From: an uncultured Bacteroidales bacterium
GTDB lineage: Bacteria; Bacteroidota; Bacteroidia; Bacteroidales; FEN-979
Length of the DNA: 64,000 bases
Assembly (NCBI GenBank): GCA_963800585.1
Contig: CAWDBP010000014.1
Coordinates: 116,413 to 180,412, forward strand
Direction of reading: 5' to 3'
Shown: piece after piece, positions 1 to 64,000 of the stretch
How positions within the stretch are numbered: position 1 is the first letter of the stretch
How the letters are laid out: every line of letters starts with the position of its first letter
Position numbers and translations under genes: made by a program
The notes under the pieces: generated by a model
What the model saw: the letters and a program-made list of their open reading frames with translations, nothing else
What the model was told of the DNA's origin: nothing
Databases searched by the model: none

Positions 1-3000
1 ACGAATATTTAGCGGCAATGTGGTAAAGGTTTTCATCATAGGGAAAGTTGAATTTACCTTCACCATGTGCCACCCAGATTCCCAGCCTGGAACCGGCAAG
101 TGATCCCAGCATGACAGAATGATTTTCCCGAATGTCCACTGTAATAAACGTACATTCAAATTTATTTGAGGCGTTCCATCCCATGATCGGTTGTTTCAAC
201 ATGATCAGGATAGATCAGTCCAAGTTCCACAAGAAGCTGGCATCCATTGCAAACGCCAAGACTAAGTGTATCCTTCCCTGCGGAAGAAATTATCAAGGGT
301 GTGTTTTGCTTTTTCATTGTAAAGGAAAGCTCCTGCCCAGCCTTTTGCCGAACCCAATACGTCTGAATTTGAGAATCCCCCGACAAATGCGATCAGGTTG
401 ACATCTTCCAGGGTCTCCCTGCCGGCTATCAGGTCAGTCATATGAACATCCTTCACGTCAAACCCTGCCAGGTAAAGTGAGTATGCCATATCACGGTCGC
501 GGTTGACGCCTTTCTCGCGAATAATGGCTGCTTTGAAACCGGAAGGGGTTCTTCTCTTTAGGTCGATCCCGTACTGGGATGACTTCCCGGTAAAAGTGTC
601 TTTAAATGTGAACTTTAATGGTTGATTCTTGTAATTGGAATATCTTTCAAGTGCTGATGTCTGGCCCGCATTGCTTGCGGTCAAGCAGGTAAGAGGTTTT
701 AAACCAGGTATCCCTAAGTTGATCGATATCAAAGGTATATTTGGAAGATCCATTTTTAATAAAGATCTTTCTTTCCGGGATTATTTTTCCGATAGAAAAC
801 CATTTTAACCCGGCAGCATTCATCAGCGGTCTGCATTCTTCAAGGTTCTTCACCTGGATCACGACGCCTGGGTTTTCATTGAATAGTAATTGAACAGGAT
901 CGTTAATTGCCAATTGAAGCGAGATCGAGATCCATACCAAGGAGTGTCATCGGCAAAAGTCATCTCGAGAAGCGTCGTAATAAAGCCACCGGCAGAGATG
1001 TCATGTCCTGCCAGGATCATGCTCTTTATTGATCATCCCCTGGATCAGTTCAAATCCCTTTATAAAATATGCTGCATCAGGGACATCCGGGACACTGTTA
1101 CCCAGTTGGCTGATCACCTGTGCAAAGCTGCTTCCACCCAGCTTCAGAGAATCTCCTGAAAGATTTATGTAAACAAGGGCACTTCCCGGCTCATTGATCA
1201 GAACCGGACTGATCACCTTTTTCACATTGCTTACCTCCCCTACCGCTGAAATAATAACGGTACCCGGAGAATAAACCACCTTGCCATCGGGATATTTCTG
1301 AGTCATCGAGAGGGAATCTTTTCCTGTCGGAATATTGATCCCCAACTTGATAGCAAAATCACTGACGGCTTTCACGGCTGCATATAAACGGGCGTCTTCC
1401 CCGGGGTTTTTGCAGGGCCACATCCAGTTGGCGCTTAGGGAAACGCCTGCCAGTCCATGAGTCAGAGGTGCCCATACCAGGTTGGTCAAAGCCTTTGCGA
1501 TAGCGATACGCGACCCGGCTTCGGGCATCAATTAAGGCTACCGCAGGCGCATGGCCAAGAGAAGTGGCGATACCTTTTTCTCCCCTGGTAATCCAGTGCC
1601 GTCACACCCAGGTTGTTCAGCGGAAGCTGAATGGCACCGCAGGTTTGCTGATTAGCTATCTTGCCCGACACGGCCCGGTCGACTTTATTGGTCAGCCAGT
1701 CTTTGCAGGCAACGGCTTCAAGCTGCAGCAACTCAGTTAGGTAGTCGGATAATCTTACTCTTGTCATATCATAAGTCCCGAGCTATTGGTATCGCTTAAA
1801 GCCCCTCCCTGTTGGGGGTGGGGTACTGAGAGTCGATCAAGGATGGTTTTTGGAGGCTTTCCAAAGAAATCTTCCATTTTTAGATCGATGGGGCATGTAT
1901 TCTTCTTCTTGTCCATGAAAACAAGCTGATGGTCACCTGTCGTCTCTCCCACATCATAAAACGGGGCCCTTTCACGTTCGGCAATCCTTCTCATCAGGGC
2001 AACATCCTCTTCGGCGAGAAGCAATCCCATCCTTTCCTGTGATTCATTGCTGATGATCTCTTTATCTGACAAGGTCGGATCGCCAATAGGCAGGGCATCG
2101 ATATGGATCACGCCACCCGTTGATTCTATGAGTTCGGAAATGGAATTCAGGTGACCGCCTGCCCCATGGTCGTGAATGGAAACAATCGGATTATGTCCTG
2201 CTTCCGTCATGGCACGGATGGCATTGAAAACCCTTTTCTGCATTTCCGGGTTGGAACGCTGAACGGCATTGAGTTCAATGGCATTTTTATATTCTCCCGT
2301 TGCGACGGATGAAACAGCACCGCCTCCCATGCCGATGCGGTAATTATCGCCGCCAAGGACGATCAATTTCTCGATCCGCTTCCGGCTCTTCTTTCAGGCT
2401 GTCCTCTTTCCTTGCAAAGCCCATCCCACCTGCCAGCATGATCACCTTGTCGTAGCCATATATCTTGTCGTCATATGCATGTTCAAATGTCAGAGCAGAA
2501 CCACAGATCAGGGGTTGACCGAATTTATTGCCAAAATCGCTGGCGCCGTTGGATGCTTTGATGAGGATCTCTTCCGGATTCTGGTACAGCCATTTTCTTG
2601 CCGTGACTGCTTTTTCCCAGCTTCTTCCTCCATCAATCCTGGGGTAGGAAGTCATATAAACTGCCGTTCCTGCAAGGGGGATGCTGCCTTTACCTCCTGC
2701 CATCCGGTCGCGGATCTCTCCTCCCGATCCGGTGGCTGCTCCATTGAAAGGTTCAACAGTCGTAGGGAAATTATGGGTCTCCGCTTTCAGGGAGATCACT
2801 GAAGATATATCTTTGACAAAGAAGAAGTCCGGCTTGTCCTGGGTCTCTGGCGCAAATTGTTCAATAAGCGGTCCTTCGATGAAGGCCACATTATCCTTAT
2901 AGGCAGAAACCAGCAATCTGGAATGCACTTTTGAGGTCTTGCGGATAAGGTCAAACAAGCTGTCCGGCATCTCTTTCCCGTCGATGACAAAGAGGCCGTT

Positions 3001-3516
3001 AAAGATCTTATGCCTGCAATGTTCCGAATTCACCTGTGAAAACCCGAACACTTCACTGTCGGTCAACTTTCGCCCCAGCTTGGCCTGTAATTGCTCCAGG
3101 TAAACGATCTCTTCTTCGCTCAGGGCAAGCCCCTGTGCCAGGTTATAGGCTGCAATATCGTCTATAAAAAGGACAGGTTCCGGCTTCCGGTCTATGAAAA
3201 AAACCTGCTGGTCCAAACCTTCATAGATCTGTTCCAGCATCTTATCGTAATTCGTAATTCGTAATTCGTAATTGGAAAACTCCTCGATCCGGGTGATCCC
3301 CCTAATCCCCATATTCTGGGTAATTTCCACCGCATTCGTACTCCATGGAGTGATCATCTCTTTCCGCGGGCCAACAAACTTTCCTGAAACTGTGGGTTGA
3401 CTTATTGCCTCTGCCTTCCCAAAAAGCCAGGAAAGTTTCGGAATATCATCATTATTCAGAGGATTGTCCGTTTGTACTGCGAAAACAAATTGAGATCCCT
3501 GGAAAAAGATTACCAT
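1..3516 (-). pseudogene. purL: phosphoribosylformylglycinamidine synthase (single-chain FGAM synthase); 3' end runs off the window; frame broken at least 6 times
   Basis: Minus-strand ORFs 2344-3516, 1764-2366, 1528-1767, 1001-1531, 647-940, 262-753 and 162-386, plus an unlisted frame at 1-160, read as one protein. It has an N-terminal domain, AIR-synthase-like cores (LIVLGGDNYRIGMGGGAVSS) and a C-terminal glutaminase (GVCNGCQLL ... WVAHGEGKF). The breaks may be assembly indels or true decay. Confidence 0.9.
3246..3273 (-). repeat. four perfect tandem copies of heptamer CGTAATT inside the purL coding region
   Basis: The plus strand reads cgtaatt x4. On the coding strand this encodes ...SNYELRITNYD... 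in the intact ORF 2344-3516. Confidence 0.9.
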
Positions 3517-3545
3517 TGGCGTTGGATATTAGTTTTTTGGCGTAG

Positions 3546-3565
3546 GGGCACAAAATTTTGTGCCC
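3546..3565. repeat. 20-nt perfect palindrome GGGCACAAAATTTTGTGCCC between trxB stop and purL start
   Basis: Read directly from the sequence. It lies 30 nt upstream of the purL ATG (3516) and about 125 nt downstream of the trxB stop. Confidence 0.85.
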
Positions 3566-3632
3566 GTCCCGGTGTTGGGTTCTTGCACTTTTGGCTTTAC
3601 ATTTTGCACTTTACACTTTAATTTATTTTTAA

Positions 3633-3688
3633 CTCACCACGTCACCATGTCACCACGTCACCACGTCACCATGTCACCAGTTCACCAC
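3633..3688 (-). repeat. 8-nt-period tandem array, TCACC/GGTGA family (array A, 7 units)
   Basis: Plus strand: ctcaccac gtcaccat gtcaccac gtcaccac gtcaccat gtcaccag ttcaccac. The GGTGA strand is the minus strand, which is the trxB coding strand. The array starts 2 nt after the trxB TGA. Confidence 0.95.
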
Positions 3689-3689
3689 T

Positions 3690-4625
3690 TCAGGAACTCA
3701 GAAAACGCTCAGCTTCGATTGCTGCCATACATCCGGTCCCTGCCGCAGTAATGGCCTGCCGGTAATAATGATCTTGCACGTCGCCGCAGGCAAACACGCC
3801 ATCAACGCTTGTGCGGGTCGAGCCGGGAACGGTTTCAATGTAACCCGTCTCACTCATTTCCACCTGGTCCCTGAAGACTTCTGAATTCGGAGTATGTCCT
3901 ATAGCCACGAAGAGGCCGGTAATTTCGAGTTTCCGGGTTTCCCCGGTTTTGACATTCTTGACTAGTAATCCATTAACACCAGAGTCATCGCCGAGAACTT
4001 CCTCAGGAACGCTGTCCCAGATCATCTCGATATTTGGCGTATTCACAACTTTATGCTGCATGGCCTTTGAAGCACGCAACTCATTCCGGCGATGGATCAT
4101 ATAAACTTTATTGCAAAGCTTGGCCAGGTAAGTGGCTTCCTCGGCAGCAGTATCACCTCCGCCAACAATTGCTACATCCTGTTTGCGGTAGAAAAAGCCA
4201 TCGCAGGTTGCACAGGCCGATACTCCCTGTCCCCTGAATTTATTTTCAGTTTCCAGTCCCAACCATTTGGCTGATGCGCCTGTTGCAATAATGACCGTCT
4301 CTGCAAGGATGGTTTTCCCGTCATCGGCCTCAATTTTAAAGGGTCTTATTGAGAAATCAACTTTTGTCACAATCCCAAACCTCACGTCAGTTCCAAACCG
4401 TTGTGCCTGTTTCTTCAGGTCCTCCATCAATTCAGGACCTTGAATGCCCTGTGGGTATCCGGGAAAATTATCCACATCGGTCGTGCTGGTCAGCTGCCCT
4501 CCTGGCTCCAATCCTTCGTATATCACGGGCTTCAGGTCGGCCCTGGCAGCATAAATGGCTGCGGTATAGCCCGCCGGTCCCGATCCGATAATAAGGCACC
4601 TTATATTTTCTGTTGTCACACTCAT
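3690..4625 (-). CDS. trxB: thioredoxin-disulfide reductase
   Basis: Intact 311-aa ORF with an FAD motif (GSGPAGYTAAIYAARA), the redox-active CATCDG, and an NADPH motif (VGGGDTAAEEA). Confidence 0.95.
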   Translation of the reverse strand: MSVTTENIRCLIIGSGPAGYTAAIYAARADLKPVIYEGLEPGGQLTSTTDVDNFPGYPQGIQGPELMEDLKKQAQRFGTDVRFGIVTKVDFSIRPFKIEADDGKTILAETVIIATGASAKWLGLETENKFRGQGVSACATCDGFFYRKQDVAIVGGGDTAAEEATYLAKLCNKVYMIHRRNELRASKAMQHKVVNTPNIEMIWDSVPEEVLGDDSGVNGLLVKNVKTGETRKLEITGLFVAIGHTPNSEVFRDQVEMSETGYIETVPGSTRTSVDGVFACGDVQDHYYRQAITAAGTGCMAAIEAERFLSS

Positions 4626-4648
4626 TCTAACTGGTTATTTCGAGGATG

Positions 4649-4656
4649 CAAAGTTA
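4649..4656 (-). promoter_or_regulatory. candidate Bacteroidota -7 box (TAnnTTTG) for trxB
   Basis: The minus strand reads TAACTTTG, 23 nt upstream of the trxB ATG. Confidence 0.45.
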
Positions 4657-5034
4657 AGAATTTTTAGAATGACCACAGCCCAATCCCAAACACCACGGTA
4701 ACCTTCTCTTATTTCCTACGTATAACGCTTTGACCATTTAACATACCATACCACACTATACTTATGATCTGGTCACTGACATTTCCCCATATGCCTCCGG
4801 TCTCAGGCTTGATACTGCCTTGGCCCGCATATTGATTCGCATTGTGGCTGCAGGACGGATCAATGGACCGGCACATAGCCTTCATATCAAGCTATCACAT
4901 TCAAGTCTGGGCGGAGGATCGGGGAATTAAACGTGTGAAAGATGTAACTTTTTACCACTATTTTGTAACACTTCTCGGAATTTATAGGCACATCTTTGCA
5001 CAATGGAAAATTTTCCATAGTTAAATTTTAAAAA

Positions 5035-5316
5035 ATGGAAACTTCAATTTTCACCATTGCCGAAGAAGAGATTAGTGGTTATGAAAAAATCATTAGCGTC
5101 CTCAAAGTAAGAATAGCAAGCAAGACTAAAGAAAACATTGTTGAAGATGAAAAGACATTAGCGGAGTTGGAACAGAAGGAAAAAGCTTTGAAAAAGAAAC
5201 TGGAAACCTATGAAGACGCAGGAATTGAACTGTGGTATTTCTTTAAATTCAAATTTAACCACGATATGGATAAACTCCGAAAAGCATTGAAATATTTTAT
5301 GGTTACAAGAACTTAG
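5035..5316 (+). CDS. hypothetical small coiled-coil protein
   Basis: 93-aa ORF with a charged, heptad-like sequence (EDEKTLAELEQKEKALKKKLETYED). I recognise no family. It sits in an otherwise empty 750-bp gap. Confidence 0.35.
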   Translation: METSIFTIAEEEISGYEKIISVLKVRIASKTKENIVEDEKTLAELEQKEKALKKKLETYEDAGIELWYFFKFKFNHDMDKLRKALKYFMVTRT

Positions 5317-5358
5317 AAAGCTTAACACCAAGGCCCTGCAAGGACAAAGTGCAAAAAC

Positions 5359-5395
5359 CCCAATACCTAATACCCAATACCTAATTCTTAATTAC
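5359..5395 (-). repeat. 7-8 nt tandem array CYAATAC (minus strand GTATTRG) overlapping the stop of the ELWxxDGT gene
   Basis: Plus strand: cccaatac ctaatac ccaatac ctaattc ttaattac. The gene's last codons (VIKN) and its TAG lie inside the array. Confidence 0.8.
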
Positions 5396-6991
5396 TTTTT
5401 TAGTGGTAATCGTTTGATTGTTGCTGATCATTCTTAGAATATAAACTCCTGACGGATGGTTGGTCAGATCGACGGTATTTATTGCATTTACCATAGTTTG
5501 ATGGTAAACCGGAAGACCGGTGATGTCAGAAATTTCTAATTGTGCGCCAGGAACTGACGCTGGAAGAACGACATTAAAGATCCCCTTGGTCGGATTTGGA
5601 TAAACTGACAGGTTTTCTTCTGTCAGGTGCGAAATGCCCGACGGGAACTCTGTATAGCGGCAAAGCTGATAGTCGGACCATAAGGTATATGCAGCCGCAA
5701 AATAAACTGCGTTGTTGAACGTCACCCATGCCTGCCAGGGATCAAAAGGAGTTCCCCCGGCGGTACCTGGGGGTGTGGGACAAACAGTTCCTGCGGCAGT
5801 ACCGTTTGTAGCAAACAGTTGTTCTTCATCGGAAATAGTGTCATACCCGGTCATTATCAATTTATCCTGGAATGAGAACAATTTCGCGGGATCAAGACCA
5901 TGAGCGAAACTGGTTACTTTGGAAGGAGTGTTGGCTACGCTGTCCATAACCCATAACTGGTTAGTATTTGAAAGTGAATCGTAGCCCGACATGTAAAGCT
6001 TATTCTTATGAACAGCCATCGATGTTGGCTGAAACCCGGAATAGGTACGGTTGGTATAGTCTGTTTTGACTGTTTTAGTTCCCGCAGTCGTTCCATCCGT
6101 TACCCATAACTGGAAATACGCACCGGTATCAGCTCCCATAAAGTACATTTTTGAATTATAAAGAGTAAAAGTACTCGGGTAAAATCCCACGTCACCCGTT
6201 ACATTAATATGGGTAAATTCCAAGGTTCCCCCGGCAGTTCCATCCGTAGCAAAAAGTTGGTTCTCATTTACTCCGTCAGTGGAATTGAAATAGACTTTAC
6301 CGTTATAGGCGAAAAAATAAGAAGAGTAAGCGTCACCTGTGGGGTTTAATCTTTTCAGCATTACGGTTCCCGCAGCAGTACCATCCGAAATCCAGAGCTG
6401 GGTTTGGTTTACGCCATCGTTTGCATTGAAATATATTTTCCCGCCATAGGAATACATATTGGAAATGCTTGCAGGGCCTGTAGAATTGATTGTTTTAACC
6501 AATGTTGTGCCGGCTGCAGTTCCATCCGTTTGCCAGAGCTGATCGTTGATTGGATTGGAATTTGTGTTGTCCCCAGCGAAATATACTTTGTTGTTCAAAA
6601 TCGCATAATTCTCAGAACTCACCGTAATATTGGCAATCGATGATGTCCCTACCGTAGTTCCGTCGCTCTTCCATAAATGGGTCCGGTTGTCGAAAATAAG
6701 CAGGTTGTTCAGTATAGTCAAATGTTCTAATGAAGGATATAGGAGCATCGAATCTATTTGCTTTACAGTGGTAACCCCGGCCGCTGAACCATCGGGGGTA
6801 ACCATCAAGTAATCGACAAACTGTTCGTCATTCGTGCCAAAAAAATAAAGTTTCCCGTTAAATACAGTTAAATTACTTGGATCGAGCCCATTAGTGCCAT
6901 AATAATTCATACTCGTAATCTTCTGTACATATTGTGATTCAACTGTGGTGCAAATCAGCAATACGAAAATCAATGTATAAATCTGTTTCAT
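5381..6991 (-). CDS. ELWxxDGT-repeat secreted protein with T9SS type A C-terminal sorting domain
   Basis: 536 aa with a signal peptide. It has at least 7 repeats of the (Q/H)LW.(S/T)DGT(A/T)(A/V)GT type (LWQTDGTAAGTTLVK, LWISDGTAAGTVML, LWVTDGTTAGTKTV). The C-terminus (LSVYPNPTKGIFNVVL...GVYILRM) is typical of the Por secretion CTD. Confidence 0.85.
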   Translation of the reverse strand: MKQIYTLIFVLLICTTVESQYVQKITSMNYYGTNGLDPSNLTVFNGKLYFFGTNDEQFVDYLMVTPDGSAAGVTTVKQIDSMLLYPSLEHLTILNNLLIFDNRTHLWKSDGTTVGTSSIANITVSSENYAILNNKVYFAGDNTNSNPINDQLWQTDGTAAGTTLVKTINSTGPASISNMYSYGGKIYFNANDGVNQTQLWISDGTAAGTVMLKRLNPTGDAYSSYFFAYNGKVYFNSTDGVNENQLFATDGTAGGTLEFTHINVTGDVGFYPSTFTLYNSKMYFMGADTGAYFQLWVTDGTTAGTKTVKTDYTNRTYSGFQPTSMAVHKNKLYMSGYDSLSNTNQLWVMDSVANTPSKVTSFAHGLDPAKLFSFQDKLIMTGYDTISDEEQLFATNGTAAGTVCPTPPGTAGGTPFDPWQAWVTFNNAVYFAAAYTLWSDYQLCRYTEFPSGISHLTEENLSVYPNPTKGIFNVVLPASVPGAQLEISDITGLPVYHQTMVNAINTVDLTNHPSGVYILRMISNNQTITTKKVIKN

Positions 6992-7016
6992 GATGAATAA
7001 TTTTTAATGTCCCTGC

Positions 7017-7024
7017 CAAAGATA
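7017..7024 (-). promoter_or_regulatory. candidate -7 box (TAnnTTTG)
   Basis: The minus strand reads TATCTTTG, 25 nt upstream of the ATG at 6991. Confidence 0.45.
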
Positions 7025-7152
7025 ATTATTAATCACAAACTGCATTGATATAAAATATAAGTGCGAATGAAAATTGCAAAATAAAGAAAGGGGCATGATG
7101 TAATCATGCCCCTGCAAGAAATATTTTTGATTTGTAAACCAGTATTTTATTC

Positions 7153-8583
7153 TTATTCCTTCATGAACTTATTCACTACCATCCCCTTGTCGCTGTTGAT
7201 TTTGATGATATACAATCCGTCTGTAAGAGCCGAAACATCAACCACGGCTTTAGGTCCGCTAAGAGAATAAGAGCTTATTAAACGTCCGTCCATGCTGAAT
7301 ATACCGGCGTCAAAATGCCCTGTCATCTGGTTTACAATGTATAGCCTGTCATGAGCCGGATTTGGATAAATAGTCACACCGCCCTGTTTATTTTCCGCGA
7401 TCCCAAGTGGGGCTGATATGGCTACATTTGAAGTTACGCTCTGGTATTCAGTGCTCTTATCCGTTGGGTAACAGGGGTAAGGTTTTACAACTTCAATGTA
7501 ATAATAGGTGGCTCCCGATGCAAAGTACGGGTCGGTATATAACAGGGTATAGCTGTCGGCGGCTACCGAATCGATCAACACCCAGGGACCGGAATTATGT
7601 TTCCTGTGGATGCGGTAGGTCTGGAAGGTAAACCCGATATATGAATTCCAGGTAAGGTTGAATCCCGTGAAGCCGGAACTGACATCCAGGTGAATGGTCA
7701 TATGATCGGCGCTGAGAGCCGATTCCGCGCCTGTCGTGTCGGTCACCGACAACTCGTAACGATCCCAGTGTATCAAAGGATGAGAAGCGGTATCGATAAA
7801 GGTGCTCATATGTGAAAAAGGAACCTGGCCTATTTTGGCGTAAACATTCGACTGGTAGGTCTGTTTATAAATGTTATAGTGCGTAAGGTTATAAACACCC
7901 GATGGTTTATTCCAGATGATTATATTCTTTGAGGTCGTGGTGTCATAAGAAACCATGCAGATGTATGGCGTCGTGGGAGGATTGCCTGAAACAACCACAA
8001 TGGCGCTGTCAAGCATGCTGGTCAGGCAGGCGCCCGAGGTAGTGTCGTACTTGGCTTTGCATTTATAGGTTCCTGCAGCCGTAAACAGGCCGAAATCAAG
8101 CGCGCTTCCTGTGCCTTCCTGGCTGGCGACACTCGACGTACCATTGTTTAAATAAAGATAATAACTAACTGCGAGCTGCGATCCGCTTAACCCGATATGA
8201 ACGCCTGAGCCTCCATACGGATAGCTCCCTCCCCCGGTGACTGAGTAAATCGCAGGAAGCTCCACGATATGAATGATGTGCGAACTGTTGCACGAATTAC
8301 TGCCATAAATAACATTAAGAGTCACCGTTTTATAACCAAGGGTATCCCATACAATATAATATGGCCCTGGGCCCGAGCCCGACATGATGATCCCGCCGTC
8401 AAAGTTCCAGTTAAAGGTAGCATAATTGGGCGCATTGCCCTGGTATGATACATAAGTATAACATCCGACAGGCGCCTTGGGATACATGAAAAATGTGCAG
8501 GAAATACTGTCGTTCTCAGCATAAAGCTGGCTACTCATCATGCCGACGGTGATGAATAGCAATAATGTAAAGATCGTTTTCAT
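7153..8583 (-). CDS. secreted PKD/Fn3-like protein with T9SS type A C-terminal sorting domain
   Basis: 476 aa with a signal peptide and an Ig/PKD-like N-terminal segment (FNWNFDGG...YKTVTLNV). The C-terminus is VTIYPNPAHDRLYI...DGLYIIKINSDKG. Confidence 0.75.
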   Translation of the reverse strand: MKTIFTLLLFITVGMMSSQLYAENDSISCTFFMYPKAPVGCYTYVSYQGNAPNYATFNWNFDGGIIMSGSGPGPYYIVWDTLGYKTVTLNVIYGSNSCNSSHIIHIVELPAIYSVTGGGSYPYGGSGVHIGLSGSQLAVSYYLYLNNGTSSVASQEGTGSALDFGLFTAAGTYKCKAKYDTTSGACLTSMLDSAIVVVSGNPPTTPYICMVSYDTTTSKNIIIWNKPSGVYNLTHYNIYKQTYQSNVYAKIGQVPFSHMSTFIDTASHPLIHWDRYELSVTDTTGAESALSADHMTIHLDVSSGFTGFNLTWNSYIGFTFQTYRIHRKHNSGPWVLIDSVAADSYTLLYTDPYFASGATYYYIEVVKPYPCYPTDKSTEYQSVTSNVAISAPLGIAENKQGGVTIYPNPAHDRLYIVNQMTGHFDAGIFSMDGRLISSYSLSGPKAVVDVSALTDGLYIIKINSDKGMVVNKFMKE

Positions 8584-9037
8584 TTGATTTGGTTTAGAAT
8601 GTGATACTTAGACACATAATCCCCTTCAGGGTTGCCTGTACCCCTTAATTATTGTCGAAATTCCGCAAAATACCCCGCCTGATGCCTCTATTTCCGGCAT
8701 GTAGAGAGGTGGGGCTTCATCCAATGACATTACCGGTATAAATGTCACCGGTGGCGGAAACGGAAAAGTATTACTGCAAAGGACTTCACATACCATACAT
8801 CTGAGCGGAACTGTCGATGGAACTAAGCATGCTTTTTCAAAAATCACGATCGGTTTTTCCGGAACAAAACAATAGTTATTAAAAGATTGATCTTCTTCGC
8901 TATTTTCCTGACTCTGTCTGAAAATAAAGCAGGTCTTTAAATAATCTCAATTTTCAATAGAACTGGATTGACTAAACGCAACAATTGCGTTTACCTATTC
9001 GATATGGACAATTTTTATGTGTCCGTAACCATACCAG

Positions 9038-9062
9038 AAAAAAAAAGAGGCCTGATTGCCTC
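9038..9062 (-). terminator. rho-independent terminator downstream of tRNA-Pro
   Basis: The minus strand has the stem GAGGC/GCCTC with a 6-nt loop, followed by a run of 9 T. Confidence 0.7.
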
Positions 9063-9072
9063 CTTTCTTTAG

Positions 9073-9146
9073 TCGGGGCGAGAAGACTCGAACTTCCGAC
9101 CCCTTGCACCCCATGCAAGTACGCTAGCCAACTGCGCCACGCCCCG
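9073..9146 (-). tRNA. tRNA-Pro: tRNA-Pro (anticodon GGG)
   Basis: Cloverleaf folded by hand over 74 nt. Acceptor stem is CGGGGCG/CGCCCCG, anticodon stem CTTGC/GCAAG, anticodon loop A-T-GGG-G-T, and T-arm GGAAG TTCGAGT CTTCT. No CCA is encoded. Confidence 0.9.
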
Positions 9147-9195
9147 TCAAGAATGCAAAGGTAAAAATTATTTCGGAAACTGGTTTTTTTTCATC

Positions 9196-9292
9196 TCACA
9201 ACATGCCCTCTCCCCTCCTCTCACCACGTCACCACATCACTAGTTCACTACCTCACCAGTTCACTACCTCACCACATCACCAGTTCACCACA
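9196..9292 (-). repeat. composite repeat: TCACAACATGCCCTC + CT-rich tract + TCACC octamer array (array B, 9 units)
   Basis: The 15-nt head (9196-9210) is identical to 11646-11660. The octamers at 9221-9292 are tcaccacg tcaccaca tcactagt tcactacc tcaccagt tcactacc tcaccaca tcaccagt tcaccaca. The tail cattttccgcgtcacgatactc is shared with 61589-61631. Confidence 0.9.
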
Positions 9293-9311
9293 TTTTCCGC
9301 GTCACGATACT

Positions 9312-9333
9312 CCCCTCCCTCTTGGGGGAGGGG
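9312..9333 (-). terminator. GC-rich hairpin just after the stop of the 9350-11566 gene (terminator-like, no U-tract)
   Basis: CCCCTCCC / GGGAGGGG stem read directly, 17 nt downstream of the TGA at 9350-9352. Confidence 0.4.
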
Positions 9334-9349
9334 CCGGGGGTGGGGTGCC

Positions 9350-11566
9350 TCACCTCACCAGCACCACCGTCCCATGCCTCTTGACAGTTACCGGATTTGC
9401 ACTCGACGGCACCACCTCCTGGTAGGTGATCATCCATGCATACGTCCCCGCCGGTGCCGGCCTGCCCTGCAGTTGCCCATTCCACCCGCTATGAAAGTCG
9501 GTCGTTTGAAAAACAAGCGCTCCCCACCGGTCATAGATAAGCATGGAAAAGCCGCTGACATTATCCGCAGTGCTGACAACCCTGAAGGAATCGTTCTCCC
9601 CGTCACCATTGGGAGAAAATGCAGTGGGGACAAATATTGTCGAATCACAGCTTTTTAATTCCACCGAATCGCTCCCTGTGCAAGCATGAACATCCGTCAC
9701 CGTCACCCGGTATATCCCCACATTGGTTGCAGTATAATACCGTCCGGTGCTGCCATCCTGCCACAGGTAAGAAGCAAAACCGGCCCCGGCATCCAGCTGA
9801 ATGGGATCGCCGGCACACAGAAATGGCTTATCCGTGAGGTTGACAACCGGAGGAGCGTAAACAAAAAGTGTCACGGGTAAAGATTCAACCGGGTTTTGAA
9901 CGGCACAGGTCACCGAGGAGTTTAACTGGCATTTGACGACATACCCCTCGGTGAGGCTGTTTGTAATATATACGGGTGAACTCCCCGATTGCACCGGGTT
10001 TCCGTCTTCAGTCCAGGTAAACACAGGTGAAGCGCCTTCATCGGTGGGATGTGCCGTAAACGTCACGACGGTCCCCGGGCAGAATGCCGTATCATCGGCC
10101 GTAATAGTCACACTTACCGTAACGGATGGAGTCACACTCACCGTCACGTCGGCACAGGTTGATACCCCGCAGTTATTTTCCCAGGCAGCATAATACGTGG
10201 TCGTAGTTGTGGGTGATGGGATCGTCAGGCTGTTTGTTGGCCCCGAACCGGCACCAACAAATGTCCCTCCGCAACTTCCGGTATACCAGTTCAGGGTGGC
10301 GCCTGAGCCTCCCGTTGCCGAAAGCGTAATGTTACCGGTATCGCTGGAACAAACAGTTTCATGATCACTGGTTGCAGATACCGGTGCTACGGGTAATACG
10401 CCGGAAACATGCGTAGCCGCAAAGGATGTTTCATTGTAAGCGCTTCCCCGGGCCCGGTTATAATTATTTCCAAAATCATAATCTTGAACATAACGATAAG
10501 CAAAAATTTCATAATAAAGTCCTGAGGGACAGGGAACAGATACCGTGTCGACATAGGTCAGGGTTAATGAATATTTAATAGTTGCGACAACAACCGATCC
10601 TCCGATCATATCCCCCGGAAGATAAGAAACACCGTCCGCAGGCACGCCAAAAACATTGACGGTGTTCCGCAAAATGAGATACCCCTCCGTCTGGTCGGAA
10701 GGATAAACATCAATCATGGCATTCCAGTTCAACGTTACGGGATCGTCAGCCGCAGTGACCGATCCGCTTACAGTCGGATTGTTCCAGGTAGGTTTTCGTA
10801 AACTTCTCCAGTAATCGGAATTTGCGGTGGCCGATGCCGAACATTTATTGGGTAAGCCTAAAGTCACTTGGGTCCCGCCGCCGGCGGAAGACCACGTTGA
10901 ACCATCCTGGGGAGCAAGATTGCCGTATTCATCAAGGTTTGCGCCCGGACAAACACTCACCGCCTCACCCGTGTCAACACTGCTGTTATAATTAAGCTTC
11001 GGCAGCGGAAGCTCATTGAACAAAGACCCCGGAACAGCCCCATGCCCCAGGGCATGAACAAAATTGCCGGAGGCATCCTGGAGAACCAAAAGACCACCGG
11101 TGGGATCAAAATTCAGCGTAGGCCCGTTCAAACCCGGTAGCGTACCGAATGAACCACCGGTAAATACAGGAAATAAAGCAATATCGTTAGCCGACTCCTC
11201 GATATATCCGCATCCTTTGGCTTCAGTTATCGAATGATTGCAGCACCGGGAATCAATAAGAATGATGGTCCCTGCCCGCATATGATTCCAGAAAACAGGA
11301 TCGCTGAATATAATGGCAGGCTCCCAGGCAGTTTGCGTAGCATTGGTATTCTGAAGCTTCCAGTTAACCATATTGGTGTTATCCTGCACCACAAGCAATT
11401 CCGTCCACTCATCCAGCGGCGAAGCCCCGACATAATAACCGCTGATCACCACAGCCGGCGTCTGCGGGAAAGCAGCCCCCACCCCGAAAAAGAAAAAGAG
11501 TAGAAAGAAAATAGCAAAGTTCTTCACGTTCACCCGGTATATAAATACCCGTTTATGTCGCAGCAT
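9350..11566 (-). CDS. large secreted protein with T9SS type B (gliding-motility-associated) C-terminal sorting domain
   Basis: The C-terminus (FVPTAFSPNGDGENDSFRV...YDRWGALVF...WNG...AGTYAW...GTVVLVR) matches the type B CTD. Ig-like Cys-containing repeats lie upstream. The start is set at MLRHKRVF...FFLLFFFFGVGAAFPQ (signal peptide), and a GTG at 11527 is an alternative. The listed ORF start at 11689 lies in repeat DNA. Confidence 0.8.
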   Translation of the reverse strand: MLRHKRVFIYRVNVKNFAIFFLLFFFFGVGAAFPQTPAVVISGYYVGASPLDEWTELLVVQDNTNMVNWKLQNTNATQTAWEPAIIFSDPVFWNHMRAGTIILIDSRCCNHSITEAKGCGYIEESANDIALFPVFTGGSFGTLPGLNGPTLNFDPTGGLLVLQDASGNFVHALGHGAVPGSLFNELPLPKLNYNSSVDTGEAVSVCPGANLDEYGNLAPQDGSTWSSAGGGTQVTLGLPNKCSASATANSDYWRSLRKPTWNNPTVSGSVTAADDPVTLNWNAMIDVYPSDQTEGYLILRNTVNVFGVPADGVSYLPGDMIGGSVVVATIKYSLTLTYVDTVSVPCPSGLYYEIFAYRYVQDYDFGNNYNRARGSAYNETSFAATHVSGVLPVAPVSATSDHETVCSSDTGNITLSATGGSGATLNWYTGSCGGTFVGAGSGPTNSLTIPSPTTTTTYYAAWENNCGVSTCADVTVSVTPSVTVSVTITADDTAFCPGTVVTFTAHPTDEGASPVFTWTEDGNPVQSGSSPVYITNSLTEGYVVKCQLNSSVTCAVQNPVESLPVTLFVYAPPVVNLTDKPFLCAGDPIQLDAGAGFASYLWQDGSTGRYYTATNVGIYRVTVTDVHACTGSDSVELKSCDSTIFVPTAFSPNGDGENDSFRVVSTADNVSGFSMLIYDRWGALVFQTTDFHSGWNGQLQGRPAPAGTYAWMITYQEVVPSSANPVTVKRHGTVVLVR

Positions 11567-11645
11567 AAAGATTGATAGTGACAAAGCTAACAAGATTCCA
11601 AAACATAACCGGTAAATTCCCCCATAAAAATCCCCTGCATCCATT

Positions 11646-11746
11646 TCACAACATGCCCTCCACCCTCTTGCCCTCTGCCCTCCATTCACCTCTCACTACT
11701 CACCTCTCACTAGTTCACCACCTCACCACGTCACTAGTTCACCACA
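11646..11746 (-). repeat. composite repeat: TCACAACATGCCCTC + CT-rich tract + TCACC array (array C, 8 units of 7-8 nt)
   Basis: Same head and architecture as 9196-9292, in direct orientation. The units are tcacctc tcactac tcacctc tcactagt tcaccacc tcaccacg tcactagt tcaccaca. Confidence 0.9.
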
Positions 11747-11753
11747 TTTTTCT

Positions 11754-11761
11754 TACATTTG
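11754..11761 (+). promoter_or_regulatory. candidate -7 box (TAnnTTTG) for prolyl oligopeptidase
   Basis: TACATTTG, 21 nt upstream of the ATG at 11783. Confidence 0.5.
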
Positions 11762-11782
11762 CCTCCTTAAAAACCCAATCCC

Positions 11783-13906
11783 ATGAAAACCCCCTTCACC
11801 TTATTGATGATCCCTATCGCAATGATGAGCTGCAACCAAACCACAACAAAGCGTATAAACTACCCTGTGACCAAAAAGGTCGTGCAGGTAGATGATTATT
11901 TTGGAACAAAAGTAAGCGACCCTTACCGCTGGCTGGAAAACGACACTTCGGCCGAAACAAAGGCCTGGGCAAGAACCGAGCAGGATTTCACCGAGGCTTA
12001 CCTCTCAAAGATCCCCTTCAGGGATAAGATCATGAAACGCTATAAGGAAATATTGAACTACCCCAAGTACTTCGGTGCATTCAAGGCCGGCGATTACATC
12101 TTCTTCTCAAAGAATGACGGACTGCAGAACCAGTCGGTCTATTATTTCCGTAAAGGCCTCACCGGCGAAGACAAGGTATTCCTCGATCCAAACAAGCTCT
12201 CCAAAGATGGTTCCGTATCCGTCGGATTCGACGGCTTCTCAAATGACAAGAAATACCTGGCCTGGCATATTAACAACGGCGGAAGCGACTGGCAGACCAT
12301 TTATGTGACGGAAATTGCAACGCAAAAACAACTGGGAGATAAGCTGGAATGGATAAAATTTGGCGGCATCGCATGGAAAGGCAACGGATTTTATTACAGC
12401 CGCTACAATAAGCCCCCGAAGGGAATGGAGCTTTCCATGAAGAATGAAAATCAGAAGATATATTACCACAAGCTCGGCGACAGGCAGGAACAGGATCAAC
12501 TGGTTTATGAGGACAAGGCACACCCCCGGATGTTCAACGGTGTACAGGTAACGGAAGATGAACGGTATTTGCTGATCAGCAAATCTACCGGAACCGATGG
12601 CACGGAGATCTGGTACAAAAACCTGGCCAACGGGCAGAAGGATTTCAGGCTTCTCTTCCCCGGGTTTGAATTCAACTATGGTGTGATAGATAATGTTGGC
12701 GACAAATTCCTGGTGAACACCAATAATGGTGCCGGCAATTACCGGGTGATCCTCGTCGATCCCCTCCATCCCGAAAAGCAGAACTGGAAAGACATTGTTC
12801 CGGAAAAGCCCGAGAAACTGGAATCTTCCAACATGGTCGGTGGAAAACTCTTCGTGGGTTACCTGAAAGATGCTTCCACAAAGATCTACCAGTACAGCCC
12901 GGATGGCAGGCTCGATCATGAAGTGGCCCTTCCATCCATCGGTTCGGCATCGGCAATCGGAGGATACAAGGACGACACCTATGCATTCTACGACTTCTCC
13001 TCCTTCACCTATCCCCCTTCAGTCTTCCGTTATGATATTGCAACCGGTAAGTCGGAGATCTTTAAAAAAGCCGAGATCAAGGTCAACATCGACGATTTTG
13101 AGACCGAACAGGTATTCTATCCCAGCAAGGACGGAACGAAGATCCCTATGTTCCTGGTCCACAAAAAAGGCCTTAAGCTCGACGGCTCCCACCCCACCCT
13201 CCTCTATGCCTATGGCGGATTTAATGTCAGCTCTACCCCATACTTCAGCAATTCCAAGATCATCTTGTATGAGAACGATGGCATCTACGCCCTGGCCAAC
13301 ATCCGCGGAGGCGGGGAATATGGCGAGAAATGGCACAAGGCAGGAGAGCTGCTGAACAAGCAAAACTGCTTTGATGATTTTATCGCTGCCGCTGAATACC
13401 TCATCGACAAGAAATATACCAGCAAAGACAAGCTGGCCATAAACGGTGGCTCTAACGGCGGCCTGCTCATCGGCGCAGTCGAGACCCAGCGCCCCGACCT
13501 CTTCAAAGTCTGCTTCCCCGAAGTCGGCGTCATGGACATGCTCCGATTCCAGAAGTTTACCGTCGGATGGGGCTGGACCCGCGAATACGGATCGGCCGAC
13601 AGCGCTAAATATTTCCCCTACCTCTACAAATACTCACCCCTGCATAACATAAAAGACAGCATCGAATACCCCGCAACCTTCATCTTAACTGCGGATCATG
13701 ACGACCGCGTAGTCCCGGCCCACTCCTTCAAATTTGCCGCCACCATGCAGGAAAAACAAAAAGGCCCCAACCCCATCCTCATCCGCATAGAAATAAATCA
13801 GGGCCATGGCGCTTCGGGTTCGTCCCTGTCGCAGATCATCAAATCCGAAACCGACAAATGGGCCTTCATGTTCTACACCATGGGCATCACACCAACATAC
13901 AAATGA
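11783..13906 (+). CDS. prolyl oligopeptidase (S9A family serine peptidase)
   Basis: Intact 707-aa ORF. The N-terminus (YPVTKKV..VDDYFGTKVSDPYRWLEND) is typical of the beta-propeller start. The catalytic domain has GGSNGGLL (Ser) and ADHDDRVVP (Asp), plus a HGAS region. Confidence 0.95.
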   Translation: MKTPFTLLMIPIAMMSCNQTTTKRINYPVTKKVVQVDDYFGTKVSDPYRWLENDTSAETKAWARTEQDFTEAYLSKIPFRDKIMKRYKEILNYPKYFGAFKAGDYIFFSKNDGLQNQSVYYFRKGLTGEDKVFLDPNKLSKDGSVSVGFDGFSNDKKYLAWHINNGGSDWQTIYVTEIATQKQLGDKLEWIKFGGIAWKGNGFYYSRYNKPPKGMELSMKNENQKIYYHKLGDRQEQDQLVYEDKAHPRMFNGVQVTEDERYLLISKSTGTDGTEIWYKNLANGQKDFRLLFPGFEFNYGVIDNVGDKFLVNTNNGAGNYRVILVDPLHPEKQNWKDIVPEKPEKLESSNMVGGKLFVGYLKDASTKIYQYSPDGRLDHEVALPSIGSASAIGGYKDDTYAFYDFSSFTYPPSVFRYDIATGKSEIFKKAEIKVNIDDFETEQVFYPSKDGTKIPMFLVHKKGLKLDGSHPTLLYAYGGFNVSSTPYFSNSKIILYENDGIYALANIRGGGEYGEKWHKAGELLNKQNCFDDFIAAAEYLIDKKYTSKDKLAINGGSNGGLLIGAVETQRPDLFKVCFPEVGVMDMLRFQKFTVGWGWTREYGSADSAKYFPYLYKYSPLHNIKDSIEYPATFILTADHDDRVVPAHSFKFAATMQEKQKGPNPILIRIEINQGHGASGSSLSQIIKSETDKWAFMFYTMGITPTYK

Positions 13907-13971
13907 CGTGGTGAACTGGTGACGTGGTAAACTGGTGACGTGGTGAACTGGTGACGTGGTGAACTGGTGAG
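13904..13971 (+). repeat. 8-nt-period array, GGTGA orientation on plus strand (array D, 8.5 units)
   Basis: tgacgtgg tgaactgg tgacgtgg taaactgg tgacgtgg tgaactgg tgacgtgg tgaactgg tgag. The first TGA is the prolyl oligopeptidase stop codon. Confidence 0.95.
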
Positions 13972-14215
13972 TTCTTGTATTATGAATTACCCTGTAAATA
14001 ATTGAACCCTCAGGGGGCTTAGTTAATTCCAATTGCCGTGCAATTTGCACGCCAACTATAATTATATTACTACTGATATTTAACAAGATAAGAATAATAT
14101 CCTCCATATTTATAGCGGTTTCCCGTAAATAACCATTGTGGTTTTCCGCTATTGTCAGAAAAACTATACCTGGCCCGGTCTTTCTTCACTTGGTTTGTTA
14201 ACCAACTTAAAATAC

Positions 14216-14334
14216 TCACCACCTCACCAGTTCACTAGTTCACCACCTCACCAGTTCACTAGTTCACCACGTCACCAGTTCACTAGTTCACCACGTCACC
14301 ACTCACCAGTTCACCACGTCACTAGTTCACCACC
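14216..14334 (-). repeat. 8-nt-period array, TCACC on plus strand (array E, 15 units, with 24-nt higher-order repeat)
   Basis: (tcaccacc tcaccagt tcactagt) x2, then tcaccacg tcaccagt tcactagt tcaccacg tcaccac tcaccagt tcaccacg tcactagt tcaccacc. It is inverted relative to array D. Confidence 0.95.
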
Positions 14335-14408
14335 TTCTTTCTGTCGATATTCCATGCCGATTCGTCGAAAATATCCCCCCTCCATTGCAAAAATATCCCC
14401 ACGAATAC

Positions 14409-14416
14409 TACCTTTG
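14409..14416 (+). promoter_or_regulatory. candidate -7 box (TAnnTTTG) for the efflux operon
   Basis: TACCTTTG, 26 nt upstream of the ATG at 14443. Confidence 0.5.
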
Positions 14417-14442
14417 TGCCCTGTTTTGAATAATCAGACCAC

Positions 14443-15814
14443 ATGCCGACAAATGAACTCGTATCTAAAGGCTACAGGATAATCCTGGCAGGTTTACTAT
14501 TTCTTTCCATTTCCAATAGTTCGCCGGGACAGGCAACCCGCGATACCCTCCCTTCCAAAGTCACATTGTCACAGTGCATTGCCTATGCCCTGGCACACCA
14601 GGCTTTGGTTAAACAGTCCATGCTCAATGAAGACATTACAAAAAGAAATATAAGAATTGCCTTGTCGGGCTGGTACCCCCAACTCGAATTTGATGCCGGT
14701 TTGCAGGATTATCTGCAGGCACCGATTGCCTATTATCCGAATGTGTTAAATCCTTCTTCCCCCATCCCTTATCAATCAACATCGAATTATGTTTCTCCGG
14801 CCATATTTTCCGCCAGCCAGACGCTGTACAGCACCAGTTTGCTGTTTGCTGCCAGAACTTCCAGACAACTGAAAAATCAGGCTTCGGAGAATACGGAAAA
14901 TACGAAGATCAATACTTACGTCGATGTGACTAAGGCCTTTTTCGATGTTTTATTGACGGAGCAGGAGCTCAATGTGCTGGATGAAGATATCGTCCGCCTG
15001 CAGCGCAATTACAAGGATGCCTACAGTCTATACCAGACTGGCCTGACCGACAAAATTGACTACCAGCGTACTGAGATTGCCCTCAGCAATGCCCAGGCAC
15101 AAAGACGAACGGCCGGGAATCGCTGAAAGCCAAGTATTCTGTGTTGAAACAACTGATGGGAGTGGTCCCTGAAAAGCAGCTCACGGTTTCCTATGATTCT
15201 TCAAGATATGAAAGTGAAATATTATACGATACGGCAAAAAACCTGGATTACAGCCAAACGTGTCGAATACAGGCAGATGCAGACTTCCCTGAACCTCCAG
15301 AACGCTGAGATCGGCTATTACCGGTGGTCGTTCATTCCCACCCTATCTGCTTATTATGACTATGAGCCGACGTTGCAGAATGACCAGTTCGCTGATCTGT
15401 ACAATAACATACTATCCAACCCAGGTGATCGGGTTGAAACTAACAATTCCACTGTTCCAGGGATTGAACAGGCTCGAGAACCTGAGCAAGGCGAAGCTCC
15501 AGTACAAGCAGACTCCAGCTTGGAATGGAGTACCTGAAAAGCGAGATCAGCAGTGAATATACCCACGCTCTTACGCGGCGTATGTGAGCAACCTGAATGA
15601 ACTGAGGATCGCGAAAAGAAATATCGGGATTGCAAAGGATATCTTTAACACGGTGAAGTTCCAGTATGATAAAGGGATCAAGGCATACCTCGAAGTCATA
15701 GTATCTGAAACTGACCTGCGAACTGCTGAACTTAATTATCTCAATGTGCTTTTCCGGGTCCTTTCCAGCAAGATGGACCTCGAAAAAGCGTTAGGAGATA
15801 TAAAAATCAATTGA
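14443..15814 (+). pseudogene. TolC-family outer membrane efflux protein (two frame breaks)
   Basis: ORFs 14443-15126, 15193-15537 and 15584-15814 join into one TolC-like protein (TLSQCIAYALAHQALVKQS..., ...LEVIVSETDLRTAELNYLNVLFRVLSSKMDLEKALG). Confidence 0.85.
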
Positions 15815-15816
15815 AT

Positions 15817-16939
15817 ATGAATAAGACAGTTCACTTTATGCTATTTGTTTCACTGGCAGGATTGCTGTCTGCACCGGAAATTCAGCAAAAAAAGCGGATG
15901 CGCCTCCCGTACCCGTGACGGTCGCCACTGTTAGTGAATCAAAAGCAATATTCTACAATTCCTATCCCGCAAACATAATGGCACTGAAGGAGGTGGAGCT
16001 GCGCGGACAGGTGAGCGGGTATATAACGGGAATATTTTTCACCGAAGGGAAAAGGGTCCATGCAGGGGAAAAACTCTATGAGATCGACCGCCGCAAATAC
16101 GAGGCAGCATTCAGGAGGCCCAGTCAAATGTAAAGATCGCCGAAGATAACCTCGAGAAAGCTCAGCGCGATGCCGACCGCTACACCGATCTTTCCGGGCA
16201 GGAAGCCGTCGCAAAGCAGCTATACGACAATGCCATGACCGACCTGAAGACCGCCAAACAGCAGATCGATGCCGCGAACTCAGAACTGGTGAAGACCAAA
16301 ACCGATTATGATTATTCTATGATACTGGCCCCTTTCGATGGTACCATAGGCTTTTCCAGGTTAAGATGGGAGCCCTCGTCACCCCCGGACAGACCCTCCT
16401 CAATACCGTTTCTTCAGATGATACCATGGGGGTCGATTTTGAGATCAGTGAAACTGAACTGGTACGTTTCAAAGCTTGCAAATGAGGTTATTTCAGACAA
16501 TGACACGACTTTCAGGATCATCCTTCCCGATAATTCGAACTATCCCTATCCCGGAAAGTTCAGCGTTATAGACAGGTGCTGTCGACCCGCAAACAGGATC
16601 CGTCAGGGTCAGGATCACCGTACCCAACAAGGAATAGCATTCTCAAACCCGGCATGAGCTGCAAGGTTAACGTGCTGAATACAATTCAGGACAGCAGATC
16701 CTCATCCCGTCAAAGCCGTGATGGAGCAGTTGGGCGAATATTTTGTATTCAGGGTAAAAGATAATACCGCCGAACAGGTAAGGATACTGGTCGGCCCAAG
16801 GGTAAACGCAAATTTCATTCTCCTCAAAGGCCTCGCAGTAGATGAAACAATAGTAGTCGAAGGCACCCAGAAACTCCACGACGGCTCAACGGTCAAGCCC
16901 ATCCAACCTAAACCCCAACCACCACTAAATGACGAATGA
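15817..16939 (+). pseudogene. efflux RND transporter periplasmic adaptor subunit (several frame breaks)
   Basis: The ATG at 15817 gives a lipoprotein-like leader (MNKTVHFMLFVSLAGLLSA). The pieces 15915-16133, 16235-16657 and 16718-16939 carry adaptor motifs (ELRGQVSGYITGIFFTEGKRVHAGEKLYEID, ILAPFDGTIG). Confidence 0.85.
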
Positions 16940-16997
16940 AATGAATCAATCGTAAATCGTAAATACAATTACGTAAATCGTCTAATCTAAAATCGTA
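16940..16997 (+). repeat. TCGTAA(A/T) 7-8 nt repeat tract filling the whole adaptor-to-RND spacer
   Basis: aatgaatcaa tcgtaaa tcgtaaa tacaatta cgtaaa tcgtcta atctaaaa tcgtaATG. It runs from the adaptor TGA to the RND ATG. The motif is related to the CGTAATT heptamer inside purL. Confidence 0.8.
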
Positions 16998-19900
16998 ATG
17001 ATTGCCGATACCTTCATAAAACGCCCCATCACCGCCATAGTAATCTCCCTGGTATTAGTCATTGTCGGCACCCTGGCTATACTTAACCTGCCTGTAAGCC
17101 AGTACCCCGATATTTCACCGCCCGTGGTAAGGGTCTCGAGCCAGTATGTGGGTGCCGACGCCACAACGGTCGAGCAAACCGTCACCACACCCATAGAATT
17201 GCAGGTGAATGGAGCTACCGGCATGAACTATATCCAGAGCACCAGCACAAATGACGGCAGCTCCTCGATAAATGTCTTTTTTGATGTGGGAACAAACATC
17301 GATGTGGCCGCTACCGACGTGCAGAACAGGGTGAATATCGCAACTCCCATTCTGCCCGACCTGGTGAAAAGACTGGGAGTCACGGTCCGCAAGCGTAACC
17401 CTAGCAGCATCATGAATGTGGCCATCTTCTCTCCCAATGGCACTCACAGTATTAGGTTCCTCGATAACTACACGAATATTTTCGTTAGGGATGCCCTGAT
17501 GAGGGTGAAGGGTGTTGGCGATATCTTCACCCGGACCGATGATTTCTCCATGCGTATCTGGCTTAAGCCCGATAAGATGGCAAGCCTCGGACTGACAGCC
17601 AATGAGGTTCTGAATGCCGTCCAGGAACAGAATGTACAGGTCGCTGCCGGCTCCATCGGCACTCCTCCGCAACCCTACACCCAGCCTTTTGAATACACGG
17701 TGATTGTCAATGGAAGACTGAGTACCGTGGATGATTTCAATAAAATTGTCGTCAGGTCAAATCCGGTTGACGGATCAATAGTTTATCTAAAGGACGTGGC
17801 GCGGGTTGAGTTGGGTAAATTCAATTATTCGGGGACTGCCTTTGTCGACAAGAAGCCTTCCTCATACATGATCATATTCCAGACGCCCGGCAGCAATGCC
17901 CTGGATGTTGCAGATGGTGTCTACAAAACGATGGCCAACCTCAGCAAATCTTTCCCCAAAGATGTGGCTTACGTGGTGCCTTTTGAATCTGTATCAATCA
18001 TAAAAGCGTCGATAAGCGAAGTTATAACAACCCTTCTTGAGGCGCTGGCACTGGTCGTGCTCGTGGTATTTATCTTCCTCCAGGACTGGCGTTCAACCGT
18101 CATCCCCGTACTTGCAATCCCGGTTTCCATCATAGCCACCTTCATTTTCTTTATCCCTCTTGGGTTTACCATCAATAAGCTTACACTCTTCGGATTTGTT
18201 CTTGCGATCGGGATCGTTGTTGACGACGCTATCATAGTGGTCGAAGCGGTGCAGCGTTACATCGAAGAGCAGCACCTCACCCCGAAAGAAGCTGCCTTCA
18301 AGGCAATGGCAGATATCTCCGGACCTGTGGTTGCCATTGCGCTTGTTCTTGCCGCCGTATTTGTCCCTGCCGGCTTCTTGCCCGGCATTGTCGGCAGACT
18401 CTATCAGCAATTTGCAATCACCATCGCCATCTCGGTCCTCATCTCCGCTTTTGTGGCCCTGTCGCTCACTCCTGCTTTGTGTTCTTTGTTCCTGAAACCG
18501 CATCATATCACTAAATCTTCAAAAGGACTGAACTACCTTTTCTACCATTTTGATAAATGGTTTACCCGCAGAACGGAGGGATATACGAAAAATGTCAGGC
18601 TGGCAATAAAGAATTCCCGCTATGTTGTCATCCTCCTGTTACTGGTGATCTTCGGAGCTTTTGTTATGCTTCGTAACAAGCCCACCGGGTTCATCCCAGT
18701 TGAAGATGAAGGTCGTTTATACATTACCTACGAGCTGCCCGAAGGTGCTTCAAATTCACGCTCCATTGATGTGATAAAGAAAATGATGGATATTCTCCTG
18801 GATATCAAGGGTGTAAGCCATTGTTCTGCCGTGGGAGGGCTGAATGTGGTCACGGGAGCCCTCAAATCCAACAGCGGCACGATCTTCTGCCAGTTAATCC
18901 CCTGGGACGACCGTAAAAGCAAGTCGGAACACATCTATGCGTTGATGGCCGAGATGCAGAAGAGGTTCGCAGCCATACGGAATGCCAATATTCTAGTCAT
19001 ACCTCCTCCTGCCATCCCGGGACTCGGGGCTACGGGCGGGTTCACCTTTGAGCTGCAGCAGCGCGAAAGCAATGATGATATCAGGGCCTTCGAACGAAAC
19101 GTGCGCACCTTCATGGCAGCCATCAACAAACGTCCTGAAATCGCAAGGGCCATAACCTTTTTCAATACCCGCACTCCCAACTATCAGCTCACCGTCGACC
19201 GCGATAAATGTAAAAAGATGGGCGTGAACCTTGCCGATGTCTTCAGCACCATCCAGACCTATCTCGGCAGTGCCTATATCAATGACTTTACCATATACAA
19301 CCGCAACTTCCGCGTCATCGCTCAGGCAGATACCCTCTACCGCAACGACATCGTCGACATGGATAAATATTATGTCCGTAACCAGCAGGGCACAATGCTT
19401 CCCTTAAGCTCCGTGATGAGCTATAAAGTCAGCGAAAGCGCCTCCATGCTCTCCCATTATAACCTCTACCGGATGGCCGAGTTCGTAGGCGATGCAAAAC
19501 CCGGGTACAGCTCTGGGCAGGCGCTCCAGGCTTTACAGGAAACCGCACAACAGGTGCTCCCCGCCGGCTATGGATATGAGTTTTCAGGCCTGAGCCGTGA
19601 AGAAACAAAAGCAGGAAACACTTCGATGTACGTTTTCATCCTGTCGATTCTGTTCGTCTTCCTCTTCCTCTCCGCCTTATATGAAAGCTGGACAGTCCCA
19701 TTCACAATCCTGCTCGGAGTTCCGCTTGCAGCTTTCGGGGCTATACTGGCACTGACGCTGATCCCAAGCCTGTCAAACAACGTTTACGCGCAAATAGGTT
19801 TGATAACATTGATCGGCCTCGCAGCCAAGAACTCGATCCTGATAGTCGAATTCGCCAAAGAGCGAGTCGACCGTGGCATCGAAGTGGTAGCGGCCACCAT

Positions 19901-20186
19901 CGAGGCTGTTCGCCTGAGGCTGCGTCCTATCCTGATGACCTCCTTTGCTTTCATCTTCGGAGTATCGCCATTGGTATTCGCCAGCGGAGCAGGCGCCGTC
20001 GCCCGTCAAACCATCGGATGGTCGGTCCTCGGTGGAATGCTCGCCGCCACAGCAATGGGAGTATTCATCATCCCGGTATTATTTATCCTCATAATCCGAG
20101 CCAGCTACGGCAGGAAAAAACTCGCCGAACTTCAGGAACAAAACAAACCCGCAGAAGACGTCCACCCGGAATACCTTGAGGAATAG
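16998..20186 (+). CDS. efflux RND transporter permease subunit (AcrB/MexB family)
   Basis: Intact 1062-aa ORF with a canonical N-terminus (FIKRPITAIVISLVLVIVGTLAILNLPVSQYPDISPP) and a 12-TM RND architecture. Confidence 0.95.
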   Translation: MIADTFIKRPITAIVISLVLVIVGTLAILNLPVSQYPDISPPVVRVSSQYVGADATTVEQTVTTPIELQVNGATGMNYIQSTSTNDGSSSINVFFDVGTNIDVAATDVQNRVNIATPILPDLVKRLGVTVRKRNPSSIMNVAIFSPNGTHSIRFLDNYTNIFVRDALMRVKGVGDIFTRTDDFSMRIWLKPDKMASLGLTANEVLNAVQEQNVQVAAGSIGTPPQPYTQPFEYTVIVNGRLSTVDDFNKIVVRSNPVDGSIVYLKDVARVELGKFNYSGTAFVDKKPSSYMIIFQTPGSNALDVADGVYKTMANLSKSFPKDVAYVVPFESVSIIKASISEVITTLLEALALVVLVVFIFLQDWRSTVIPVLAIPVSIIATFIFFIPLGFTINKLTLFGFVLAIGIVVDDAIIVVEAVQRYIEEQHLTPKEAAFKAMADISGPVVAIALVLAAVFVPAGFLPGIVGRLYQQFAITIAISVLISAFVALSLTPALCSLFLKPHHITKSSKGLNYLFYHFDKWFTRRTEGYTKNVRLAIKNSRYVVILLLLVIFGAFVMLRNKPTGFIPVEDEGRLYITYELPEGASNSRSIDVIKKMMDILLDIKGVSHCSAVGGLNVVTGALKSNSGTIFCQLIPWDDRKSKSEHIYALMAEMQKRFAAIRNANILVIPPPAIPGLGATGGFTFELQQRESNDDIRAFERNVRTFMAAINKRPEIARAITFFNTRTPNYQLTVDRDKCKKMGVNLADVFSTIQTYLGSAYINDFTIYNRNFRVIAQADTLYRNDIVDMDKYYVRNQQGTMLPLSSVMSYKVSESASMLSHYNLYRMAEFVGDAKPGYSSGQALQALQETAQQVLPAGYGYEFSGLSREETKAGNTSMYVFILSILFVFLFLSALYESWTVPFTILLGVPLAAFGAILALTLIPSLSNNVYAQIGLITLIGLAAKNSILIVEFAKERVDRGIEVVAATIEAVRLRLRPILMTSFAFIFGVSPLVFASGAGAVARQTIGWSVLGGMLAATAMGVFIIPVLFILIIRASYGRKKLAELQEQNKPAEDVHPEYLEE

Positions 20187-20213
20187 CCTGAAAATAACTG
20201 GCAAGATTGTAAT

Positions 20214-20264
20214 CTTTTACCATTTTACCACCTGCCTGCCGGAGCTAGGTTTTACCATTTTACC
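20214..20264 (-). repeat. composite repeat: TTTTACCA octamers flanking a CCTGCCTGCCG..AGG core (element J)
   Basis: cttttacca ttttacca cctgcctgccggagctagg ttttacca ttttacc. The minus strand (GGTAAAA) supplies the last codons (KVKW) and the TAA of the 20252-22066 gene. Confidence 0.9.
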
Positions 20265-22066
20265 TTTTGATCCTGTTGGTTCAAAAGTGGATTTGAATGT
20301 ACGTCCAGTCCGGTGGCATCCCTGATCTCCTTTACTTTTTCCTGGGCTGCAAGTGCCTCCGGATTCCACCGGATGGCCTCGTTAAAATAATACGATGCCA
20401 CATCATACCGGCGCAACCAGTTGTAAATATTCCCCAGGTGAATGTAAACCTCGTAAAATGACGGGGAATAAAGGATGGCCTGGTTATAATAATAAACGGC
20501 AGTATCAATATTCTGAATGCCTTGCATGGTAGCCCGCAGCTCATAAACATACCCCAGCCAAAACAAGGCGTCACCAAAGGTCGGGTGAATCGCAAGTGCC
20601 CGTTCTAAATCCTTCCGGGCTTCATTAATCTCGTTGGTTTTCTTCTGCTTGTCAGTTTCCGTGGATGCGTTCTGCAGGTAATGGCCTGCCATATGCAACT
20701 GGTTCTGGGCACTCGTCGCACCGGTTCTTATATCGGTCGAATAGAGCGTGAATTCATCCTTCCATGCCTTATTCCGGTTCACTGTCTTAAAGGAATAAAG
20801 TCCGGTAATAAGGAGAACCAGCGGGAAAATGATAATTACGGATTTCATAAAACCAACATTCATCCTGATTGGGGCTGAGAAATTAGTCCGTGTCACCTTT
20901 TCAAGGATCCACACAACAGCAATGCTGAATCCCAGGGAAGGGGCGAATAAAAAACGTTCGGCGAATATCCCCCCTCGAAGAAAAACGAAAGCAAGGGCAG
21001 GGATAAGAGTAATAATAAAAAATCCGATCGCAAAACCGAGACTGGATCTTTTCTGAACCTGTTTTATTCCCAGCCAGGTTAATAAACCGAACGCGACCAA
21101 TCCGAGCCAGGCAAGAGGACTGTCCCATTTTACCGCCGGCAGGTAATTGTAGGAATAGTCATAGCGTAAAGGGTCCGGATAAAAAAGTATCCTGAAAAAG
21201 AAGAGAAACAGCATGAAAAGACTGGAATATTTTAATTCAGGGTCATGGTAAGGGTAGTTCAGAATATCATCGGGGATCTTTGTCGTAACGGGTTCCAGCA
21301 GGATATTTTTTTGGATGTAGAACAGGACGATTACTGCTGCATAAGGCAACGACTTCTTTACCAGTTCAACGGTTTTTGTATGTCCCCGGTAGTACAGGAT
21401 TAAGGGAATAAGCAGGATGCCCATTATCGCGCTTTCCTTGGAAAGAAGCGCCAGGTAAAAGAAAAACAGGCTTAAATAAAGATAGCGTTTATTTTTCCGG
21501 TCGGAATAGTGTAACGCAAAATAACCCATCACCACCATGTTGAAGAAACTAAGCAGCTCATCACGGCTTTTTATATTCGCCACAACTTCCGTATGAACAG
21601 GAAAACTCGCGAAAAGCAAGGTGACAAATAAGGGGAATAGCGGGTTCTTCGAAGGAAACAATTTGCTTACCAGGAGAAAAACAAAAAATACGGTAAGCGC
21701 GTAAAGAAGCACATTATCCAGGTGGCTTACATGCGGGTTCAGCTTAAAAAATGCATTCTCAATTGCAAAGGTGATCAGTGGAAGAGGCCGGTAATACCCG
21801 AGTTTGAGTCCCGTAAAATGCCAGAAATCGATGGTCAGGAGTTTCGGTATCCCGCTCAATCCTTGCAGCACGAACCGGTTGCTGGTAATGGCAGCATAAT
21901 CGTCAAGCACATATCCATATCCGATAGTGTTCATGTACAACAAAAAACCAATCACCCCGCAAAACAAAGCCAGCCGGTAATTGACCGGATAAGTTACTTC
22001 AGGCGGTTTCAAGGTCTTCCCGGGTTTATGAATTACCGCCGGTTTTGAAAGTTTCTTCTGAGCCAT
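20252..22066 (-). CDS. polytopic membrane protein with C-terminal TPR repeats (GT-C / PMT-TMTC-like glycosyltransferase candidate)
   Basis: 604 aa. About 11 predicted TM helices follow a cytoplasmic N-terminus, with an acidic YVLDDYA motif in the first loop. The C-terminal part (about 150 aa) has TPR-like repeats (ALFWLGYVYEL..., AVYYYNQAILYSP..., ASYYFNEAIRWNP). Confidence 0.65.
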   Translation of the reverse strand: MAQKKLSKPAVIHKPGKTLKPPEVTYPVNYRLALFCGVIGFLLYMNTIGYGYVLDDYAAITSNRFVLQGLSGIPKLLTIDFWHFTGLKLGYYRPLPLITFAIENAFFKLNPHVSHLDNVLLYALTVFFVFLLVSKLFPSKNPLFPLFVTLLFASFPVHTEVVANIKSRDELLSFFNMVVMGYFALHYSDRKNKRYLYLSLFFFYLALLSKESAIMGILLIPLILYYRGHTKTVELVKKSLPYAAVIVLFYIQKNILLEPVTTKIPDDILNYPYHDPELKYSSLFMLFLFFFRILFYPDPLRYDYSYNYLPAVKWDSPLAWLGLVAFGLLTWLGIKQVQKRSSLGFAIGFFIITLIPALAFVFLRGGIFAERFLFAPSLGFSIAVVWILEKVTRTNFSAPIRMNVGFMKSVIIIFPLVLLITGLYSFKTVNRNKAWKDEFTLYSTDIRTGATSAQNQLHMAGHYLQNASTETDKQKKTNEINEARKDLERALAIHPTFGDALFWLGYVYELRATMQGIQNIDTAVYYYNQAILYSPSFYEVYIHLGNIYNWLRRYDVASYYFNEAIRWNPEALAAQEKVKEIRDATGLDVHSNPLLNQQDQKVKW

Positions 22067-22200
22067 AACATACTGAGGGTTAGGATATACCCCTGAAAAA
22101 ATTAAACACTATCTGCAACAAACAATCCATTGGGTAAAGTTAAAACTATTTAGAATCAAATGGTAAAACCTGTCTGCCGGTTTTCCTGTTTGATTCTTAT

Positions 22201-22208
22201 TACATTTG
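22201..22208 (+). promoter_or_regulatory. candidate -7 box (TAnnTTTG)
   Basis: TACATTTG, 20 nt upstream of the ATG at 22229 (MEHFVIG...). This supports 22229 over the listed ORF start at 22160. Confidence 0.5.
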
Positions 22209-22228
22209 CAGTAGATGTCTGTAAATTT

Positions 22229-23701
22229 ATGGAACATTTCGTCATCGGAATATTTGTCGTAAGCATCTGCATCATTGGTTATTTTTTTGCATGGAAGCGG
22301 TTCCGGAAAGAACGGTTCAAACTCTCATTATTTCTTATTTTGTTTTGCGGCCTGGTCATGAGGGTTTACATGGCTTCCGATCACTATATTCATGACTGGG
22401 ATGAACGGTATCATGCTGTTGTGGCAAAGAACCTTATTAAGCATCCGTTAAAGCCGACTCTTTACGACAATAATATTCTTAAGTACGATTACAAAGTATG
22501 GGTCGCAAATAATGTATGGTTGGAAAAGCCTCCGGTTCCGTTGTGGTTCATCGCAGCATCCCTCTTTGCTTTTGGCAATAATGAATTCGCCTTACGCCTT
22601 CCGTCACTGCTGATCTCATTACTGGCAATCTATCTGACATTTCTTTTAGGACGTTATCTTTTTGATTCAAAAACGGGTCTGTTAGCTGCTTTTTTACAAT
22701 CCATAAATGGAATTGTACTCGAATTGGCTGGAGGTAAGTTATCGTCCGACCATGTGGAAACTTTCTTTGATGTATTTATCGAAATCGCAATAGTCCTCTG
22801 CATTATATCAATAATTAAAAGGAATAAGTATTATTTATCATTCTTGAGTGGTATTTTCATCGGATTAGCAATTGTTTCAAAATGGATGCCGGCTTTAATT
22901 GTTTTTCCGGTCTGGCTGACGGGAGCCATTTTCGCAAAGAAGTACACAATGAAGGAGATAATAAGTCATTTCTTCCTGATGCTTGCCGGGTGCCTGATCA
23001 TTTCCTTACCCTGGTTCATCCATATTTTAAGGATGTATCCCGAGGAGTCCCGTTGGGTCATTCGCAAGTTCCTTTTTGCATATTCTGAAAGCATCGAAGG
23101 TCATAATGCCCCTTTCTGGTATTACTTAAATTATGTGGAGATTATTTTCGGTGAAATTGTTTATATCCCCCTGTTCTTTGCCATTTACAGCATGATAAAA
23201 GACAAGAAGGAATGGGCGCTGAAATTACTTTCAATCTGGTGGATCCTCCCGGTAATTATCTTCTCATTTGCTGAAACGAAAAGACATACTTATTTGATGT
23301 TATCCGCTCCGGCCTATTTTTTGATCACCGCCTGGTATTGGTTCTATCTGAAGAACGCTGTGGTCAATAAAAAATACAACTGGCTTAAGTATCTCGTTCT
23401 AGTATTACTGATAATTCTGCCGGTGAGATTATGTATAGAAAGAATGAAGCCATTCGACAAAGAGGAAATGAATCCATCTTGGGCTAAGGAGCTGCGATTG
23501 CTAAATCAACAGATAAATGAAAAACAGGTGGTGATCTTTAATTCGGAAAGACCCATCGAGACAATGTTCTATACAAATTTCACGGCCTATTCAGGCTTAC
23601 CTGATTCCACAACAATCCAAAAATTCATCTCAAATGGTTATACTCCTTATGTTTATAAAAATGGCGTAGTACAGCATCTCCTGCAAAACGCCAGGCATTA
23701 G
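22229..23701 (+). CDS. glycosyltransferase family 39 (ArnT/PMT-like GT-C) membrane protein
   Basis: HDWDERYHAVVAKNL...EKPPVPLWFIAASLFAFGNNEFALRLPSLL matches the PMT_2/ArnT first-loop and TM pattern. The protein is multi-TM throughout. Confidence 0.8.
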   Translation: MEHFVIGIFVVSICIIGYFFAWKRFRKERFKLSLFLILFCGLVMRVYMASDHYIHDWDERYHAVVAKNLIKHPLKPTLYDNNILKYDYKVWVANNVWLEKPPVPLWFIAASLFAFGNNEFALRLPSLLISLLAIYLTFLLGRYLFDSKTGLLAAFLQSINGIVLELAGGKLSSDHVETFFDVFIEIAIVLCIISIIKRNKYYLSFLSGIFIGLAIVSKWMPALIVFPVWLTGAIFAKKYTMKEIISHFFLMLAGCLIISLPWFIHILRMYPEESRWVIRKFLFAYSESIEGHNAPFWYYLNYVEIIFGEIVYIPLFFAIYSMIKDKKEWALKLLSIWWILPVIIFSFAETKRHTYLMLSAPAYFLITAWYWFYLKNAVVNKKYNWLKYLVLVLLIILPVRLCIERMKPFDKEEMNPSWAKELRLLNQQINEKQVVIFNSERPIETMFYTNFTAYSGLPDSTTIQKFISNGYTPYVYKNGVVQHLLQNARH

Positions 23702-23762
23702 GTCAACCATCTTTCTCTAAACCACAAATACGACAAACGAAATCATAAAGTAATCAAAGAAA

Positions 23763-23845
23763 TTTTACCATTTTACCATTTTACCATTTTACCATTTTAC
23801 CATCTTACCATCTTACCACTTGCCTGCCGTAGGCAGGTTTTACCA
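23763..23845 (-). repeat. composite repeat: TTTTACCA x5, TCTTACCA x2, CTTGCCTGCCGTAGGCAGG core (hairpin CCTGCC/GGCAGG), TTTTACCA (element I)
   Basis: Read directly. It has the same architecture and orientation as 20214-20264. The hairpin at 23823-23837 is followed by TTTT. Confidence 0.9.
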
Positions 23846-24333
23846 TCTGATTTGTGTTTCCCTTTTTTTGATTATTTTTGAGATTCAGAATCTCCTCCTG
23901 ATCCCTCGTAAAAGCTAATGGTATGAAAAAATCTTTACTTGTATTACTCCTCATCTCTTTCTTTTTCCCATCTTATGCAAAAGAAATCAAACGGTAAAAA
24001 TAGATCATCCTTTTGGCGAGGTAAGAAATGATATCCTCAAGTACAGGACAAAAGAAAATACCGTTTGCCGGGCCGAATTGTTCAATAACTGACATTTCAA
24101 TTCCCGTCATACCAAACGATTTCTGGCCATTCTTAGTCTCCTTCTGACTTTAAAAATCGTTGATCAATATTCCTTAGTAAATAAAAAATAAAAATTCATT
24201 TAATAACTTGATAAATACCTATATACAAAAGTTCGAACATAACCCGATGAAATGTCTTTTGTTCTAAATTTCAGGCATACGGTATTGGTGCATACAAAAG
24301 CGTCTCTCACTTTTTTGCATTTGCACATGATCA

Positions 24334-24449
24334 AGCCCTGAAAGGGCGCCATATGAATAACCCCCGGTGTAACCGGGGGTCAGGGAAACCATCACGACTT
24401 CTTAGCCCTGAAGGGGCGTCATATAAATAACCCCCGGTGTAACCGGGGG
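24334..24449 (+). repeat. two copies of a 46-nt double-hairpin module (24334-24379 and 24404-24449)
   Basis: The copies are agccctgaaagggcgccatatgaataacccccggtgtaaccggggg and agccctgaaggggcgtcatataaataacccccggtgtaaccggggg, identical at 43 of 46 positions. Each has a GCCC-loop-GGGC hairpin and a CCCCCGG-TGTAA-CCGGGGG hairpin. Confidence 0.85.
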
Positions 24450-24574
24450 CAAAACCATACTGCCGACTTCCGGATTCTTTTTATTCCTTAAAACTTGTGT
24501 TTCATTTTTTTTTGCGAACTTAGCGCCCCTGCCGGCAGGCAGGTTAGCAATTTTGCGGTTAACGAAACCTTAAG

Positions 24575-25273
24575 ATGAAAGCTGTCTTTATATCAATCTG
24601 TTTCTATTTCCTATTGTCCTCTGCCTCCTTCTCCCAGGATTCGGTTTATATTCTTCAAAAGAAAGACTTCGATAAATTTAAAAAAGGCTATCTGGTCACC
24701 TACGATAAAGATACACTTAAGGGGCAGATCTATCTGGAATCTTATGAAAAAATATACTTCATTAAGGAGGGAAGCAAAATAAAAAATGCTGCAACCGGGA
24801 AGCTTTCAGATTTACCTTTCTTTCTGGCAGGCGACGGTAATATTAAAGCATTTAACAGGGATGGCTTGTCCTTTGAATTTCAAAACATTTTTCCAAAAAA
24901 CACCCCTGTATTTCTTAATATTATGGAACAAGGACCCATTAATCTTTATCGACTGATATATGATTATGAGGATGCAGGCATGGAAAACGGTGGTTGGATA
25001 AAGCTTTTTGGAATTGCAGGGATTCTTTCCTATGAATTGATAAAACAAAATTCGACACCAGATAAAGTATATGAAAATGCTTACTACGTGCAGAAAGGTC
25101 CGAACACCCCGGTTTATTTTGTACCTGATGGAGAGAAAAAATACAGGGAAGTGGTTTATCCACTAATAAAAGATAATCCAGCCTTTCTTAAGACCCTTGT
25201 TGGTCAATACTTTGATTATCAACATTTAGCCGAGAATATAAAACAATACAACGCCACACTAAAAACCAAATAA
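24575..25273 (+). CDS. hypothetical secreted protein
   Basis: 232-aa ORF with a signal peptide (MKAVFISICFYFLLSSASFSQ). I recognise no family. Confidence 0.55.
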   Translation: MKAVFISICFYFLLSSASFSQDSVYILQKKDFDKFKKGYLVTYDKDTLKGQIYLESYEKIYFIKEGSKIKNAATGKLSDLPFFLAGDGNIKAFNRDGLSFEFQNIFPKNTPVFLNIMEQGPINLYRLIYDYEDAGMENGGWIKLFGIAGILSYELIKQNSTPDKVYENAYYVQKGPNTPVYFVPDGEKKYREVVYPLIKDNPAFLKTLVGQYFDYQHLAENIKQYNATLKTK

Positions 25274-25301
25274 AAAATAAGAAAAACTCACCAGTTCACT
25301 A

Positions 25302-27311
25302 GTTTCCGGGTAGAGCGGATCGTTACCTCCCCGCTCCCCCACAGACCCGGACGAGCAGATTTCCCGCATCCGGTTCCTCAAGTTATGGATTCGCTGCATA
25401 AACAGAGTGAAAGATTTTAGGTTTGGCTAAAACAAAGGTAACCTTTATGAGCGTATTATAGCGATCCCATGTAAAGCCCCTGTTAGAGCGTCTTGAAAGC
25501 CATTTCTTCCAGGTACATGTTACACCCATATAAAATGCACTTAAACTTCGGCTATTGCCTGTAACACCATAGTAACGGTAGTGTCCCAGAAGTTTAGTGT
25601 TTAGCATCTTATATTGGAGAGCTAAGCGCTCATGACAGTTAAATCTGCACCAGTCATTGATCCGGCTTAAACTCCTTTGAAGCCGGTCTTTGGCCGTTTT
25701 CCTCATAACTGTCCAGTACCCTTTCCGGTTTCTGCCCCAATAGTATGTAAAGCCCAGAAAGTTAAACGTTCCACGTTTCCTGTCGTCTTTACTATAACCA
25801 ATGGGCGGTCTTGAGAAGAAAATCAGTTTGGTTTTATCCGGATGAAGCTTTAGCTCGTATCTGGCAAAGCGTTTGGGCAGAACTTTGAAGACCCTCTCGG
25901 CGTCTTCCTTATTCTCAAATCCCAATACACTATCGTCTGCATAGCGTACGATGGTTGCTTTGCCCTTCAATAGGGGTATAATCTCCTCGGCGAACCATTT
26001 GTCCAGCACTTCATGCAGGTAAATGTTGCTCAGCAGAGGTGAGATTACACCGCCCTGCGGGCTGCCTTCATCCTTGTAACTGATAGCTCCTTCTTCCAGA
26101 ACTCCTGCTTTTAACCATTTTCCAATTAATCTTGTGATCACTCCATCTTGCACCCTCTGTTTCAGAAATGACCTTAGGTGTTGATGGTTCATCGTATCGA
26201 AGAACTTTTGGATATCCAGATCGATTACCCAACTTATGTTCTTTGATCCAATCTCCTTCCATAGGTAGTCAACTGCATCATGAGCTGATCTTCCAGGTCT
26301 GAACCCATAGGAGAAATCGAAAAAGTCATTCTCAAAAACTGGTTCCAGCACTTGAAGTACTGCTCGTTGTAAAATACGGTCTTCTATCGTTGGAACGCCT
26401 ATGGGTCGTTGTTCTTTCCCCTTACTCTTGGGAATGTATACACGTTTTACCGGAGGAGCGACATACCTCCCCGATTTAGCACGTTCCAGCAAATCCTCAA
26501 GGTTACTCACGAGGCTTTCCTCATACATCGCCAAAGTTTGGCCATCTACACCTGGACTTGTATCTGGTTTGATCCGCTTGTAAGCTTCCTGCATCCAATC
26601 CATGTCTATGTTGTGATGCAGTGATACCAGTGCTTTGTCCCGGTATTTCTTAGCAATTTCTGCTATTCGATCCTGTTTCGTTGACACATTCATTTGTTCC
26701 TGTGCACACTTTTGTGTTTCTCATTATCGATTCCATAACCCGACGCTCTCCCTTCCCTAATCCCCGGCTCCTTGGGGTATGTTCGCCGGCTTTCAAACGG
26801 TACTATGAAGGCGCTAAGACTGCCTCTGTTCTTCTCCTAACTTCACTCTTCGTTCGTATCGGATACCCCTGACGTGTCTCATCGCTTCGTTTATATCTCA
26901 GGTGAGACGCCTGCGATATACCCGGGCTTAGTTCGACCAGTTGCCCTATTACTGGTTTCTTTTCGTCGGGGAAACAGGAGGCTCTCCCATGTTCCCGTGA
27001 AGCCCTCTTTACATTTGCTCTGTTGTTATACCCCGGACGGATCCTGGCACTCGCCTTAACGTGCTTCAGATACTGTTCCCGCGTTGGTGACAGCGAAAAC
27101 TCCATCAATTGTCTGCCCTTACGAGGCTCGTTTGCACAGCTTTTGTACTCGTTGTCTACGCTTCATGCAAGCATCTCTGCTTACTATGCAAGACTCACTT
27201 CCGGCTGATGGTTAGTCTTTACCGGATAGGATTGATTACCTACTGGGCTTCTTCAAAAGGTTTCAATGAACAACTATATTCCCCTTTTACGGGTTTATCA
27301 TGGCGCAACAC
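25302..27311 (-). mobile_element. group II intron with intron-encoded RT/maturase (boundaries +/- 5 nt)
   Basis: The RT ORF sits in the expected domain IV position, with about 620 nt of 5' RNA (domains I-III). A domain V candidate lies at 25344-25376 (minus: GAACCGGAUGCGG-GAAA-UCUGCUCGUCCGGGUC), followed by a domain VI helix (GAGCGG/CCGCUC) with a bulged A. The 5' end is near GUGUUGCGCC (27311). TCACC octamer units flank it on both sides (25288-25303 and 27312-27326). Confidence 0.8.
25383..26693 (-). CDS. group II intron reverse transcriptase/maturase (no endonuclease domain)
   Basis: 436 aa. RT motifs RPIGVPTIEDRILQRAV, FRPGRSAHDAV and the YADD box (VRYADDSVLGF) are present, plus a maturase domain X (LGFTYYWG..., LLGHYRYYGV). 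The ORF ends without an HNH region. Confidence 0.9.
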   Translation of the reverse strand: MNVSTKQDRIAEIAKKYRDKALVSLHHNIDMDWMQEAYKRIKPDTSPGVDGQTLAMYEESLVSNLEDLLERAKSGRYVAPPVKRVYIPKSKGKEQRPIGVPTIEDRILQRAVLQVLEPVFENDFFDFSYGFRPGRSAHDAVDYLWKEIGSKNISWVIDLDIQKFFDTMNHQHLRSFLKQRVQDGVITRLIGKWLKAGVLEEGAISYKDEGSPQGGVISPLLSNIYLHEVLDKWFAEEIIPLLKGKATIVRYADDSVLGFENKEDAERVFKVLPKRFARYELKLHPDKTKLIFFSRPPIGYSKDDRKRGTFNFLGFTYYWGRNRKGYWTVMRKTAKDRLQRSLSRINDWCRFNCHERLALQYKMLNTKLLGHYRYYGVTGNSRSLSAFYMGVTCTWKKWLSRRSNRGFTWDRYNTLIKVTFVLAKPKIFHSVYAANP

Positions 27312-27326
27312 CAATTCACCAGTTAT

Positions 27327-30300
27327 TTAATATTCCTGCCACGCCTTGATCTCCAGGTCCTCCGGCTTAAGCTTGCAGAAAGCCATTACAAAGACATTCG
27401 CCAGGTTGGCATTGGTGATCAGCGGGATATTGAAGTCGATGGCTGCGCGCCGGATAGTATAATCATTATAAAGTTCATCCTTTGAGAGGTTCTTCGGGAT
27501 ATTTATCACAAGGTCGATCCGGTGTTCTTTCAAGTATTCCATCACATTGGGAGTGGCATCTTCGTCGGGCCAGTGAAGAATGGTGGTGTCAATGCCATTT
27601 TCCAGCAGGAACTCTGCCGTTCCCTTCGTAGCGAAAATATGGAATTGTTTTTCTGCCAACATCTTGCAACCCTCCAGCAGGATGGTCTTGGATTTCACGG
27701 GACCTGATGAGATGAGGATGTTCTTTTCCGGTATCCGGTATCCTACGGAAAGCATTGATTTTAGTACGGCCTCGTAAACGGTGTCGCCAATGCAACCTAC
27801 TTCACCGGTAGAAGCCATATCGACCCCCAGCATCGGGTCGGCCTTTTGAAGCCGCGAGAAGGAAAACTGGGGGGCCTTCACCCCGATATAATCAATATCG
27901 AAGAAGGATTTGTCAGGCTTGTCAAACGGAATGCCAAGCATGACCCGGGTGGCGATATCAATGAAATTTATCTTCAGGACCTTGGAAACGAACGGGAAAC
28001 TGCGTGAAGCCCTCAGGTTGCATTCAATAACTTTAATATCATTGTCCTTGGCAAGAAACTGAATGTTGAAGGGCCCTGATATCTGTAAAGACCTGGCAAT
28101 GTCGCGGCTGATGCGTTTAATACGGCGAACGGTTTCAACATAGATCTTCTGCGGAGGGAAAATAATCGTTGCATCACCTGAATGAACGCCTGCAAACTCG
28201 ATATGCTCGGAGATGGCATAAGCCACAATTTCCCCTTCTTTTGCTACTGCATCGATCTCGATCTCCTTGGCTTCCTGGATAAATTCTGAAACAACAACAG
28301 GGTGGTCCTTGGATACATTTGTTGCCAGCGTAAGAAAATGCTCCAGCTCGCTTTTGTTCGAAACCACGTTCATGGCAGCACCGGAAAGTACATAAGAGGG
28401 ACGGATCAATACGGGAAAGCCAACATGTTCGGTAAAAATAAAAACATCCTCCAATGTCGTAAGTTCCTTCCACCGGGGTTGGTCAATCTCCAGCCGGTCG
28501 AGCATGGAAGAGAATTTATGACGGTCTTCGGCATTGTCAATTGAAACGGGGGATGATCCCAGTACCGGCACGTTTTGCTTGTAAAGCCGCATGGCAAGAT
28601 TGTTTGGTATCTGGCCCCCCATGGAAAGAATGACCCCTTTGGGATTCTCCAGGTCGATGATATCCATCACCCGTTCAAACGAAAGCTCATCAAAATACAG
28701 CCGGTCGCAGATGTCATAATCCGTACTGACAGTTTCCGGATTATAATTGATCATGATCGACCGGTAACCTGCATCCTTCACCGCATTCAGTGTATTAACG
28801 CTGCACCAGTCGAACTCGACAGAGCTCCCGATACGGTAAGCTCCACTGCCAAGAACGATCACCGAACCCCGGTCATCCGGAAAATCAACATCATGTTCAC
28901 TGCCGCTGTACGTGAGGTAGAGGTAGTTGGTTTGTGCAGGATATTCCGCTGCCAGGGTATCAATCTGCCTGACATAGGGAATGATATTTCTTTCTTTCCG
29001 GTATTCCCTGATCTTCAGCATATCCGGTTCAGGATTCTTTACTTCCGATTTGAATACCAGCCGGGCAAGCTGGAAATCGGAAAAGCCTGATCGCTTGGCA
29101 TCCAGGATCAATTCGTCAGGAACATCCCTGATATCATTATAATCTTCAAGGCTTTGCCCCGTGTCGAATATATTTTTCAAACGATAGAGGAACCATTTAT
29201 CGATCCGTGTCAGTTCCCAGATCCGTTCAACTGAATAACCTTCTGCAAAAGCCTGGGCAATGAAAAAGATCCTGACATCCGTTGGATGGGAAAGCTCATT
29301 TTCGAGGTCCCTGGCAAGTAATTCGTGGTTGCCGATCAGGCCATGCATCCCCTGCCCTATCATTCGCAGACCCTTTTGAATGGCCTCTTCAAATGTGCGC
29401 CCGATAGCCATGATCTCACCTACGCTCTTCATGCTCGATCCCAGCTCTTTCGATACACCGACAAACTTGCCCAGGTCCCAGCGCGGGATCTTGCATACGA
29501 TATAATCCAGGGCCGGTTCAAAGCAAGCCGTCGTGGTCCGGGTCACGGAATTCTTCAGTTCATGCAGTCCATATCCCAATGCCAGTTTGGCAGCGACGAA
29601 AGCCAGAGGATATCCCGTAGCCTTGGAGGCAAGCGCTGAAGACCTGGACAGCCGGGCATTCACTTCGATAACCCGGTAGTCTTCCGACTCTGGGTCGAGG
29701 GCGTACTGGATATTGCACTCCCCGATGACGCCCAGATGGCGGATTACCCTGATTGACAACTCACGCAGCTTGTAATATTCAAGGTTGGAAAGGGTTTGCG
29801 AAGGAGCTACTACGATGCTTTCACCGGTATGAATGCCCAAGCGGATCGAAAGTTCTCCATGTTGCATACCGTGATGCAGTTGTCGTGCCGGTCGCGGACG
29901 ACCTCATATTCTATTTCTTTCCAGCCTTTCAATGATTCTTCAACAAGGATCTGGTTGGAATAAGAAAATGCCTTGGCGACGAGCAAGTCGAGATCTTTCT
30001 CGTTGGAACAGAACCCGCTTCCCTGTCCTCCTAATGCAAAGGCAGCCCTTACGATCAGCGGGTAGCCGATCTGCTTCTGCCGCCTTCCTGGCGCTCTCTG
30101 CATTGGTGACTGCCACGCTTCTGGGTGTCCCACCTGGATCTCATCCAGCTTTCTGCAAAAGAGTTCCCTGTCCTCTGTGCTGATGATGGTCTCGACGGGG
30201 GTCCCAAGCACCCTTACCCCATACTTTTCGAAGACACCTGCCCTGTATAAGGAAACCCCGCAGTTGAGCGCGGTCTGCCCGCCGAAAGCAAGCAGCAGCC

Positions 30301-31631
30301 CGTCGGGATTTTCTTTCTTAATAACTTGTTCCGTAAAATAGGGTGTCACAGGCAGAAAATAAACCTTGTCGGCAATCTTTTCGGAGGTTTGGATAGTTGC
30401 GATGTTCGGGTTGATCAGTATAGTCTCAATCCCTTCTTCCTTCAGGGCTTTCAATGCCTGTGAACCGGAATAGTCGAACTCGCCGGCTTCACCGATCTTA
30501 AGCGCCCCTGAACCCAGGATAAGTACTTTATGGATTCCTTCGGTCATTTTCTTTCTCATTTTGAAAGATCTGACAAGATCCATAAAATCATCAAAGAGAA
30601 ACTTGGTATCGGTAGGTCCGCCTGAGGCTTCAGGATGGAACTGCGTCGAGAAAAAAGGATTCTTCTTATGCCGTATTCCTTCGTTGCTTCCATCGTTAAG
30701 GTTAATAAAAAACGGCTCCCAATCCTTTCCAAGGTTCGCGGGATCAACTGCGAATCCATGGTTCTGACTGAAGTAATATACGTCTTCATAGTGCCAAGCA
30801 TAACGGACAGGCTGGTTATATCCCCGGTGTCCATACTTCAGTTTATAGGTGGTGGCCCCTGCAGCAATGGAAAGGAGCTGGTTCCCAAGGCAAATGCCGA
30901 AAATGGGTTTGCCTAGGGTGATGGCATTTTTCAGGATTCCCGATCGTTTCCCTGCAAACCTGGGGATCGCCCGGGTCCATTGGAGATACCAGCCCGTCAT
31001 ATTCATCCTGCGTAAAATCATAATCCCATGGAACCCTGATCACGGTTGCCCCGGTATTCATCAGGCAACGGATGATGTTGTTCTTTACCCCGCAATCAGC
31101 AAGAATGATCTGTGATTCATTGCCGGGGTAAATAATTTTTTCCTTAACGGTGACCTGTGCTACAAGGTTATCTTTATTCGGGTCGTAGAAGTCCACCTCA
31201 TTTTCATCTTTTTGGTATAGCTTCCCTAGCATGGTTCCCTCTTCACGAAGCCGCTTGACAATGGCGCGTGTGTCGATCCCGCTGATCCCAGGGACATCAT
31301 GCTCAAGGAGCCAGTCTGAAAGGTTCTCCAATGCATTCCAGTGGCTGTATTCCGCGGTGTAGCTTGAAATGACAAGTCCTGACACATGGATCCGGTCTGA
31401 CTCGAAAGAAGTTGAAAGATTTTCCTTTATGGCTTTACCCGGTACCCCATAATTCCCGATCAGCGGATAGGTCAGTACAAGAATCTGGCCTTTGTAGGAA
31501 GGATCAGTAAGGCTTTCGGGATAGCCGGTCATGGCAGTGTTGAAAACTACCTCTCCTGAAACGGAACGCAATGCCCCAAAAGGTTTTCCCGTTACGCGGG
31601 TTCCATCATTAAGCAGGAGTTGTGCCACCAA
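27327..31631 (-). pseudogene. carAB: carbamoyl-phosphate synthase, small (CarA) and large (CarB) subunits in one continuous frame; at least 3 frame breaks
   Basis: ORF 30843-31631 is the CarA N-terminus. ORF 29810-31021 carries the CarA GATase ([14 protein letters not shown]) running without a stop into the CarB N-terminus ([25 protein letters not shown]). ORF 27327-29867 is the rest of CarB (846 aa, second ATP-grasp and MGS-like domain). Confidence 0.9.
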
Positions 31632-31698
31632 TTTCTGATATCAAGATTTTCCGGGCAGTAAAAGTACGATAAGAATCGAATTCTGCCCCGCGTGAAGG

Positions 31699-32686
31699 CT
31701 AATCCTTAATAGAAGTTACTAACAGTTCTGACAGTTGCCATAGTTTTTCTCCGTTCCCGGGATCAAGGGCCTTTTCATCTGCCTCCTTGCGGCTCATCAG
31801 GAACAGGTAATCGAAAGGTTCATTTTCAAGGTCAGGGGAAGCAGCCAGGTAAACAACCGGTATTGCCGCCCTGGCAGGTGACCTGAAGAAGATTGCAAAG
31901 ATAAGTTTCATCAGCGGCTGGAATATCCTGGGGGCTTCCCTGCCAATATTGGAGTTGACCGGGCCCGGGACAAAGAGCGAAAACCGAACAGGTCAATTTA
32001 CCGGTATTCAGCCGTCGTGATAATTCAACAGCAAAAGTGGTGAGGAGCAGCTTGTAGTACCCGTAAAGCTCAAGGCTCTTGCTGATGGTATACTCCCTGT
32101 AAACCCCGAAGGAATCCCAGTCAAATGTTTTCGGGTTACGGTGCGTTTCGGAAGCTACGAACACAATCCTTGGGTGGTTTGGACCGGAATGACGGAAGCA
32201 ATTTTCCTTTAACAGGAGGTTCACAAAAATGAACTTTGACAAATAGTTCACCATGAACATCTCCTCGAGTCCCTGGGGCGTTTTACGGCTTTTCTTCGGA
32301 ACAAGGCCTGCATTGCAGATGAGGATATCAATTTGTCCGAATTGATCGCGGATGCTGGATACCAGCCTGCGGATCGATGCCACATCAGAATAATCGACCG
32401 GTAACATATGAATGTCGCCTGATCCTGAAAGTCTTTTTACTTCCTCTCCTTTCCCTGGGATGCCGCTACGGCAGGCCATGATCACCTTTGCTCCCCTTCG
32501 TGCAACTTCTACGGCCACTGCAAACCCGAGTCCGGAACTTGCCCCGTCAACTAAGACAGTCTTTCCATCGAGGCGGTCGGCCGGCTTTAACATCCCTGCC
32601 GGTTCATGTTTCCGGAAGAGATCCATGATCCCGGTAAGTGTTGCTGTGAAAGGATTCCCATATTTATCCTGTTTTTTATCGGCCAT
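31699..32686 (-). pseudogene. SDR-family oxidoreductase (one frame break near 31830-31910)
   Basis: TVLVDGASSGLGFAVAVEVARRGAKVIMACRS (TGxxxGxG-type Rossmann motif). The start is set at MADKKQ (32686). The C-terminus continues in ORF 31699-31911. Confidence 0.75.
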
Positions 32687-33930
32687 AGTGTGTCGAGATG
32701 AATTGCCTGTAACGGCTTGTATATCTGTCAATATCGTCTTCTGTCAGGCCAAAATCCGCCAGTGAATACTGGTGCGAACCATATTTCCTGTGTGGGTGTT
32801 CCTTTTCATGTTCCTCAAAGCGTTTGTTCAATGCGGGGGTCAATCCTCCATCCAAAGAATAGATCCGTGAGAGTTCGTTCTCCGAATTCCTGATCAGGTC
32901 GTCATAATATATGTCGGTAAATTTCGACTCATTATTGTCTTTTAAACGGTAATCCAGGGCTTTATCCAGCATATAACCCGTTTTTCTGACCCAGTGTGCA
33001 GCGATTCTCCGTTCATCGACATTATCGCTGAAGATCATATGATTATAGGTCACCATGCTCAGGAAGGAAGGGATTGATTCATAAACCCTGCGGTGAGGCC
33101 AGAGAAAATGAACTTCTCCAAAGTATTTTTCGATAAGGTCGGGAAATTCCAGGTGATGAGGTGTTTTAAGTACCCAGCGTTTTGCCGGTTTTCTCCATTG
33201 CAGAAATTTCAGGAGTTTGACTGCATAGGCATAGGCCTCTGATTGATCGGTCTTTTCGAGCCATGCTGCATAAGAAGGCACATTCATCATGGCTTCCGTG
33301 GTGGTACTTAAAAAGCTCACATCCAGAAGCAGGATATCCTCTTCGGGCTCATAAACGTCGATCGGATGAATGGCAAAAAAACCGGGTGACATCAATTTAA
33401 CGGCCCTGACTGACATTTTTGCAACAGCAATCCGTTTATCTTCAGCCATCTCATCTAATGTGAGAGGGATTGGATTGATGACCTCCCAACTGGGGATCAC
33501 CCGGTGATCGGGATCAGCAGCCAGCAAACGTTGCAGCTTCGTGGTGCCCGTTCGTTGCAGTCCAACAATGATCCAGGCAGGATATAATGGTTGATCAAGG
33601 ATCTCAGGATAACGACTGAAAGAAATATTCGGCCCGCAGCCGGATACTCAAAAGACTGATGAATCGCTGATGTGTGATGAACCTTCCCACCGGGTGAAGG
33701 TCGGCTTCTTCATTTACCGATCATAAAAGCTTTTCCAGGGGTTCATCAGAAAAATCTTTTCCCAGGTCTGTAAGACCTGTCATTTTCCTCGCTGCCTTTA
33801 TCAGCTCATCCTTATCAAGTTTTATTTTCGTGCCGAGAAAATAGGTAGCCCTCCAGGAACCATTCAGCATCGAAAACCAGAGAGGCCGTTTTTCAAAATC
33901 CCCGGAGTGGGTAATTCAGTCAGAATTCAT
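32676..33930 (-). pseudogene. PAPS-dependent sulfotransferase family protein (frame breaks plus in-frame TGA)
   Basis: ORF 32676-33527 carries the body (VLKTPHHLEFPDLIEKYF..., LWPHRR). Upstream frames carry the PAPS P-loop (IIVGLQRTGTTKLQRLLAADPD) and an N-terminal region (AARKMTGLTDLGKDFSDEPLEKLL-TGA-SVNEEADLHPVGRF). Confidence 0.75.
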
Positions 33931-33939
33931 ATTTTAAAG

Positions 33940-35153
33940 TTAGTCTTTTAATTTTATAGTATTTGAAAGAGAAGATAGTTCAGTTGACTTTATTACCCTG
34001 CACGATGGGGTTACGGGTTGTTCTCCTGGCTTCAGACGGTACCAGCGCCAGCACATGGTACCTTCATTATGACCGGCCGTTTCTATCCAATTGGGGATGC
34101 CGGGGTCGCTTGTGGAATACAACCACGGTTACGCTTCCATCTGCATTACTGACCGCAGTAGCTTTATTTATACAGACATGAAAATAACGGTAATCAAGCG
34201 ATTCCATCCAATAGTTGTCCAGTTGGAAATTCCATGAATCGCAGGCGGGGGGATTCACGTCTATTATCAAGGCTTCATCTGACGCCAGCTTCCAGTGACT
34301 GTGATAATAAAAGATACCCGGATCACCTCCCACTTCATTGGATGTATCCGGATCGAACAACGGAAGCTGGTTGGTGTGATTTTGAAATCCTTTTGCCCAC
34401 CTGGCAAACAGAAGTGGCGCTCCTGCAACAAAGAGGGATGCTGTTTTAAGTCCTTCATCAATCATTGCAGGCGTAACAGGATCAGGAGCCTTTCTTCCAT
34501 CCAGATTCTCAATGTGCAGTTCGGCAGCTACTTCAACGAAACGGTTTGAGAAGGTCTGTCTTACGATCAGTAATGAGGTTTCATCTTCAATCTTTAACCA
34601 GTTCTTTCCTTTTTTTGTCTTACTCAGAATTATTTCGAAAGTGCCATCAGGCATGACTTCCAACTCAGTATGCTCCAGCTTGCCGCATGGAGCAAGTTTC
34701 CCGGTGGTGCCATAATTTCCGTTCTGAGTAAAAAAACCAAGGTAATGAACCGTATTTCTTTTCCCTGTAATACGATACTCATGGTTCGCCGCTTATCTGA
34801 GCGTTGAAGTAATAGTTGTCGGGGTTATCTGCCCCCATCTTCACAGTTTCATGAACCATTCTCCGGAGAACAGGGAATGAAGGATCACTATATTCAACAT
34901 ATGCCTCCAGGCCTGCCCGGGTAAGCCGGGTTAGGTAACGCAATCCCTCCGCCTGCTGGAAAGGATCGGTTGGGACTCCCGGATACATCAATGCGGCCCC
35001 TGCAGCTTTCAGCTGATCACAAAATTCTTCCCATGATTTTCCGGTAACCACCCTTTTGGAATGGATGTCTTCCTCTTTTATTCCCCTGATCTTCAGAAGT
35101 AATTGCCTGAAAAATTTCAGGATTCTTAAAAATAGAAACAACAAACTCCTCAT
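33940..35153 (-). pseudogene. conserved hypothetical protein, DUF1214-like (family name from memory, uncertain); several frame breaks
   Basis: Pieces 34779-35153 (AEGLRYLTRLTRAGLEAYVEYSDPSFPVLRRMVHETVKMGADNPDNYY), 34067-34663 and 33940-34122 (DPGIPNWIETAGHNEGTMCWRWY) read as one protein. Confidence 0.55.
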
Positions 35154-35291
35154 AGTGAAAAGAAATAGCTATTATTGCACCTTACAAGAAGAAACTGGTA
35201 ATGACCAAATCCCTCTCCCTTCTTCCTTCCTCCCTTTCTGGTGAGGGGCATTGGATGGTGAGGCTATTGAAAAGCAAAGTTAGAAATTTTC

Positions 35292-36092
35292 ATGAATAAC
35301 CTGGTTTTACGTTATGGAAATTGGGCATTTATTGCTGGTGCGGCCGAAGGTATAGGCGCAGCTTTTGCAGTTGCCCTCGCAAGACAGGGAATGAATCTCA
35401 TTCTTGCAGATTATAATCTTCCTTCACTGAATGCACTGGCAGATGAATTAGAACAAGCCCGGGGGATAAAGACAATTCGTATTTTTCAGGATCTTTCTGT
35501 GGAGAATGCCAGTTCGTACTGCTTTGAAAAAATCAAAGTCGTTGACTTCAGGTTGATGATCTATATTCCTGCTTTCAGTCCGGTCGGGAGATTCACAGAA
35601 TATACAGCAGAGGATATCGACCGGTTTCTTTCACTCAACACACGGACTCCTGTTCATCTTATTCACACATTTTTAAAGAGCAGGCCCGATGGACAACGAT
35701 GCGGAATTATCCTGATGTCCTCTCTTGCCGGGATGCTGGGGCCTGCACTGGCTGCGCCTTATGCGGCAACAAAAGCCTTTTCGCTGATTCTCTCCGAATC
35801 GTTATTTTATGAACTTAAGAAAGATAAGGTCGATATATTAGCCTGTTGCGCCGGTCCTACCTTTACCCCGACTTATTGGAGCAGCAATCCCGGGAAACAA
35901 AGTAAACTCATTGATATCATGCAGCCTGGTGAAGTTGCTGAATATGCTTTAAAAATGCTTGGGAAAAGATCATTTTGTATTCCGGGGTGGAAAAACAGGT
36001 TATTTTATTTTTTTCTCACCCGGTTAATACCAAGAAAAACAGCAGGAAATCTCGTCAGCAAATCCATGATAAAGATGTACAACCATCTATAA
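35292..36092 (+). CDS. SDR-family oxidoreductase
   Basis: Intact 266-aa ORF with FIAGAAEGIGAAFAVALARQGMNLILAD (Rossmann motif) and YAATKAF (YxxxK active site). Confidence 0.85.
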   Translation: MNNLVLRYGNWAFIAGAAEGIGAAFAVALARQGMNLILADYNLPSLNALADELEQARGIKTIRIFQDLSVENASSYCFEKIKVVDFRLMIYIPAFSPVGRFTEYTAEDIDRFLSLNTRTPVHLIHTFLKSRPDGQRCGIILMSSLAGMLGPALAAPYAATKAFSLILSESLFYELKKDKVDILACCAGPTFTPTYWSSNPGKQSKLIDIMQPGEVAEYALKMLGKRSFCIPGWKNRLFYFFLTRLIPRKTAGNLVSKSMIKMYNHL

Positions 36093-36133
36093 AGATGTTT
36101 GCACCAACGATTAGAAAAAAGATTACCCGGCTG

Positions 36134-37239
36134 TTAATAGAAACTCGGGCATTCCAAGGCAGTACCATTCCGCATTGAACGTCCGGGAACATTTCCCCCA
36201 CCTCCGCCGCCAAAGAGCGAAAGTTTATCAAAATCAAGTACCAGGCTGATCTCATGAGCGCCTCCTAAGCCTTGCATGTTTCCGGAAGTTATCAGATCGT
36301 AGCTGTACATGAATTTTACACTCATATCTTCTGCAAATGTATAGCGATAGCCTACCAGCAGAGCAATTGCATTACCACCTGATATACCTCCAAAACTAGC
36401 CTTATACCATGCTCCAAGATAGATATTGAACTTGAGCAAATTTAATCCTGCCTGGAGTGAACTCATGCTGTTTTGATTCTGATAAATAATCCCGGGATTG
36501 ATCTTCAGGGGATCATTGGTTCCGCCATTTGCATACATAGAAGATGTTGAACTGGCTCCACCCCCTGTAGAATCACAAGATCGAGATGGGCAACATACTT
36601 CCTTGGTAAAGGAGCAGTAGCAGTGGAAAGAAATGATTCATCAGGCTTAAAAATATGATCTACGGCAAATCCGGCTACTCCTGTGACATTTCCTTCAGGA
36701 TTGGCGAATTGCAGGATACCGCCAATACCAAAATCAGGAAAAACCTTTTTATTTCCACTGGGAGGAATAAAGGAGCTCTGATAGATATTCCCGTATTTCT
36801 CACTCAACTGATCGCTGAACACAAAGTCATCCCAATTAATACTTTTCTGTACAACCGCAGCCTTGATACCAACCTGACTAACCACCGATGCACTGATAGG
36901 GATTCTGACGCCAATGGACAGACCAACCGAGAGATCATTGATAAATCCAATACCCTCATTATTGGAATTGACAATTAGTCCGAGTCCACCGGAACCCGGT
37001 AAATTCCTGTCACCTATATCGGCAGAAAAATAATAGGAACGGAAATCCACAGGTAGATTGGGCCACTGATCGCGGAAGGAGAACCTGGCCTTTAATCCAG
37101 TATTGATCCCCGTATATGCAGGATTATAATATAGAGGAGTACTGAAAAACTGCGAATAGTTAGGATCCTGTCCCCTTACGGGGGATAAGAAGGACAGGCA
37201 TCCAAGAAGTACGATCGGTAAGATTAAATGTTTTTTCAT
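36134..37239 (-). pseudogene. PorP/SprF-family type IX secretion system membrane protein (one frame break near 36505-36538)
   Basis: The N-terminus is QDPNYSQFFSTPLYYNPAYTGINTGLKARFSFRDQWPNLP, the signature of PorP/SprF. It lies immediately downstream of a type B CTD gene, the usual pairing. Confidence 0.85.
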
Positions 37240-37254
37240 CTATATGAAGGATTA

Positions 37255-40200
37255 GTTAGCGAATTAATGTTACAGCTCCCATGGTTTTAAATGACCCCTT
37301 TCCTATATCCGAGCCTTCCCATTCAGTATTGTCAATGAACGTTGCTTTAGCCCTCCACATATAAGTTCCCGATGGCATCAATACACCACTCTGTTTTTCC
37401 CATCCCAGGATTCAGTTGGCCTGCCCTGGGCATCAAGTGCAATTGAGGTCCAGAGCAAATTTCCCCAGGAATCGAATACCTGGATCTGGAATTGCTTCAG
37501 GTTGACTCCCACCGGAGTGAAGAGGTTTGCGCCCGTACCTAAGCTTGTCGGCGAAAAGGCATTCGGGATATAAAGACCTTTAAAAATGAATTCATAGGTA
37601 TAGAAAGTGGTATCCGAACAATTATAAATGTTGGTCGAGATCAGTTTGATAAGTGAAGGATCCATCGTTTGCATAAGTGACAACTCGGATTCTCTTCTGT
37701 TGAGGTCTGCCCATTGCCAAAGTCCCACAAGTAAGTAAGGCTGTCAGGTGGAGATGACTCATTGGTGAACTGCAATTTTCCAGTCATATTATTGATGTTA
37801 TCCGAGTAAACAAACGAACTCACAGGAGTTATATGAACTGTCACGGTCGAATCCACAGTATCAAAACATCCATGCTGATCCCTGATGATATGCTTACAAC
37901 GTAATTCCCCGCCTTCTTGTACTGATGAAGGATTTTGAGATGAGAGGTGTCTGTCTCCCCAAGTATTTCTCCAAAGTTCCACAACCAGTTAACAATATGG
38001 GCCGTATCAGCCATCAGCGATGAATCGGTAAAGAATGTCGGCTTACCGCTGCAGGCAATACTATGGTTAAATATTGCCGTTGGGACCTGGAATACCGTTG
38101 TCGGTTTGATAATCGAATCCTTACAACCGAAACTGTTCATGACGACCATCTTTACATTATAGGTACCGGCAGAATCATATTTATGTGTCGGGTTTTTCAG
38201 GATTGATGAATCCTTCGATCCGGAATAGAATTCCCCGAAAGTCCATTTCCAGGTTGCTGTAGGAGCACCAAATACATTTGAAGTATCCAGGAAATGCGTG
38301 ACCTGCATTCTGCACACCGATGAATTAGAGAAGTAAGCGAATGGCGTCGGATGAATCACCAGGGATTGCGTCGTTGAATCGTTGAACACGCGGCCGGATG
38401 CCGGAACAGTGGCATGAATCAGCAGCTTCACATGGTATACTCCTCCATTTGCAAGGTATGGTGAATCACACCAACATGATGCGTATAGATAGTATCGAGT
38501 CCGTCCCCAAAGATCCAATGCCATTGATTAATAATATTGATAGGTAAGGAACTATCGCGAAAGGAGATATTGTATCTTGCGCACAACAATGTATCGGTAT
38601 GGATAAATGATGCCAGGATACATGGAAACAACTCGGCTGTCTTATGAAGGGTGTCAAAACATCCGAAACTGTTTGTCACCTTAAGAATCACCGGATAAAT
38701 ATTTTCTGCCGGGTAAATATGAGAAGTATCTCCTGAGCCTACAGACCCTGGTATTGTAATAGTGGTGAACCATCTCCGAAGTTCCACTCCCATGAAGCAA
38801 TGGTGCCACTGCCGGCAGTAAATGAGTCTAAATGAAATGGATGACACTGTCGCAAGGCGTGGAAAGGACGCGAAATAAAGCACTGGTAATGCATGCACCG
38901 TCACATGGTGGTACACGCTGTCCGTACAATTATCTGAATCGGTTGTTTTCAATCCGACAACATAAATACCTGGCTGTGTGAAGATATGTGTTCGGAGCGA
39001 ATTGATAGGAAATATTATTCGGTCCTGAATTCGGATCGCCAAAATTCCATGTGGTATTATACAGACTGTCGCCTTTTGCAAGGTCAGACTGCGGTAAAAT
39101 GAGTCGGGGTCTTATAACAAACCGTATCATTTCTGAAGGTAAAGGCATATCCTGGTTTTACACGAACACTGTCAGCGGTAGTATCCATACAGCCGTAACT
39201 GTCGGTCACGATAAGTTTTACAAGGTAGGTCGTGTCGGTTACAGGGAAGATGAAAGTCGGATTTATCAGTGATGATGTCGATCCCGGCATGAAAATCCAT
39301 TCGCGCTGTACAATGGCCGCACCGACGCCCTGCGATTTATCCTGGAATACCACCTGTCCTGCCGGGCAGAAGAAGCTGGTGTAAGAGAATGCCGCAATCG
39401 GTGTTGGGTGAGTAGTCACCGGAATAGTTATGGAATCCTGACAGTGAGCGAGATTGGTAACCCGTTCTGTTACGTTGAAAGTACTGGCAGACGTATATTT
39501 ATGTTTTGGATTCTGAAGTGTGGATGTACCACCGTCACCGAATTCCCAGAACCAGGCTGATAAGCCGCTTCCCGGTGCGATTGACAGGTCGGTAAAAGAG
39601 GTCGAATCGTTAACACAGGCAACACTTGCACTGAACATAGCTACCGGCTTCGGGTTAACTGTAACCTGTTTCGTCGTATCATGTGAACAACTGTTCGAGT
39701 TGGTAACTGTCTCTGTAACCGTATAAATTCCGGGACCACTAAAAATATGCGTAGGATCTTTCAAAGTAGAGGTATTGTTTGTACCTGAACTCGGATCACC
39801 AAAATTCCATAACCAGGCAACAAGTGTTCCTGAATTTGCAACCGATGAGTCTGTAAATATGGTTGGGCTTCCGACACAAGCAGTATCAGCTTTGAATTTT
39901 GCTTTAGGTGTAGAATTTACGGTAACTGCTTTACTGATAGAGTCAAAACAGCCGGTTGTATTGGTTACCAATAATTTGACTTGTAAAGCTGCCGCTATGC
40001 GTAAAACTATGTGTTGCATTCTGGATGGTGGATGTATTTGCATTACCGGATGCCGGGTCATCCAAAAGTCCATAACCATTGATTAATCGGTGTGCCCCCA
40101 TTTAATTGCGATAAATCGGTGAATTGAACAGGTTCCATGGTACACCTTGTGGTGGCAAAGCTAAAGTTTGCAGCAGGTGCAAAATCTATCTGAACAGGTG

Positions 40201-43200
40201 AAGTCACCGAATCACTACAATTATCAGAAGTGATGATCTTCAGCGTTACATTGTATGTTCCTCCTGTAGTATAATAATGGCCAACATTCGGGTTTCCCGG
40301 TAAATTAACCGTGAAAAGAGGACTGCCATCTCCAAAGTTCCAGATCCATGTATGGATCAATCCATGTGGTGTTGTTGACAGATTGGTAAAATGAACTGTA
40401 TCTTTGGCACAGGAGGGGGCCGAAGTCGTAAAGGAAGCAACCGGGTCACCAAGAACCAGTACCGGCTTTGTGATTGAATTACTGCAACCCTCAGATGTCG
40501 TCACAGTCAGAGTCACATTGAACACACCCGAATTTGCATATTGATGTGTCGGATTCTTAACATTGGACGTTTGTCCGTCTCCAAATTGCCAGTGCCATTG
40601 TGTGATGGTTCCTACTGCCGTGGACTGATCAGTAAATATAGTGAGCGATCCAAAACATACGGTATCAGCATGGAAGGCTGCTGTTGGATGGGCAATTATT
40701 GTGACTGTCTGCGTAGCTGTATCCGTGCAGTTGGATGCATTATAAACAATTTCTTTCACAGTATAATTCCCGGAAGCATTGAAAGTATGGCAAGGATTCT
40801 GTGCTGTCGAATTGTTAAGGTTGCCTGATGCTGGATCTCCAAAATCCCAGTACCACTGTGTAATATTACCGCCTCCGTTTGCCTGTGAATTATCGGTAAA
40901 GCACACTGACTGTTGTGCACAATCGCTGGTCGGGAAACTGAAACTGGCAAGAGGAGAAGGCATACTGTTAACTATATGACTGATCGACGCGGAACAACTG
41001 TCAGATGTTTTTACTGTCAGTGTCACCGTATGTGCCAGAGCTCCCCCTATAAATATATGTGACACACTGGGATTGCCCGGGAAATTGATTATCACAAGAG
41101 GACTGCCATCGCCGAAGTTCCAGGTCCATCGAACGATTGAACCCATGTAGCCGGGTACAGTAGTCGATTGGTTCGTATACTGAACCGGTGCTCCTAAACA
41201 GTTTGGAGTAGTGTATGAAAACGCAGGAATCGGCAAAGGATGAACCAGTACCTGTTCCATGGTATCTTTTATACAACCGTTTGAATTGGTAATAGTTAAT
41301 ATTACATTGAATACCCCATAGTTAGTATAGGTATGTGTGGGATTCTGCAAGGTTGATAAAAGGGATCCATCCCCAAAATCCCACGAGTAGCCTATGATGC
41401 TTGCAGGAAGTGGCGGTGTGGATGTATTTGTAAAGATGGTCGGAGAGCCCAGACATGTAGTATCGGCGTTGAATTTAGCTACCGGTAAGGCATTGATCGT
41501 CACTCGATTTCAGGATGGTATCCTGGCAACCGCTTGTATTGGTAACAATAAGCATGACATTATACGTAAGTGCACCTGAGAAGGAATGAACAGGGTTCTG
41601 CGCCGAGGAAATATTGTTTACCCCGGATGGAGGATCGCCGAAATTCCAGCTCCATGAAATGATGGAACCACCGCCATTGTTCTGGGAAAGATCAGTAAAC
41701 TGAACCAATTGCCCGAGACAAGTGGTTGTAGAGAAGCCGAAATTGGCAATGGGCGCCGGAATACTGTTGACAACATGTGAAACAGATGCAGCACAACCGG
41801 AACTGGTCGTAATGGTCAGGGTAACATTATGTGAAAGAATAAAGCCTCCTGCAAAAGTATGAGAAACATCCGGATTAGCCCGGGTAAAAAATGGAATCGA
41901 ATGTTCCATCTCCGAAATCCCAAATCCATTTGACAATATAGCCAAGATATCCCGGTACGGTACTTGAAAGATCAGTATAATGACCACTGCACCGAAACAG
42001 TTGGGCGCTGAGAAACTGAACGCAGGAATGGGAAGCGGATTCACAAGAACTTGTTTTGAGGTATCCTTGGTACAACCGTTGGAATTGACTACATGCAGAG
42101 AAACAGTGAATAGCCCATAGGTCAGGTAAGTATGCGTAGGATTCTGCATTGGTGATAATGGCGACCCGTCACCAAAATTCCACGAATAGGTAACAATGTT
42201 CGCAGCATTGGGAATTGATAGGTCAGTAAAATGGGTCGGGTTATTAAGACATACCGTATCTGCACTGAAATTCGCCAGTGGCAATGCATTCACCGTAACG
42301 GTATTAACCATGGTATCTGCACAACCGGTTGCGTTTTGAATAATCAGCGTCACAGTATATGAACCAGCCACTGCATATGTGTGGGTGGGATTCTGAATGG
42401 TGGATACATTGTTCAGACCCAGAAGGAGGATCGCCGAAATTCCAATGCCATTGGGTGATACTTCCACCACCATTAGTCTGGGACAGGTCAGTAAACTGTA
42501 CTGCCTGATTTATGCAGGAGGTGGTTGAATAAGTAAAATTAGCAATGGGTGAAGGAATGATGCTAATGGTATGTGTTTTAAACGCTGAACAACTGTCGCT
42601 TGTCCAGGTCGTGAGGGTCACAGTATAATTCATTGTTCCCGTTAGGAATATATGGCAGACATTTGGCGAGGCCGGGATGATAATAGTTTGAGTGGTCCCG
42701 TCTCCGAAATCCCATTTCCATTTCGCAATATACCCGGTATATCCGGCCGGAACGGTTGACTGGTCGGTAAAACATACCGGACTTGCTGAACAGGTCGGCG
42801 ATGACCAGCTGAATTCAGGAATAGGCAAAGGATTGACCTTTACCATATGCGAAACTGTATCGATGCAACCATGATGATCGGTCACTGTCAACGTAACTCT
42901 ATATGCGCCAGGGTTTGCATATAAATGTGATGTGCTTAACGGGTCTGTGCTGAAAGGACTTCCATCACCAAAATTCCATAACCAGGTCACAATCGAATCC
43001 GGTTGCATGAGGGTTGAATCGGCATGGAAATGAGTTAAAAAAGTAAAGCAGGCCGTATCATGGGTGAAGGCAACTGCAGGTGACGGATAAACATACACCT
43101 GTTTGATAATCGTATCCACGCAACCATTAAAGTTCTGGACTATTAACCTGACAGTATATGTTGGTAACCCGCCTCTGTTGAATATATGGGAAGGATTCTG

Positions 43201-45393
43201 TAAACTCGATAAATTGTTGCTGCCTGAAAGGGGATCCCCAAAATTCCAGTCCCACGATATGATATTTCCACCGCCATTCGGGAAAGAGGCATCTGTGAAC
43301 TGAACCAGATTCCCTGCACAACTTGTCGTATAAAAGAAGTTTGCGATGGGGAGTGGCAATACAACCTGGTCGTGGCTGTAATTATCCGTAAACCCTGAAT
43401 TATCAGTTACGGTTTCTGTCACAGTGTATGTTCCCGGTGCCGCATAAGTATGACAAACATCCGGGTTGTTCGGAAAATGAATTGTATCCTGGGCTGTTCC
43501 ATCTCCAAAATTCCATACCCATTGGGCGATAAAACCAAACGGTGGAGAAGGGACAGATGACAGGTCATGAAAGCACATCTGCATATTCAGGCAAGTGGGT
43601 GAAGTACTCGAGTAGAATGCCATTGGTATCAGAGGAACATACACCACATGAGAAACTGAATTTGAACAGCCAAGGGTGTCTGTAACGGTGAGTGTCACAG
43701 TCCAGTTATTAGAACCCAGGTACGTATGTATAGGATTATGACCCGTTCCGTATGTGCCATCTCCGAAATTCCAATGGCACATGGCACCTATATACCCCAT
43801 ATTCATTATAGTTGAATCAACATGGAAATCAATCTGGTTATTATAGGCTCCTGTGTTCCAGGTAAATTCAACAGCAGGTTTACCGTTGACCGTAACTGTT
43901 TGTCTGGTCGTATCCGGGCAACCGGAAGAATTTGTAACTGCCAGTGCGACGGTATATGTACCGGGAGCTGAGAAGACATGAGCGCCATTCTGAAGGTTGG
44001 AAATATTATTTCCGGAAGCAGGATCGCCATAATTCCAGTAATAGGTAACAATCAAAGGGCCATTATTCAGATGGGAAGTATTCAGGAATTTCACTGTATC
44101 TCCTGCACAAGGTACCGTGTTTACAGTAAAATTGGCAATCGGTGAAGGCGTTAATGTGACACTACGGAAGGCAGTGTCGTTACAGCCAAGGGTATTGGTC
44201 ACTATCAACTTAACCGTATAAGGACCAAGGGCTGGAAATGTATGGCTGACATTAGGATTGGCCGGTTTATTGATAAAAACAGGACCAGTCCCATCCCCGA
44301 AATTCCATTGCCACGTCGTTATACTATCCACCCCTGGAAAAGAAGAATTATTGGTGAAGTTAACCGGATTATTCTCGCAGGTTGGAGCAGAGAAAGTAAA
44401 TGCTGAAGATGGAACTGATTGGGGAATAATAACCTGTTGTGTAATTGAATTCTTACAATACGGGTAATTTGTAATATTTAATTGTACTGTATAAGTACCC
44501 GGACTACTGAAAACGTGCGTTGCATGACTACAAGGCAAACAACTACCCATGCAACCATTATTATTGTTAAATGAACAACTATCAGTGTTAGATGCTCCTG
44601 AAGCAGGATCTCCGAAATACCACGAATATGCTATAATACCGGTTGTTGGGGGTGTGAGCGGAGTCGTAGAAGCTGTTCCGTCAAAAGTCACAGGCGCATA
44701 AGAACAATTGGGTATCGTTTGAGTAAATGTAGCAGTAGGAATAAACTGGTTGGGATTAACATAAACAGCATCATAGATGGTATCTGTGGCTCCCTGGTTA
44801 TTTGTCACGATATAAGTAATTGTCCAGGTAGTCATGTAGGGTGGCAAATAAGTGTGCATAACCGGATTTGGTTGGATAGCTGAATTGTAAGGCGGAGTAC
44901 CGTCTCCAAAGTCAATATGATAATTTACAATAGGTTTCGTAATGTCGGCAACTGATGCATCCCAGAAAGAAAGTGCGTTCCCATAGCAGGAGGTATTGGT
45001 ATAATAAAAGTAAGAAATCAGCAGAGGCTGGATTTTTACTGTTATTGTCGCTGTCGCATTACAGGGAATCGAGGGGTTCGTCTCTGTAACACTCACCGTA
45101 CCAGAACCGACCACGCCCCAGTTAACGCTTATCTGGCTTGTATTTCCTCCCGAAATAATTGTACCACCTGTGATAGACCAGGAATAAGTGTGTCCCGGGA
45201 TATTCGGGGTCGAATAAATAACACCCGTTTGGTTGTTACTTACTACTAATGAGCCTGCAATGGTTGGCTGCGTATCCGCACAGGCCAAGGCCTGGAGTGA
45301 GAATGTAGTCATGCCAAGAAACAGGGTCGAGCAGGTGAGGTAGCGTAAAAATCTCTGAAACATATTGCTGTTATTAGAATGTTTGATTTTCAT
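37255..45393 (-). pseudogene. giant PKD-repeat adhesin-like protein with T9SS type B C-terminal sorting domain (about 2,700 codons; many frame breaks in the 3' 5 kb)
   Basis: There is a signal peptide at 45393 and an intact 1029-aa ORF at 42304-45393. ORFs 41475-42473, 40058-41503, 39084-40079, 38428-39081, 37841-38524, 37641-37982 and 37378-37728 all carry WNFGDG-type PKD units. The C-terminus reads YIPNAFSPT...VFDSWGNLLW...GTYMWRAKA...GAVTLIR, ending at 37255. Confidence 0.85.
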
Positions 45394-45594
45394 GCAATAA
45401 TTTTATACTATAAAAAGATAAAAAGGTTACAATCTGCAGTCTTAAAATGGGGATAACGTACCCCGTTTTTCATTAATCAACAAAAGTATAAAAAACAATA
45501 TTAATATCCAAATACGTCCTATAGACATTCACTAATTATTTTGGTTGCCTGAACAATAAATCAAAAATAAATTTTGTTTTCCAATTTATCCTCT

Positions 45595-45602
45595 TATTTT
45601 TG
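45595..45602 (+). promoter_or_regulatory. candidate -7 box (TAnnTTTG)
   Basis: TATTTTTG, 28 nt upstream of the ATG at 45631. Confidence 0.45.
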
Positions 45603-45630
45603 CATAACTGAATTCAATAACCTGGTCCTT

Positions 45631-45939
45631 ATGAAAACATTTCTTCCGTTATTCTTCTTATTGATCCTCGGCTCTTTCATTTCAGGATGTTCCAGTAAAA
45701 AGGATGCTGCCCCTTGCAACAGTGAGGGAACCTTGTGCATTGAGAATAAATTGGATTCTACAGTTGTTGTCAGCATTAAAAATACTCATGACCAGTTTAC
45801 AATTTTAAAAGATTACATGCATTGTAGTACACTGGCTGGTGATGCTACTTATTCTATTAATATTGCTGCAACCGGAATTAACAGGGACACTGCACTGATC
45901 ATTCTTACCTGTGATAAAAAACTGTTAATCATTCAATAA
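45631..45939 (+). CDS. small lipoprotein, hypothetical
   Basis: MKTFLPLFFLLILGSFISGCSSKK has a lipobox. The protein is 102 aa from this ATG. The listed ORF start at 45574 lies upstream of the candidate promoter box. Confidence 0.6.
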   Translation: MKTFLPLFFLLILGSFISGCSSKKDAAPCNSEGTLCIENKLDSTVVVSIKNTHDQFTILKDYMHCSTLAGDATYSINIAATGINRDTALIILTCDKKLLIIQ

Positions 45940-45971
45940 CAGTACCAAAACCGCAGGCTTTCTTCCCGGAA

Positions 45972-47546
45972 TCATTCAAATTTTACTTTTGTAAAGTAAT
46001 AAACCAGCCTTTTTTTATTCTCTGAAGAGTTAATATTTTTAATCTCCTGGAAACCATAACACAGGAAAAACGGACCATACCATGGAACCATGGAATTTTT
46101 ACTTTCAGTGAGCATTTTATCTTCCGGGTACATTTGCTCCATAGCAGAAAAATCAAGCTTTTCCAACACTTCATTTTCCCTGATAATCTTTGATGCAATC
46201 CTCGCTTCGCTGGAATAACAAAGAACCATGGTATCAGAAGAAATACAGAATACATTCACTTTAGGATTCAATTCAAGAGAGATCAGATTCCTGATCTCCA
46301 TTGAATTGTCCCATTTCAGGTTGCCTGACCTGTCAAATCCGGCAACGATAGCACTTGTATAACGATATCCGTCAAAAACATTATAGGTGTTAATATAAGG
46401 ACGTCCATAGAAATCAAATTCTGTAAAATTCTCAGGATGGTACTCCGGAATATAACTTTCACCAATAAATAAAATCTGGTCATCGTGCACAATTAACGGA
46501 TGAATCAACAAATTCACTTCTGGAGCAAAGTCATTCGTCGATTGGTTTTTTTTGGCCCCTTTTTTTTTAATAATTTCCAGGTCCTTTTCTGCCAGAATGT
46601 TCCTGAAATTTTTCAGCTCAAGAAAGTTCTTAAAACGAACATCCGACTGAATTCCATTCCTGATCCTGCAGGTATAAAAGCCCGAGGAACCATTAGACAA
46701 ACCATTTTTCACTGATCTTCCTGCCCCTGAATAGGTGGCAATCACCAGCAGATCATCCGTATTGACGAGGATCAGCTGAACATTTCGGATTTCCCATTCC
46801 TGGGAGATGGTACTGATTTCCGTTTCCGAAATTTTTGTTCCTGAAAAATTTATTTTCACAAGGTCGCTAACATTGTTCCTTTTCGAAACTTGTTTCCGGA
46901 TGGTAGCATATATGGTACTGGTCAAAGTATCGATTATAAAACCTGTTAAGGTTGAATTTGTTTCCTGGCCAGTCAACAGGCAATCGGACACTTTCCCGGT
47001 TCCGGTCTCGACGATCTGGATATGTGCGGGTTCATTCTTAAGATTATATCCCAGGAAGGCACGATCATGAAAAACCAGGAACTTCACAGGAACGACATTG
47101 TCTTTCAGTGTGTACCGGCTCCCGGTAATTTTGCCTGATTTACATTCCAATCTGACTATCCTCTCAGATCCTGTAATTCCTTTAATTTTCTCTCCTGTAA
47201 TAAATAAAATTGAAACAGTATCTTTCTCAAGTGAATAATCCCTGGCTTCCAGTCCCGATCTTAAAGGAACTCCTTTGACCCAAAGTGGATGAAGATTGTT
47301 GTCATAGAGCGAAAAATACCATTTTGTGAGCGAATCATCGACTGTTTCGACGCTTTTAAAATAAAGCAGGACACCGGTTGAGCCTACAGGGATAAGGTGA
47401 TAAGCCTCGTCAGTTGATTTTACAGGAATTTCAACCCTTACAGGCCTGTCATTGTCGGCAGAAGACTGAAGCCCCTGGCTCCAGGATACAGGTCCGGAAA
47501 AAAAAGAAAAAATCAGGAAGATGCAGAGAATGGTTTTCCTTAGCAT
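45972..47546 (-). CDS. hypothetical secreted protein
   Basis: Intact 524-aa ORF with a signal peptide (MLRKTILCIFLIFSFFSGPVSWSQ). I recognise no family. Confidence 0.6.
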   Translation of the reverse strand: MLRKTILCIFLIFSFFSGPVSWSQGLQSSADNDRPVRVEIPVKSTDEAYHLIPVGSTGVLLYFKSVETVDDSLTKWYFSLYDNNLHPLWVKGVPLRSGLEARDYSLEKDTVSILFITGEKIKGITGSERIVRLECKSGKITGSRYTLKDNVVPVKFLVFHDRAFLGYNLKNEPAHIQIVETGTGKVSDCLLTGQETNSTLTGFIIDTLTSTIYATIRKQVSKRNNVSDLVKINFSGTKISETEISTISQEWEIRNVQLILVNTDDLLVIATYSGAGRSVKNGLSNGSSGFYTCRIRNGIQSDVRFKNFLELKNFRNILAEKDLEIIKKKGAKKNQSTNDFAPEVNLLIHPLIVHDDQILFIGESYIPEYHPENFTEFDFYGRPYINTYNVFDGYRYTSAIVAGFDRSGNLKWDNSMEIRNLISLELNPKVNVFCISSDTMVLCYSSEARIASKIIRENEVLEKLDFSAMEQMYPEDKMLTESKNSMVPWYGPFFLCYGFQEIKNINSSENKKRLVYYFTKVKFE

Positions 47547-47609
47547 TTGGTCTGGATTGGCTGCACAAATTTATAAAATATTCCGGTAGGATTAGCAAGA
47601 GCCCCGGGG

Positions 47610-49232
47610 CTATTGCAGAATAAGTTTCAACACCGGCATTTTATTTAACCCATCTTTAATCTGTACGAAGTAGATCCCTGCTGATAAATCTGCAAGATCA
47701 ATATTCCAGGTTGAAAGGGTGGTCATTTCCTGGTAGACTTCATTGCCAACGAGGTTCATTATTTTGATTCTTCTGACCTTTTCAGAGTCAAAAACGATTC
47801 TGATCAGACCATTGGATGGATTCGGAGAAATCGTGAAATCAGTTTTTGGGCTTATTCCTTTGATACCGGTAACCGGAGTACCAATAACGAGGATATCATC
47901 CAATTCCCATGTCGACGCATGAGTGGTGTCGGAAGTATAGGTGAACCCAATATGAACTCCGTTACCATTGGTGCCGGAAACATCAATATCACCGGAGTAA
48001 GTCCAAACCCAGCCCCCGGGGGACCATGCAGAATCGAGATCTGTCCAATTAAAGTTATCTGGATCTCCCGAACCGTCATAGTCGTCGGAGATCTTTACTG
48101 AAAGAGAATTTCCCGGATAATCATAAGAACTCATAAAAGAAAATACCTCATTTTTATAGAGCTCGAAATTCATGGCAGGTGTGATTAGCCAATCTTCGTT
48201 TGCAAACGGGAGGCCGTTAGCCCAACCGCTCATCCTGGCGCATCCGGAAGAAGAAGTTCCATGGGTGGAATCTACCATCCAAAACTGGCCCGGGCCTTGA
48301 ATATTCCAGGGGGTCATTGGTGATAATTTAAAATCATTGAAATCGCGATGGAAAATAATTACTCCGTTTGAGGTGGTTGCATTTACGGCAGGGGCCGTTG
48401 AGTCTGTTTTATAATCAATAAATTCCCCTGAATTGGTGTAGGGAAAAATAGCAAAGTAATAGGTTGTATTGCTCAATAACCCTGTAAACAAGCAGGTTTG
48501 AACTCCCGGAAGAATATTCACAGCAGCACTGCCATCCCCAAGGTTTGGATCATCGGCCACAGGGATGCCATCTGTCGGAGGCACGATGTTGTTTGCATCA
48601 CTGCCAACAATAAGGTAAGAAGAAGGGACTTGCCCACCGGTCGCATCAGTCCAGTTCAGGGTGACTTTAAAATATCCCGGTGTCGCAGTGAAATCTGTTG
48701 GATAGTTTGTTGGTTCCGGTAAGGCAGTATCGCAGGTCCAGGAAATATTATCGATGGTTACCTGACCTGAATTTGTACTGTCAGCCTGTATAAACTTTAT
48801 GACAAAATCACCGGGAATATTCACAATTCTTGGGCCTGAGTTGTGAACATTAGAAGTATCGCCAACCCCTCCCGGACTTATTACATTGCAAACTTTAACA
48901 CCGTTAACATATACGTTCAGGTTAACTGCTGTTGAATATGCCTGCTTATAATCAAAATTGAATGTCCCACAGCCGTTATGGAGAGTCCCTGACCAGACAC
49001 TTGCCGTGGTATCCCGCGCTTTGCCTAAACATGGACTGGGAGAGATGATCGGACGATCGCTGCGGCATTGTTTATAAGTCCAGGTCGACCCATCCTGACC
49101 GGTAAAAGTCCCGTTGTGATAGTGGCTCCCGCTTCCTGAATAATTGTTGAAATTTTCTAAACCCTGGCAGTTTGCCTTTTGAATGACAAGGAGTAAAAAT
49201 AATAAAGGATAGAAGATAAGAACATTTCTCAT
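47610..49232 (-). CDS. secreted protein with Fn3-like region and T9SS type A C-terminal sorting domain
   Basis: The start is set at MRNVLIFYPLLFLLLVIQKANCQ. The middle has an Fn3-like segment (FKVTLNWTDATGG...YYFAIFPY) and NEDWLITPAMNF, which is reminiscent of the choice-of-anchor-J type. The C-terminus is ISPNPSNGLIRIVF...GIYFVQIKDG. Confidence 0.75.
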   Translation of the reverse strand: MRNVLIFYPLLFLLLVIQKANCQGLENFNNYSGSGSHYHNGTFTGQDGSTWTYKQCRSDRPIISPSPCLGKARDTTASVWSGTLHNGCGTFNFDYKQAYSTAVNLNVYVNGVKVCNVISPGGVGDTSNVHNSGPRIVNIPGDFVIKFIQADSTNSGQVTIDNISWTCDTALPEPTNYPTDFTATPGYFKVTLNWTDATGGQVPSSYLIVGSDANNIVPPTDGIPVADDPNLGDGSAAVNILPGVQTCLFTGLLSNTTYYFAIFPYTNSGEFIDYKTDSTAPAVNATTSNGVIIFHRDFNDFKLSPMTPWNIQGPGQFWMVDSTHGTSSSGCARMSGWANGLPFANEDWLITPAMNFELYKNEVFSFMSSYDYPGNSLSVKISDDYDGSGDPDNFNWTDLDSAWSPGGWVWTYSGDIDVSGTNGNGVHIGFTYTSDTTHASTWELDDILVIGTPVTGIKGISPKTDFTISPNPSNGLIRIVFDSEKVRRIKIMNLVGNEVYQEMTTLSTWNIDLADLSAGIYFVQIKDGLNKMPVLKLILQ

Positions 49233-49298
49233 TTTGTCATTTTCCCCCTTAATCGGCTTTGCCATAAAAAGGTAATACAATAAAATGATTTTTTTATT

Positions 49299-49353
49299 CT
49301 CTATCTTCTATCTTCCATTCACCACTTACCACTCACCATTCACTATTCACCAT
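49299..49353 (-). repeat. degenerate 6-8 nt array of the TCACC family (array G)
   Basis: ttctatc ttccat tcaccact taccac tcaccat tcactat tcaccat. It ends 1 nt from the dnaK TAA (49354-49356). GGTGA lies on the dnaK coding strand. Confidence 0.8.
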
Positions 49354-51273
49354 TTATTTATCCTTTACTTCCTCAAAATCAACATCAGTGACTTCATCGT
49401 TACTGCCTTGCTGTTTTTGTTCAGGACCAGGTTGGGGTCCGGGCTGTGGCCCTTCATTGGGCTGTTGCGGCTGTGCATTCTTATACATATCTTCACTTGC
49501 GCTTTGCCACATCGAATTGAGGTTAGCCATGGCTTTATCAATCCCCGGAAGATCTTTACTTTTATGTGCAGCTTTTAATTCTTCCAGTGATTTCATGATC
49601 GACTCTTTTTTATTTGCCGGTATCTTGTCGCCAAATTCCTTCATCTGTTTTTCCGTCTGGAAAATGAGAGAATCTGCTGTGTTTAATTTATCGATCTCTT
49701 CCTTGAGTCGTTTATCTGTATCTGCATTTACCTGGGCTTCTTCTTTCATCTTCTTGATATCAGCATCTGATAATCCCGAAGATGCTTCAATACGGATCTG
49801 TTGTGATTTCCCGGTAGCTTTATCCCTGGCAGCAACATTCAGAATTCCGTTTGCATCTATATCGAATGTAACTTCGATCTGAGGAATGCCACGTTGTGAA
49901 GGAGGAATGCCATCAAGGTGGAAACGGCCAATGCTTTTGTTTTGATTTGCCATGGGTCGTTCGCCCTGGAGTATATGGATCTCAACTGATGTCTGATTAT
50001 CAGCTGCAGTAGAAAAAACTTCTGACTTTTTTGTCGGGATAGTCGTATTTGATTCGATCAACCGGGTCATGACACCACCGAGGGTTTCAATTCCCAATGA
50101 AAGCGGAGTGACGTCCAGCAAAAGAACATCTTTCACTTCTCCTGTCAGAACACCTCCCTGGATAGCTGCGCCAACGGCTACAACTTCATCAGGGTTTACA
50201 CCTTTTGAAGGTTCTTTACCGAAGAAATCCTTGACCAGTTTTTGTACGGCAGGAATCCTTGTAGAACCGCCAACCAGGATCACTTCATCAATGTCAGACG
50301 TTTTCAGGCCGGCATCCTTCATAGCCTGTTCACAAGGGGGTATGGTCGTCCGCATCAAAGGATCGATCAATTGTTCAAATTTAGCCCGTGAAAGTTTTTT
50401 TACCAGATGCTTCGGAATGCCATCAACCGGCATTATATAGGGCAGGTTGATCTCGGTTTCGGTTGAACTTGATAATTCTATCTTAGCTTTTTCAGCAGCT
50501 TCTTTAAGACGCTGAAGCGCCATCGGGTCTTTCCTCAGATCAATCCGTTCGTCTTTCAGAAATTCATCTGCAAGCCAGTCTATAATAAGGTGGTCAAAAT
50601 CATCTCCTCCAAGGTGGGTATTCCCGTTGGTGGATTTAACTTCAAATACACCTTCCCCGAGTTCGAGGATTGAAATATCAAAAGTTCCGCCCCCCAGGTC
50701 GAAAACGGCCACCTTCATGTCTCTGTTCTTTTTATCCAGGCCGTATGCCAGGGCAGCTGCTGTGGGCTCATTGATGATACGTTTGACATCGAGCCCTGCA
50801 ATTTCACCTGCCTCTTTCGTGGCCTGACGCTGTGAATCGCTGAAGTAGGCTGGCACCGTGATGACCGCTTCCTTTATTTCCATTCCAAGATAATCTTCGG
50901 CGGTTTTTCTCATCTTCTGAAGTATCATGGCGGAAATTTCCTGCGGGGAATATAATTTACCATTGATGTTGACACGCGGTGTGTCATTTTCACCATGATC
51001 AACATGGTACGGCACACGCTTGATTTCTTTTTCAACCTGGTTATAGGTTTCCCCCATGAACCGTTTTATAGAGAAAACAGTATTCTGAGGATTGGTGATT
51101 GCCTGACGCTTGGCCGGATCGCCGACTTTTCGCTCACCATTTTCAGTAAAAGCAACGATAGAAGGAGTCGTTCTCCTCCCTTCACTGTTGGCAATGACAA
51201 CCGGCTCGTTCCCTTCCATGACAGCTACGCATGAGTTCGTGGTTCCAAGATCGATACCAATAATTTTTCCCAT
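49354..51273 (-). CDS. dnaK: molecular chaperone DnaK (Hsp70)
   Basis: [18 protein letters not shown]..., [10 protein letters not shown] and the full Hsp70 layout are present. The start is set at the conserved [10 protein letters not shown] rather than the upstream in-frame ATG at 51327. Confidence 0.97.
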
Positions 51274-51396
51274 TTTATTTAAATTTTTTGTTAATATATT
51301 TTTCGGAATCTCGTCCTTGGATGTCAATCATTATGCCAAAATAGAATTGGCTGTCAGATTGTGACAAAACGACAGTGAAGGGAAATTATCAGGATG

Positions 51397-52407
51397 TCAG
51401 AAACCCCGGTTTATAAAAGCGGTATCAGTCTTAAACTCGTTGAATGTGTTGTCACCGAGATTGATGGTGTCTATTTCATTTACATATCTGCTGGAAAATA
51501 GTCCGATGCCGTTGTAAATGTTTGAAAAAGAAGGCCGTTCCTGAATGATCGAAAGGGACGGTTCGGACACATTCATATAAGTGTTGAGATCATCAGATGC
51601 AACACTGAAGATAAAATCCACATACTGAGCTGATCTTGCGTTTACAGAGGGATCTTCTTTTAAGGTCTTAATGTTGGCCTTCGCTACAGTGTAAAAAACA
51701 TCGGAAGAAAATGATTGCTCAAGTGGCAGAGACGATAACTCATAGGGATCAGACACTTCATAGTCATTAAAAACCAACCAGTCATAGGATTTCGGCTTTG
51801 TACCACTTCCTGTAGTTTCCAGGTAATGAAAACGAATTACAAGCTGGTATCGTTTCCCTCCATAAGCCTGATCAAATTGTGCTACAAAATACTGCCCCGG
51901 AATGAAATCAGCTTGTTTAAAATAAGGATCCGGATTGACACTATTAAAATTGTGAACCAGCGTGGTGGATGCAGAATCCACAACCCCGGTTTTCGTATGA
52001 GTGATCTTAAGCCGGTAAGTGTTGTTCTGATCCAGATGCCCGGTTTTACAATAATAAACCATTTGCGTCGGAAAGTAGAATATCGAATCGCCTGCTTGTT
52101 TGGTATGAATAGTCAAGGTATCAAACACATAGGTCTTCACAAGGGTACCGGCCGACCATGCCTCCATTCTGACATCCAGCTTGCCCGGATAAGTACTTGA
52201 ATCGGGGATCTTTGCAAATTCCATGGCATTGCCGTTACCGAGAAATGCTTTTGTGATTTTAATATAGGCAGTATCATCATTCTGGCTCAGAAGCCCATAA
52301 ACTACGGTGATGTCTTTCCAGTTCGCATTCACATTTAATTTATCGTTGCATGAATAAAGAATCGTGATAACCCCGAGGCTGATAAGAAAAATTCTGATGT
52401 AACGCAT
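51397..52407 (-). CDS. hypothetical lipoprotein
   Basis: 336-aa ORF with the leader MRYIRIFLISLGVITILYSC (lipobox). I cannot assign a family confidently. Confidence 0.6.
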   Translation of the reverse strand: MRYIRIFLISLGVITILYSCNDKLNVNANWKDITVVYGLLSQNDDTAYIKITKAFLGNGNAMEFAKIPDSSTYPGKLDVRMEAWSAGTLVKTYVFDTLTIHTKQAGDSIFYFPTQMVYYCKTGHLDQNNTYRLKITHTKTGVVDSASTTLVHNFNSVNPDPYFKQADFIPGQYFVAQFDQAYGGKRYQLVIRFHYLETTGSGTKPKSYDWLVFNDYEVSDPYELSSLPLEQSFSSDVFYTVAKANIKTLKEDPSVNARSAQYVDFIFSVASDDLNTYMNVSEPSLSIIQERPSFSNIYNGIGLFSSRYVNEIDTINLGDNTFNEFKTDTAFINRGF

Positions 52408-52463
52408 AGCTGATTCGATCTGGAAAAGGAAGACAAAAGTAAATATTTTTTAATTATTTGTTG

Positions 52464-52471
52464 TAGTTTTG
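52464..52471 (+). promoter_or_regulatory. candidate -7 box (TAnnTTTG) for panB
   Basis: TAGTTTTG, 18 nt upstream of the ATG at 52490. Confidence 0.5.
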
Positions 52472-52489
52472 CTGATAAATAGCAAAAGA

Positions 52490-53308
52490 ATGACACCATC
52501 ATACCGGAATGTCCCGAAAGTTACCACGTTTGTGCTCCAGGAAATGAAACTGGAGGGGGAAAAAATCGCCATGCTTACTGCCTATGATTATTCATTTGCA
52601 CGGATCCTTGATGGAACAGGCATTGACATCATACTTGTCGGGGATTCAGCCTCCAATGTAATGGCAGGACATACTTCCACTCTCCCCATCACCCTGAATG
52701 AGATGATTTATCATGCATCGTCGGTTGTGAGAGCCGTCAAGAGGGCAATGGTAGTGGTCGATATGCCTTTTGGCACTTACCAGGGCAATTCTAAGGAAGC
52801 CTTGTTTTCTGCTATCCGGATCATGAAAGAAAGTGGCGCAGATGCAGTTAAACTCGAAGGAGGGAAAGAAGTTCTTGAGTCGGTCGACCGGATCCTGTCT
52901 GCCGGTATACCGGTGATGGGGCACCTGGGCCTGACACCTCAATCCATTCATAAATTCGGAACATATGTCGTGAGGGCCACTACCGAGGAAGAAGCACAAA
53001 AACTTATGGAGGATGCACAATTGCTCAGTCACGCGGGATGTTTCTCCATCGTCCTCGAAAAAATCCCTGCAAAGCTCGGAGCACAGGTAGCAAGTGCAAT
53101 TAAGATCCCTGCCCTCGGCATCGGAGCCGGACGGGATGTCGACGGTCAGGTCTTGGTATTGCATGACATGCTGGGCATAACAATGGATTTCTCCCCGCGC
53201 TTTCTTCGCCGCTACAACAATCTCGCTGAAGAGATCCAGGGATCGGTAAATACTTACATCAATGACGTCAAATCGCGTGATTTCCCCAATGAACGTGAAC
53301 AATACTAA
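52490..53308 (+). CDS. panB: 3-methyl-2-oxobutanoate hydroxymethyltransferase
   Basis: [37 protein letters not shown]...[11 protein letters not shown]...AVKLEGG is the canonical PanB sequence. The start is set at MTPSYRN, after the -7 box. Confidence 0.93.
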
Positions 53309-54015
53309 TGAACAGCAACATAACCGGAAATAATATTCTATTCGAAGACAATCATCTTATCGTCTATAATAAACAGCCCTCACAGATAGTGCAGGGCGAT
53401 AAAACCGGCGATATTCCGCTTAGTGACCTGCTCAAAGCATTTATTAAAGAGCGTGATCATAAACCCGGAAATGTATTTCTTGGTGTGGTTCACCGGATCG
53501 ACCGTCCGGTAAGCGGTGTGGTTGTTTTTGCAAAAACAAGCAAAGCTCTTACCCGTTTGAATGAAATGATCAAGACCGGACAAATTCATAAGTCCTATTG
53601 GGCAATTGTCAAAAATCAGCCACCCGAAGTAAATGGTCATCTTATTCATTTCCTGAAAAAAAACGAAGAAAAAAACAAATCTTTCGCCTACGAGAAGGAA
53701 ATGACCGGTTCGCGGAAAGCTGAGCTTATTTACAAGGTTCTGGCGCGGAGTCAGAATTATTTTCTTCTGGAGGTGACCCTGCTGACAGGACGTCATCACC
53801 AGATACGCACCCAACTGTCAAAGATCGGCTGCCCGGTAAAAGGCGACCTGAAATATGGATTCGACCGCTCAAACCCGGATGGTTCGATTTGTTTGCATGC
53901 CAGGCAGGTCGAATTCATTCATCCGGTAAGTAAAGAAGAAATTAAAGTGGTCGCAGCACCCCCGGATGACAAACTCTGGAAGTCATTTCTATCACAACTT
54001 AATATAAAATTTTGA
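53308..54015 (+). CDS. RluA-family pseudouridine synthase
   Basis: HRIDRPVSGVVVFAKTSKA (catalytic Asp motif) and TGRHHQIRTQL are present. The ATG overlaps the panB TAA (TAATG). Confidence 0.88.
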   Translation: MNSNITGNNILFEDNHLIVYNKQPSQIVQGDKTGDIPLSDLLKAFIKERDHKPGNVFLGVVHRIDRPVSGVVVFAKTSKALTRLNEMIKTGQIHKSYWAIVKNQPPEVNGHLIHFLKKNEEKNKSFAYEKEMTGSRKAELIYKVLARSQNYFLLEVTLLTGRHHQIRTQLSKIGCPVKGDLKYGFDRSNPDGSICLHARQVEFIHPVSKEEIKVVAAPPDDKLWKSFLSQLNIKF

Positions 54016-54039
54016 GAAATCTTTTTTACTATCCCTGAA

Positions 54040-54834
54040 ATGGAAACCGGAGAAATAATCCTTCAGCCTGATACGGTTCTTTCACAGGATCTGAAATTGA
54101 TTTCTCATAAAATATTTACCGATTCAACCGCAGATTTTCAGAGCCTTCTCTCTCCTGCTCCGGCTCCGATGCATTCATTTTTCACTTCTCACCAGTTAAA
54201 AACGCAGGAGATACGGCCACTTCCATTCATAAAATACCAACCCGACTGGATCCTGGGTTTTCTTCTGCTGTGTTTTATTCTGCTTGCCTGGGTTCAGGTG
54301 TTTTCACGCAGGAGACTCCGGCAGATCATGATGGCCCCATACTCAAAAAGGTTTCTGAATCAACTGGTCAGGGATGGTGATTTATTTTCTGAACGGATCT
54401 CACTGGCTACGGGTTTCCTTTATTTTATTACAACATCTTTATTTATATACCAGCTCATTGAACTTGTTTTCAACCGGGAGCCGCAGAGGTTGATCGGAGG
54501 GTTTACGGTTTTTTTTGCACTGATATGTATTTTATTACTGGCCTTCTGGATTGTCAAAGTCGCACTGATCCGGTTTCTTTCATTTATCTTCAGGACCCGT
54601 CAGACTTCCAGGGAATATTTATTAAATATTTTGATTTTCAACATATTAACAGGCATTTTCTTATTGCCATTCGTGGTTTCTGGGGTGTATTTGAAATCTG
54701 AGTTTTTTATTTGGGTTTGCATGATTGTGTTTGTTTTGTTCTTCTTTTTTCGATTGATAAGAGGGTTTTTGATAGGAATATCACTTACGAAATTTTCCTG
54801 CGTTGTTTTTATTTGTGTATCTTTGCACCCTTGA
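54040..54834 (+). CDS. DUF4271-like polytopic membrane protein
   Basis: 264 aa with about 6 TM helices. Its position directly upstream of hemD matches the common Bacteroidota arrangement. The family name is from memory. Confidence 0.6.
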   Translation: METGEIILQPDTVLSQDLKLISHKIFTDSTADFQSLLSPAPAPMHSFFTSHQLKTQEIRPLPFIKYQPDWILGFLLLCFILLAWVQVFSRRRLRQIMMAPYSKRFLNQLVRDGDLFSERISLATGFLYFITTSLFIYQLIELVFNREPQRLIGGFTVFFALICILLLAFWIVKVALIRFLSFIFRTRQTSREYLLNILIFNILTGIFLLPFVVSGVYLKSEFFIWVCMIVFVLFFFFRLIRGFLIGISLTKFSCVVFICVSLHP

Positions 54835-54936
54835 AATATTACCCCTGGTCGTTTTCTTAAAAGTTGTTCTGAATCTATTATTTATAGGCGATCGGGATAG
54901 TCAGTCTGAGTGTACAACGATAAAAAACAGACTGCA

Positions 54937-55691
54937 TTGAAAATAAAAACTATCCTTGTCTCTCAACCCAAGCCATCAGATCTTGAAAAATCACCGTATC
55001 TGATCTGATAAAAAAGTTTAATGTTGATGTCGATATTCCGTAAGTTTATTAATATTGAGGGTATCACTGCTAAGGAATTCAGGAAAGACCGGATCAATAT
55101 TCTCGATTATACGTGCAGTTATTTTTACATCACGCAATGCAGTGGATCATTTCTTCCGGATTTGTAAGGAAATGCGAATCGAGGTGCCTGATTCTATGAA
55201 GTATTTTAGTATCTCTGAATCTACGGCCTATTATCTCCAGAAATATGTTCAGTACAGGAAAAGAAAAGTTTTTCACAGCAAGGAGAATTTCGCAAATCTG
55301 GTGGAACTGGTCAAAAAGCATAAAACTGAAAAATTCTTATTGCCTTGCTCGGATATCCATAAGCCGGAGATCTCCAATATGCTGGAAGAGAATAAAATCC
55401 AACTCAAAAAAGCGGTGATTTACAGGACACTGGCCAGTGATCTGTCCGACCTTAGAGATTGAAGATTATGATATGCTGCTCTTCTTCAGCCCTTCAGGGA
55501 TAAAATCCTTACTCAAGAATTTCCCCAAATACAAACAAAATAACACAATGATAGGTGCCTTCGGGCCAAGCACTGCCAGAGCGGTAACAGATGCAGGACT
55601 TAAGCTGAATATTGCGGCACCCTCGAAAACAGCACCCTCCATGACCATGGCCATTGAAGAATATCTGCAGAAAGAGCTGAAGAAAAAATAA
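54937..55691 (+). pseudogene. hemD: uroporphyrinogen-III synthase (at least 3 indel frame breaks)
   Basis: Joined frames read (M)KIKTILVSQPKPSDLEKSPY..LIKKFNVDVD..RKFINIEGITAKEFRKDRINILDYT.AVIFTSRNAVDHFFRICKEM...LLFFSPSGIKSL...GPSTARAV. Confidence 0.8.
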
Positions 55692-55692
55692 C

Positions 55693-56085
55693 ATGGATCA
55701 AACTTTCACAAAGGATGAAAGGTTGTGCAAGAAAATTCTGATCACCAAACTCTTCCGGGAAGGTCATTCTTTTTATATTCATCCGTTTCGCATAATATTC
55801 ATGGAAACAACCATCCCTGTCAATTTTCCTGTCCAGGTACTCATTTCTGTTCCAAAACAAAAATTACGAAAAGCAGTCCACCGCAACACGATAAAACGCA
55901 GGATCCGTGAAGCCTGGCGGACCAACAAGGGAATTTTATATGAAGATCTTACAGAAAGACAGCAACAGATGGCAGTTTGCATAATGTATACTTCGAAGGA
56001 GATACTTCCGTTTAGCCTGATAAGGGAAAAAATAATATTGCTTTTACAGCGTTTAACGAAAGGAGATGCGAAAGTTACTGGGTAA
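55693..56085 (+). CDS. rnpA: ribonuclease P protein component
   Basis: 130 aa with ERLCKKILITKLFREGHSFYIHPFRIIF...NTIKRRIREAWR, typical of RnpA. It is followed by yidD as usual. Confidence 0.88.
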   Translation: MDQTFTKDERLCKKILITKLFREGHSFYIHPFRIIFMETTIPVNFPVQVLISVPKQKLRKAVHRNTIKRRIREAWRTNKGILYEDLTERQQQMAVCIMYTSKEILPFSLIREKIILLLQRLTKGDAKVTG

Positions 56086-56285
56086 TTTCTTAATCCTTTT
56101 GATCCGGTTGTACCAGGGCATACTCTCACCTTACCTGTTTCGTCATGCAGGTTTACGCCATCCTGCTCGGCTTATGGGATAGAGGCGATCAGGAAACATG
56201 GACCTTTTAAGGGCAGTTGGCTTACCCTGAAAAGACTGGCACATGTCATCCCTGGGGTGGAAGCGGTTATGATCCGGTTCCATAA
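56066..56285 (+). pseudogene. yidD: membrane protein insertion efficiency factor YidD (two frame breaks)
   Basis: Joined frames read [59 protein letters not shown] single missing base before CHPWGG restores the conserved end. Confidence 0.8.
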
Positions 56286-56314
56286 ATGCAGAGAAGTGAA
56301 TTAAAATATGTATA

Positions 56315-58077
56315 ATGGATAATAATATAGGAATTATGATACGCAGAGGAGCAATTATTTTATTGATCATGGTTTTAACTGGGAGCTTGGAGCTTGCACC
56401 TGCCCAGGCCCCTGACGAACAGGGCTTTGAGATCGTAAAGAATCTTGACATCTATTCAAATGTCATAAAAGAACTGAATACGAATTATGTGGATGATATA
56501 AAGCCGGGAGAACTTACGAAAACGGCCATCGACGCAATGCTTGAATCACTCGATCCATATACGAATTTTATCACTGAAAATGAGATCGAAGATTATAAAT
56601 TCATTACCACAGGCGAGTATGGAGGAATCGGGGCATTGATCCATCAGAATGGTGATTACGTCGTAATTTCAGAACCTTACGAAGGCTCCCCTGCGCAGAA
56701 AAGTGACCTCAGGGCGGGAGATATTATCCTGGAGATAAACGGTCAATCTGCAAAAGGGAAATCCTATTCAGATGTAAGTGCCATCCTGAAAGGACAGTCG
56801 GGAACTTCGATAACCCTGAAAATCCAGAGGCCTGGTGAAGATATCGCCAGTAGAGAAAACCCTCAACCGGAGAGATCATCAAGATCGACAATATTCCTTA
56901 TTCCGGCATGCTCGGGAATGACATCGGCTATATTAAACTCACCAGTTTTACCCAGAAAGCAGCATTGGAAGTCAAACAGGCCTTCATGAAACTTCGTGAA
57001 AAAGGAGATATGAAAGGGGCTATCATTGACCTGAGGGGGAATGGCGGTGGTTTGCTGAATGAAGCTGTGGATATAGTTAATATTTTTGTTGACCGTGGAC
57101 AGGATGTTGTTACTACCAAAGGAAAACTCCCGGATAAAAACCATACCTATAAAACCATGAATTCAGCAGTGGATATGACTATCCCGTTAGCAGTTCTGGT
57201 CGACGGCCAGAGCGCCTCGGCCAGTGAGATCCTGTCCGGTGCCATCCAGGACCTTGACAGAGGGGTGATCGTCGGTCGCAGAACCTTTGGAAAAGGACTG
57301 GTTCAGAATGTTGTTCCGCTGAGTTATAATGCACAGATGAAAGTCACGGTAGCAAAGTATTATATTCCAAGTGGCAGGTGTATTCAGGCTATTGACTATT
57401 CGCATAAAAACAAAGAAGGGGTATTTGGTACAATCCCCGATTCACTGATCACTGCATTCAAAACAAAGGATGGACGTACCGTTTATGAAGGAAGGGGAAT
57501 CAAACCCGATATTCACAGCGATAAAATTGACTACAGCAACATTGCAATGGCTCTCTATACCAAGTACCTTATTTTTGATTTTGCAACTAAATTCAGGAGG
57601 GACCATCCTTCTGTTCCTCCGGCAGATAAATTTGAGATTACCGACTCTATTTTCAATTCATTCGTGGCATTTATCTCTGATAAAAACTATGATTATAAGA
57701 CAAAAAGTGAAGAAGCCCTCGAAGACCTGCGTAAGAATTCAGAAAAAGAAAACTATTTCAATGCCATAAAATCCGAATACGATGCACTGAAGAACCAGAT
57801 GCAAAATGATAAAAAGAGCGACCTGACTAAATTCAGGTCACAGATCTCTGAATTGTTAAAGCAGGAAATTGTTTCCAGGTATTATTACCAGAAAGGCAAG
57901 ATAATCGCTTCACTGAATTCTGATAAAGATATCGCAGCAGCAATTAATGCAATTACCGACCAGGAGTTATACAAATCTGTACTTTCAGGAACCTACAAAC
58001 CTCCCGTCGAAGAAAAAAACAAAACAAACGTGGAAGATGATCCTGATGATAATGGTGATGATCCGGGATTGCGCTAA
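56315..58077 (+). pseudogene. S41-family C-terminal processing peptidase (one frame break near 56850-56910)
   Basis: It has a PDZ domain (GGIGALIHQNGDYVVISEPYEGSPAQKSDLRAGDIILEING), a catalytic region (IIDLRGNGGGLL, ASASEILSGA) and an acidic C-terminal tail. Confidence 0.85.
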
Positions 58078-58115
58078 AAATGATTTCGTCAAATAATTGA
58101 ATTAACCCTGATACT

Positions 58116-59132
58116 ATGAAAATAAAAATTTACCTGGGAATTTTTGCAATTCTCTTACTGCTGGTCGCAGCAAAAAGTGACCGGCCTGCCTACAGGATAT
58201 TCAACATTAAAGGCCATTCTGCTGATTATGCCGACATCCTTAAAGCGGCAAAAAATGCAGATGTGGTCTTTTTTGGAGAAAGCCATACCAACCCTATTTG
58301 CCATTGGCTGGAATTACAACTGGTGAAAGACCTCAACGCAGAGACGAAAGGCAAGCTGATCATCGGTGCAGAAATGTTTGAACGGGACAACCAGCTGCTT
58401 TTGAATGAGTATATTTCAACCATGATTCGAAAAAAAGATTTTGAAGCTGAAGCCAAACTCTGGCCCAATTACAAGACAGATTATGCGCCAATCGTGGATT
58501 ATGCGGCGAGAAAAGGAATAAAACTTATTGCAACAAACATCCCAAGACGTTTTGCTGCTATTGTAAACCTTAAGGGTTTGGAAGGACTCGACAGCATCAA
58601 TGCTTTGGAACGTGGGATGATGGCGCCCCTTCCGCTCAAATATAATCCCGATCTGCCCTGCTATAAAAAGATTGGTGAGATGGTTGCCGGAGCACCCATG
58701 CACATGGGAGATAACCTGCCAAAAGCACAGGCGATAAAGGATGCCACGATGGCTGCTTCCATTTTAAAGAACCTCAGTGAAGGACATGTGTTTTTTCATA
58801 TTAATGGAAGTTACCACTCCGATAATCATGAAGGGGTTGTATGGTACCTGAAGGAATATAATAAACGGAATGCCACCGATCTGAAGATCGTTACCATAAG
58901 TTCTGTCGACCAGAAGGACCTGGATGATCTTGATAAAGACAACCTTGGGAAAGCCGATTTTATTATTTGTATACCGGAAGATATGACCCAGACACAGGAA
59001 CCTTCAGCAGGCCCTGCCATGCCACCTGCCGGTATGACACCGGTTGCTCCTGTAAAAATCGACAAGGCAGATACTGTTAAGAGGAACGCCCCGGAGCAGG
59101 AATCCGGCGGAGATGATGACGATGATGATTAA
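58116..59132 (+). CDS. ChaN-family (haem/cofactor-binding, Tiki-like) lipoprotein with poly-Asp tail
   Basis: DVVFFGESHTNPICHWLELQLVKDL and the downstream pattern resemble ChaN/PF04187. The C-terminus ends GGDDDDDD. Confidence 0.65.
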   Translation: MKIKIYLGIFAILLLLVAAKSDRPAYRIFNIKGHSADYADILKAAKNADVVFFGESHTNPICHWLELQLVKDLNAETKGKLIIGAEMFERDNQLLLNEYISTMIRKKDFEAEAKLWPNYKTDYAPIVDYAARKGIKLIATNIPRRFAAIVNLKGLEGLDSINALERGMMAPLPLKYNPDLPCYKKIGEMVAGAPMHMGDNLPKAQAIKDATMAASILKNLSEGHVFFHINGSYHSDNHEGVVWYLKEYNKRNATDLKIVTISSVDQKDLDDLDKDNLGKADFIICIPEDMTQTQEPSAGPAMPPAGMTPVAPVKIDKADTVKRNAPEQESGGDDDDDD

Positions 59133-59141
59133 TGTCCCCGT

Positions 59142-59543
59142 TCAGGCAAAAGTAAAATAAGCGTTGATCAGGAAATTCCACAGGGTCACGATAACCGTCG
59201 CAACAAGTTTCGAAAGATAAAAATTGATCTTGAACTTGCCATTCAACAGCCAGATGATGGTGCTGTTGATCCCCAGCCCGATCAGGGCAATAATGAAAAA
59301 CCGTGAGAACTCCTCCACGATCCGGGGATTATGGCTGTTAAAAGTCCAGATCCTGTTAAGGAAATAATTTGTAGTCGCGGCCAGGGTAAACCCAATGGCA
59401 TTGGCAACATACTTCTGGATCTTGACGACCTCCTTGAAAAAATAGGTTGTACCGAAATCAACAAATACCCCTGAAAATCCCACCAGGCAGAACTTGATGA
59501 ATTTGAGGAAGAAAACCTTGTCAAGAATTTTACTTAAATCCAT
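59142..59543 (-). CDS. GtrA-family membrane protein
   Basis: 133 aa with 4 TM helices and FIKFCLVGFSGVFVDFGTTYFF, typical of GtrA-like proteins. Confidence 0.8.
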   Translation of the reverse strand: MDLSKILDKVFFLKFIKFCLVGFSGVFVDFGTTYFFKEVVKIQKYVANAIGFTLAATTNYFLNRIWTFNSHNPRIVEEFSRFFIIALIGLGINSTIIWLLNGKFKINFYLSKLVATVIVTLWNFLINAYFTFA

Positions 59544-59633
59544 AATCAGAATATTATAACTTGAGTTTGTTCCACAAAACTTTTATTACCGCGAAGATGC
59601 AAAAACGCAAATATTTCAAACTCAAAGATATAT

Positions 59634-59668
59634 TTCTTAGCGAAACTTAGCGTCTTAGCGCCTTAGCG
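59634..59668 (-). repeat. CTTAGCG 8-10 nt tandem array (4 units)
   Basis: ttcttagcg aaacttagcg tcttagcg ccttagcg. The minus strand reads CGCTAAG, putting a TAA in each unit, and is oriented with the upstream M28 gene. A related cttagcg/ttagca pair sits at 24516-24550. Confidence 0.85.
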
Positions 59669-59723
59669 GTATATTTTTGTCTGTTTCTTACAAGCAGGTC
59701 ATTTTGTTATTCCCCACCTTTAT

Positions 59724-61508
59724 TTATAACATTATTATCAGCACTTCTATTTTTCCGTTCCTCAGCACTTCAACATTGACGGTTTGACCTTGTTTCAGTT
59801 TTCCCAGGCGTGACATATATTCATAAATGTTGCCAACCGACAATCCGTTGATGGAAACAATAATATCGCCTTTCAGCATTCCTCCTCTGTATGCCGGGCC
59901 ATCTTTTGTGACACCATCAACCCTTAATCCTTTTTTCTCTGTTCCTGCAAAATCAGGCATGATCCCGAGGGTTACCTTCATCCGGCGCCCTCCCCTTCCA
60001 TAACCTTCCTTTTTGCCCGATTCATGAAAAGTCAGGTCTTTTGGCAGGTTATCAACATTCATGATGAGGTTATAACTGAAATCGCCGATCTCTTTCTCTT
60101 TTTGATAATCCAGTTTATCGGCCCTGTCAAAAGGGGTATGATAATCCATATGGGAACCGGTTGTAAAGAAGAAGACAGGAATATTGGAGGCATAGAACGA
60201 GGCATGGTCGGAAGGTCCGTAACCGTCGGGCGAATGGGTGACGGTAAACGGGAGATCTTTTTCATAGATACGGATTATTGAATCGGCCTCAAGCGAAGTC
60301 CCGGTACCGCTTATTGAGATTGAACTTTTCTCTTTATCGAAACGGCCTACCATATCGAAATTGAACATGGCTTTTATCTTTTTCATGTCAACTGGTGAAT
60401 GATCGGTAAAATATTTTGATCCCAGCAGCCCCATCTCCTCTCCGCTAAACGAAATCAGGATAATACTTCTCTTCAACCGATTTTTCTCAGGCGCCAGTTT
60501 CCCGGCAAGTTCAATTACCATCGCCGTTCCCGATGCATTATCGTCGGCGCCATTGTGAATGGCAACCGTATCGGGCATCCTGGAACCTGAACCCGGACCG
60601 CCAAAACCCAGATGGTCATAATGACCTCCTATGACAATATATTCATCTTTTAAAACAGGATCGTTTCCTTCAATCATGCCGATTACGTTCTTTGTCCTTG
60701 CTTTTTTCTGTATAAGCTCGGCAGATGCAGAAACTACCACAGGAAGTACGAGGGTTTTGGGTTTTCTTGTTTTATTAAGGATCTTTTCCAATGAATCCAG
60801 TTTAAATCCGGATGACTTTAATAGCAGATTCCCCACCTCCCTTTTAATATTAATTACCGGGATACCTGAAGTAACGTCATTATTTTCCGAGTGAAGTCCG
60901 ATAAGTTTATCGTCTTTATCCACTGCAACCGGTGTAACTATCAAAACACCTGCAGCGCCATGGTCTTTTGCCACCAGCACCTTTCCCCTGATCTCGGTAA
61001 AGGGGATAAATTTACTTTCATTATTATCCAGTTCGGGGTCGCCCCTGAATAGCATTACCCATTTTCCTTTCACATCCAATCCTTCGTAATCTTTCCACTT
61101 CAGGCTGTCCTGGTCGATGTCAAACCCATATCCAACAAAGACGACGTTACTATTGACAGTCCCGTTTGAAGAATAAGCAACCGGCATGAAATCCTTGTTC
61201 ATAGATCCCACGAAATCATCAAATTTTAGTGCATTATGAGGTCCTGCCGTGACATCAGTCACGATCTCGAAATATTGAAAACCATTGTCACAGATCAGCT
61301 TCAGCCCTGAAGCGATAAACTGTTTGCGAATGTAATTTGCAGCAACATCAGCTTCCTTAGTTCCCGGCTTCCGGCCTTTCAATGAATCGGAAGCAAGAAA
61401 ATAAACATCCGTCTTAAGTTCTTTGGCAGTGATCTCAGGGTTGCGCTGTGCAAAAACAGCGTCGGTAACGAATAACAGGAAAAAGAGAAAAAATTGAATT
61501 CTTTTCAT
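59724..61508 (-). CDS. M28-family metallopeptidase with PA domain and C-terminal PDZ domain
   Basis: 594 aa with a signal peptide. It has an M28 core (VIGGHYDHLG...GADDNASGTA...FSGEEMGLLGS...FNFDMVG) and a C-terminal PDZ-like segment (GMLKGDIIVSINGLSV). Confidence 0.85.
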   Translation of the reverse strand: MKRIQFFLFFLLFVTDAVFAQRNPEITAKELKTDVYFLASDSLKGRKPGTKEADVAANYIRKQFIASGLKLICDNGFQYFEIVTDVTAGPHNALKFDDFVGSMNKDFMPVAYSSNGTVNSNVVFVGYGFDIDQDSLKWKDYEGLDVKGKWVMLFRGDPELDNNESKFIPFTEIRGKVLVAKDHGAAGVLIVTPVAVDKDDKLIGLHSENNDVTSGIPVINIKREVGNLLLKSSGFKLDSLEKILNKTRKPKTLVLPVVVSASAELIQKKARTKNVIGMIEGNDPVLKDEYIVIGGHYDHLGFGGPGSGSRMPDTVAIHNGADDNASGTAMVIELAGKLAPEKNRLKRSIILISFSGEEMGLLGSKYFTDHSPVDMKKIKAMFNFDMVGRFDKEKSSISISGTGTSLEADSIIRIYEKDLPFTVTHSPDGYGPSDHASFYASNIPVFFFTTGSHMDYHTPFDRADKLDYQKEKEIGDFSYNLIMNVDNLPKDLTFHESGKKEGYGRGGRRMKVTLGIMPDFAGTEKKGLRVDGVTKDGPAYRGGMLKGDIIVSINGLSVGNIYEYMSRLGKLKQGQTVNVEVLRNGKIEVLIIML

Positions 61509-61559
61509 TGAAATCAGTTTGAAAGTTTATAAAGTAACAAAGTAAAAATAATTTTTAAC

Positions 61560-61663
61560 TCACCAGTTCACCACGTCACTAGTTCACCACATTTTTTCGC
61601 GTCACGCGTCACGCGTCACGCGTCACGATACTCACCAGTTCACCACGTCACTAGTTCACCACA
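61560..61663 (-). repeat. array H: two copies of a 32-nt block (4 TCACC octamers each) separated by TTTTTTC + (GCGTCAC)x4 + GATAC
   Basis: tcaccagt tcaccacg tcactagt tcaccaca occurs at 61560-61591 and again at 61632-61663. The heptamers cgcgtcacgcgtcacgcgtcacgcgtcacg lie between them. The last 4 codons (NVVN) and the TAG of mnmA lie inside the second block. Confidence 0.95.
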
Positions 61664-62739
61664 TTCTTTATCACCCCACCCCCAATCACCATATCCTCCT
61701 GATAAAAAACAGCAGACTGTCCCGGAGTGATGCCATCATTCGGAACATGAAATGTCACTTTAACAGAATCCGTTTCAAATGGTTCAATCAGGGCAACTGC
61801 TGCATTTTGGGCCGATCTGATCTTCACATTTACCTCCATCGGGCTTTCCAATGATTCAAATGCGATCCAGTTAAGGTCGTTCACAATGAAGGCTGAACCC
61901 ATCACCTCTTCCCGGATTCCAACCACCACTTTGTTATTTTCACTATCCAGACTGAGCACATAAAGCGGTTCAGAAAAAGCAACGCCCAATCCTTTCCGCT
62001 GGCCAATGGTATAGTTCCAGAAACCGTTGTGTTGCCCGAGCACATTTCCTTTGCGATCAACAATATCGCCCGGCTTATCTTTAACGTCGAGCAGGTCCTT
62101 GTAATCACCGCTATAGAAATCCTGGCTTTCTTCCTTCTCCGATAAGGGGATGTTGATCTTTGCAGCTATCTCTCTGACCTCCTGTTTTGTCATTCTTCCA
62201 ATGGGGAACAATACTTTTGAAAGCTGATCCTGGGTAAGCCGGTAAATAAAATAAGTCTGGTCCTTCCTGGGATCGACGCCCTGTTTTAACAGGTAACGTT
62301 TCCTTTGATCATCCCAATCGACGATGGCATAATGACCTGTAGCGAAATAATCAAAATCAAGTCCCTCCATCTTTGCCAACTCAGGAAGCATCCCGAATTT
62401 TATAAACTCATTGCACTTTACGCAGGGATTGGGAGTACGACCCGAAAGGTATTCTTCGCGAAAATAGTCGAGCACCAATGTTTTGTAACGTTGTGAGCAG
62501 TCGAAAACCATGTAAGGAATATCAAGAATGCCAGCAAGTTCCCGGGCTTCTTCAATTTCTTCATTTTCATCCGGGCCATAACAGGCATGCTTTCCTGAAG
62601 GAACCATGCTGGGTTTCCCATCCCAGATCGACATTGTTACGCCGGTAACCTCATATCCCTGTTCTTTCAAAAGATAAGCTGCAACCGAAGAGTCGACGCC
62701 CCCGCTCAGGCCAACGATAACCTTTTTCTTTCCTGTCAC
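61651..62739 (-). CDS. mnmA: tRNA 2-thiouridine(34) synthase MnmA
   Basis: 362 aa with a PP-loop (VIVGLSGGVDSSVAAYLL), the conserved NPCVKCN, and a GTG start. Confidence 0.93.
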   Translation of the reverse strand: MTGKKKVIVGLSGGVDSSVAAYLLKEQGYEVTGVTMSIWDGKPSMVPSGKHACYGPDENEEIEEARELAGILDIPYMVFDCSQRYKTLVLDYFREEYLSGRTPNPCVKCNEFIKFGMLPELAKMEGLDFDYFATGHYAIVDWDDQRKRYLLKQGVDPRKDQTYFIYRLTQDQLSKVLFPIGRMTKQEVREIAAKINIPLSEKEESQDFYSGDYKDLLDVKDKPGDIVDRKGNVLGQHNGFWNYTIGQRKGLGVAFSEPLYVLSLDSENNKVVVGIREEVMGSAFIVNDLNWIAFESLESPMEVNVKIRSAQNAAVALIEPFETDSVKVTFHVPNDGITPGQSAVFYQEDMVIGGGVIKNVVN

Positions 62740-62768
62740 TGATCTGCCCGGTTAAAAATTAAAGGGAG

Positions 62769-62776
62769 CAAAGATA
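62769..62776 (-). promoter_or_regulatory. candidate -7 box (TAnnTTTG) for mnmA
   Basis: The minus strand reads TATCTTTG, 29 nt upstream of the GTG start at 62739. Confidence 0.4.
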
Positions 62777-62803
62777 GTAATTATTTGAGGAGGATGGAGA
62801 TCT

Positions 62804-62880
62804 GAGGACGGAGGTCAGAGGACGGAAGTCAGAGGGCGGAAGCCGGAGGGCGGAAGCCGGAAAATGGAGAATGGAGGAGG
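62804..62880 (+). repeat. purine-rich 7-nt (14-nt higher-order) tandem array, 11 units GARNNNG
   Basis: gaggacg gaggtca gaggacg gaagtca gagggcg gaagccg gagggcg gaagccg gaaaatg gagaatg gaggagg. Confidence 0.9.
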
Positions 62881-62911
62881 ACAGGTCATAAAAGATTAAC
62901 TGGCTTTTTAG

Positions 62912-62919
62912 TACTTTTG
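62912..62919 (+). promoter_or_regulatory. candidate -7 box (TAnnTTTG) for the TA module
   Basis: TACTTTTG, 17 nt upstream of the ATG at 62937. Confidence 0.45.
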
Positions 62920-62936
62920 ATAAAAAATTTGACAAA

Positions 62937-63173
62937 ATGACGTTAAACGCAATAATAAAAGAGATAAAAAATATCCCGGTTAACCGTCTGGAAGAACTTT
63001 ATCAGTTGATTCATTCAATGACGCCTGTATCTGGACATAATGAAAGTCTTCGAAAGAAAATTCTTTCATTTGGTGGCTCCTTTAGCGATTTGAGTAATGA
63101 AGATTATTCTGAGTTTCTTGATCAAACAACAAAAACAAGAATTGAACTTTTTAATCGTGACGCAGAAGTATGA
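62937..63173 (+). CDS. putative type II antitoxin (VapB-position small protein)
   Basis: 78-aa ORF whose stop overlaps the ATG of the PIN-domain gene by 4 nt (ATGA), the classic TA arrangement. Confidence 0.6.
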   Translation: MTLNAIIKEIKNIPVNRLEELYQLIHSMTPVSGHNESLRKKILSFGGSFSDLSNEDYSEFLDQTTKTRIELFNRDAEV

Positions 63174-63508
63174 AGCCATCCATGCTTGACACAGATATTC
63201 TTTCTGAATTTTTGAGAGGCAATCCTAAAGTGATTAAAAAAGTTGATGAACACTTGAAGTTATATGGTTTCATAAGCCTGAGCATCATTACTTATTACGA
63301 AATCTTAAATGGGCTGTTATATAAAGATGCAAGGAAGCAGTTGAAAATGTTTGAAGATTTTGTGAGGCTGAGTAAAGTAATTCCTCTTACTTTACCAATG
63401 GCGAAAAATGCAGCGACAATTTACGCTGATCTAAGAAAAAGGGGTACAGAAATCGGACATACAGATACTTTGATTGCTGCTGGGCGCATCTTCTGTAAGA
63501 GTAGTTGA
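63170..63508 (+). CDS. vapC: PIN-domain toxin VapC, apparently C-terminally truncated
   Basis: MLDTDILSEFLRGN (first acidic residue), ITYYEILNG and HTDTLIAA match a PIN domain. The sequence diverges after LIAAG and stops at 112 aa, so it lacks the usual last acidic motif. Confidence 0.7.
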   Translation: MKPSMLDTDILSEFLRGNPKVIKKVDEHLKLYGFISLSIITYYEILNGLLYKDARKQLKMFEDFVRLSKVIPLTLPMAKNAATIYADLRKRGTEIGHTDTLIAAGRIFCKSS

Positions 63509-63702
63509 AGGAAATTGAGTTTCGGGTTGCTTACCACATTGGTGACGGATTGCTCAGAAATTGTTTTTGTCGGTTCTGAGTTATCTGAAGCAGCAATCGG
63601 CTGGGGTTCCTGAACCTGTTCTTCAATTAAGACAGGTACTTCAGAAGTTGCTTCGATGGGCTCAGGCTCAGACTTTGCAACTTGATTACAGTATTGAAGT
63701 AT

Positions 63703-63966
63703 CTAATTGATGGAATAATATACCCAATCGGTTCCATCAAATGTCATTACTGTGGCTTTACAATAATTTCCAAAATCAGAGTAAGCTATAAACGGTTGTC
63801 CAGATGGGCTGATGACTAGGCTTAAATATCGGACCTTTCCTCTTGAGAAACCTGCATTTCCGACATTCTGCCAATTTCCTTCAGCGGGCAATGATTTGTA
63901 CCGGGGTTGTTGTGCAAAGGAAATAACCTGGAGAAAGACAAGAATAATGAAAAATAGGTTTTTCAA
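63703..63966 (-). CDS. hypothetical secreted protein (may continue past an in-frame TAG)
   Basis: Signal peptide MKNLFFIILVFLQVISFAQQ. The same frame stays open for about 75 codons after the TAG at 63703-63705 (acidic/Pro-rich EPEPIEATSEVPVLIEEQVQEPQPIAASDNSEP). Confidence 0.45.
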   Translation of the reverse strand: MKNLFFIILVFLQVISFAQQPRYKSLPAEGNWQNVGNAGFSRGKVRYLSLVISPSGQPFIAYSDFGNYCKATVMTFDGTDWVYYSIN

Positions 63967-64000
63967 AATGCTTTATTATTTAAAATCTGGTGTCTCCTTC

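Follow-up and report, generated by a model that had tools for sequence, protein, structure and literature searches.

The window, a stretch of 64,000 nucleotides from the genome of an uncultured Bacteroidales bacterium, contains ten TCACC/GGTGA array segments spread over eight gaps, one of which also holds a group II intron. The arrays are confirmed as genuine tandem repeats with an 8-base period: the two-unit pattern TCACYASNTCACYA has 41 matches in the window against 0.01 expected by chance, and a four-unit pattern has 21 against 0 expected. Copy numbers come from Tandem Repeats Finder, and all the arrays it reports were also read directly; the segments lie in the eight gaps at the coordinates that the first-pass annotation had listed. 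The features are as follows.

3634..3692, plus strand: TCACC array of 7.4 units, arranged in a higher-order repeat of 24 nt (Tandem Repeats Finder); the minus strand reads TGA-AGTGGTGA-ACTGGTGA..., the trxB stop codon (3690-3692) being the first TGA, in phase
9192..9217, plus strand: direct repeat CATYTCACAACATGCCCTC..., with a second copy at 11642-11667
9221..9291, plus strand: TCACC array, 8.9 units, in G-sense downstream of the CHU_C gene
9310..9339, minus strand: hairpin module CCCCGGCCCCTCCCCCAAGAGGGAGGGGAG, separating the CHU_C stop from the 9221..9291 array
9350..9368, plus strand: mini-array at the CHU_C gene end, read directly; the minus strand reads ...GGTGCTGGTGAGGTGA, its last TGA being the stop
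9350..11689, minus strand: CHU_C gene (type IX secretion cargo)
11686..11745, plus strand: TCACC array of mixed 7- and 8-nt units in a divergent gap; 7 nt separate its 3' end from the conserved promoter-proximal block of POP downstream, TACATTTG
11783..13906, plus strand: prolyl oligopeptidase gene (POP)
13904..13970, minus strand: array reading GGTGA on the plus strand, 4.2 x 16 nt, starting with the POP stop codon TGA; 5' arm of an inverted pair
13971..14215, no strand: A/T-rich spacer of 245 nt, loop of the predicted long hairpin between the inverted arrays
14216..14332, plus strand: TCACC array of 14.8 units (4.8 x 24 nt) forming the 3' arm of the inverted pair; a TACCTTTG box at ~14413 and a TolC-like OEP gene lie downstream
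25288..25303, plus strand: two array units on the 3' exon side of the intron insertion
25304..27308, minus strand: group II intron with RT ORF 25383..26693; 3' boundary uncertain by 1-2 nt
27309..27326, plus strand: array remnant on the 5' exon side, TAA-CTGGTGAATTGGTG on the minus strand, beginning at the carB stop codon (27327-27329)
49300..49356, plus strand: degenerate period-7 array (TAAATGG TGAATAG TGAATGG TGAGTGG... on the minus strand) that begins at the stop codon of dnaK
61560..61590, plus strand: TCACC array, 3.8 units, 32-nt block
61598..61627, plus strand: CGCGTCA heptamer array, 4.3 copies, self-complementary, between the two 32-nt blocks and related to CGTGACG arrays in the relative L117
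61632..61662, plus strand: TCACC array, 3.8 units, second copy of the 32-nt block
61651..62739, minus strand: mnmA, its last four codons and TAG stop inside the 61632..61662 array

Type IX secretion genes are present in the host Bacteroidota genome. The arrays each show a higher-order repeat of their own, 16, 24 or 32 nt long, in keeping with the initial description, and the spurious ORFs attributed to the arrays are indeed produced, on the C-rich strand. In arrays of at least 31 nt this strand is 37–47% C and 0–10% G, and as RNA it folds weakly (four of the five arrays tested lie between −2 and −10 kcal/mol). The array at 49300-49356 is degenerate, as had been described, but its period is 7 rather than 8. 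The arrays had also been said to fill much of the non-coding space, which proved an overstatement: they total 524 nt, or 4.8% of the window's non-ORF DNA, and take up 32–74% of their own gaps. All had been described as intergenic, which does not hold strictly: the stop codons of trxB, POP, dnaK and carB are at the first unit of their arrays, and the CHU_C gene stop and the last four codons of mnmA fall inside units.

Many genes in the window are frameshifted (purL is in at least seven pieces; OEP, MFP and carB are split), as might be expected were the arrays artefacts of an error-prone long-read assembly. Short-read Logan contigs from two independent runs provide read support: L115 (run ERR11571142) matches the entire 3634-3692 array base for base, while L121 (ERR11571142) and L122 (SRR35911547) both stop at one identical base inside array 61632-61662. 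Since these contigs carry the arrays, and the family is also found across many other assemblies, an artefactual origin has virtually no probability left and is refuted as regards the existence of the arrays; the copy numbers of the longer arrays are given as assembled.

The arrays are strongly polar relative to stop codons. In the window, the arrays of six of the eight gaps are in G-sense and start at a stop codon or in phase with one; the gene that ends at the array has the G-rich strand, NNYRGTGA, as its sense strand. Other genomes contributed 114 loci, at which the distance to the stop is 12 nt or less for 43/62 G-sense arrays as against 5/59 C-sense arrays (Fisher p = 3e-12), a comparison in which the class with the stop inside the array is inflated, the ORFs having been called mechanically and the stop-rich arrays ending any ORF that enters them; the excess persists when distances of 0–12 nt alone are considered (21/40 versus 5/44, p = 5e-5). 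A strand-agnostic exact 23-mer search yielded six metagenome loci, and in all five with an upstream ORF the G-array begins 0–9 nt past the stop or at the stop codon itself. The rule extends to unrelated 7–8-nt units (18/24 versus 4/24, p = 1e-4, at loci below 56% G+C). The arrays sit only in unconstrained DNA at gene boundaries, just after stops or just upstream of promoters, and survive only there because each 8-nt step shifts the reading frame, the NNYRGTGA strand presenting TGA in every frame within 24 nt. Their orientation tracks the neighbouring gene and not the direction of replication, with three flips within 11.7–14.3 kb.

Neutral microsatellites of random placement and orientation were the null offered by the first-pass annotation. 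Rapid turnover between relatives would suit this reading, as would a survey of viral contigs in which the target pattern, with 10 stretches, is no commoner than permuted-unit controls (23, 7 and 25), any-unit octamer arrays thus forming a general background. As the permuted controls are as frequent as the target, cross-phylum matches of the TCACC/GGTGA pattern are probably such generic octamer background. However, control arrays in viral contigs start 0–12 nt past a stop in just 2 of ~33 cases, to be set against the bias at stops (43/62 versus 5/59), the metagenome sample (5/5) and the invariant order of paired arrays described below (17 versus 0). The neutral reading is accordingly disfavoured and in our judgement highly improbable.

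Comparison with relatives reveals the extent of this turnover. The syntenic relative L117 (86% amino acid identity) has no array in the trxB–purL and POP–OEP gaps, while the stop codon positions of trxB and POP are kept in its orthologues, that of POP being TAA; in its MFP–RND gap a different unit is found. L116 (92% identity) also has an array in the slot before the POP promoter, but one of GGAGAAT heptamers; it stops at the boundary where the window array stops. Further 7–8-nt families in the window and its relatives comprise TTTTACCA, CGCGTCA, AATCGTA, GGAGGAC and AATACCT, and an in-frame heptamer tract within purL indicates that periodic tracts arise within coding sequence too.

The arrays had been described as having no long inverted repeat, which is wrong for one gap, where 13904-13970 and 14216-14332 form an inverted pair; in relatives such inversion is systematic. 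The region 13895-14350 folds at −160.7 kcal/mol (z −12.5 versus mononucleotide shuffles), and for other paired elements the folding energy is between −37 and −62 kcal/mol (z −4 to −9). Each of the 17 adjacent inverted pairs has the order G-array, loop, C-array and none the order C...G (binomial p = 1.5e-5), so that either transcript would fold into a long hairpin, in which pairing between the arms is predicted to tolerate shifts by whole units. In many cases (L020, L038, L059, L094, L208) a pair takes up the interval between the stops of two convergent genes. Most arrays are solo, only 34 of 177 being in recognisable pairs, and solo G-strands without ACTAGT units fold no better than shuffles.

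We consider it probable that the arrays are lineage-specific long simple-sequence repeats of octanucleotides, a form of bacterial satellite made by slippage, polar at gene ends and, where paired, serving as gene-end hairpins. Their structure and their turnover between relatives suggest that they would be created and resized by slipped-strand mispairing or unequal exchange. The function that we infer for them is read from sequence: paired arrays, which often reach from stop to stop between convergent genes, may terminate transcripts or protect their 3' ends in the manner of REP/BIME, whereas solo arrays would be half-elements with little dedicated function, offering a stop in each of the three sense-strand frames and, on the antisense, a C-rich, G-poor, unstructured RNA of the kind on which Rho may load. 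Slippage alone accounts neither for arrays that start exactly at the stop codon nor for shared flanks at non-orthologous sites, and the preponderance of solo arrays weighs against the paired-hairpin explanation. At one locus (L119) the pair lies between nuoA and nuoB, inside the nuo operon, where termination would be harmful, which speaks against the gene-end hairpin role.

The properties of the antisense strand invite another reading, in which the arrays are selected Rho-dependent polar insulators, a C-rich, G-poor, unstructured Rho-loading tract facing polymerase that enters the adjacent gene, be it antisense transcription at 3' ends or read-through upstream of promoters. The C-rich strand does always read towards the neighbouring gene, in the window at six stop codons and at two sites close to promoters; its composition and the near lack of structure in four of the five C-strand RNAs tested are as this reading would have them, and the placement rule follows base composition, not unit sequence. 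The Rho primary site has a footprint of ~60–80 nt, to which the typical array lengths of 57–117 nt correspond. In paired elements, however, the G-arm would sequester the C-arm, and arrays are lost or replaced between close relatives. Array-free gaps have no G excess after stop codons and so show no general selection of this type. We regard such insulators as unlikely.

Flanks common to non-orthologous sites suggest, at the level of sequence, some mechanism of dispersal. The ATTTTYCGCGTCACGATAC sequence is common to two window arrays, and the 3' flank of the G-strand is conserved as GGTGA-GT followed by A/T-rich sequence (GTTAAAAAT(T/A)A in two window arrays, GTTAAAAAGTATTTTT in L208). In L116 the POP stop is followed by the same hairpin module as at 9310..9339 and the start of a GGTGA array, so that the module CCCCTCCCCCAAGAGGGAGGGG with its array follows different genes there and in the window. 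The CATYTCACAACATGCCCTC direct repeats and the arrays at 9221 and 11686 bracket the CHU_C gene, which is missing in L116, where tRNA-Pro directly adjoins POP. These features, and a G-array, loop, C-array build resembling REP doublets, would fit the arms of a mobile REPIN- or MITE-like hairpin element copied to sites after stops, with solo arrays as decayed halves. Against this, target-site duplications or defined terminal inverted repeats were not found, a Pfam scan of 30 window ORFs (smaller ORFs left out) gave no Y1/RAYT or other transposase, and unit order and copy number vary at every site. That unrelated units obey the placement rule points to a general filter or process and not to one element, and we hold a mobile element to be quite unlikely.

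The same generality bears on two readings that invoke recognition of the unit itself. [quoted passage not shown] At gene ends the sense transcript carries the G-strand, RRM motifs are typically 5–8 nt, and RbpB of B. thetaiotaomicron bound the G/U/A octamer GUAGGAUA in threefold repeat (Kd 5.1 uM) and not a C/U-rich motif (bioRxiv 10.1101/2021.04.27.441718); binding of S1, Csp or CsrA has been proposed for TAACTGA repeats (MacGregor 2015, PMC4679880). Yet the likeness of (NNUGGUGA)n arrays to the RbpB target is one of base composition only, RbpB CLIP peaks lie mainly in coding sequences and small RNAs with no GGUGA motif reported, and unit turnover and unrelated units under the same rule fit a sequence-specific binder poorly, which makes such platforms very unlikely. 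The second reading, which we find exceedingly improbable, has the arrays mimic SD/anti-SD sequences, G-sense arrays holding post-termination 30S subunits through pairing of GGUGA with UCACC of the 16S rRNA 3' tail, or act on DNA as Chi-like or protein-binding sites. The 16S 3' end, GAUCACCUCCUU, is matched by TCACC and also by TCACCTC at 11686-11712; the array start is the site of ribosome termination; and ACTGGTGA has CTGGTG in common with E. coli Chi, GCTGGTGG. SD pairing is, however, largely unused in Bacteroidota, where the anti-SD is sequestered, and units with no SD or Chi likeness follow the same placement rule. For DNA-level binding, the 8-bp spacing would put successive sites on different faces of the helix, and array orientation is set by the neighbouring gene rather than by replication.

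One array has become the target of an intron. Between the pieces 25288-25303 and 27309-27326 lies a group II intron (Rfam RF02005 and RF00029 above gathering thresholds; ORF matching RVT_1), which entered the array on its G-strand and has the same sense as carB. The location of the intron inside the array follows from pairing of EBS1, CACCAA (reverse complement of 27084-27089), with the array unit, here the 5' exon TTGGTG. Across intron copies EBS1 is CACCAA, CACCAC or TAACTA and covaries with IBS1 TTGGTG, GTGGTG or TAGTTA, covariation by which the repeated GGTGA units are shown, from sequence, to be homing sites for a group II intron lineage.

The arrays form a family of short-period tandem arrays with higher-order repeats. 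Having no spacers, they are not CRISPR, nor are they HIP1, classical REP/BIME or MITE, as the first-pass annotation had concluded; its further suggestion that they fall outside known kinds does not stand, since tandem 5–11-nt long simple sequence repeats (LSSR), STRR and TAACTGA repeats have been described (PMC4679880). By sequence the arrays belong to this known LSSR/STRR-like kind. LSSR with 5–11-nt units are known in prokaryotes (Mrazek, Guo & Shah 2007, summarised in PMC4679880) and, as far as that summary goes, resemble the window arrays in their head-to-tail 7–8-nt units, far longer than chance, in their concentration in non-coding DNA, in their abundance in some lineages only and in their attribution to polymerase slippage. 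That summary mentions no Bacteroidales octamer family, no stop-codon polarity and no G...C inverted pairs. Cyanobacterial STRR heptamers and the TAACTGA repeats of Beggiatoaceae, Cyanobacteria and Bacteroidetes (MacGregor 2015, PMC4679880) are likewise lineage-restricted and intergenic, with a specific short unit at many loci; TAACTGA repeats also have stops in all frames in their 'forward' orientation, lie a few nt from gene boundaries and share gaps with other repeat families, and at one metagenome locus (L207) a GGTGA array adjoins TGATAAC/TAACTGA-type heptamers. They differ in having a period of 7 and in lying mostly just upstream of start codons, whereas the window arrays have a period of 8, mostly touch stops and form inverted hairpin pairs.

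Like proteobacterial REP/BIME and REPIN, the arrays are extragenic after stops, and when paired they make a long imperfect hairpin, which could stop 3' exonucleases or bring transcription to an end; partly conserved flanks are suggestive of dispersal. The arms of REP/BIME are a palindromic unit of 20–40 nt, in contrast to tandem octamer arrays that are not palindromic when solo, and REPINs differ by their RAYT transposase, absent among the window ORFs scanned. Bidirectional intrinsic terminators share with the paired arrays a stable stem-loop filling the stop-to-stop gap and, in some cases, an A-rich stretch preceding the G arm and a T-rich one following the C arm. Unlike these, paired arrays have repeat-built stems of 24–70 nt and loops of 8–245 nt, and often lack a U-tract because their arms touch stop codons; those touching both stops have no room for one and so are not canonical intrinsic terminators. 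The intron resembles class C introns, which occupy 'safe' sites after terminators, in lying in non-coding DNA just past a stop in sense orientation, but is targeted by EBS1 pairing with a repeat unit rather than by recognition of a terminator stem; as in group II homing into repeated sites, its target sequence recurs many times in the genome.

The tandem 8-nt arrays described in the first-pass annotation are present in the window as reported: their coordinates can be read directly, TRF gives them copy numbers of 3.8-14.8 with matches of 72-97%, and a degenerate two-unit pattern, TCACYASNTCACYA, is matched 41 times against 0.01 expected in dinucleotide-preserving shuffles, the four-unit pattern being matched 21 times against 0 expected. 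The arrays, and the intron that lies in one of them, are as follows.

3634-3692, period-8 array
9221-9291, period-8 array
11686-11745, period-8 array
13904-13970, period-8 array, reverse orientation
14216-14332, period-8 array
25304-27308, minus strand, group II intron (RF02005, 118 bits; RF00029, 40.1 bits; both above gathering)
49300-49356, degenerate array, best period 7
61560-61590, period-8 array
61632-61662, period-8 array

The units are TCACCAGT, TCACTAGT and TCACCAC[G/C/A], with TCACCATG and TCACTACC also occurring, and the higher-order repeat differs from array to array, being 16, 24 or 32 nt. G-array and C-array denote the GGTGA and TCACC sides. The arrays occupy 32-74% of the gaps holding them, and their total of 524 nt, 4.8% of the window's non-ORF DNA, contradicts the earlier claim that they fill much of the non-coding space. 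The statement that all arrays are intergenic needs a qualification: array units take in several stop codons, as well as the final codons of two genes, mnmA and the type IX secretion cargo gene CHU_C.

Short-read Logan contigs provide the read support that had been called for, and the arrays are not assembly artefacts. The array at 3634-3692 is identical end to end in a Logan contig of run ERR11571142, while Logan contigs from ERR11571142 and SRR35911547 stop at one shared base within 61632-61662, where a repeated 32-mer would halt a k-mer assembler. The first of these contigs, L115, stops in a heptamer tract (ATTACGA) of the window purL, so that three Logan contigs end within tandem arrays (two of the TCACC family), and the arrays disrupt short-read assembly. 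Many conserved genes of the window are frameshifted relative to their intact orthologs in L117, a syntenic JGI contig: purL (262-3516) falls into at least seven pieces, and OEP (a TolC-like gene), MFP (14437-16894) and carB (27327-31631) are split. These frameshifts are probably long-read indel errors rather than pseudogenes, and the window is probably the product of an error-prone long-read assembly, which lessens confidence in the exact copy numbers of the longer arrays. Exact look-ups for copy-number variation returned just one other assembly across an array, identical to the window; those for the window POP (prolyl oligopeptidase) and DnaK proteins returned no record, and an exact flank search of JGI metagenomes gave no match.

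The window carries purL, trxB, tRNA-Pro, POP, a TolC/MFP/RND efflux operon, carB, dnaK, panB and mnmA, together with type IX secretion cargo (CHU_C, Por_Secre_tail, PKD repeats) and PorP/SprF. This cargo and the Bacteroidales relatives place the host in the Bacteroidota, the window POP sharing 83% identity with its counterpart in the complete MAG OY820914.1 ('Bacteroidales bacterium') and 86% with the one in L117. A cyanobacterial STRR or origin, suggested by the heptamers, was rejected in view of the 8-nt unit, the CHU_C and Por_Secre_tail cargo and the Bacteroidales relatives. The order purL, trxB, secretion cargo, POP, OEP, MFP, RND, carB is shared with L117, and the carB-RND distance is greater in the window. 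A run of minus-strand ORFs at 37800-45400, 5' (upstream) of the minus-strand PorP/SprF gene, includes a 1029-aa PKD-repeat protein with coding repeats of period ~800 nt (families D3-D9); these ORFs may be a single giant type IX secretion adhesin broken by frameshifts.

The placement of the arrays is strongly polar. Their G-rich strand offers a TGA every 8 nt, so that 24 nt suffice for each of the three frames to meet a stop. Conversely the C-rich strand is nearly stop-free, which accounts for the 'HHVTSSP' ORFs that the first-pass annotation rightly called spurious. The arrays also fuse neighbouring ORFs. Six of the window's eight gaps have an array that begins at, or in phase with, the stop of the gene whose sense is the G-rich strand (trxB, POP, carB, dnaK, mnmA and CHU_C); at trxB the junction reads TGA-AGTGGTGA and at POP TGA-CGTGGTGA. 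The same polarity was found for 130 arrays at 114 loci in other genomes, among the matches listed and with ORFs called mechanically from 150 aa upwards: in G-sense 43 of 62 arrays, against 5 of 59 in C-sense, lay no more than 12 nt from the upstream stop (Fisher p = 3e-12). Since stop-rich arrays end any ORF that enters them, the count was repeated with distances of 0-12 nt only and loci below 56% G+C, where the difference persists among the matches listed (21/40 against 5/44, p = 5e-5). Unrelated 7-8-nt units from the same loci behave alike (18/24 against 4/24, p = 1e-4, among the matches listed), and the stop-codon polarity is set by strand composition, not by the TCACC sequence. In viral contigs a start 0-12 nt past a stop is rare among control arrays (~2 of 33). 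A general G excess after stops was rejected, none being found in array-free gaps. As an independent sample, an exact 23-mer searched on both strands in JGI metagenomes identified six loci; five of these have an upstream ORF, and in every one of the five the G-array begins either on the stop codon or 0-9 nt past it. Array orientation flips between 11.7 and 14.3 kb in the window and is thus tied to the adjacent gene rather than to the replication strand. Upstream of mnmA, at 62789-62862, a G-rich array of 7/14/28 nt (GGAGGAC / GAGGACGGAAGTCA) turns its C-rich strand towards the mnmA start, consistent with the polarity rule. Mimicry of SD/anti-SD or Chi sequences would be a scarcely credible account of the arrays and ranks below slippage combined with gene-end hairpins.

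Where two arrays of opposite orientation lie no more than 400 nt apart, their order is invariant: all 17 such inverted pairs read G-array, spacer, C-array, and none the reverse (binomial p = 1.5e-5). Because the order does not change from one strand to the other, every transcript reaches the G arm before the C arm, and the C-rich strands both face outwards to the flanking genes. One pair is in the window itself, where 13904-13970 and 14216-14332 form a long inverted arrangement within one gap, contrary to the earlier statement that there is no long inverted repeat.

Predicted folding of inverted pairs
Window pair, 13895-14350: -160.7 kcal/mol, z -12.5
nuoA-nuoB pair of OY820914.1 (L119): -61.7 kcal/mol, z -7.1
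L203 pair: -47.8 kcal/mol, z -9.1
L206 pair: -40.8 kcal/mol, z -8.5
L208 pair: -36.9 kcal/mol, z -4.3

Many pairs (L020, L038, L059, L094 and L208) occupy the whole space between convergent genes, and each arm reaches the stop of its own gene. Such gaps are the usual place of bidirectional terminators. In OY820914.1 another unit family, AATGAAGT/ACTTCATT, likewise separates convergent genes by an inverted array, here a perfect one. On the G-strand, arrays typically end 3' in GGTGA-GT and pass into an A/T-rich stretch, which becomes the loop in paired elements. U-rich tails occur at some pairs (CCUUCUUUCU in the window, UUAUUUA at L208) and are missing at others (nuoA-nuoB and the pairs touching both stops). 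The nuoA-nuoB pair (19537-19702 of OY820914.1) has its G-array 5 nt after the nuoA stop and its C-array 20 nt before the nuoB start, and its predicted hairpin, lying within an operon, is a candidate RNase III or processing site. A second octamer family, TTTTACCA, with up to seven copies, occupies two gene ends of the window (20206-20268 and 23762-23846), flanking a terminator-like hairpin, CCTGCCGTAGGCAGG (CCTGCCG(N)AGGCAGG), followed by TTTT; the repeat seems to have grown out of the U-tract by expansion. Canonical sigma-70 promoters or terminators at the arrays were rejected, the consensus scan giving no terminator excess and nothing consistently beside the arrays.

Recognisable pairs hold 34 of 177 arrays, and solo arrays are the majority. 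RNA of either strand of the single arrays at 3634 and 13904, each folded by itself, does no better than shuffled sequence (z -0.9 to 0.0); for G-strand RNA, z of -3.1 to -3.4 is confined to arrays with palindromic ACTAGT or CGCGTCA units. Solo arrays as structured RNAs were rejected on the G-strand z near 0 at 3634 and 13904, as were cryptic partners, for which duplex energies are modestly apart (downstream -31.1 against upstream -27.4 kcal/mol, p = 0.004). Rfam returned nothing on the window besides the tRNA and the intron. A 46-nt REP-like element with two small hairpins (GCCCTGAAAGGGC and CCCCCGGTGTAACCGGGGG) forms a tandem pair at 24334-24379 and 24404-24449 (93% identical), with a weaker copy at 5728-5773. 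The C strand of the arrays contains 37-47% C and 0-10% G in segments of at least 31 nt, and C-strand RNAs of 76-141 nt have an MFE of -2 to -10 kcal/mol in four of five arrays tested. A dedicated role as a Rho insulator, to which such RNA might lend itself, is distinctly unlikely and ranks below slippage with gene-end hairpins. The arrays might instead serve as platforms for an RNA-binding protein, by analogy with RbpB, which binds a G/U/A octamer repeat in vitro (bioRxiv 10.1101/2021.04.27.441718); we regard this as very improbable, and again place slippage with gene-end hairpins above it.

Comparison with relatives shows that the slots are kept as their units turn over. L117 has no array in either the trxB-purL or the POP-OEP gap, with the trxB and POP stops at exactly the same positions as in the window. 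In L116, a relative contig whose POP is 92% identical, the POP stop is followed by a hairpin, CCCCTCCCCCAAGAGGGAGGGG, and then by the start of a GGTGA array at the contig end; in the window this module of hairpin and array comes after another gene, CHU_C. A promoter-proximal block upstream of POP is conserved in the window, L116 and L117 and includes TACATTTG, which matches the Bacteroidetes -7 consensus TAnnTTTG; at its edge a TCACC array ends in the window and a GGAGAAT heptamer array in L116. The MFP-RND gap contains seven copies of AATCGTA in the window and 4.7 of TAATTCC in L117, while beside tRNA-Pro L117 has CGTGACG heptamer arrays and the window TATCGTGACGCG followed by an octamer array. 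Further families include TTTTACCA, CGCGTCA, CTTTACA, AATACCT and GGAGGAC in the window, and CATTCCTG, AATGAAGT and CAATGAA in OY820914.1. The arrays are young and lineage-specific, with several unit families side by side. Periodic tracts of this kind arise within coding sequence too: the purL ORF 2344..3516 (minus) contains a perfect in-frame ATTACGA x 4 at 3245-3273 that leaves its length unchanged relative to the ortholog and alters the peptide from SANELRIANQDK to SNYELRITNYDK, and purL of L117 has a different heptamer tract, CGTCACG x 4 (3684-3711), at about residue 564. This suggests that near-repeats can be homogenised even in an essential gene. In the region 9147-11782, CHU_C is flanked on both sides by direct repeats (9192-9217 and 11642-11667) and TCACC arrays; L116 (3050-3280) lacks the gene, tRNA-Pro there adjoining POP with an integrase gene on the other side of the tRNA. 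From this arrangement, gain or loss of CHU_C looks array-mediated or tRNA-linked.

A genome scan with one genome per species found TCACC loci in many phyla, at least 114 among the matches listed, with several loci each in OY820914.1, a Chitinophagaceae MAG, a Phycisphaeraceae MAG and others, again among the matches listed. In viral contigs the TCACC pattern gave 10 stretches and three permuted-letter controls 23, 7 and 25, from which it follows that octamer arrays of any unit form a background. A conserved cross-phylum element was rejected, since these controls are as frequent as the target. The wide phylum distribution is probably generic octamer background, and the TCACC unit is probably not special across bacteria; what sets particular genomes apart is that a single unit family has proliferated in them.

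The group II intron carries an RT ORF (RVT_1, E = 2.4e-40), has the same sense as carB and lies directly past the carB stop. Comparison with L187 (94% identical) and with L195, L198 and L199 (78% identical, at other sites) sets its 5' junction at AACTGGTGAATTGGTG followed directly by TTGCGCC; the intron 5' end is UUGCGCC, not GUGYG.

Pairing between intron EBS1 and exon IBS1
Window intron: EBS1 CACCAA, IBS1 TTGGTG
L187 intron: EBS1 CACCAC, IBS1 GTGGTG
L198 intron: EBS1 TAACTA, IBS1 TAGTTA (clean match; in L195 and L199 the pairing includes a single wobble or mismatch)

Across the five insertion sites the EBS1 loop covaries with the six exon bases next to the junction, and G(G)TG(G)A is also found ~8-13 nt before the junction in each of the five 5' exons. 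Thus the intron homes into two successive G-strand units, with the array as its target; no convincing EBS2 was found, and the pairing is claimed for EBS1/IBS1 alone. To judge by these pairings, one intron lineage targets the arrays, which thereby attract a group II intron. The RT copy of L187 is 97% identical and lies in a mobile-element context (VapE-like primase, HTH_17), also past a two-unit GGTGA motif.

The arrays are real, specific to their lineage and turning over, polar and confined to gene boundaries, and they form hairpins when paired. We suggest that they arise by slippage or unequal exchange and that selection would retain them only where 8-nt steps do no harm. Paired arrays would then act as gene-end hairpins, as terminators or in 3'-end protection by analogy with REP/BIME, while solo arrays would be largely passive, supplying backup stops on the sense strand and, in antisense, a C-rich, unstructured, rut-like RNA. 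Slippage alone is insufficient to explain the exact start at the stop codon or the flanks common to non-orthologous copies; dispersal, through REPIN-like mobility or template switching, may contribute, as may polar spreading as far as the first base under constraint. A broader view, which we consider unlikely, would make tandem 7-8-nt arrays a general class of gene-boundary element, defined by composition rather than sequence and built and rebuilt by slippage, with the C-rich strand, always turned to the adjacent gene, as a polar Rho-loading insulator, pairs as shift-tolerant hairpins, terminating or stabilising, from stop to stop of convergent genes, slots kept as units turn over, and EBS-tuned landing pads for introns. 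Termination and post-transcriptional signals are poorly mapped in the Bacteroidota, for which the polarity, the G...C order, the stop-to-stop hairpins and the slot conservation provide concrete testable hypotheses. Should the hairpin or insulator reading fail, the arrays would remain a clear illustration of selection filtering a strong slippage bias.

Among known repeats, CRISPR consists of 23-50-nt repeats with unique spacers of about the repeat length, whereas array units are contiguous and spacer-free, and no cas-family match came from the Pfam scans, which covered 30 window ORFs. HIP1 is a dispersed single palindromic octamer, GCGATCGC, in contrast to the non-palindromic tandem units here; unlike MITEs, the arrays lack target-site duplications or fixed termini at their edges and change in length by whole units. 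The first-pass annotation was therefore right to set all three aside, and right about REP/BIME in so far as the palindromic unit is absent: a REP, BIME or REPIN unit is an imperfect palindrome of ~20-40 nt, solo arrays are direct repeats, and no RAYT (Y1 transposase) was found among the 30 window ORFs scanned with Pfam. However, the inverted-doublet hairpin of these elements is matched by the 17 G...C pairs (-37 to -161 kcal/mol, z -4 to -12.5). Phase-variable contingency loci are SSRs within an ORF or between promoter elements of a surface gene, with copy numbers that differ among strains. The array lies past the stop in six of eight gaps; 11686-11745 is the only window array beside a promoter and the start of a cargo gene, and the one array that could be compared between assemblies for contingency-type variation was identical. 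Of the two parts of an intrinsic terminator, the stable stem-loop is predicted for paired arrays and the U-tract directly after it is present in some and missing in others. The C strand fits a rut site (~60-80 nt of C-rich, G-poor, unstructured RNA) by composition and predicted structure. The closest likeness is to LSSRs, defined as head-to-tail units of 1-11 nt that are longer and more frequent than chance expects, a definition that describes the arrays, and the window arrays are of the same kind as the STRR and TAACTGA heptamers of Beggiatoaceae, Cyanobacteria and Bacteroidetes (PMC4679880). Short-unit tandem repeats of this sort (STRR, LSSR and TAACTGA) have a history of decades in some bacterial lineages, with no agreed function. 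At ~620-720 of the metagenome locus L207 (Ga0307939_1039291) a GGTGA octamer array runs into TGATAAC/TGAAGAC heptamers, a rotation of the TAACTGA repeat (MacGregor 2015, PMC4679880), so that the two repeat families are physically joined. The array sequences themselves were not found in the literature searched and, relative to the accessible sources, the Bacteroidales octamer family, its composition-dependent stop-codon polarity, the exclusive G...C order with stop-to-stop hairpins and an intron EBS1 that matches the unit are new.

Follow-up and report, generated by a model that had tools for sequence, protein, structure and literature searches.

Contingency loci of host-adapted pathogens carry repeats of 1-5 nt units in ORFs or promoters of surface and virulence genes and confer on/off switching. 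The arrays described here are likewise hypermutable tandem repeats in which slippage probably changes the unit number. In contrast, they lie behind stop codons or in the leaders of housekeeping genes (trxB, dnaK, mnmA, nuo), where a change in unit number would not shift a reading frame. The STRR heptamers of heterocystous cyanobacteria differ from the present arrays in both unit and host. STRR and the LSSR, which have units of 5-11 nt (Mrazek et al. 2007, summarised in PMC4679880), resemble them in their sporadic phylogenetic spread, and slippage is thought to generate them. LSSR are also similar in being non-coding and in running head to tail for longer than chance. As summarised in PMC4679880, the surveys of LSSR and STRR describe no polarity relative to ORF boundaries such as is described here.

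Two sets of heptamers are also among the closest known systems. The G-rich units GGGAATC of Xanthomonas and GGGGAYT of Nostoc are polar to ORFs (Rehm et al. 2015, PMC4692102). Their 5′ and 3′ distances from an ORF are 28 nt and 160 nt, compared with a median of 4 nt and about 86 nt here, in both cases irrespective of ORF orientation. There as here, the downstream arrays are on the coding strand, 0-50 nt from the stop or overlapping it, and the upstream arrays are on the non-coding strand; inverted pairs occur, and position is conserved between relatives while length and sequence vary (PMC4692102). The present arrays differ in unit (mostly the octamer GGTGANNN, with AGTGANNN and AGTTTATAA), in having G-runs of at most two and no canonical G4 motif, and in their host, a Bacteroidota lineage. 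Unlike the Xanthomonas and Nostoc repeats, their G-rich strand has stops in all frames and frequently provides the stop of the gene. Many unrelated families of 7-9 nt units, AT-rich ones included, also follow one rule in one genome.

TAACTGA direct repeats have been found in Beggiatoaceae, Cyanobacteria and some Bacteroidetes, and an S1, Csp or CsrA-like repeat-binding protein has been proposed for them (MacGregor 2015, PMC4679880). Their forward strand has stops in three frames and overlaps only the very end of ORFs, whereas the reverse strand lacks stops and can form part of an ORF in frame, as is the case here. They share with the present arrays a mostly intergenic location, strain variation by whole units and frequent compound heptamer regions (PMC4679880). 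The unit sequence differs, and so does the placement. TAACTGA mostly precedes start codons by 1-43 nt, with the stop-rich strand forward (PMC4679880), whereas here the strand rich in stop and start triplets is in sense in none of the ten arrays within 20 nt of a gene start.

Array D and the other arrays of the window

Array D, a GGTGA repeat of 8-nt units, starts on the stop codon of a prolyl oligopeptidase (POP) gene in the window, the 64-kb stretch of DNA that was analysed. The array is real and clearly non-random. It adds an example to a class of short tandem repeats already described in bacteria, in which the G-rich strand is directed away from the adjacent gene, and does not constitute a novel type of element. 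The arrays of the window are listed with the genes that they adjoin.

3634-3692, minus strand: array A, seven units, GGTGA in trxB sense (trxB 3690-4625, minus)
5362-5385, minus strand: (AGGTATT)3.4 on the sense strand, overlapping in register the TAG stop of gene 5381-6991 (minus)
9220-9291, minus strand: array B, about nine units, GGTGA in sense, 58-60 nt beyond the stop of gene 9350-11566 (minus)
9348-9370, minus strand: mini-array GTGGTGCTGGTGAGGTGAGG, holding the stop of gene 9350-11566
11654-11682: (TGCCCTC)4, directly preceding array C
11686-11745, minus strand: array C, units of 7 and 8 nt, C-rich strand in POP sense, 37 nt before the ATG at 11783
13904-13970, plus strand: array D, about eight units of CGTGGTGA/ACTGGTGA, G-rich strand on plus, detected by TRF
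14216-14332, minus strand: array E, roughly 15 units, with the C-rich strand (TCACC) on plus, 110 nt before the OEP gene start at 14443
20215-20268, minus strand: TGGTAAAA units, within which gene 20252-22066 (minus) terminates
23762-23818, minus strand: (ATTTTACC)7, 60 nt past the stop of gene 22160-23701 (plus), the C-rich strand lying in the sense of that gene
27309-27326, minus strand: mini-array ATAACTGGTGAATTGGTG of two units, adjoining the TAA of the carB-like ORF 27327-29867 (minus)
49315-49356, minus strand: array G, 7-nt units ATGGTGA, ATAGTGA and GTGGTAA, 1 nt beyond the TAA of dnaK and in register
61560-61627, minus strand: array H1 (61560-61590) and (GTGACGC)4 (61598-61627), both G-rich on mnmA sense and compound with H2
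61632-61662, minus strand: array H2, including the final codons and TAG stop of mnmA (61651-62739, minus)
62789-62862, plus strand: (GGAGGAC)9, its C-rich complement GTCCTCC on mnmA sense, 49 nt before the mnmA start

Both TRF and a chain search of TCAC at 7-9 nt spacing confirm tandem repetition, with 4-15 units in the TRF arrays. A periodic-pattern search at 7-nt spacing gives 9 matches against 0.31 expected. As in LSSR, units within the 5-11 nt range run head to tail for longer than chance. A CRISPR array is ruled out because the units are contiguous 7-8-mers without spacers, as opposed to repeats of about 23-48 nt with unique spacers. An Rfam scan matches only one tRNA and group II intron domains. 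A tRNA-Pro gene (9072-9146) lies on one side of array B, and a 36-nt hairpin element (9283-9349) lies between its other side and the stop of gene 9350-11566. Metatranscriptome runs yield only sparse contigs over the source organism, and one RNA contig covers array G plus the start of the next gene.

The earlier note had listed seven junctions between stop codons and arrays, and all seven are present in the sequence. The POP gene (11783-13906) ends TAC AAA TGA and continues into CGTGGTGA ACTGGTGA, its TGA (13904-13906) being the first triplet of array D. The TGA of trxB is followed by AG and TGGTGA, in register with array A, and the TAA of dnaK by A and TGGTGA. The mnmA gene ends AAT GTG GTG AAC TAG within array H2, gene 20252-22066 ends AAG GTA AAA TGG TAA, and the end of gene 9350-11566 reads GTG CTG GTG AGG TGA GG. 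At carB the TAA is indeed followed directly by ATAACTGGTGAATTGGTG, but the gene is ORF 27327-29867 and not ORF 16998-20186. It can also be read directly from the units that each carries TGA, TAG or TAA and that, 8 not being a multiple of 3, the GGTGA strand closes all three frames, as had been pointed out. Arrays can therefore supply the stop of a gene, and often do. The gene's stop keeps the register of the array's periodic stop triplet in 8 of 12 independent cases, and the MnmA tails ...KVVN*, ...KVVTW* and ...KVVNW* are array-encoded in several relatives.

Polarity relative to gene ends and starts

Simple greedy ORF calls are confounded because the TCACC strand is open and ORFs run through the arrays. 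They were replaced by flanks validated by codon usage and by loci with real gene calls. The wide sample comprises 295 GGTGA-type arrays from other genomes and metagenomes, with flanks validated by codon usage. A validated coding frame ends on the GGTGA-strand side in 43 cases and on the TCACC-strand side in 4 (p = 3e-9), and another 18 frames read straight through the array. A tally of coding flanks gives 82 on the 5′ side of the G strand versus 19 on the 3′ side. The second set consists of the window and five syntenic relatives with real gene calls, and covers all arrays with units of 7-9 nt. Of the 21 arrays no more than 20 nt from a gene end, 20 have more G than C on the sense strand. Of the 10 arrays equally near a gene start, 9 have more C than G on the sense strand, and in 9 start triplets are fewer there than on the antisense strand.

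The distances follow the same pattern. Measured from the G-rich strand, the median distance to an ORF is 4 nt on the 5′ side and 86.5 nt on the 3′ side, and the 5′ distance is the shorter one in 39 of 46 arrays (p = 1.8e-6). This is the polarity of the Xanthomonas and Nostoc repeats. Between co-directional genes, 28 of 41 arrays lie within -13 to +13 nt of the stop. Flanks without arrays have no comparable skew (21:26 after gene ends, 23:40 before gene starts). If arrays were placed uniformly in their own spacers, the chance of a start 0-3 nt from the stop would be P = 0.0085-0.125 per array, with a product of 1.3e-7 over five arrays. Both the orientation and the adjacency to stops that the earlier note proposed are thus general and statistically strong: in related sequence the ratio is far from 50:50, and arrays are in excess within a few nt of stop codons. 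Arrays C and E, which it treated as exceptions, are instead the start-codon half of the same rule, each with the C-rich strand, free of start codons, in sense before a start. The sole clear exception in the window is (ATTTTACC)7 at 23762-23818.

The proposal that stop-richness governs the orientation does not hold. G in excess of C on the sense strand predicts orientation 20:0, against 15:3 for the stop count. The (AGTTTATAA)n repeats have the same polarity for the unit and its complement, although the two differ by a single G/C per unit, contain the same stop and start triplets and have TAA on both strands. The GGGAATC unit is polar too, and on reading has no stop in any frame. These observations bear on the idea that arrays were selected as fail-safe stops, with the GGTGA strand closing all frames behind a gene to catch read-through or frameshifted ribosomes. 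Such a device would explain why every unit carries a stop triplet in a period that is not a multiple of 3, the 43:4 orientation, the 8 of 12 gene ends with in-register stops and the MnmA proteins that end on array stops in several relatives. It is nevertheless improbable. Besides the better prediction by G>C skew and the polarity of units lacking stop asymmetry, arrays of 60-115 nt far exceed what three frames need. The relatives L464 and L465 lack arrays A and D at the corresponding gene ends, and before start codons arrays of these families are turned the other way round. Transcription termination fares no better. An intrinsic-terminator scan found no terminator-like site in or next to the arrays and no excess over shuffles. 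For single arrays the folding energy is 0 to -17 kcal/mol and the z-scores are weak, and the signature of a GC-rich hairpin with a U-tract is absent, by which a terminator identity was rejected. The arrays are not dedicated stop or terminator devices.

In the window, seven of the eight TCACC-family arrays have TCACC on the plus strand. This would fit an effect of the replicating strand (GC skew or a Chi-like motif), in which the replichore sets the orientation and a link to genes is merely apparent, most genes running in the direction of replication. The E. coli Chi sequence GCTGGTGG is similar to (A/G)CTGGTGA. Yet arrays of opposite skew lie on the same strand within one spacer in L461 (6310-6356 versus 6388-6420) and in L465 (19542-19575 versus 19651-19681). 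The three arrays of L212 are oriented -, +, -, each in sense with its own genes, and array D is flipped, together with its gene, relative to the neighbouring arrays. The same-spacer pairs and the L212 arrays rule out a Chi-like or replichore identity as such, and a strand effect of any kind retains hardly any credibility. Rehm et al. likewise found no leading- or lagging-strand preference (PMC4692102).

The 5′ end of the G-rich strand adjoins gene ends and gene starts alike, and the polarity is thus independent of ORF orientation. This fits a process at the DNA level that is bounded by selection. G-rich non-B structures or R-loops might stall polymerases, and repair might then delete the 5′ flank until selection on the ORF halts the erosion; pausing of RNA polymerase on its way out of the ORF may be a further effect of such structures. 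In dog-1/FANCJ mutants of C. elegans, one-sided deletions arise 5′ of G4 motifs. The related heptamers form G-quadruplexes in vitro (PMC4692102). As the main cause, DNA structure is possible but unlikely: polarity is seen even in GGTGA units, whose G-runs reach only two, and in (AGTTTATAA)n, whose unit contains a single G; single arrays fold weakly, and none of the postulated deletions was observed directly.

Turnover and origin of the arrays

The arrays are gained and lost between relatives. Arrays A and D are absent from the orthologous gene ends in L465 and in L464, which is syntenic with 86% identity, and the array load differs between relatives. In the trxB-purL spacer the start-proximal 25 nt or so are conserved and the stop-proximal part has been replaced. 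The mnmA end has kept an array in six relatives at a conserved position and orientation, while the unit type varies and the number of units ranges from 3 to about 10. Such whole-unit length variation between related genomes is also characteristic of LSSR. The suggestion that arrays replaced ancestral C-termini is not borne out as a general rule. The POP tail ...ITP(I/T)YK is ancestral, and in MnmA the array encodes only the last 2-4 residues. In nuoL the C-rich strand is tolerated in frame inside the ORF. The 36-nt array there is exactly conserved between flanks of about 78% identity, as estimated from the alignment, which hints at constraint or conversion.

The reading that we prefer, and to which we give about even chances, is that the arrays are fast-evolving repeats generated by slippage, and that selection on translation signals filters where they are placed. 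On this reading array D and the related arrays are lineage-specific intergenic repeats of 7-9 nt units with fast turnover, which fill the spacers of a peat/soil Bacteroidota genome. As observed, the G-rich 5′ end is on an ORF boundary and the 3′ end toward non-coding DNA. Behind a gene the coding strand carries GGTGA with TGA/TAG and GTG, the gene often stopping on an in-register triplet of the array; ahead of a gene it is the C-rich strand without start triplets. For the mechanism we infer four steps. Replication slippage would create the arrays and alter their size. Recombination among arrays would then copy and homogenise them between loci. Purifying selection on translation signals would decide where they persist, and polarity at the DNA level, for example erosion of the flank 5′ of the G-rich strand, may add to this.

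The filter would act on the contents of the two strands. GTG/ATG, TGA/TAG and SD-like GGTGA/GGAGG abound on the G-rich strand, which probably would not be tolerated in sense near a start codon or inside an ORF. Pairing of SD-like GGUGA with the 3′ end of 16S rRNA is retained solely as a reason why this strand might be harmful in leaders. Behind a stop it would be harmless and self-terminating. The G-poor strand would be translationally inert, which would be why no other orientation is seen in leaders or in frame within ORFs. Such a filter would explain why the G-rich strand avoids start codons. By itself it does not explain why C-rich sense strands are rare directly behind stops (4 versus 17 among arrays not overlapping the stop). 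The polarity of (AGTTTATAA)n relative to its complement, despite the same stop and start triplets, also argues against it.

Identical 28-mers and shared flanks (AAAATGTG-[array], GTATCGTGACGC and GTTAAAAA) occur at several loci of the window, and some copying process would therefore be required. They might also mark mobile MITE- or REP-like elements that insert at stops, for example through TAG/TGA microhomology with the ACTAGTGACGTGGTGA unit. Such elements would agree with the recent gain of A and D and with L465, which reads AAA TAG TGA CCC at a site where the window carries an array. Array E is the inverted partner of D across a 245-nt core (long-range D/E pairing of -160.7 kcal/mol), and D, core and E together stand in place of about 70 nt of ancestral spacer, resembling an insertion bounded by inverted arrays. 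In another lineage, that of Hymenobacter, arrays form the arms of long palindromes. We regard a mobile element as quite unlikely, given that a search revealed neither a transposase nor a target-site duplication nor constant element ends. The core between D and E occurs in a single copy and has no relative in any fetched locus, and single arrays are not palindromic, as REP and MITE elements are. Many different unit families share the polarity, and the Xanthomonas GGGAATC unit, as read, offers no stop triplets for microhomology. Slippage and copying, the preferred origin, agree with the very large copy number seen in a peat metagenome, in which array depth is about 60 times the flank depth.

A role at the RNA level would assign a function to the same arrangement. 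The arrays, G-rich in 3′ UTRs and C-rich in 5′ leaders, could be platforms for a repeat-binding protein (S1, Csp or CsrA-like). Alternatively, C-rich tracts could load Rho onto any transcript entering an ORF from outside, or the arrays could pair with each other in cis or trans. Complementary families do lie behind stops and ahead of starts (GGTGA/TCACC and AGTTTATAA/ACTTTATAA), with one such pair in the nuoA-nuoB spacer of L465, and POP is flanked by C (5′, C-rich sense) and D (3′, G-rich sense). The conservation of position and orientation at the mnmA end in six relatives despite sequence turnover, and the RNA contig across array G and the next start, point the same way. The Xanthomonas repeats are mostly transcribed, but the same study found no expression effect (PMC4692102). 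Many unrelated unit families per genome speak against one specific binder. The range of 3 to about 10 units at one site and the presence or absence between close relatives weigh against a regulatory role as well. Octamer arrays built on composition-matched cores reach a frequency similar to that of the GGTGA core (52 versus 112, 40 and 21 loci). Regulation through RNA accordingly seems rather unlikely. An apparent conservation of TGGTGA across phyla was rejected as a sign of function, since the search pattern itself forced the core and composition-matched control cores were equally frequent in viral contigs.

A bolder form of this idea is a genome-wide directional code, in which transcripts leaving an ORF are tagged G-rich and those entering it (leader or antisense) are tagged C-rich and untranslatable. 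The tags might be Rho-loading or insulator tracts, or complementary 5′ and 3′ UTR sequences that pair in trans. We consider this a distinctly long shot. If it were true, G-rich fragments derived from 3′ UTRs would pair with C-rich leaders beside start codons, and the mechanism would be general and no G-quadruplex effect, since non-G4 and AT-rich units obey the rule.

Bearing on other repeats and on annotation

The polarity rule was based in 2015 on two G4-forming heptamers. In this Bacteroidota lineage it extends to three new settings: octamers unable to form a canonical G4, AT-rich 9-mers in which one G/C per unit is all that distinguishes the two strands, and spacers shared by many neighbouring unit families. 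This argues against a G-quadruplex cause and narrows the explanations. The arrays also matter in practice, as gene callers set stop codons inside them and assemblers break contigs there. The POP and trxB ends, with an array in the window and without one in L464, constitute natural pairs.

Polarity of arrays at gene boundaries

The arrays are almost certainly polar simple-sequence repeats. The stop codon of the prolyl oligopeptidase gene (POP) is the first TGA of array D, the GGTGA-type array under study. POP (11783-13906) encodes a product of 707 aa with the Pfam domains Peptidase_S9_N and Peptidase_S9. Array D has seven further family members in the window, which also contains TGGTAAAA arrays and several arrays of heptamer units. 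The host belongs to the Bacteroidota, as seen from the type IX secretion domains CHU_C and Por_Secre_tail, and comes from peat and soil metagenomes. Its nearest named relatives are MAGs labelled Bacteroidetes bacterium or Bacteroidales bacterium.

13904-13970: array D, about eight head-to-tail octamers CGTGGTGA/ACTGGTGA
23762-23818: (ATTTTACC)7, the only clear exception to the polarity rule in the window

In syntenic loci with real gene calls, obtained via MnmA and POP homologues, nearly every intergenic spacer of the lineage contains tandem arrays with units of 7-12 nt, which belong to many families. Within 20 nt of a gene end, G exceeds C on the sense strand in 20/21 arrays and C exceeds G in none, while at gene starts (<=20 nt) C exceeds G in 9/10; the loci are partly orthologous, so these counts are not fully independent, and gene starts in the window are ORF calls. 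ATG, GTG and TTG triplets are likewise fewer on the sense than on the antisense strand in 9/10 gene-start arrays. Non-array flanks have nothing comparable, with skews of 21:26 after ends and 23:40 before starts. The 5′ end of the G-rich strand has a median distance of 4 nt to an ORF boundary and the 3′ end one of 86.5 nt; the shorter distance is on the 5′ side for 39 of 46 arrays (p = 1.8e-6). Arrays C (ahead of POP) and E (the inverted partner of D), which the earlier note called exceptions, both obey the start-codon half of this rule. Orientation driven by the replichore was rejected, since arrays of opposite skew occur within one spacer and arrays flip together with genes.

The arrays are not terminators, as they lack a hairpin with a U-tract and fold weakly when single; metatranscriptome RNA over this organism is too sparse for reading transcript ends. 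Identity as a CRISPR array was rejected, and an Rfam search gave no match at the arrays. A REP or MITE element was rejected for this lineage, the inverted pair D/E enclosing a single-copy core; its predicted pairing energy is -160.7 kcal/mol.

Bacteroidota largely do without Shine-Dalgarno pairing, which makes (GGAGGAC)9 at 62789-62862 notable. On the + strand it amounts to nine Shine-Dalgarno-like GGAGG motifs in tandem, and its CCTCC complement points towards the start codon of mnmA at a distance of 49 nt. Several genes in the window are split into adjacent or overlapping ORFs on the same strand (262-3516, 14443-15537, 27327-31021 and others), among them purL (four pieces), carB (two), the OEP gene and a run at 39084-45393. 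In the syntenic relative L464, purL (1243 aa) and OEP (465 aa) are intact, which suggests assembly frameshift errors or pseudogenes in the window. The assembly apparently contains frameshifts, so isolated aberrant units (the 7-nt unit in E, for example) may be errors.

Stop codons and turnover at gene ends

Every array/stop junction listed in the earlier note proved correct on re-reading the window, with two amendments. The carB junction is real and belongs to ORF 27327-29867 rather than ORF 16998-20186; gene 9350-11566 has only a mini-array at its stop, the main array B lying 58-60 nt behind it. Random placement would rarely give such proximity to stops: if every array had a uniform distribution over its spacer, it would begin 0-3 nt from the stop with a probability of 0.0085-0.125, and the product for five arrays is 1.3e-7. 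Phasing each gene end/array junction on the stop codon shows that the stop keeps the register of the array's periodic stop triplet for 8 of the 12 independent gene ends (p = 5e-5); in the window these include trxB, POP, dnaK and the gene at 5381.

Ancestral C-termini were not generally replaced by arrays, a possibility also raised earlier. MnmA ends in ...KVVN*, ...KVVTW* or ...KVVNW* in several relatives, and its tail codons GTG GTG AAC TAG or GTG GTG ACN TGG TGA are array sequence; in MnmA only the last 2-4 residues are array-encoded. The POP tail ...ITP(I/T)YK is the ancestral form.

A GTGA-type stretch of 8-nt period runs from the last mnmA codons in 6/6 relatives (83-100% protein identity), with lengths from 3 to about 10 units and varying unit types (CGT x9 in L458, a AATAGCGA variant in L461). 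Position and orientation persist at this gene end while the sequence turns over. Array D is absent from the POP end in L464 (86% identity; AAA TAA TAG...) and L465 (83%; AAA TAG TGA CCC...), and the trxB array (A) is absent in L464; arrays D and A are therefore recent gains. In L463 (92%) a TAG, a 36-nt hairpin element and a GGTGA array stand in place of array D. The amount of arrays differs strongly among relatives, and in a peat metagenome the arrays are covered about 60 times as deeply as their flanks. Several window loci have an identical 28-mer and the same flanks in common, implying copying or homogenisation between loci. In the trxB-purL spacer the start-proximal ~25 nt are conserved and the stop-proximal part is replaced.

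The dispersed ~36-nt hairpin element CCCCACCCCCGGCCCCTCCCCCAAGAGGGAGGGG (stem CCCCTCCC/GGGAGGGG) occurs at window 9283-9349, L463 5405-5440, L458 8649-8688, L147 2735-2771 and three sites in L183. Where gene calls exist (window, L463, L458) the element is at most a few nt away from a stop codon; in two of these loci, the window and L463, it is followed by a GGTGA array. The direct upstream neighbour of POP is a T9SS-domain gene in the window and, in L463 (1689-3277; 92% identity), a tyrosine-integrase gene with a tRNA-like sequence, which may be an integrated element. A tRNA-Pro(GGG) gene (9072-9146) follows array B at a distance of ~75 nt on the same strand. The stop of the carB-like gene, with its two-unit GGTGA mini-array, is followed directly by a group II intron (- strand, 25304-27235), with an Rfam D1-D4 domain at 27021-27235, a domain V-type match at 25304-25378 and a 436-aa ORF (25383-26693) between them.

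Polarity beyond the window and its possible cause

Array-pattern scans of genome and metagenome contigs returned at least 239 loci, which span many phyla and GC contents of 0.28-0.75; genome-wide statistics rest on the relatives and these pattern-selected loci. The wide phylogenetic spread is ruled out as a sign of conserved function by the TRGTGA core forced in the search pattern and by composition-matched control cores, which viral contigs contain at similar frequency (52 loci vs 112, 40 and 21). Among the matches listed, 28 of 41 GGTGA-sense arrays between co-directional genes have the upstream stop within -13..+13 nt, and their distances to the downstream start are broad. With flanking frames validated by codon usage, a coding frame enters the 5′ boundary of the GGTGA strand in 43 cases and that of the TCACC strand in 22, of which 18 read through with the array in frame within the gene and only 4 are gene ends (among the matches listed). 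The orientation ratio is thus far from 50:50, as the earlier note expected (43 gene ends vs 4 among these matches, p = 3e-9).

Similar repeats have been described. Xanthomonas GGGAATC and Nostoc GGGGAYT repeats lie near the 5′ neighbouring ORF whatever its orientation (28 vs 160 nt); arrays behind a gene are on its coding strand and lie at the stop or overlap it, and those ahead of a gene are on its non-coding strand. Inverted pairs occur, array positions are conserved with varying length, and no function was found (Rehm et al. 2015, PMC4692102). For TAACTGA repeats, the stop-rich orientation can overlap an ORF only at its end, and the open orientation occurs inside ORFs (MacGregor 2015, PMC4679880). 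This likeness places the present arrays in a known class. Unlike the Xanthomonas and Nostoc repeats, the octamers here have G-runs of only 2. New are the polarity rule for such octamers, for AT-rich 9-mers that a single G/C per unit distinguishes from their complement, and for many unit families together, which argues against G-quadruplexes and also against stop codons as the cause.

The most likely mechanism overall, with about an even chance of being correct, is slippage and recombination with orientation filtered by selection on translation signals, which we infer as the cause of polarity. Slippage would make arrays and alter their size, recombination among them would spread and homogenise them, and purifying selection would determine the places in which either orientation persists. 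With its many GTG/ATG, TGA/TAG and SD-like GGTGA/GGAGG motifs, the G-rich strand would be barred in sense beside a start codon or within an ORF and harmless behind a stop. The G-poor strand would be translationally inert and tolerated in leaders and in frame within ORFs, as in nuoL. The conserved part of the trxB-purL spacer fits a functional start-proximal element that would restrict G-rich arrays to the stretch nearer the stop. Such selection does not fully explain the scarcity of C-rich-sense arrays behind stops or the polarity of AGTTTATAA, and for this reason a DNA-level polarity is a possible rival explanation, as is an RNA-level G-versus-C effect, e.g., Rho loading or UTR pairing.

Arrays within coding regions and in Hymenobacter

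The N-terminal part of a nuoL-like gene (L140 3111-3138, L231 11054-11081; gene identity read from the translation) includes an in-frame 36-nt array of (ACTGGTGA)4 type with its C-rich strand in sense. This array is 100% identical between these two diverged organisms, with flanks about three-quarters identical by eye, and L231 has an extra array where L140 has none. Heptamer arrays also occur within purL, (TCGTAAT)4 at window 3245-3273, with Pfam domains in one frame on both sides, and (CGTGACG)4 at L464 3684-3711. In Hymenobacter, four-unit GGTGA arrays are the outer arms of long, near-perfect palindromes dispersed across several species, [GGTGA x4]-GTTTGAYGTTC-GC-rich loop-GAACRTCAAAC-[TCACC x4] (L062 1488-1606, L096, L075, L101, L112, L117, L118, L120, L021, L032), with predicted folding energies of -80 to -109 kcal/mol for most.

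Follow-up and report, generated by a model that had tools for sequence, protein, structure and literature searches.

A group II intron with an endonuclease-free reverse transcriptase lies within a short tandem-repeat array behind carB of an uncultured Bacteroidales bacterium

A 2015 review (PMC4424553) recognises three target specificities of bacterial group II introns: unique homing sites, terminator motifs and attC sites. RmInt1 of Sinorhizobium meliloti (class D, IIB3), which has no endonuclease (En) domain, is thought to prime from the replication fork (PMC4424553). For the group IIE/IIF ribozymes of Nagy et al. 2013 (Cl.be.I2, Pe.th.I2 and Ge.ur.I1-1), the EBS2-IBS2 pairing is dispensable for splicing, and in a IIF intron the repetition of IBS1 words upstream opens up alternative 5' splice sites (PMC3753933). 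Both features matter for an intron surrounded by repeats of its own IBS1, as is the case behind carB in the window (the whole stretch of 64,000 nucleotides that was analysed). No bacterial precedent of group II introns homing to tandem repeats was found in our literature search, which does not prove its absence.

The carB-site intron resembles RmInt1 in its endonuclease-free reverse transcriptase (RT)/maturase and in target choice by EBS1, EBS2 and EBS3. The natural target of RmInt1 is also a multi-copy genomic element (ISRm2011-2), but this is an IS element and not a 7-8-nt tandem repeat. With IIC introns, which insert after terminator hairpins or into attC sites, the intron shares the use of an abundant recurrent non-coding motif as safe sites, the lack of an En domain and the position past gene ends. 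IIC introns recognise their target through a DNA hairpin and 3-4 bp of pairing and lack EBS2. The carB-site intron, by contrast, combines a 6-bp EBS1 with an EBS2 loop, its domain I spans about 330 nt, and its site forms no hairpin. Among annotated introns, the closest relative is carried by the Bradyrhizobium japonicum plasmid pS11L-3 (locus L160). It is of RF02005 type, belonging to the same Rfam domain I family (125 bits), and encodes an RT 50% identical over 410 residues, but adjoins an IS66 transposase gene instead of a short tandem array.

The preliminary description had placed a group II intron inside an octamer array behind carB, and had proposed a covariance-model search. The search detected RF02005 within domain I (Table 1) and RF00029 (domains V and VI) at positions 25378-25304 with 40.1 bits, the gathering score being 40. 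Removal of the intron shortens the spacer between carB and the convergent ORF to 49 nt and joins the exons to AACTGGTG AATTGGTG AACTAGTG AACTGGTG AG, an in-phase array of four octamer units, in agreement with the proposal. The insertion point is 18 nt past the carB stop, and the 5' exon was given exactly right as the stop codon plus 18 nt ending in AATTGGTG. By inspection of the sequence, these 18 nt form no hairpin. When the RNA was folded together with 15 relatives (RNAalifold), domain I closed at intron nucleotides of about 1-330 with many compensatory pairs, and compensatory changes were found in 60 of the 123 pairs of the fold. The bulged branch A25311 is kept in about 100 relatives.

Table 1. 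Positions of the carB-site intron and its neighbouring features in the window.
Feature	Positions	Strand	Evidence
carB 3' part (carbamoyl-phosphate synthase large chain)	27327..29867	-	Pfam CPSase_L_D2/D1/D3 and MGS domains, ORF list
carB stop codon TAA	27329-27327	-	ORF list
5' exon spacer, 18 nt past stop, two octamer units	27309..27326	-	sequence
IBS1 = UUGGUG	27314-27309	-	register set by EBS1/IBS1 covariation
Group II intron, 2,004 nt, UUGCGCC...CCCGGA	25305..27308	-	Rfam, second copy, three covariations
Domain I core	27021..27235	-	Rfam RF02005 (group-II-D1D4-6), 118 bits, E 8.5e-33
EBS1 = CACCAA, 10-nt loop of 8-bp hairpin	27084..27089	-	pairs with exon -1 to -6
EBS2-homologous loop GGGCAGACAAUU	27107..27118	-	placed via relatives pairing with exon -14 to -8
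EBS3 = U, intron nt 281	27028	-	pairs with exon +1 = A25304
J2/3 dinucleotide UU; gamma = U26817	26816..26817	-	pairs with last intron base A25305
RT/maturase ORF, domain IV, 436 aa, YADD	25383..26693	-	Pfam RVT_1 only; TIGR04416
Domains V and VI; domain V loop = GAAAU (5 nt)	25305..25378	-	RF00029 alignment
Bulged branch A, six bases ahead of 3' splice site	25311	-	RF00029 alignment, family 3'-tail comparison
3' exon AACTAGTG AACTGGTG AG = remainder of octamer array	25287..25304	-	sequence
Convergent 232-aa ORF, no Pfam family	24575..25273	+	ORF list, Pfam

About 125 related introns were gathered from genomes and metagenomes, and the boundaries were fixed by three covariations in about 60 related introns, i.e., EBS1 with exon positions -6 to -1, EBS3 with the +1 base, and gamma with the last intron base. 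The six bases of EBS1 pair with the last six exon bases in a constant register throughout 61 intron/site combinations, which include 52 EBS1 sequences; in these 61 distinct pairs, 88.5% of positions were paired, compared with 42.5% after shuffling. The 5' splice site lies between G27309 and U27308. Since the base ahead of UUGCGCC is A, C, G or U among relatives and covaries with the EBS1 loop, it is an exon base. The EBS1 register thus corrects the intron start, previously guessed as GUGUUGCG, to UUGCGCC. The intron ends, UUGCG...GA, depart from the canonical 5' GUGYG and 3' AY; the first intron base within the family is G, U or C, with the EBS1 register retained, and in this intron family U or C can therefore stand in for the near-universal first G.

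At the 3' end, the base following CCCGGA covaries with a single nucleotide in an internal loop of domain I, below the helix GCCUCG/CGGGGU, in the combinations U-A, G-C, C-G and A-U, which is the behaviour of EBS3/IBS3. For gamma/gamma', the sixth base after the branch A was taken as gamma' and the first base of the J2/3 dinucleotide as gamma: a UU dinucleotide goes with a final A (27 cases), GG or GU with a final C (12 cases) and AG with a final U (two cases). Both covariations indicate that the intron ends at A25305 and that A25304 is exonic, so the A set in brackets at the start of the 3' exon in the earlier reading was assigned correctly. The genome contains TGGTGAACTAGTGA 46 times, and the same string without this A not once.

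The RT had been described as lacking an endonuclease domain, and only RVT_1 was detected with Pfam. The equivalog model of group II RT/maturases, TIGR04416, matched residues 33-402 with 357 bits against a cut-off of 300, and the PDB relatives of the ORF are group II RTs. Based on the single Pfam domain and the extent of the TIGR04416 match, the protein consists of RT and maturase parts without a DNA-binding or endonuclease tail. The ribozyme, about 690 nt without the ORF, is IIB-like. In this respect, and in the 5-nt domain V loop GAAAU in place of a GNRA tetraloop (RF00029 alignment) and the six bases from branch A to the 3' splice site, it resembles the IIE/IIF introns (PMC3753933), these traits being compared by description only; it differs from them in the 5' end UUGCG.

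Assignment to known classes was examined. Class C (IIC) was rejected on account of the 6-bp EBS1, the EBS2 loop that pairs with exon positions -14 to -8 in relatives, and the absence of a hairpin; the intron is thus not of the terminator-seeking type, terminators having been named as common targets of En-minus introns in the earlier description. The RmInt1-type class D was also rejected, for the RT of the pSymA intron, equated with RmInt1 by its published size only (about 1.88 kb), is 36% identical and its RNA matches RF01999, while RF02005 finds nothing on pSymA. Group g3 of class F was rejected as well, Ni.ha.I1 having an RT 35% identical and an RNA matching RF02003. The g2 group of Toro comprises introns of 1,970-2,006 nt with proteins of 430-447 aa (Table S2, PMC3552965), and the carB-site intron fits this group in size, the comparison being by size alone.

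The octamer family on which the earlier description was based is real: the window contains 43 copies of ANTGGTGA where 10.7 are expected, a four-fold over-representation, and Tandem Repeats Finder detected several arrays there. In the 3.78-Mb genome (21 contigs), the 14-mer TGGTGAAYTGGTGA occurs 198 times in 104 arrays, all located outside credible genes. In tandem spacers, the TGGTGA strand runs in the sense of the upstream gene for 37 of 54 arrays. Arrays of 7-8-nt period as a whole occupy 0.67% of the genome and about 5% of its non-coding DNA. Six of the 12 same-genus genomes sampled also carry this 14-mer, with counts between 13 and 125, and G013, a member of another genus, has 53 occurrences. 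Most of the array-bearing sampled genomes showed no close relative of the carB-site intron, and the relative search did not find the intron lineage in G001, G007, G008, G010, G012 or G013, all of which carry the arrays. Since arrays are present where the intron lineage was not found, the intron exploits existing arrays instead of generating them. Repeat family and intron, for which a link had been suggested, are thus not co-dependent, and the octamer arrays are a feature of the host of which the intron makes use.

The pairing of the guide loops with the octamer, as proposed earlier, holds for EBS1 and EBS3 but not for EBS2. At the window copy, EBS1 CACCAA pairs with UUGGUG at six of six positions, and the partner of EBS3 (U27028) is the final A of TGGTGA, so the insertion falls exactly between the G and the A of one TGGTGA unit. 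The loop at the EBS2 position forms at most 3 bp with the octamer flanks of both genomic copies, and EBS2 matches the repeat only in the metagenomic relatives L103 and L104. No site for the composite target CTGCC-N-YTGGTGA exists in the genome. One perfect EBS2+EBS1+EBS3 site, TTGTCTG-G-TTGGTG-A, lies unoccupied, in the sense direction, within a gene of the rhomboid family on contig C15; about 0.03 such full three-guide matches are expected by chance, before correction for the several patterns tried. Only 14 of the 740 TTGGTGA sites in the genome lie in octamer context, so that EBS1 plus EBS3 by themselves do not predict arrays, and part of the array bias could come from selection against gene insertions.

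The second genomic copy is located on contig C5 (89582-91585, minus strand). It differs from the window copy at one of the 2,004 intron bases, while the flanks of the two are unlike, and the ORF is intact in both. Such near-identity implies that the element has probably moved recently. The C5 copy is inserted at ACUGGUG^A, where another TGGTGA array ends; EBS1 pairs there with CUGGUG at five of six positions. Each copy sits in a spacer between convergent genes, a short distance past the stop codon of the gene that shares its orientation. The nearest relatives likewise reside in arrays, as do these two copies; the proposed check for further copies in arrays thus gave a positive answer. L103 and L104 are 94% identical in the intron and 97% and 94%, respectively, in the RT. 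Their EBS2-position loop, a hotspot of change relative to the carB-site intron, carries seven differences and reads ACCAC, and EBS1 is CACCAC. They are inserted at AGTGGTGA-GGTGGTG^A, a site in which EBS1 and EBS2 match consecutive GTGGTGA units (GTGGTGA-G-GTGGTG) with IBS2 and IBS1 8 nt apart.

Other relatives occupy arrays of other units. L024 has EBS1 CACGUG and the site TCGTGA CACGTG^A CGCGTGA CGCGTGA, and L122 has EBS1 CACCUG and the site GCGTGA CAGGTG^A CGCGTGA; both are in CGTGA heptamer arrays. The host of L024, G015 (another genus of the same family), contains 119 CGCGTGACGCGTGA sites and no TGGTGA pair. Relatives with EBS1 CGUUGA are inserted in degenerate 7-8-nt units ending in CGA. 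The pattern is not general: Tandem Repeats Finder puts only 8 of the 29 distinct insertion sites in the close subfamily, and 4 of 49 sites among distant relatives, within or beside short-period arrays. A second intron lineage, also of RF02005 type with an RT 39% identical, is represented by two copies on contig C11 of the same genome and has no nucleotide-level relatives among the gathered loci. The joined exons of the C11 copies, ACTCTGTGACTCTG^TGACTTTTT, are identical to ACTCTGTG octamer arrays that stand unoccupied at other places in the genome, and each copy is followed by heptamer arrays.

Behind carB, the spacer is not conserved in 10 same-genus genomes, and an intron-less allele was therefore not recovered from them. 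The intron stretch occurs in peat and soil metagenomes of several studies. In the DNA assemblies of three studies, contigs stop at the ends of the intron and include the flanks of either copy; none contains a joint that skips the intron. Contigs of one RNA-library run (X10) span the 3' junction in its unspliced form as well as portions of the intron, all of which may stem from DNA carry-over; they show no spliced joint and leave the flanks uncovered. With respect to the lagging-strand rule, GC skew gave a plus strand that is mostly C-rich around copy A, which would fit, and mixed around copy B, too weak a signal to build on.

Taken together, we consider it probable, at about three chances in four, that the element is an intact retromobile IIB-like group II intron with an endonuclease-free RT, which entered the array of the post-carB spacer by guide-loop pairing. 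Entry behind carB would have taken place by reverse splicing, the site being chosen by EBS1 CACCAA on UUGGUG and by EBS3 U on the next A, and the same rule would explain the C5 copy. The intron would presumably be transcribed by read-through from the upstream gene carB, splice out of the 3' untranslated region, and reverse splice into DNA mainly via EBS1 and EBS3; by analogy with other En-minus introns, cDNA synthesis may be primed from replication-fork strands (PMC4424553). The candidate array sites are mostly downstream of a gene and in its orientation. Since the 7-nt word of IBS1 plus IBS3 is the repeat unit itself, the approximately 100 non-coding arrays offer many neutral sites. The idea that every array is a potential homing site therefore stands as to the landing-site role, but only 2 of about 198 sites are occupied. 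The low occupancy and the unmatched EBS2 suggest an inefficient, EBS1-driven transposition in this strain.

The same two observations, however, also fit an explanation in which the arrays are not preferred at all. If the intron transposes at low frequency to any YTGGTG^A and insertions into genes are lost, the arrays would be occupied simply as the commonest non-coding carriers of the motif; 98% of the TTGGTGA sites are outside octamer arrays, and if intergenic sites alone are allowed, both copies would land in arrays with a probability roughly estimated at about 0.1. We regard this explanation as unlikely, for all four full-length intron copies in the genome, from two unrelated lineages, are found in 7-8-nt-period arrays, which make up such a small part of the non-coding DNA. 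In addition, both guide loops of the nearest relative match the repeat, the relatives in the other host match the dominant array family of that host, and no sense insertion in a gene was seen, even though such insertions should be tolerable if the intron splices.

The intron could also be an immobile, vertically inherited relic placed in the array by historical accident, given that neither a spliced product nor an empty site was recovered and that its 5' end has no canonical G and its 3' end is GA instead of AY. This is very improbable in view of the two copies 99.95% identical at different loci, the intact RT motif YADD and the other sequences that same-genus genomes carry behind carB; moreover, family members commonly have U, C or G at position 1, with the EBS1 pairing conserved. 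Even less credible, and strongly disfavoured, is that the intron, or alternative splicing or reverse splicing on repeated IBS1 words, makes or expands the arrays. The alternative 5' splice sites permitted by repeated IBS1 motifs in the IIF intron (PMC3753933) would supply a route, and in one RNA-library contig (X10) the 3' exon array is two units longer than that of the window. Against this, tens to more than 100 arrays exist in genomes where the intron lineage was not found, the genome under study harbours 613 arrays of many unrelated 7-8-nt units, and a different 7-8-nt array stands behind carB in 6 of 10 congeners.

With guide-loop entry into the array as the preferred reading, the homing mechanism is ordinary EBS/IBS pairing, while the target niche, a dispersed microsatellite-like repeat in arrays of 7-8-nt units, is unusual. 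More tentatively, and with rather more doubt than confidence, we propose that 7-8-nt tandem arrays at gene ends may form a natural target niche of their own for bacterial group II introns, beside homing sites, terminators and attC sites, with lineages retuning EBS1 and EBS2 to the dominant array of the host, TGGTGA in the source genome and CGCGTGA in G015. With IBS2 about 8 nt upstream of IBS1, two successive units can supply both pairings, as seen in L103. Within this proposal, at least two unrelated intron lineages would have converged on arrays in one genome. For the element, the arrays mean about 100 neutral sites per genome, which could explain how endonuclease-free introns persist without gene damage. 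The natural series of EBS1/EBS2 variants, each fitted to a different repeat, would be useful for deriving retargeting rules. The finding links the spread of introns to the little-studied gene-end repeats of Prolixibacteraceae and related Bacteroidota.

Guide elements of the window's intron have a perfect match elsewhere in the genome. An unoccupied site on contig C15, TTGTCTG-G-TTGGTG-A, pairs perfectly with EBS2 (7 bp), EBS1 (6 bp) and EBS3, and lies in the sense orientation within a gene for a rhomboid-family protease. The ends of the intron depart from the usual form. In many members of the family (position 27308 of the window; loci L023-L146) the near-universal initial G is replaced by U or C, the 5' ends reading UUGCGCC, UCGCGCC or CUGCGCC versus GUGCGCC, and the 3' end of the subfamily to which the window's intron belongs is GA instead of AY.

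Group II features of the genome G000 and the carA/carB region of the window
Feature	Location	Strand	Locus or basis
Unoccupied matching site	C15:148136, within ORF 147834-148580	plus	L158
Second-lineage intron, copy 1	C11:195934-197865	minus	L159
Second-lineage intron, copy 2	C11:198611-200542	minus	L159
Fifth, weaker group II signal	C15:109048-110896	minus	RF02005 35.6 bits, RF00029 35.9 bits
carA/carB region, overlapping ORFs	window 29810-31631		ORF reading

A second intron lineage is represented on contig C11 by two copies, 99.8% identical and spaced 2.7 kb apart, of which the RT shares 39% identity with that of the window's intron and the RNA is of RF02005 type (52.8 bits). Both copies are inserted within an ACTYTGTG octamer array, and each is followed by heptamer arrays (AATCGTA or CGCGTCA); EBS1 of this lineage was sought and not identified. 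The fifth signal scored below the gathering threshold for both Rfam families and is probably a decayed intron.

The whole genome contains 613 arrays of 7-8-nt period, nearly all intergenic and belonging to many unrelated unit families, the commonest units by TRF rows being ACGCGTC (59), AACTGGTG (49), AATTATC (29) and AAATCGT (27). Immediately past the carB stop, a 7-8-nt tandem array different from that of the window was found in six of the ten congeners (L148, L150, L152, L153, L155 and L157), examples from the genus being ATTACGG (about 13 times), GAGGTGA/GAAGTGA spanning more than 100 bp, and AATGGCAA. Within this genus, arrays at gene ends seem to undergo rapid turnover. In one contig of the RNA-library run X10, the 3' exon array (window 25288) carries two more ACTGGTGA units than the window, reflecting either array-length polymorphism or another insertion site in the natural population. 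Within the carA/carB region, GATase and the first ATP-grasp portion of the large chain are both carried by the ORF at 29810-31021, which shares 58 nt with the ORF at 27327-29867; a frameshift, a misassembly or fusion of carA and carB in one gene could account for this arrangement.

Six distant relatives with about 55% RT identity (L037, L061, L068, L069, L070 and L089), labeled Vicinamibacterales, Gammaproteobacteria, Pseudomonadota and Spirochaetota, are all preceded by one palindromic word, CGTTTCCGCGGRAA, and in each of them EBS1 and EBS2 match this site. The shared word and its matching guide elements suggest a repeated target that is shared widely.
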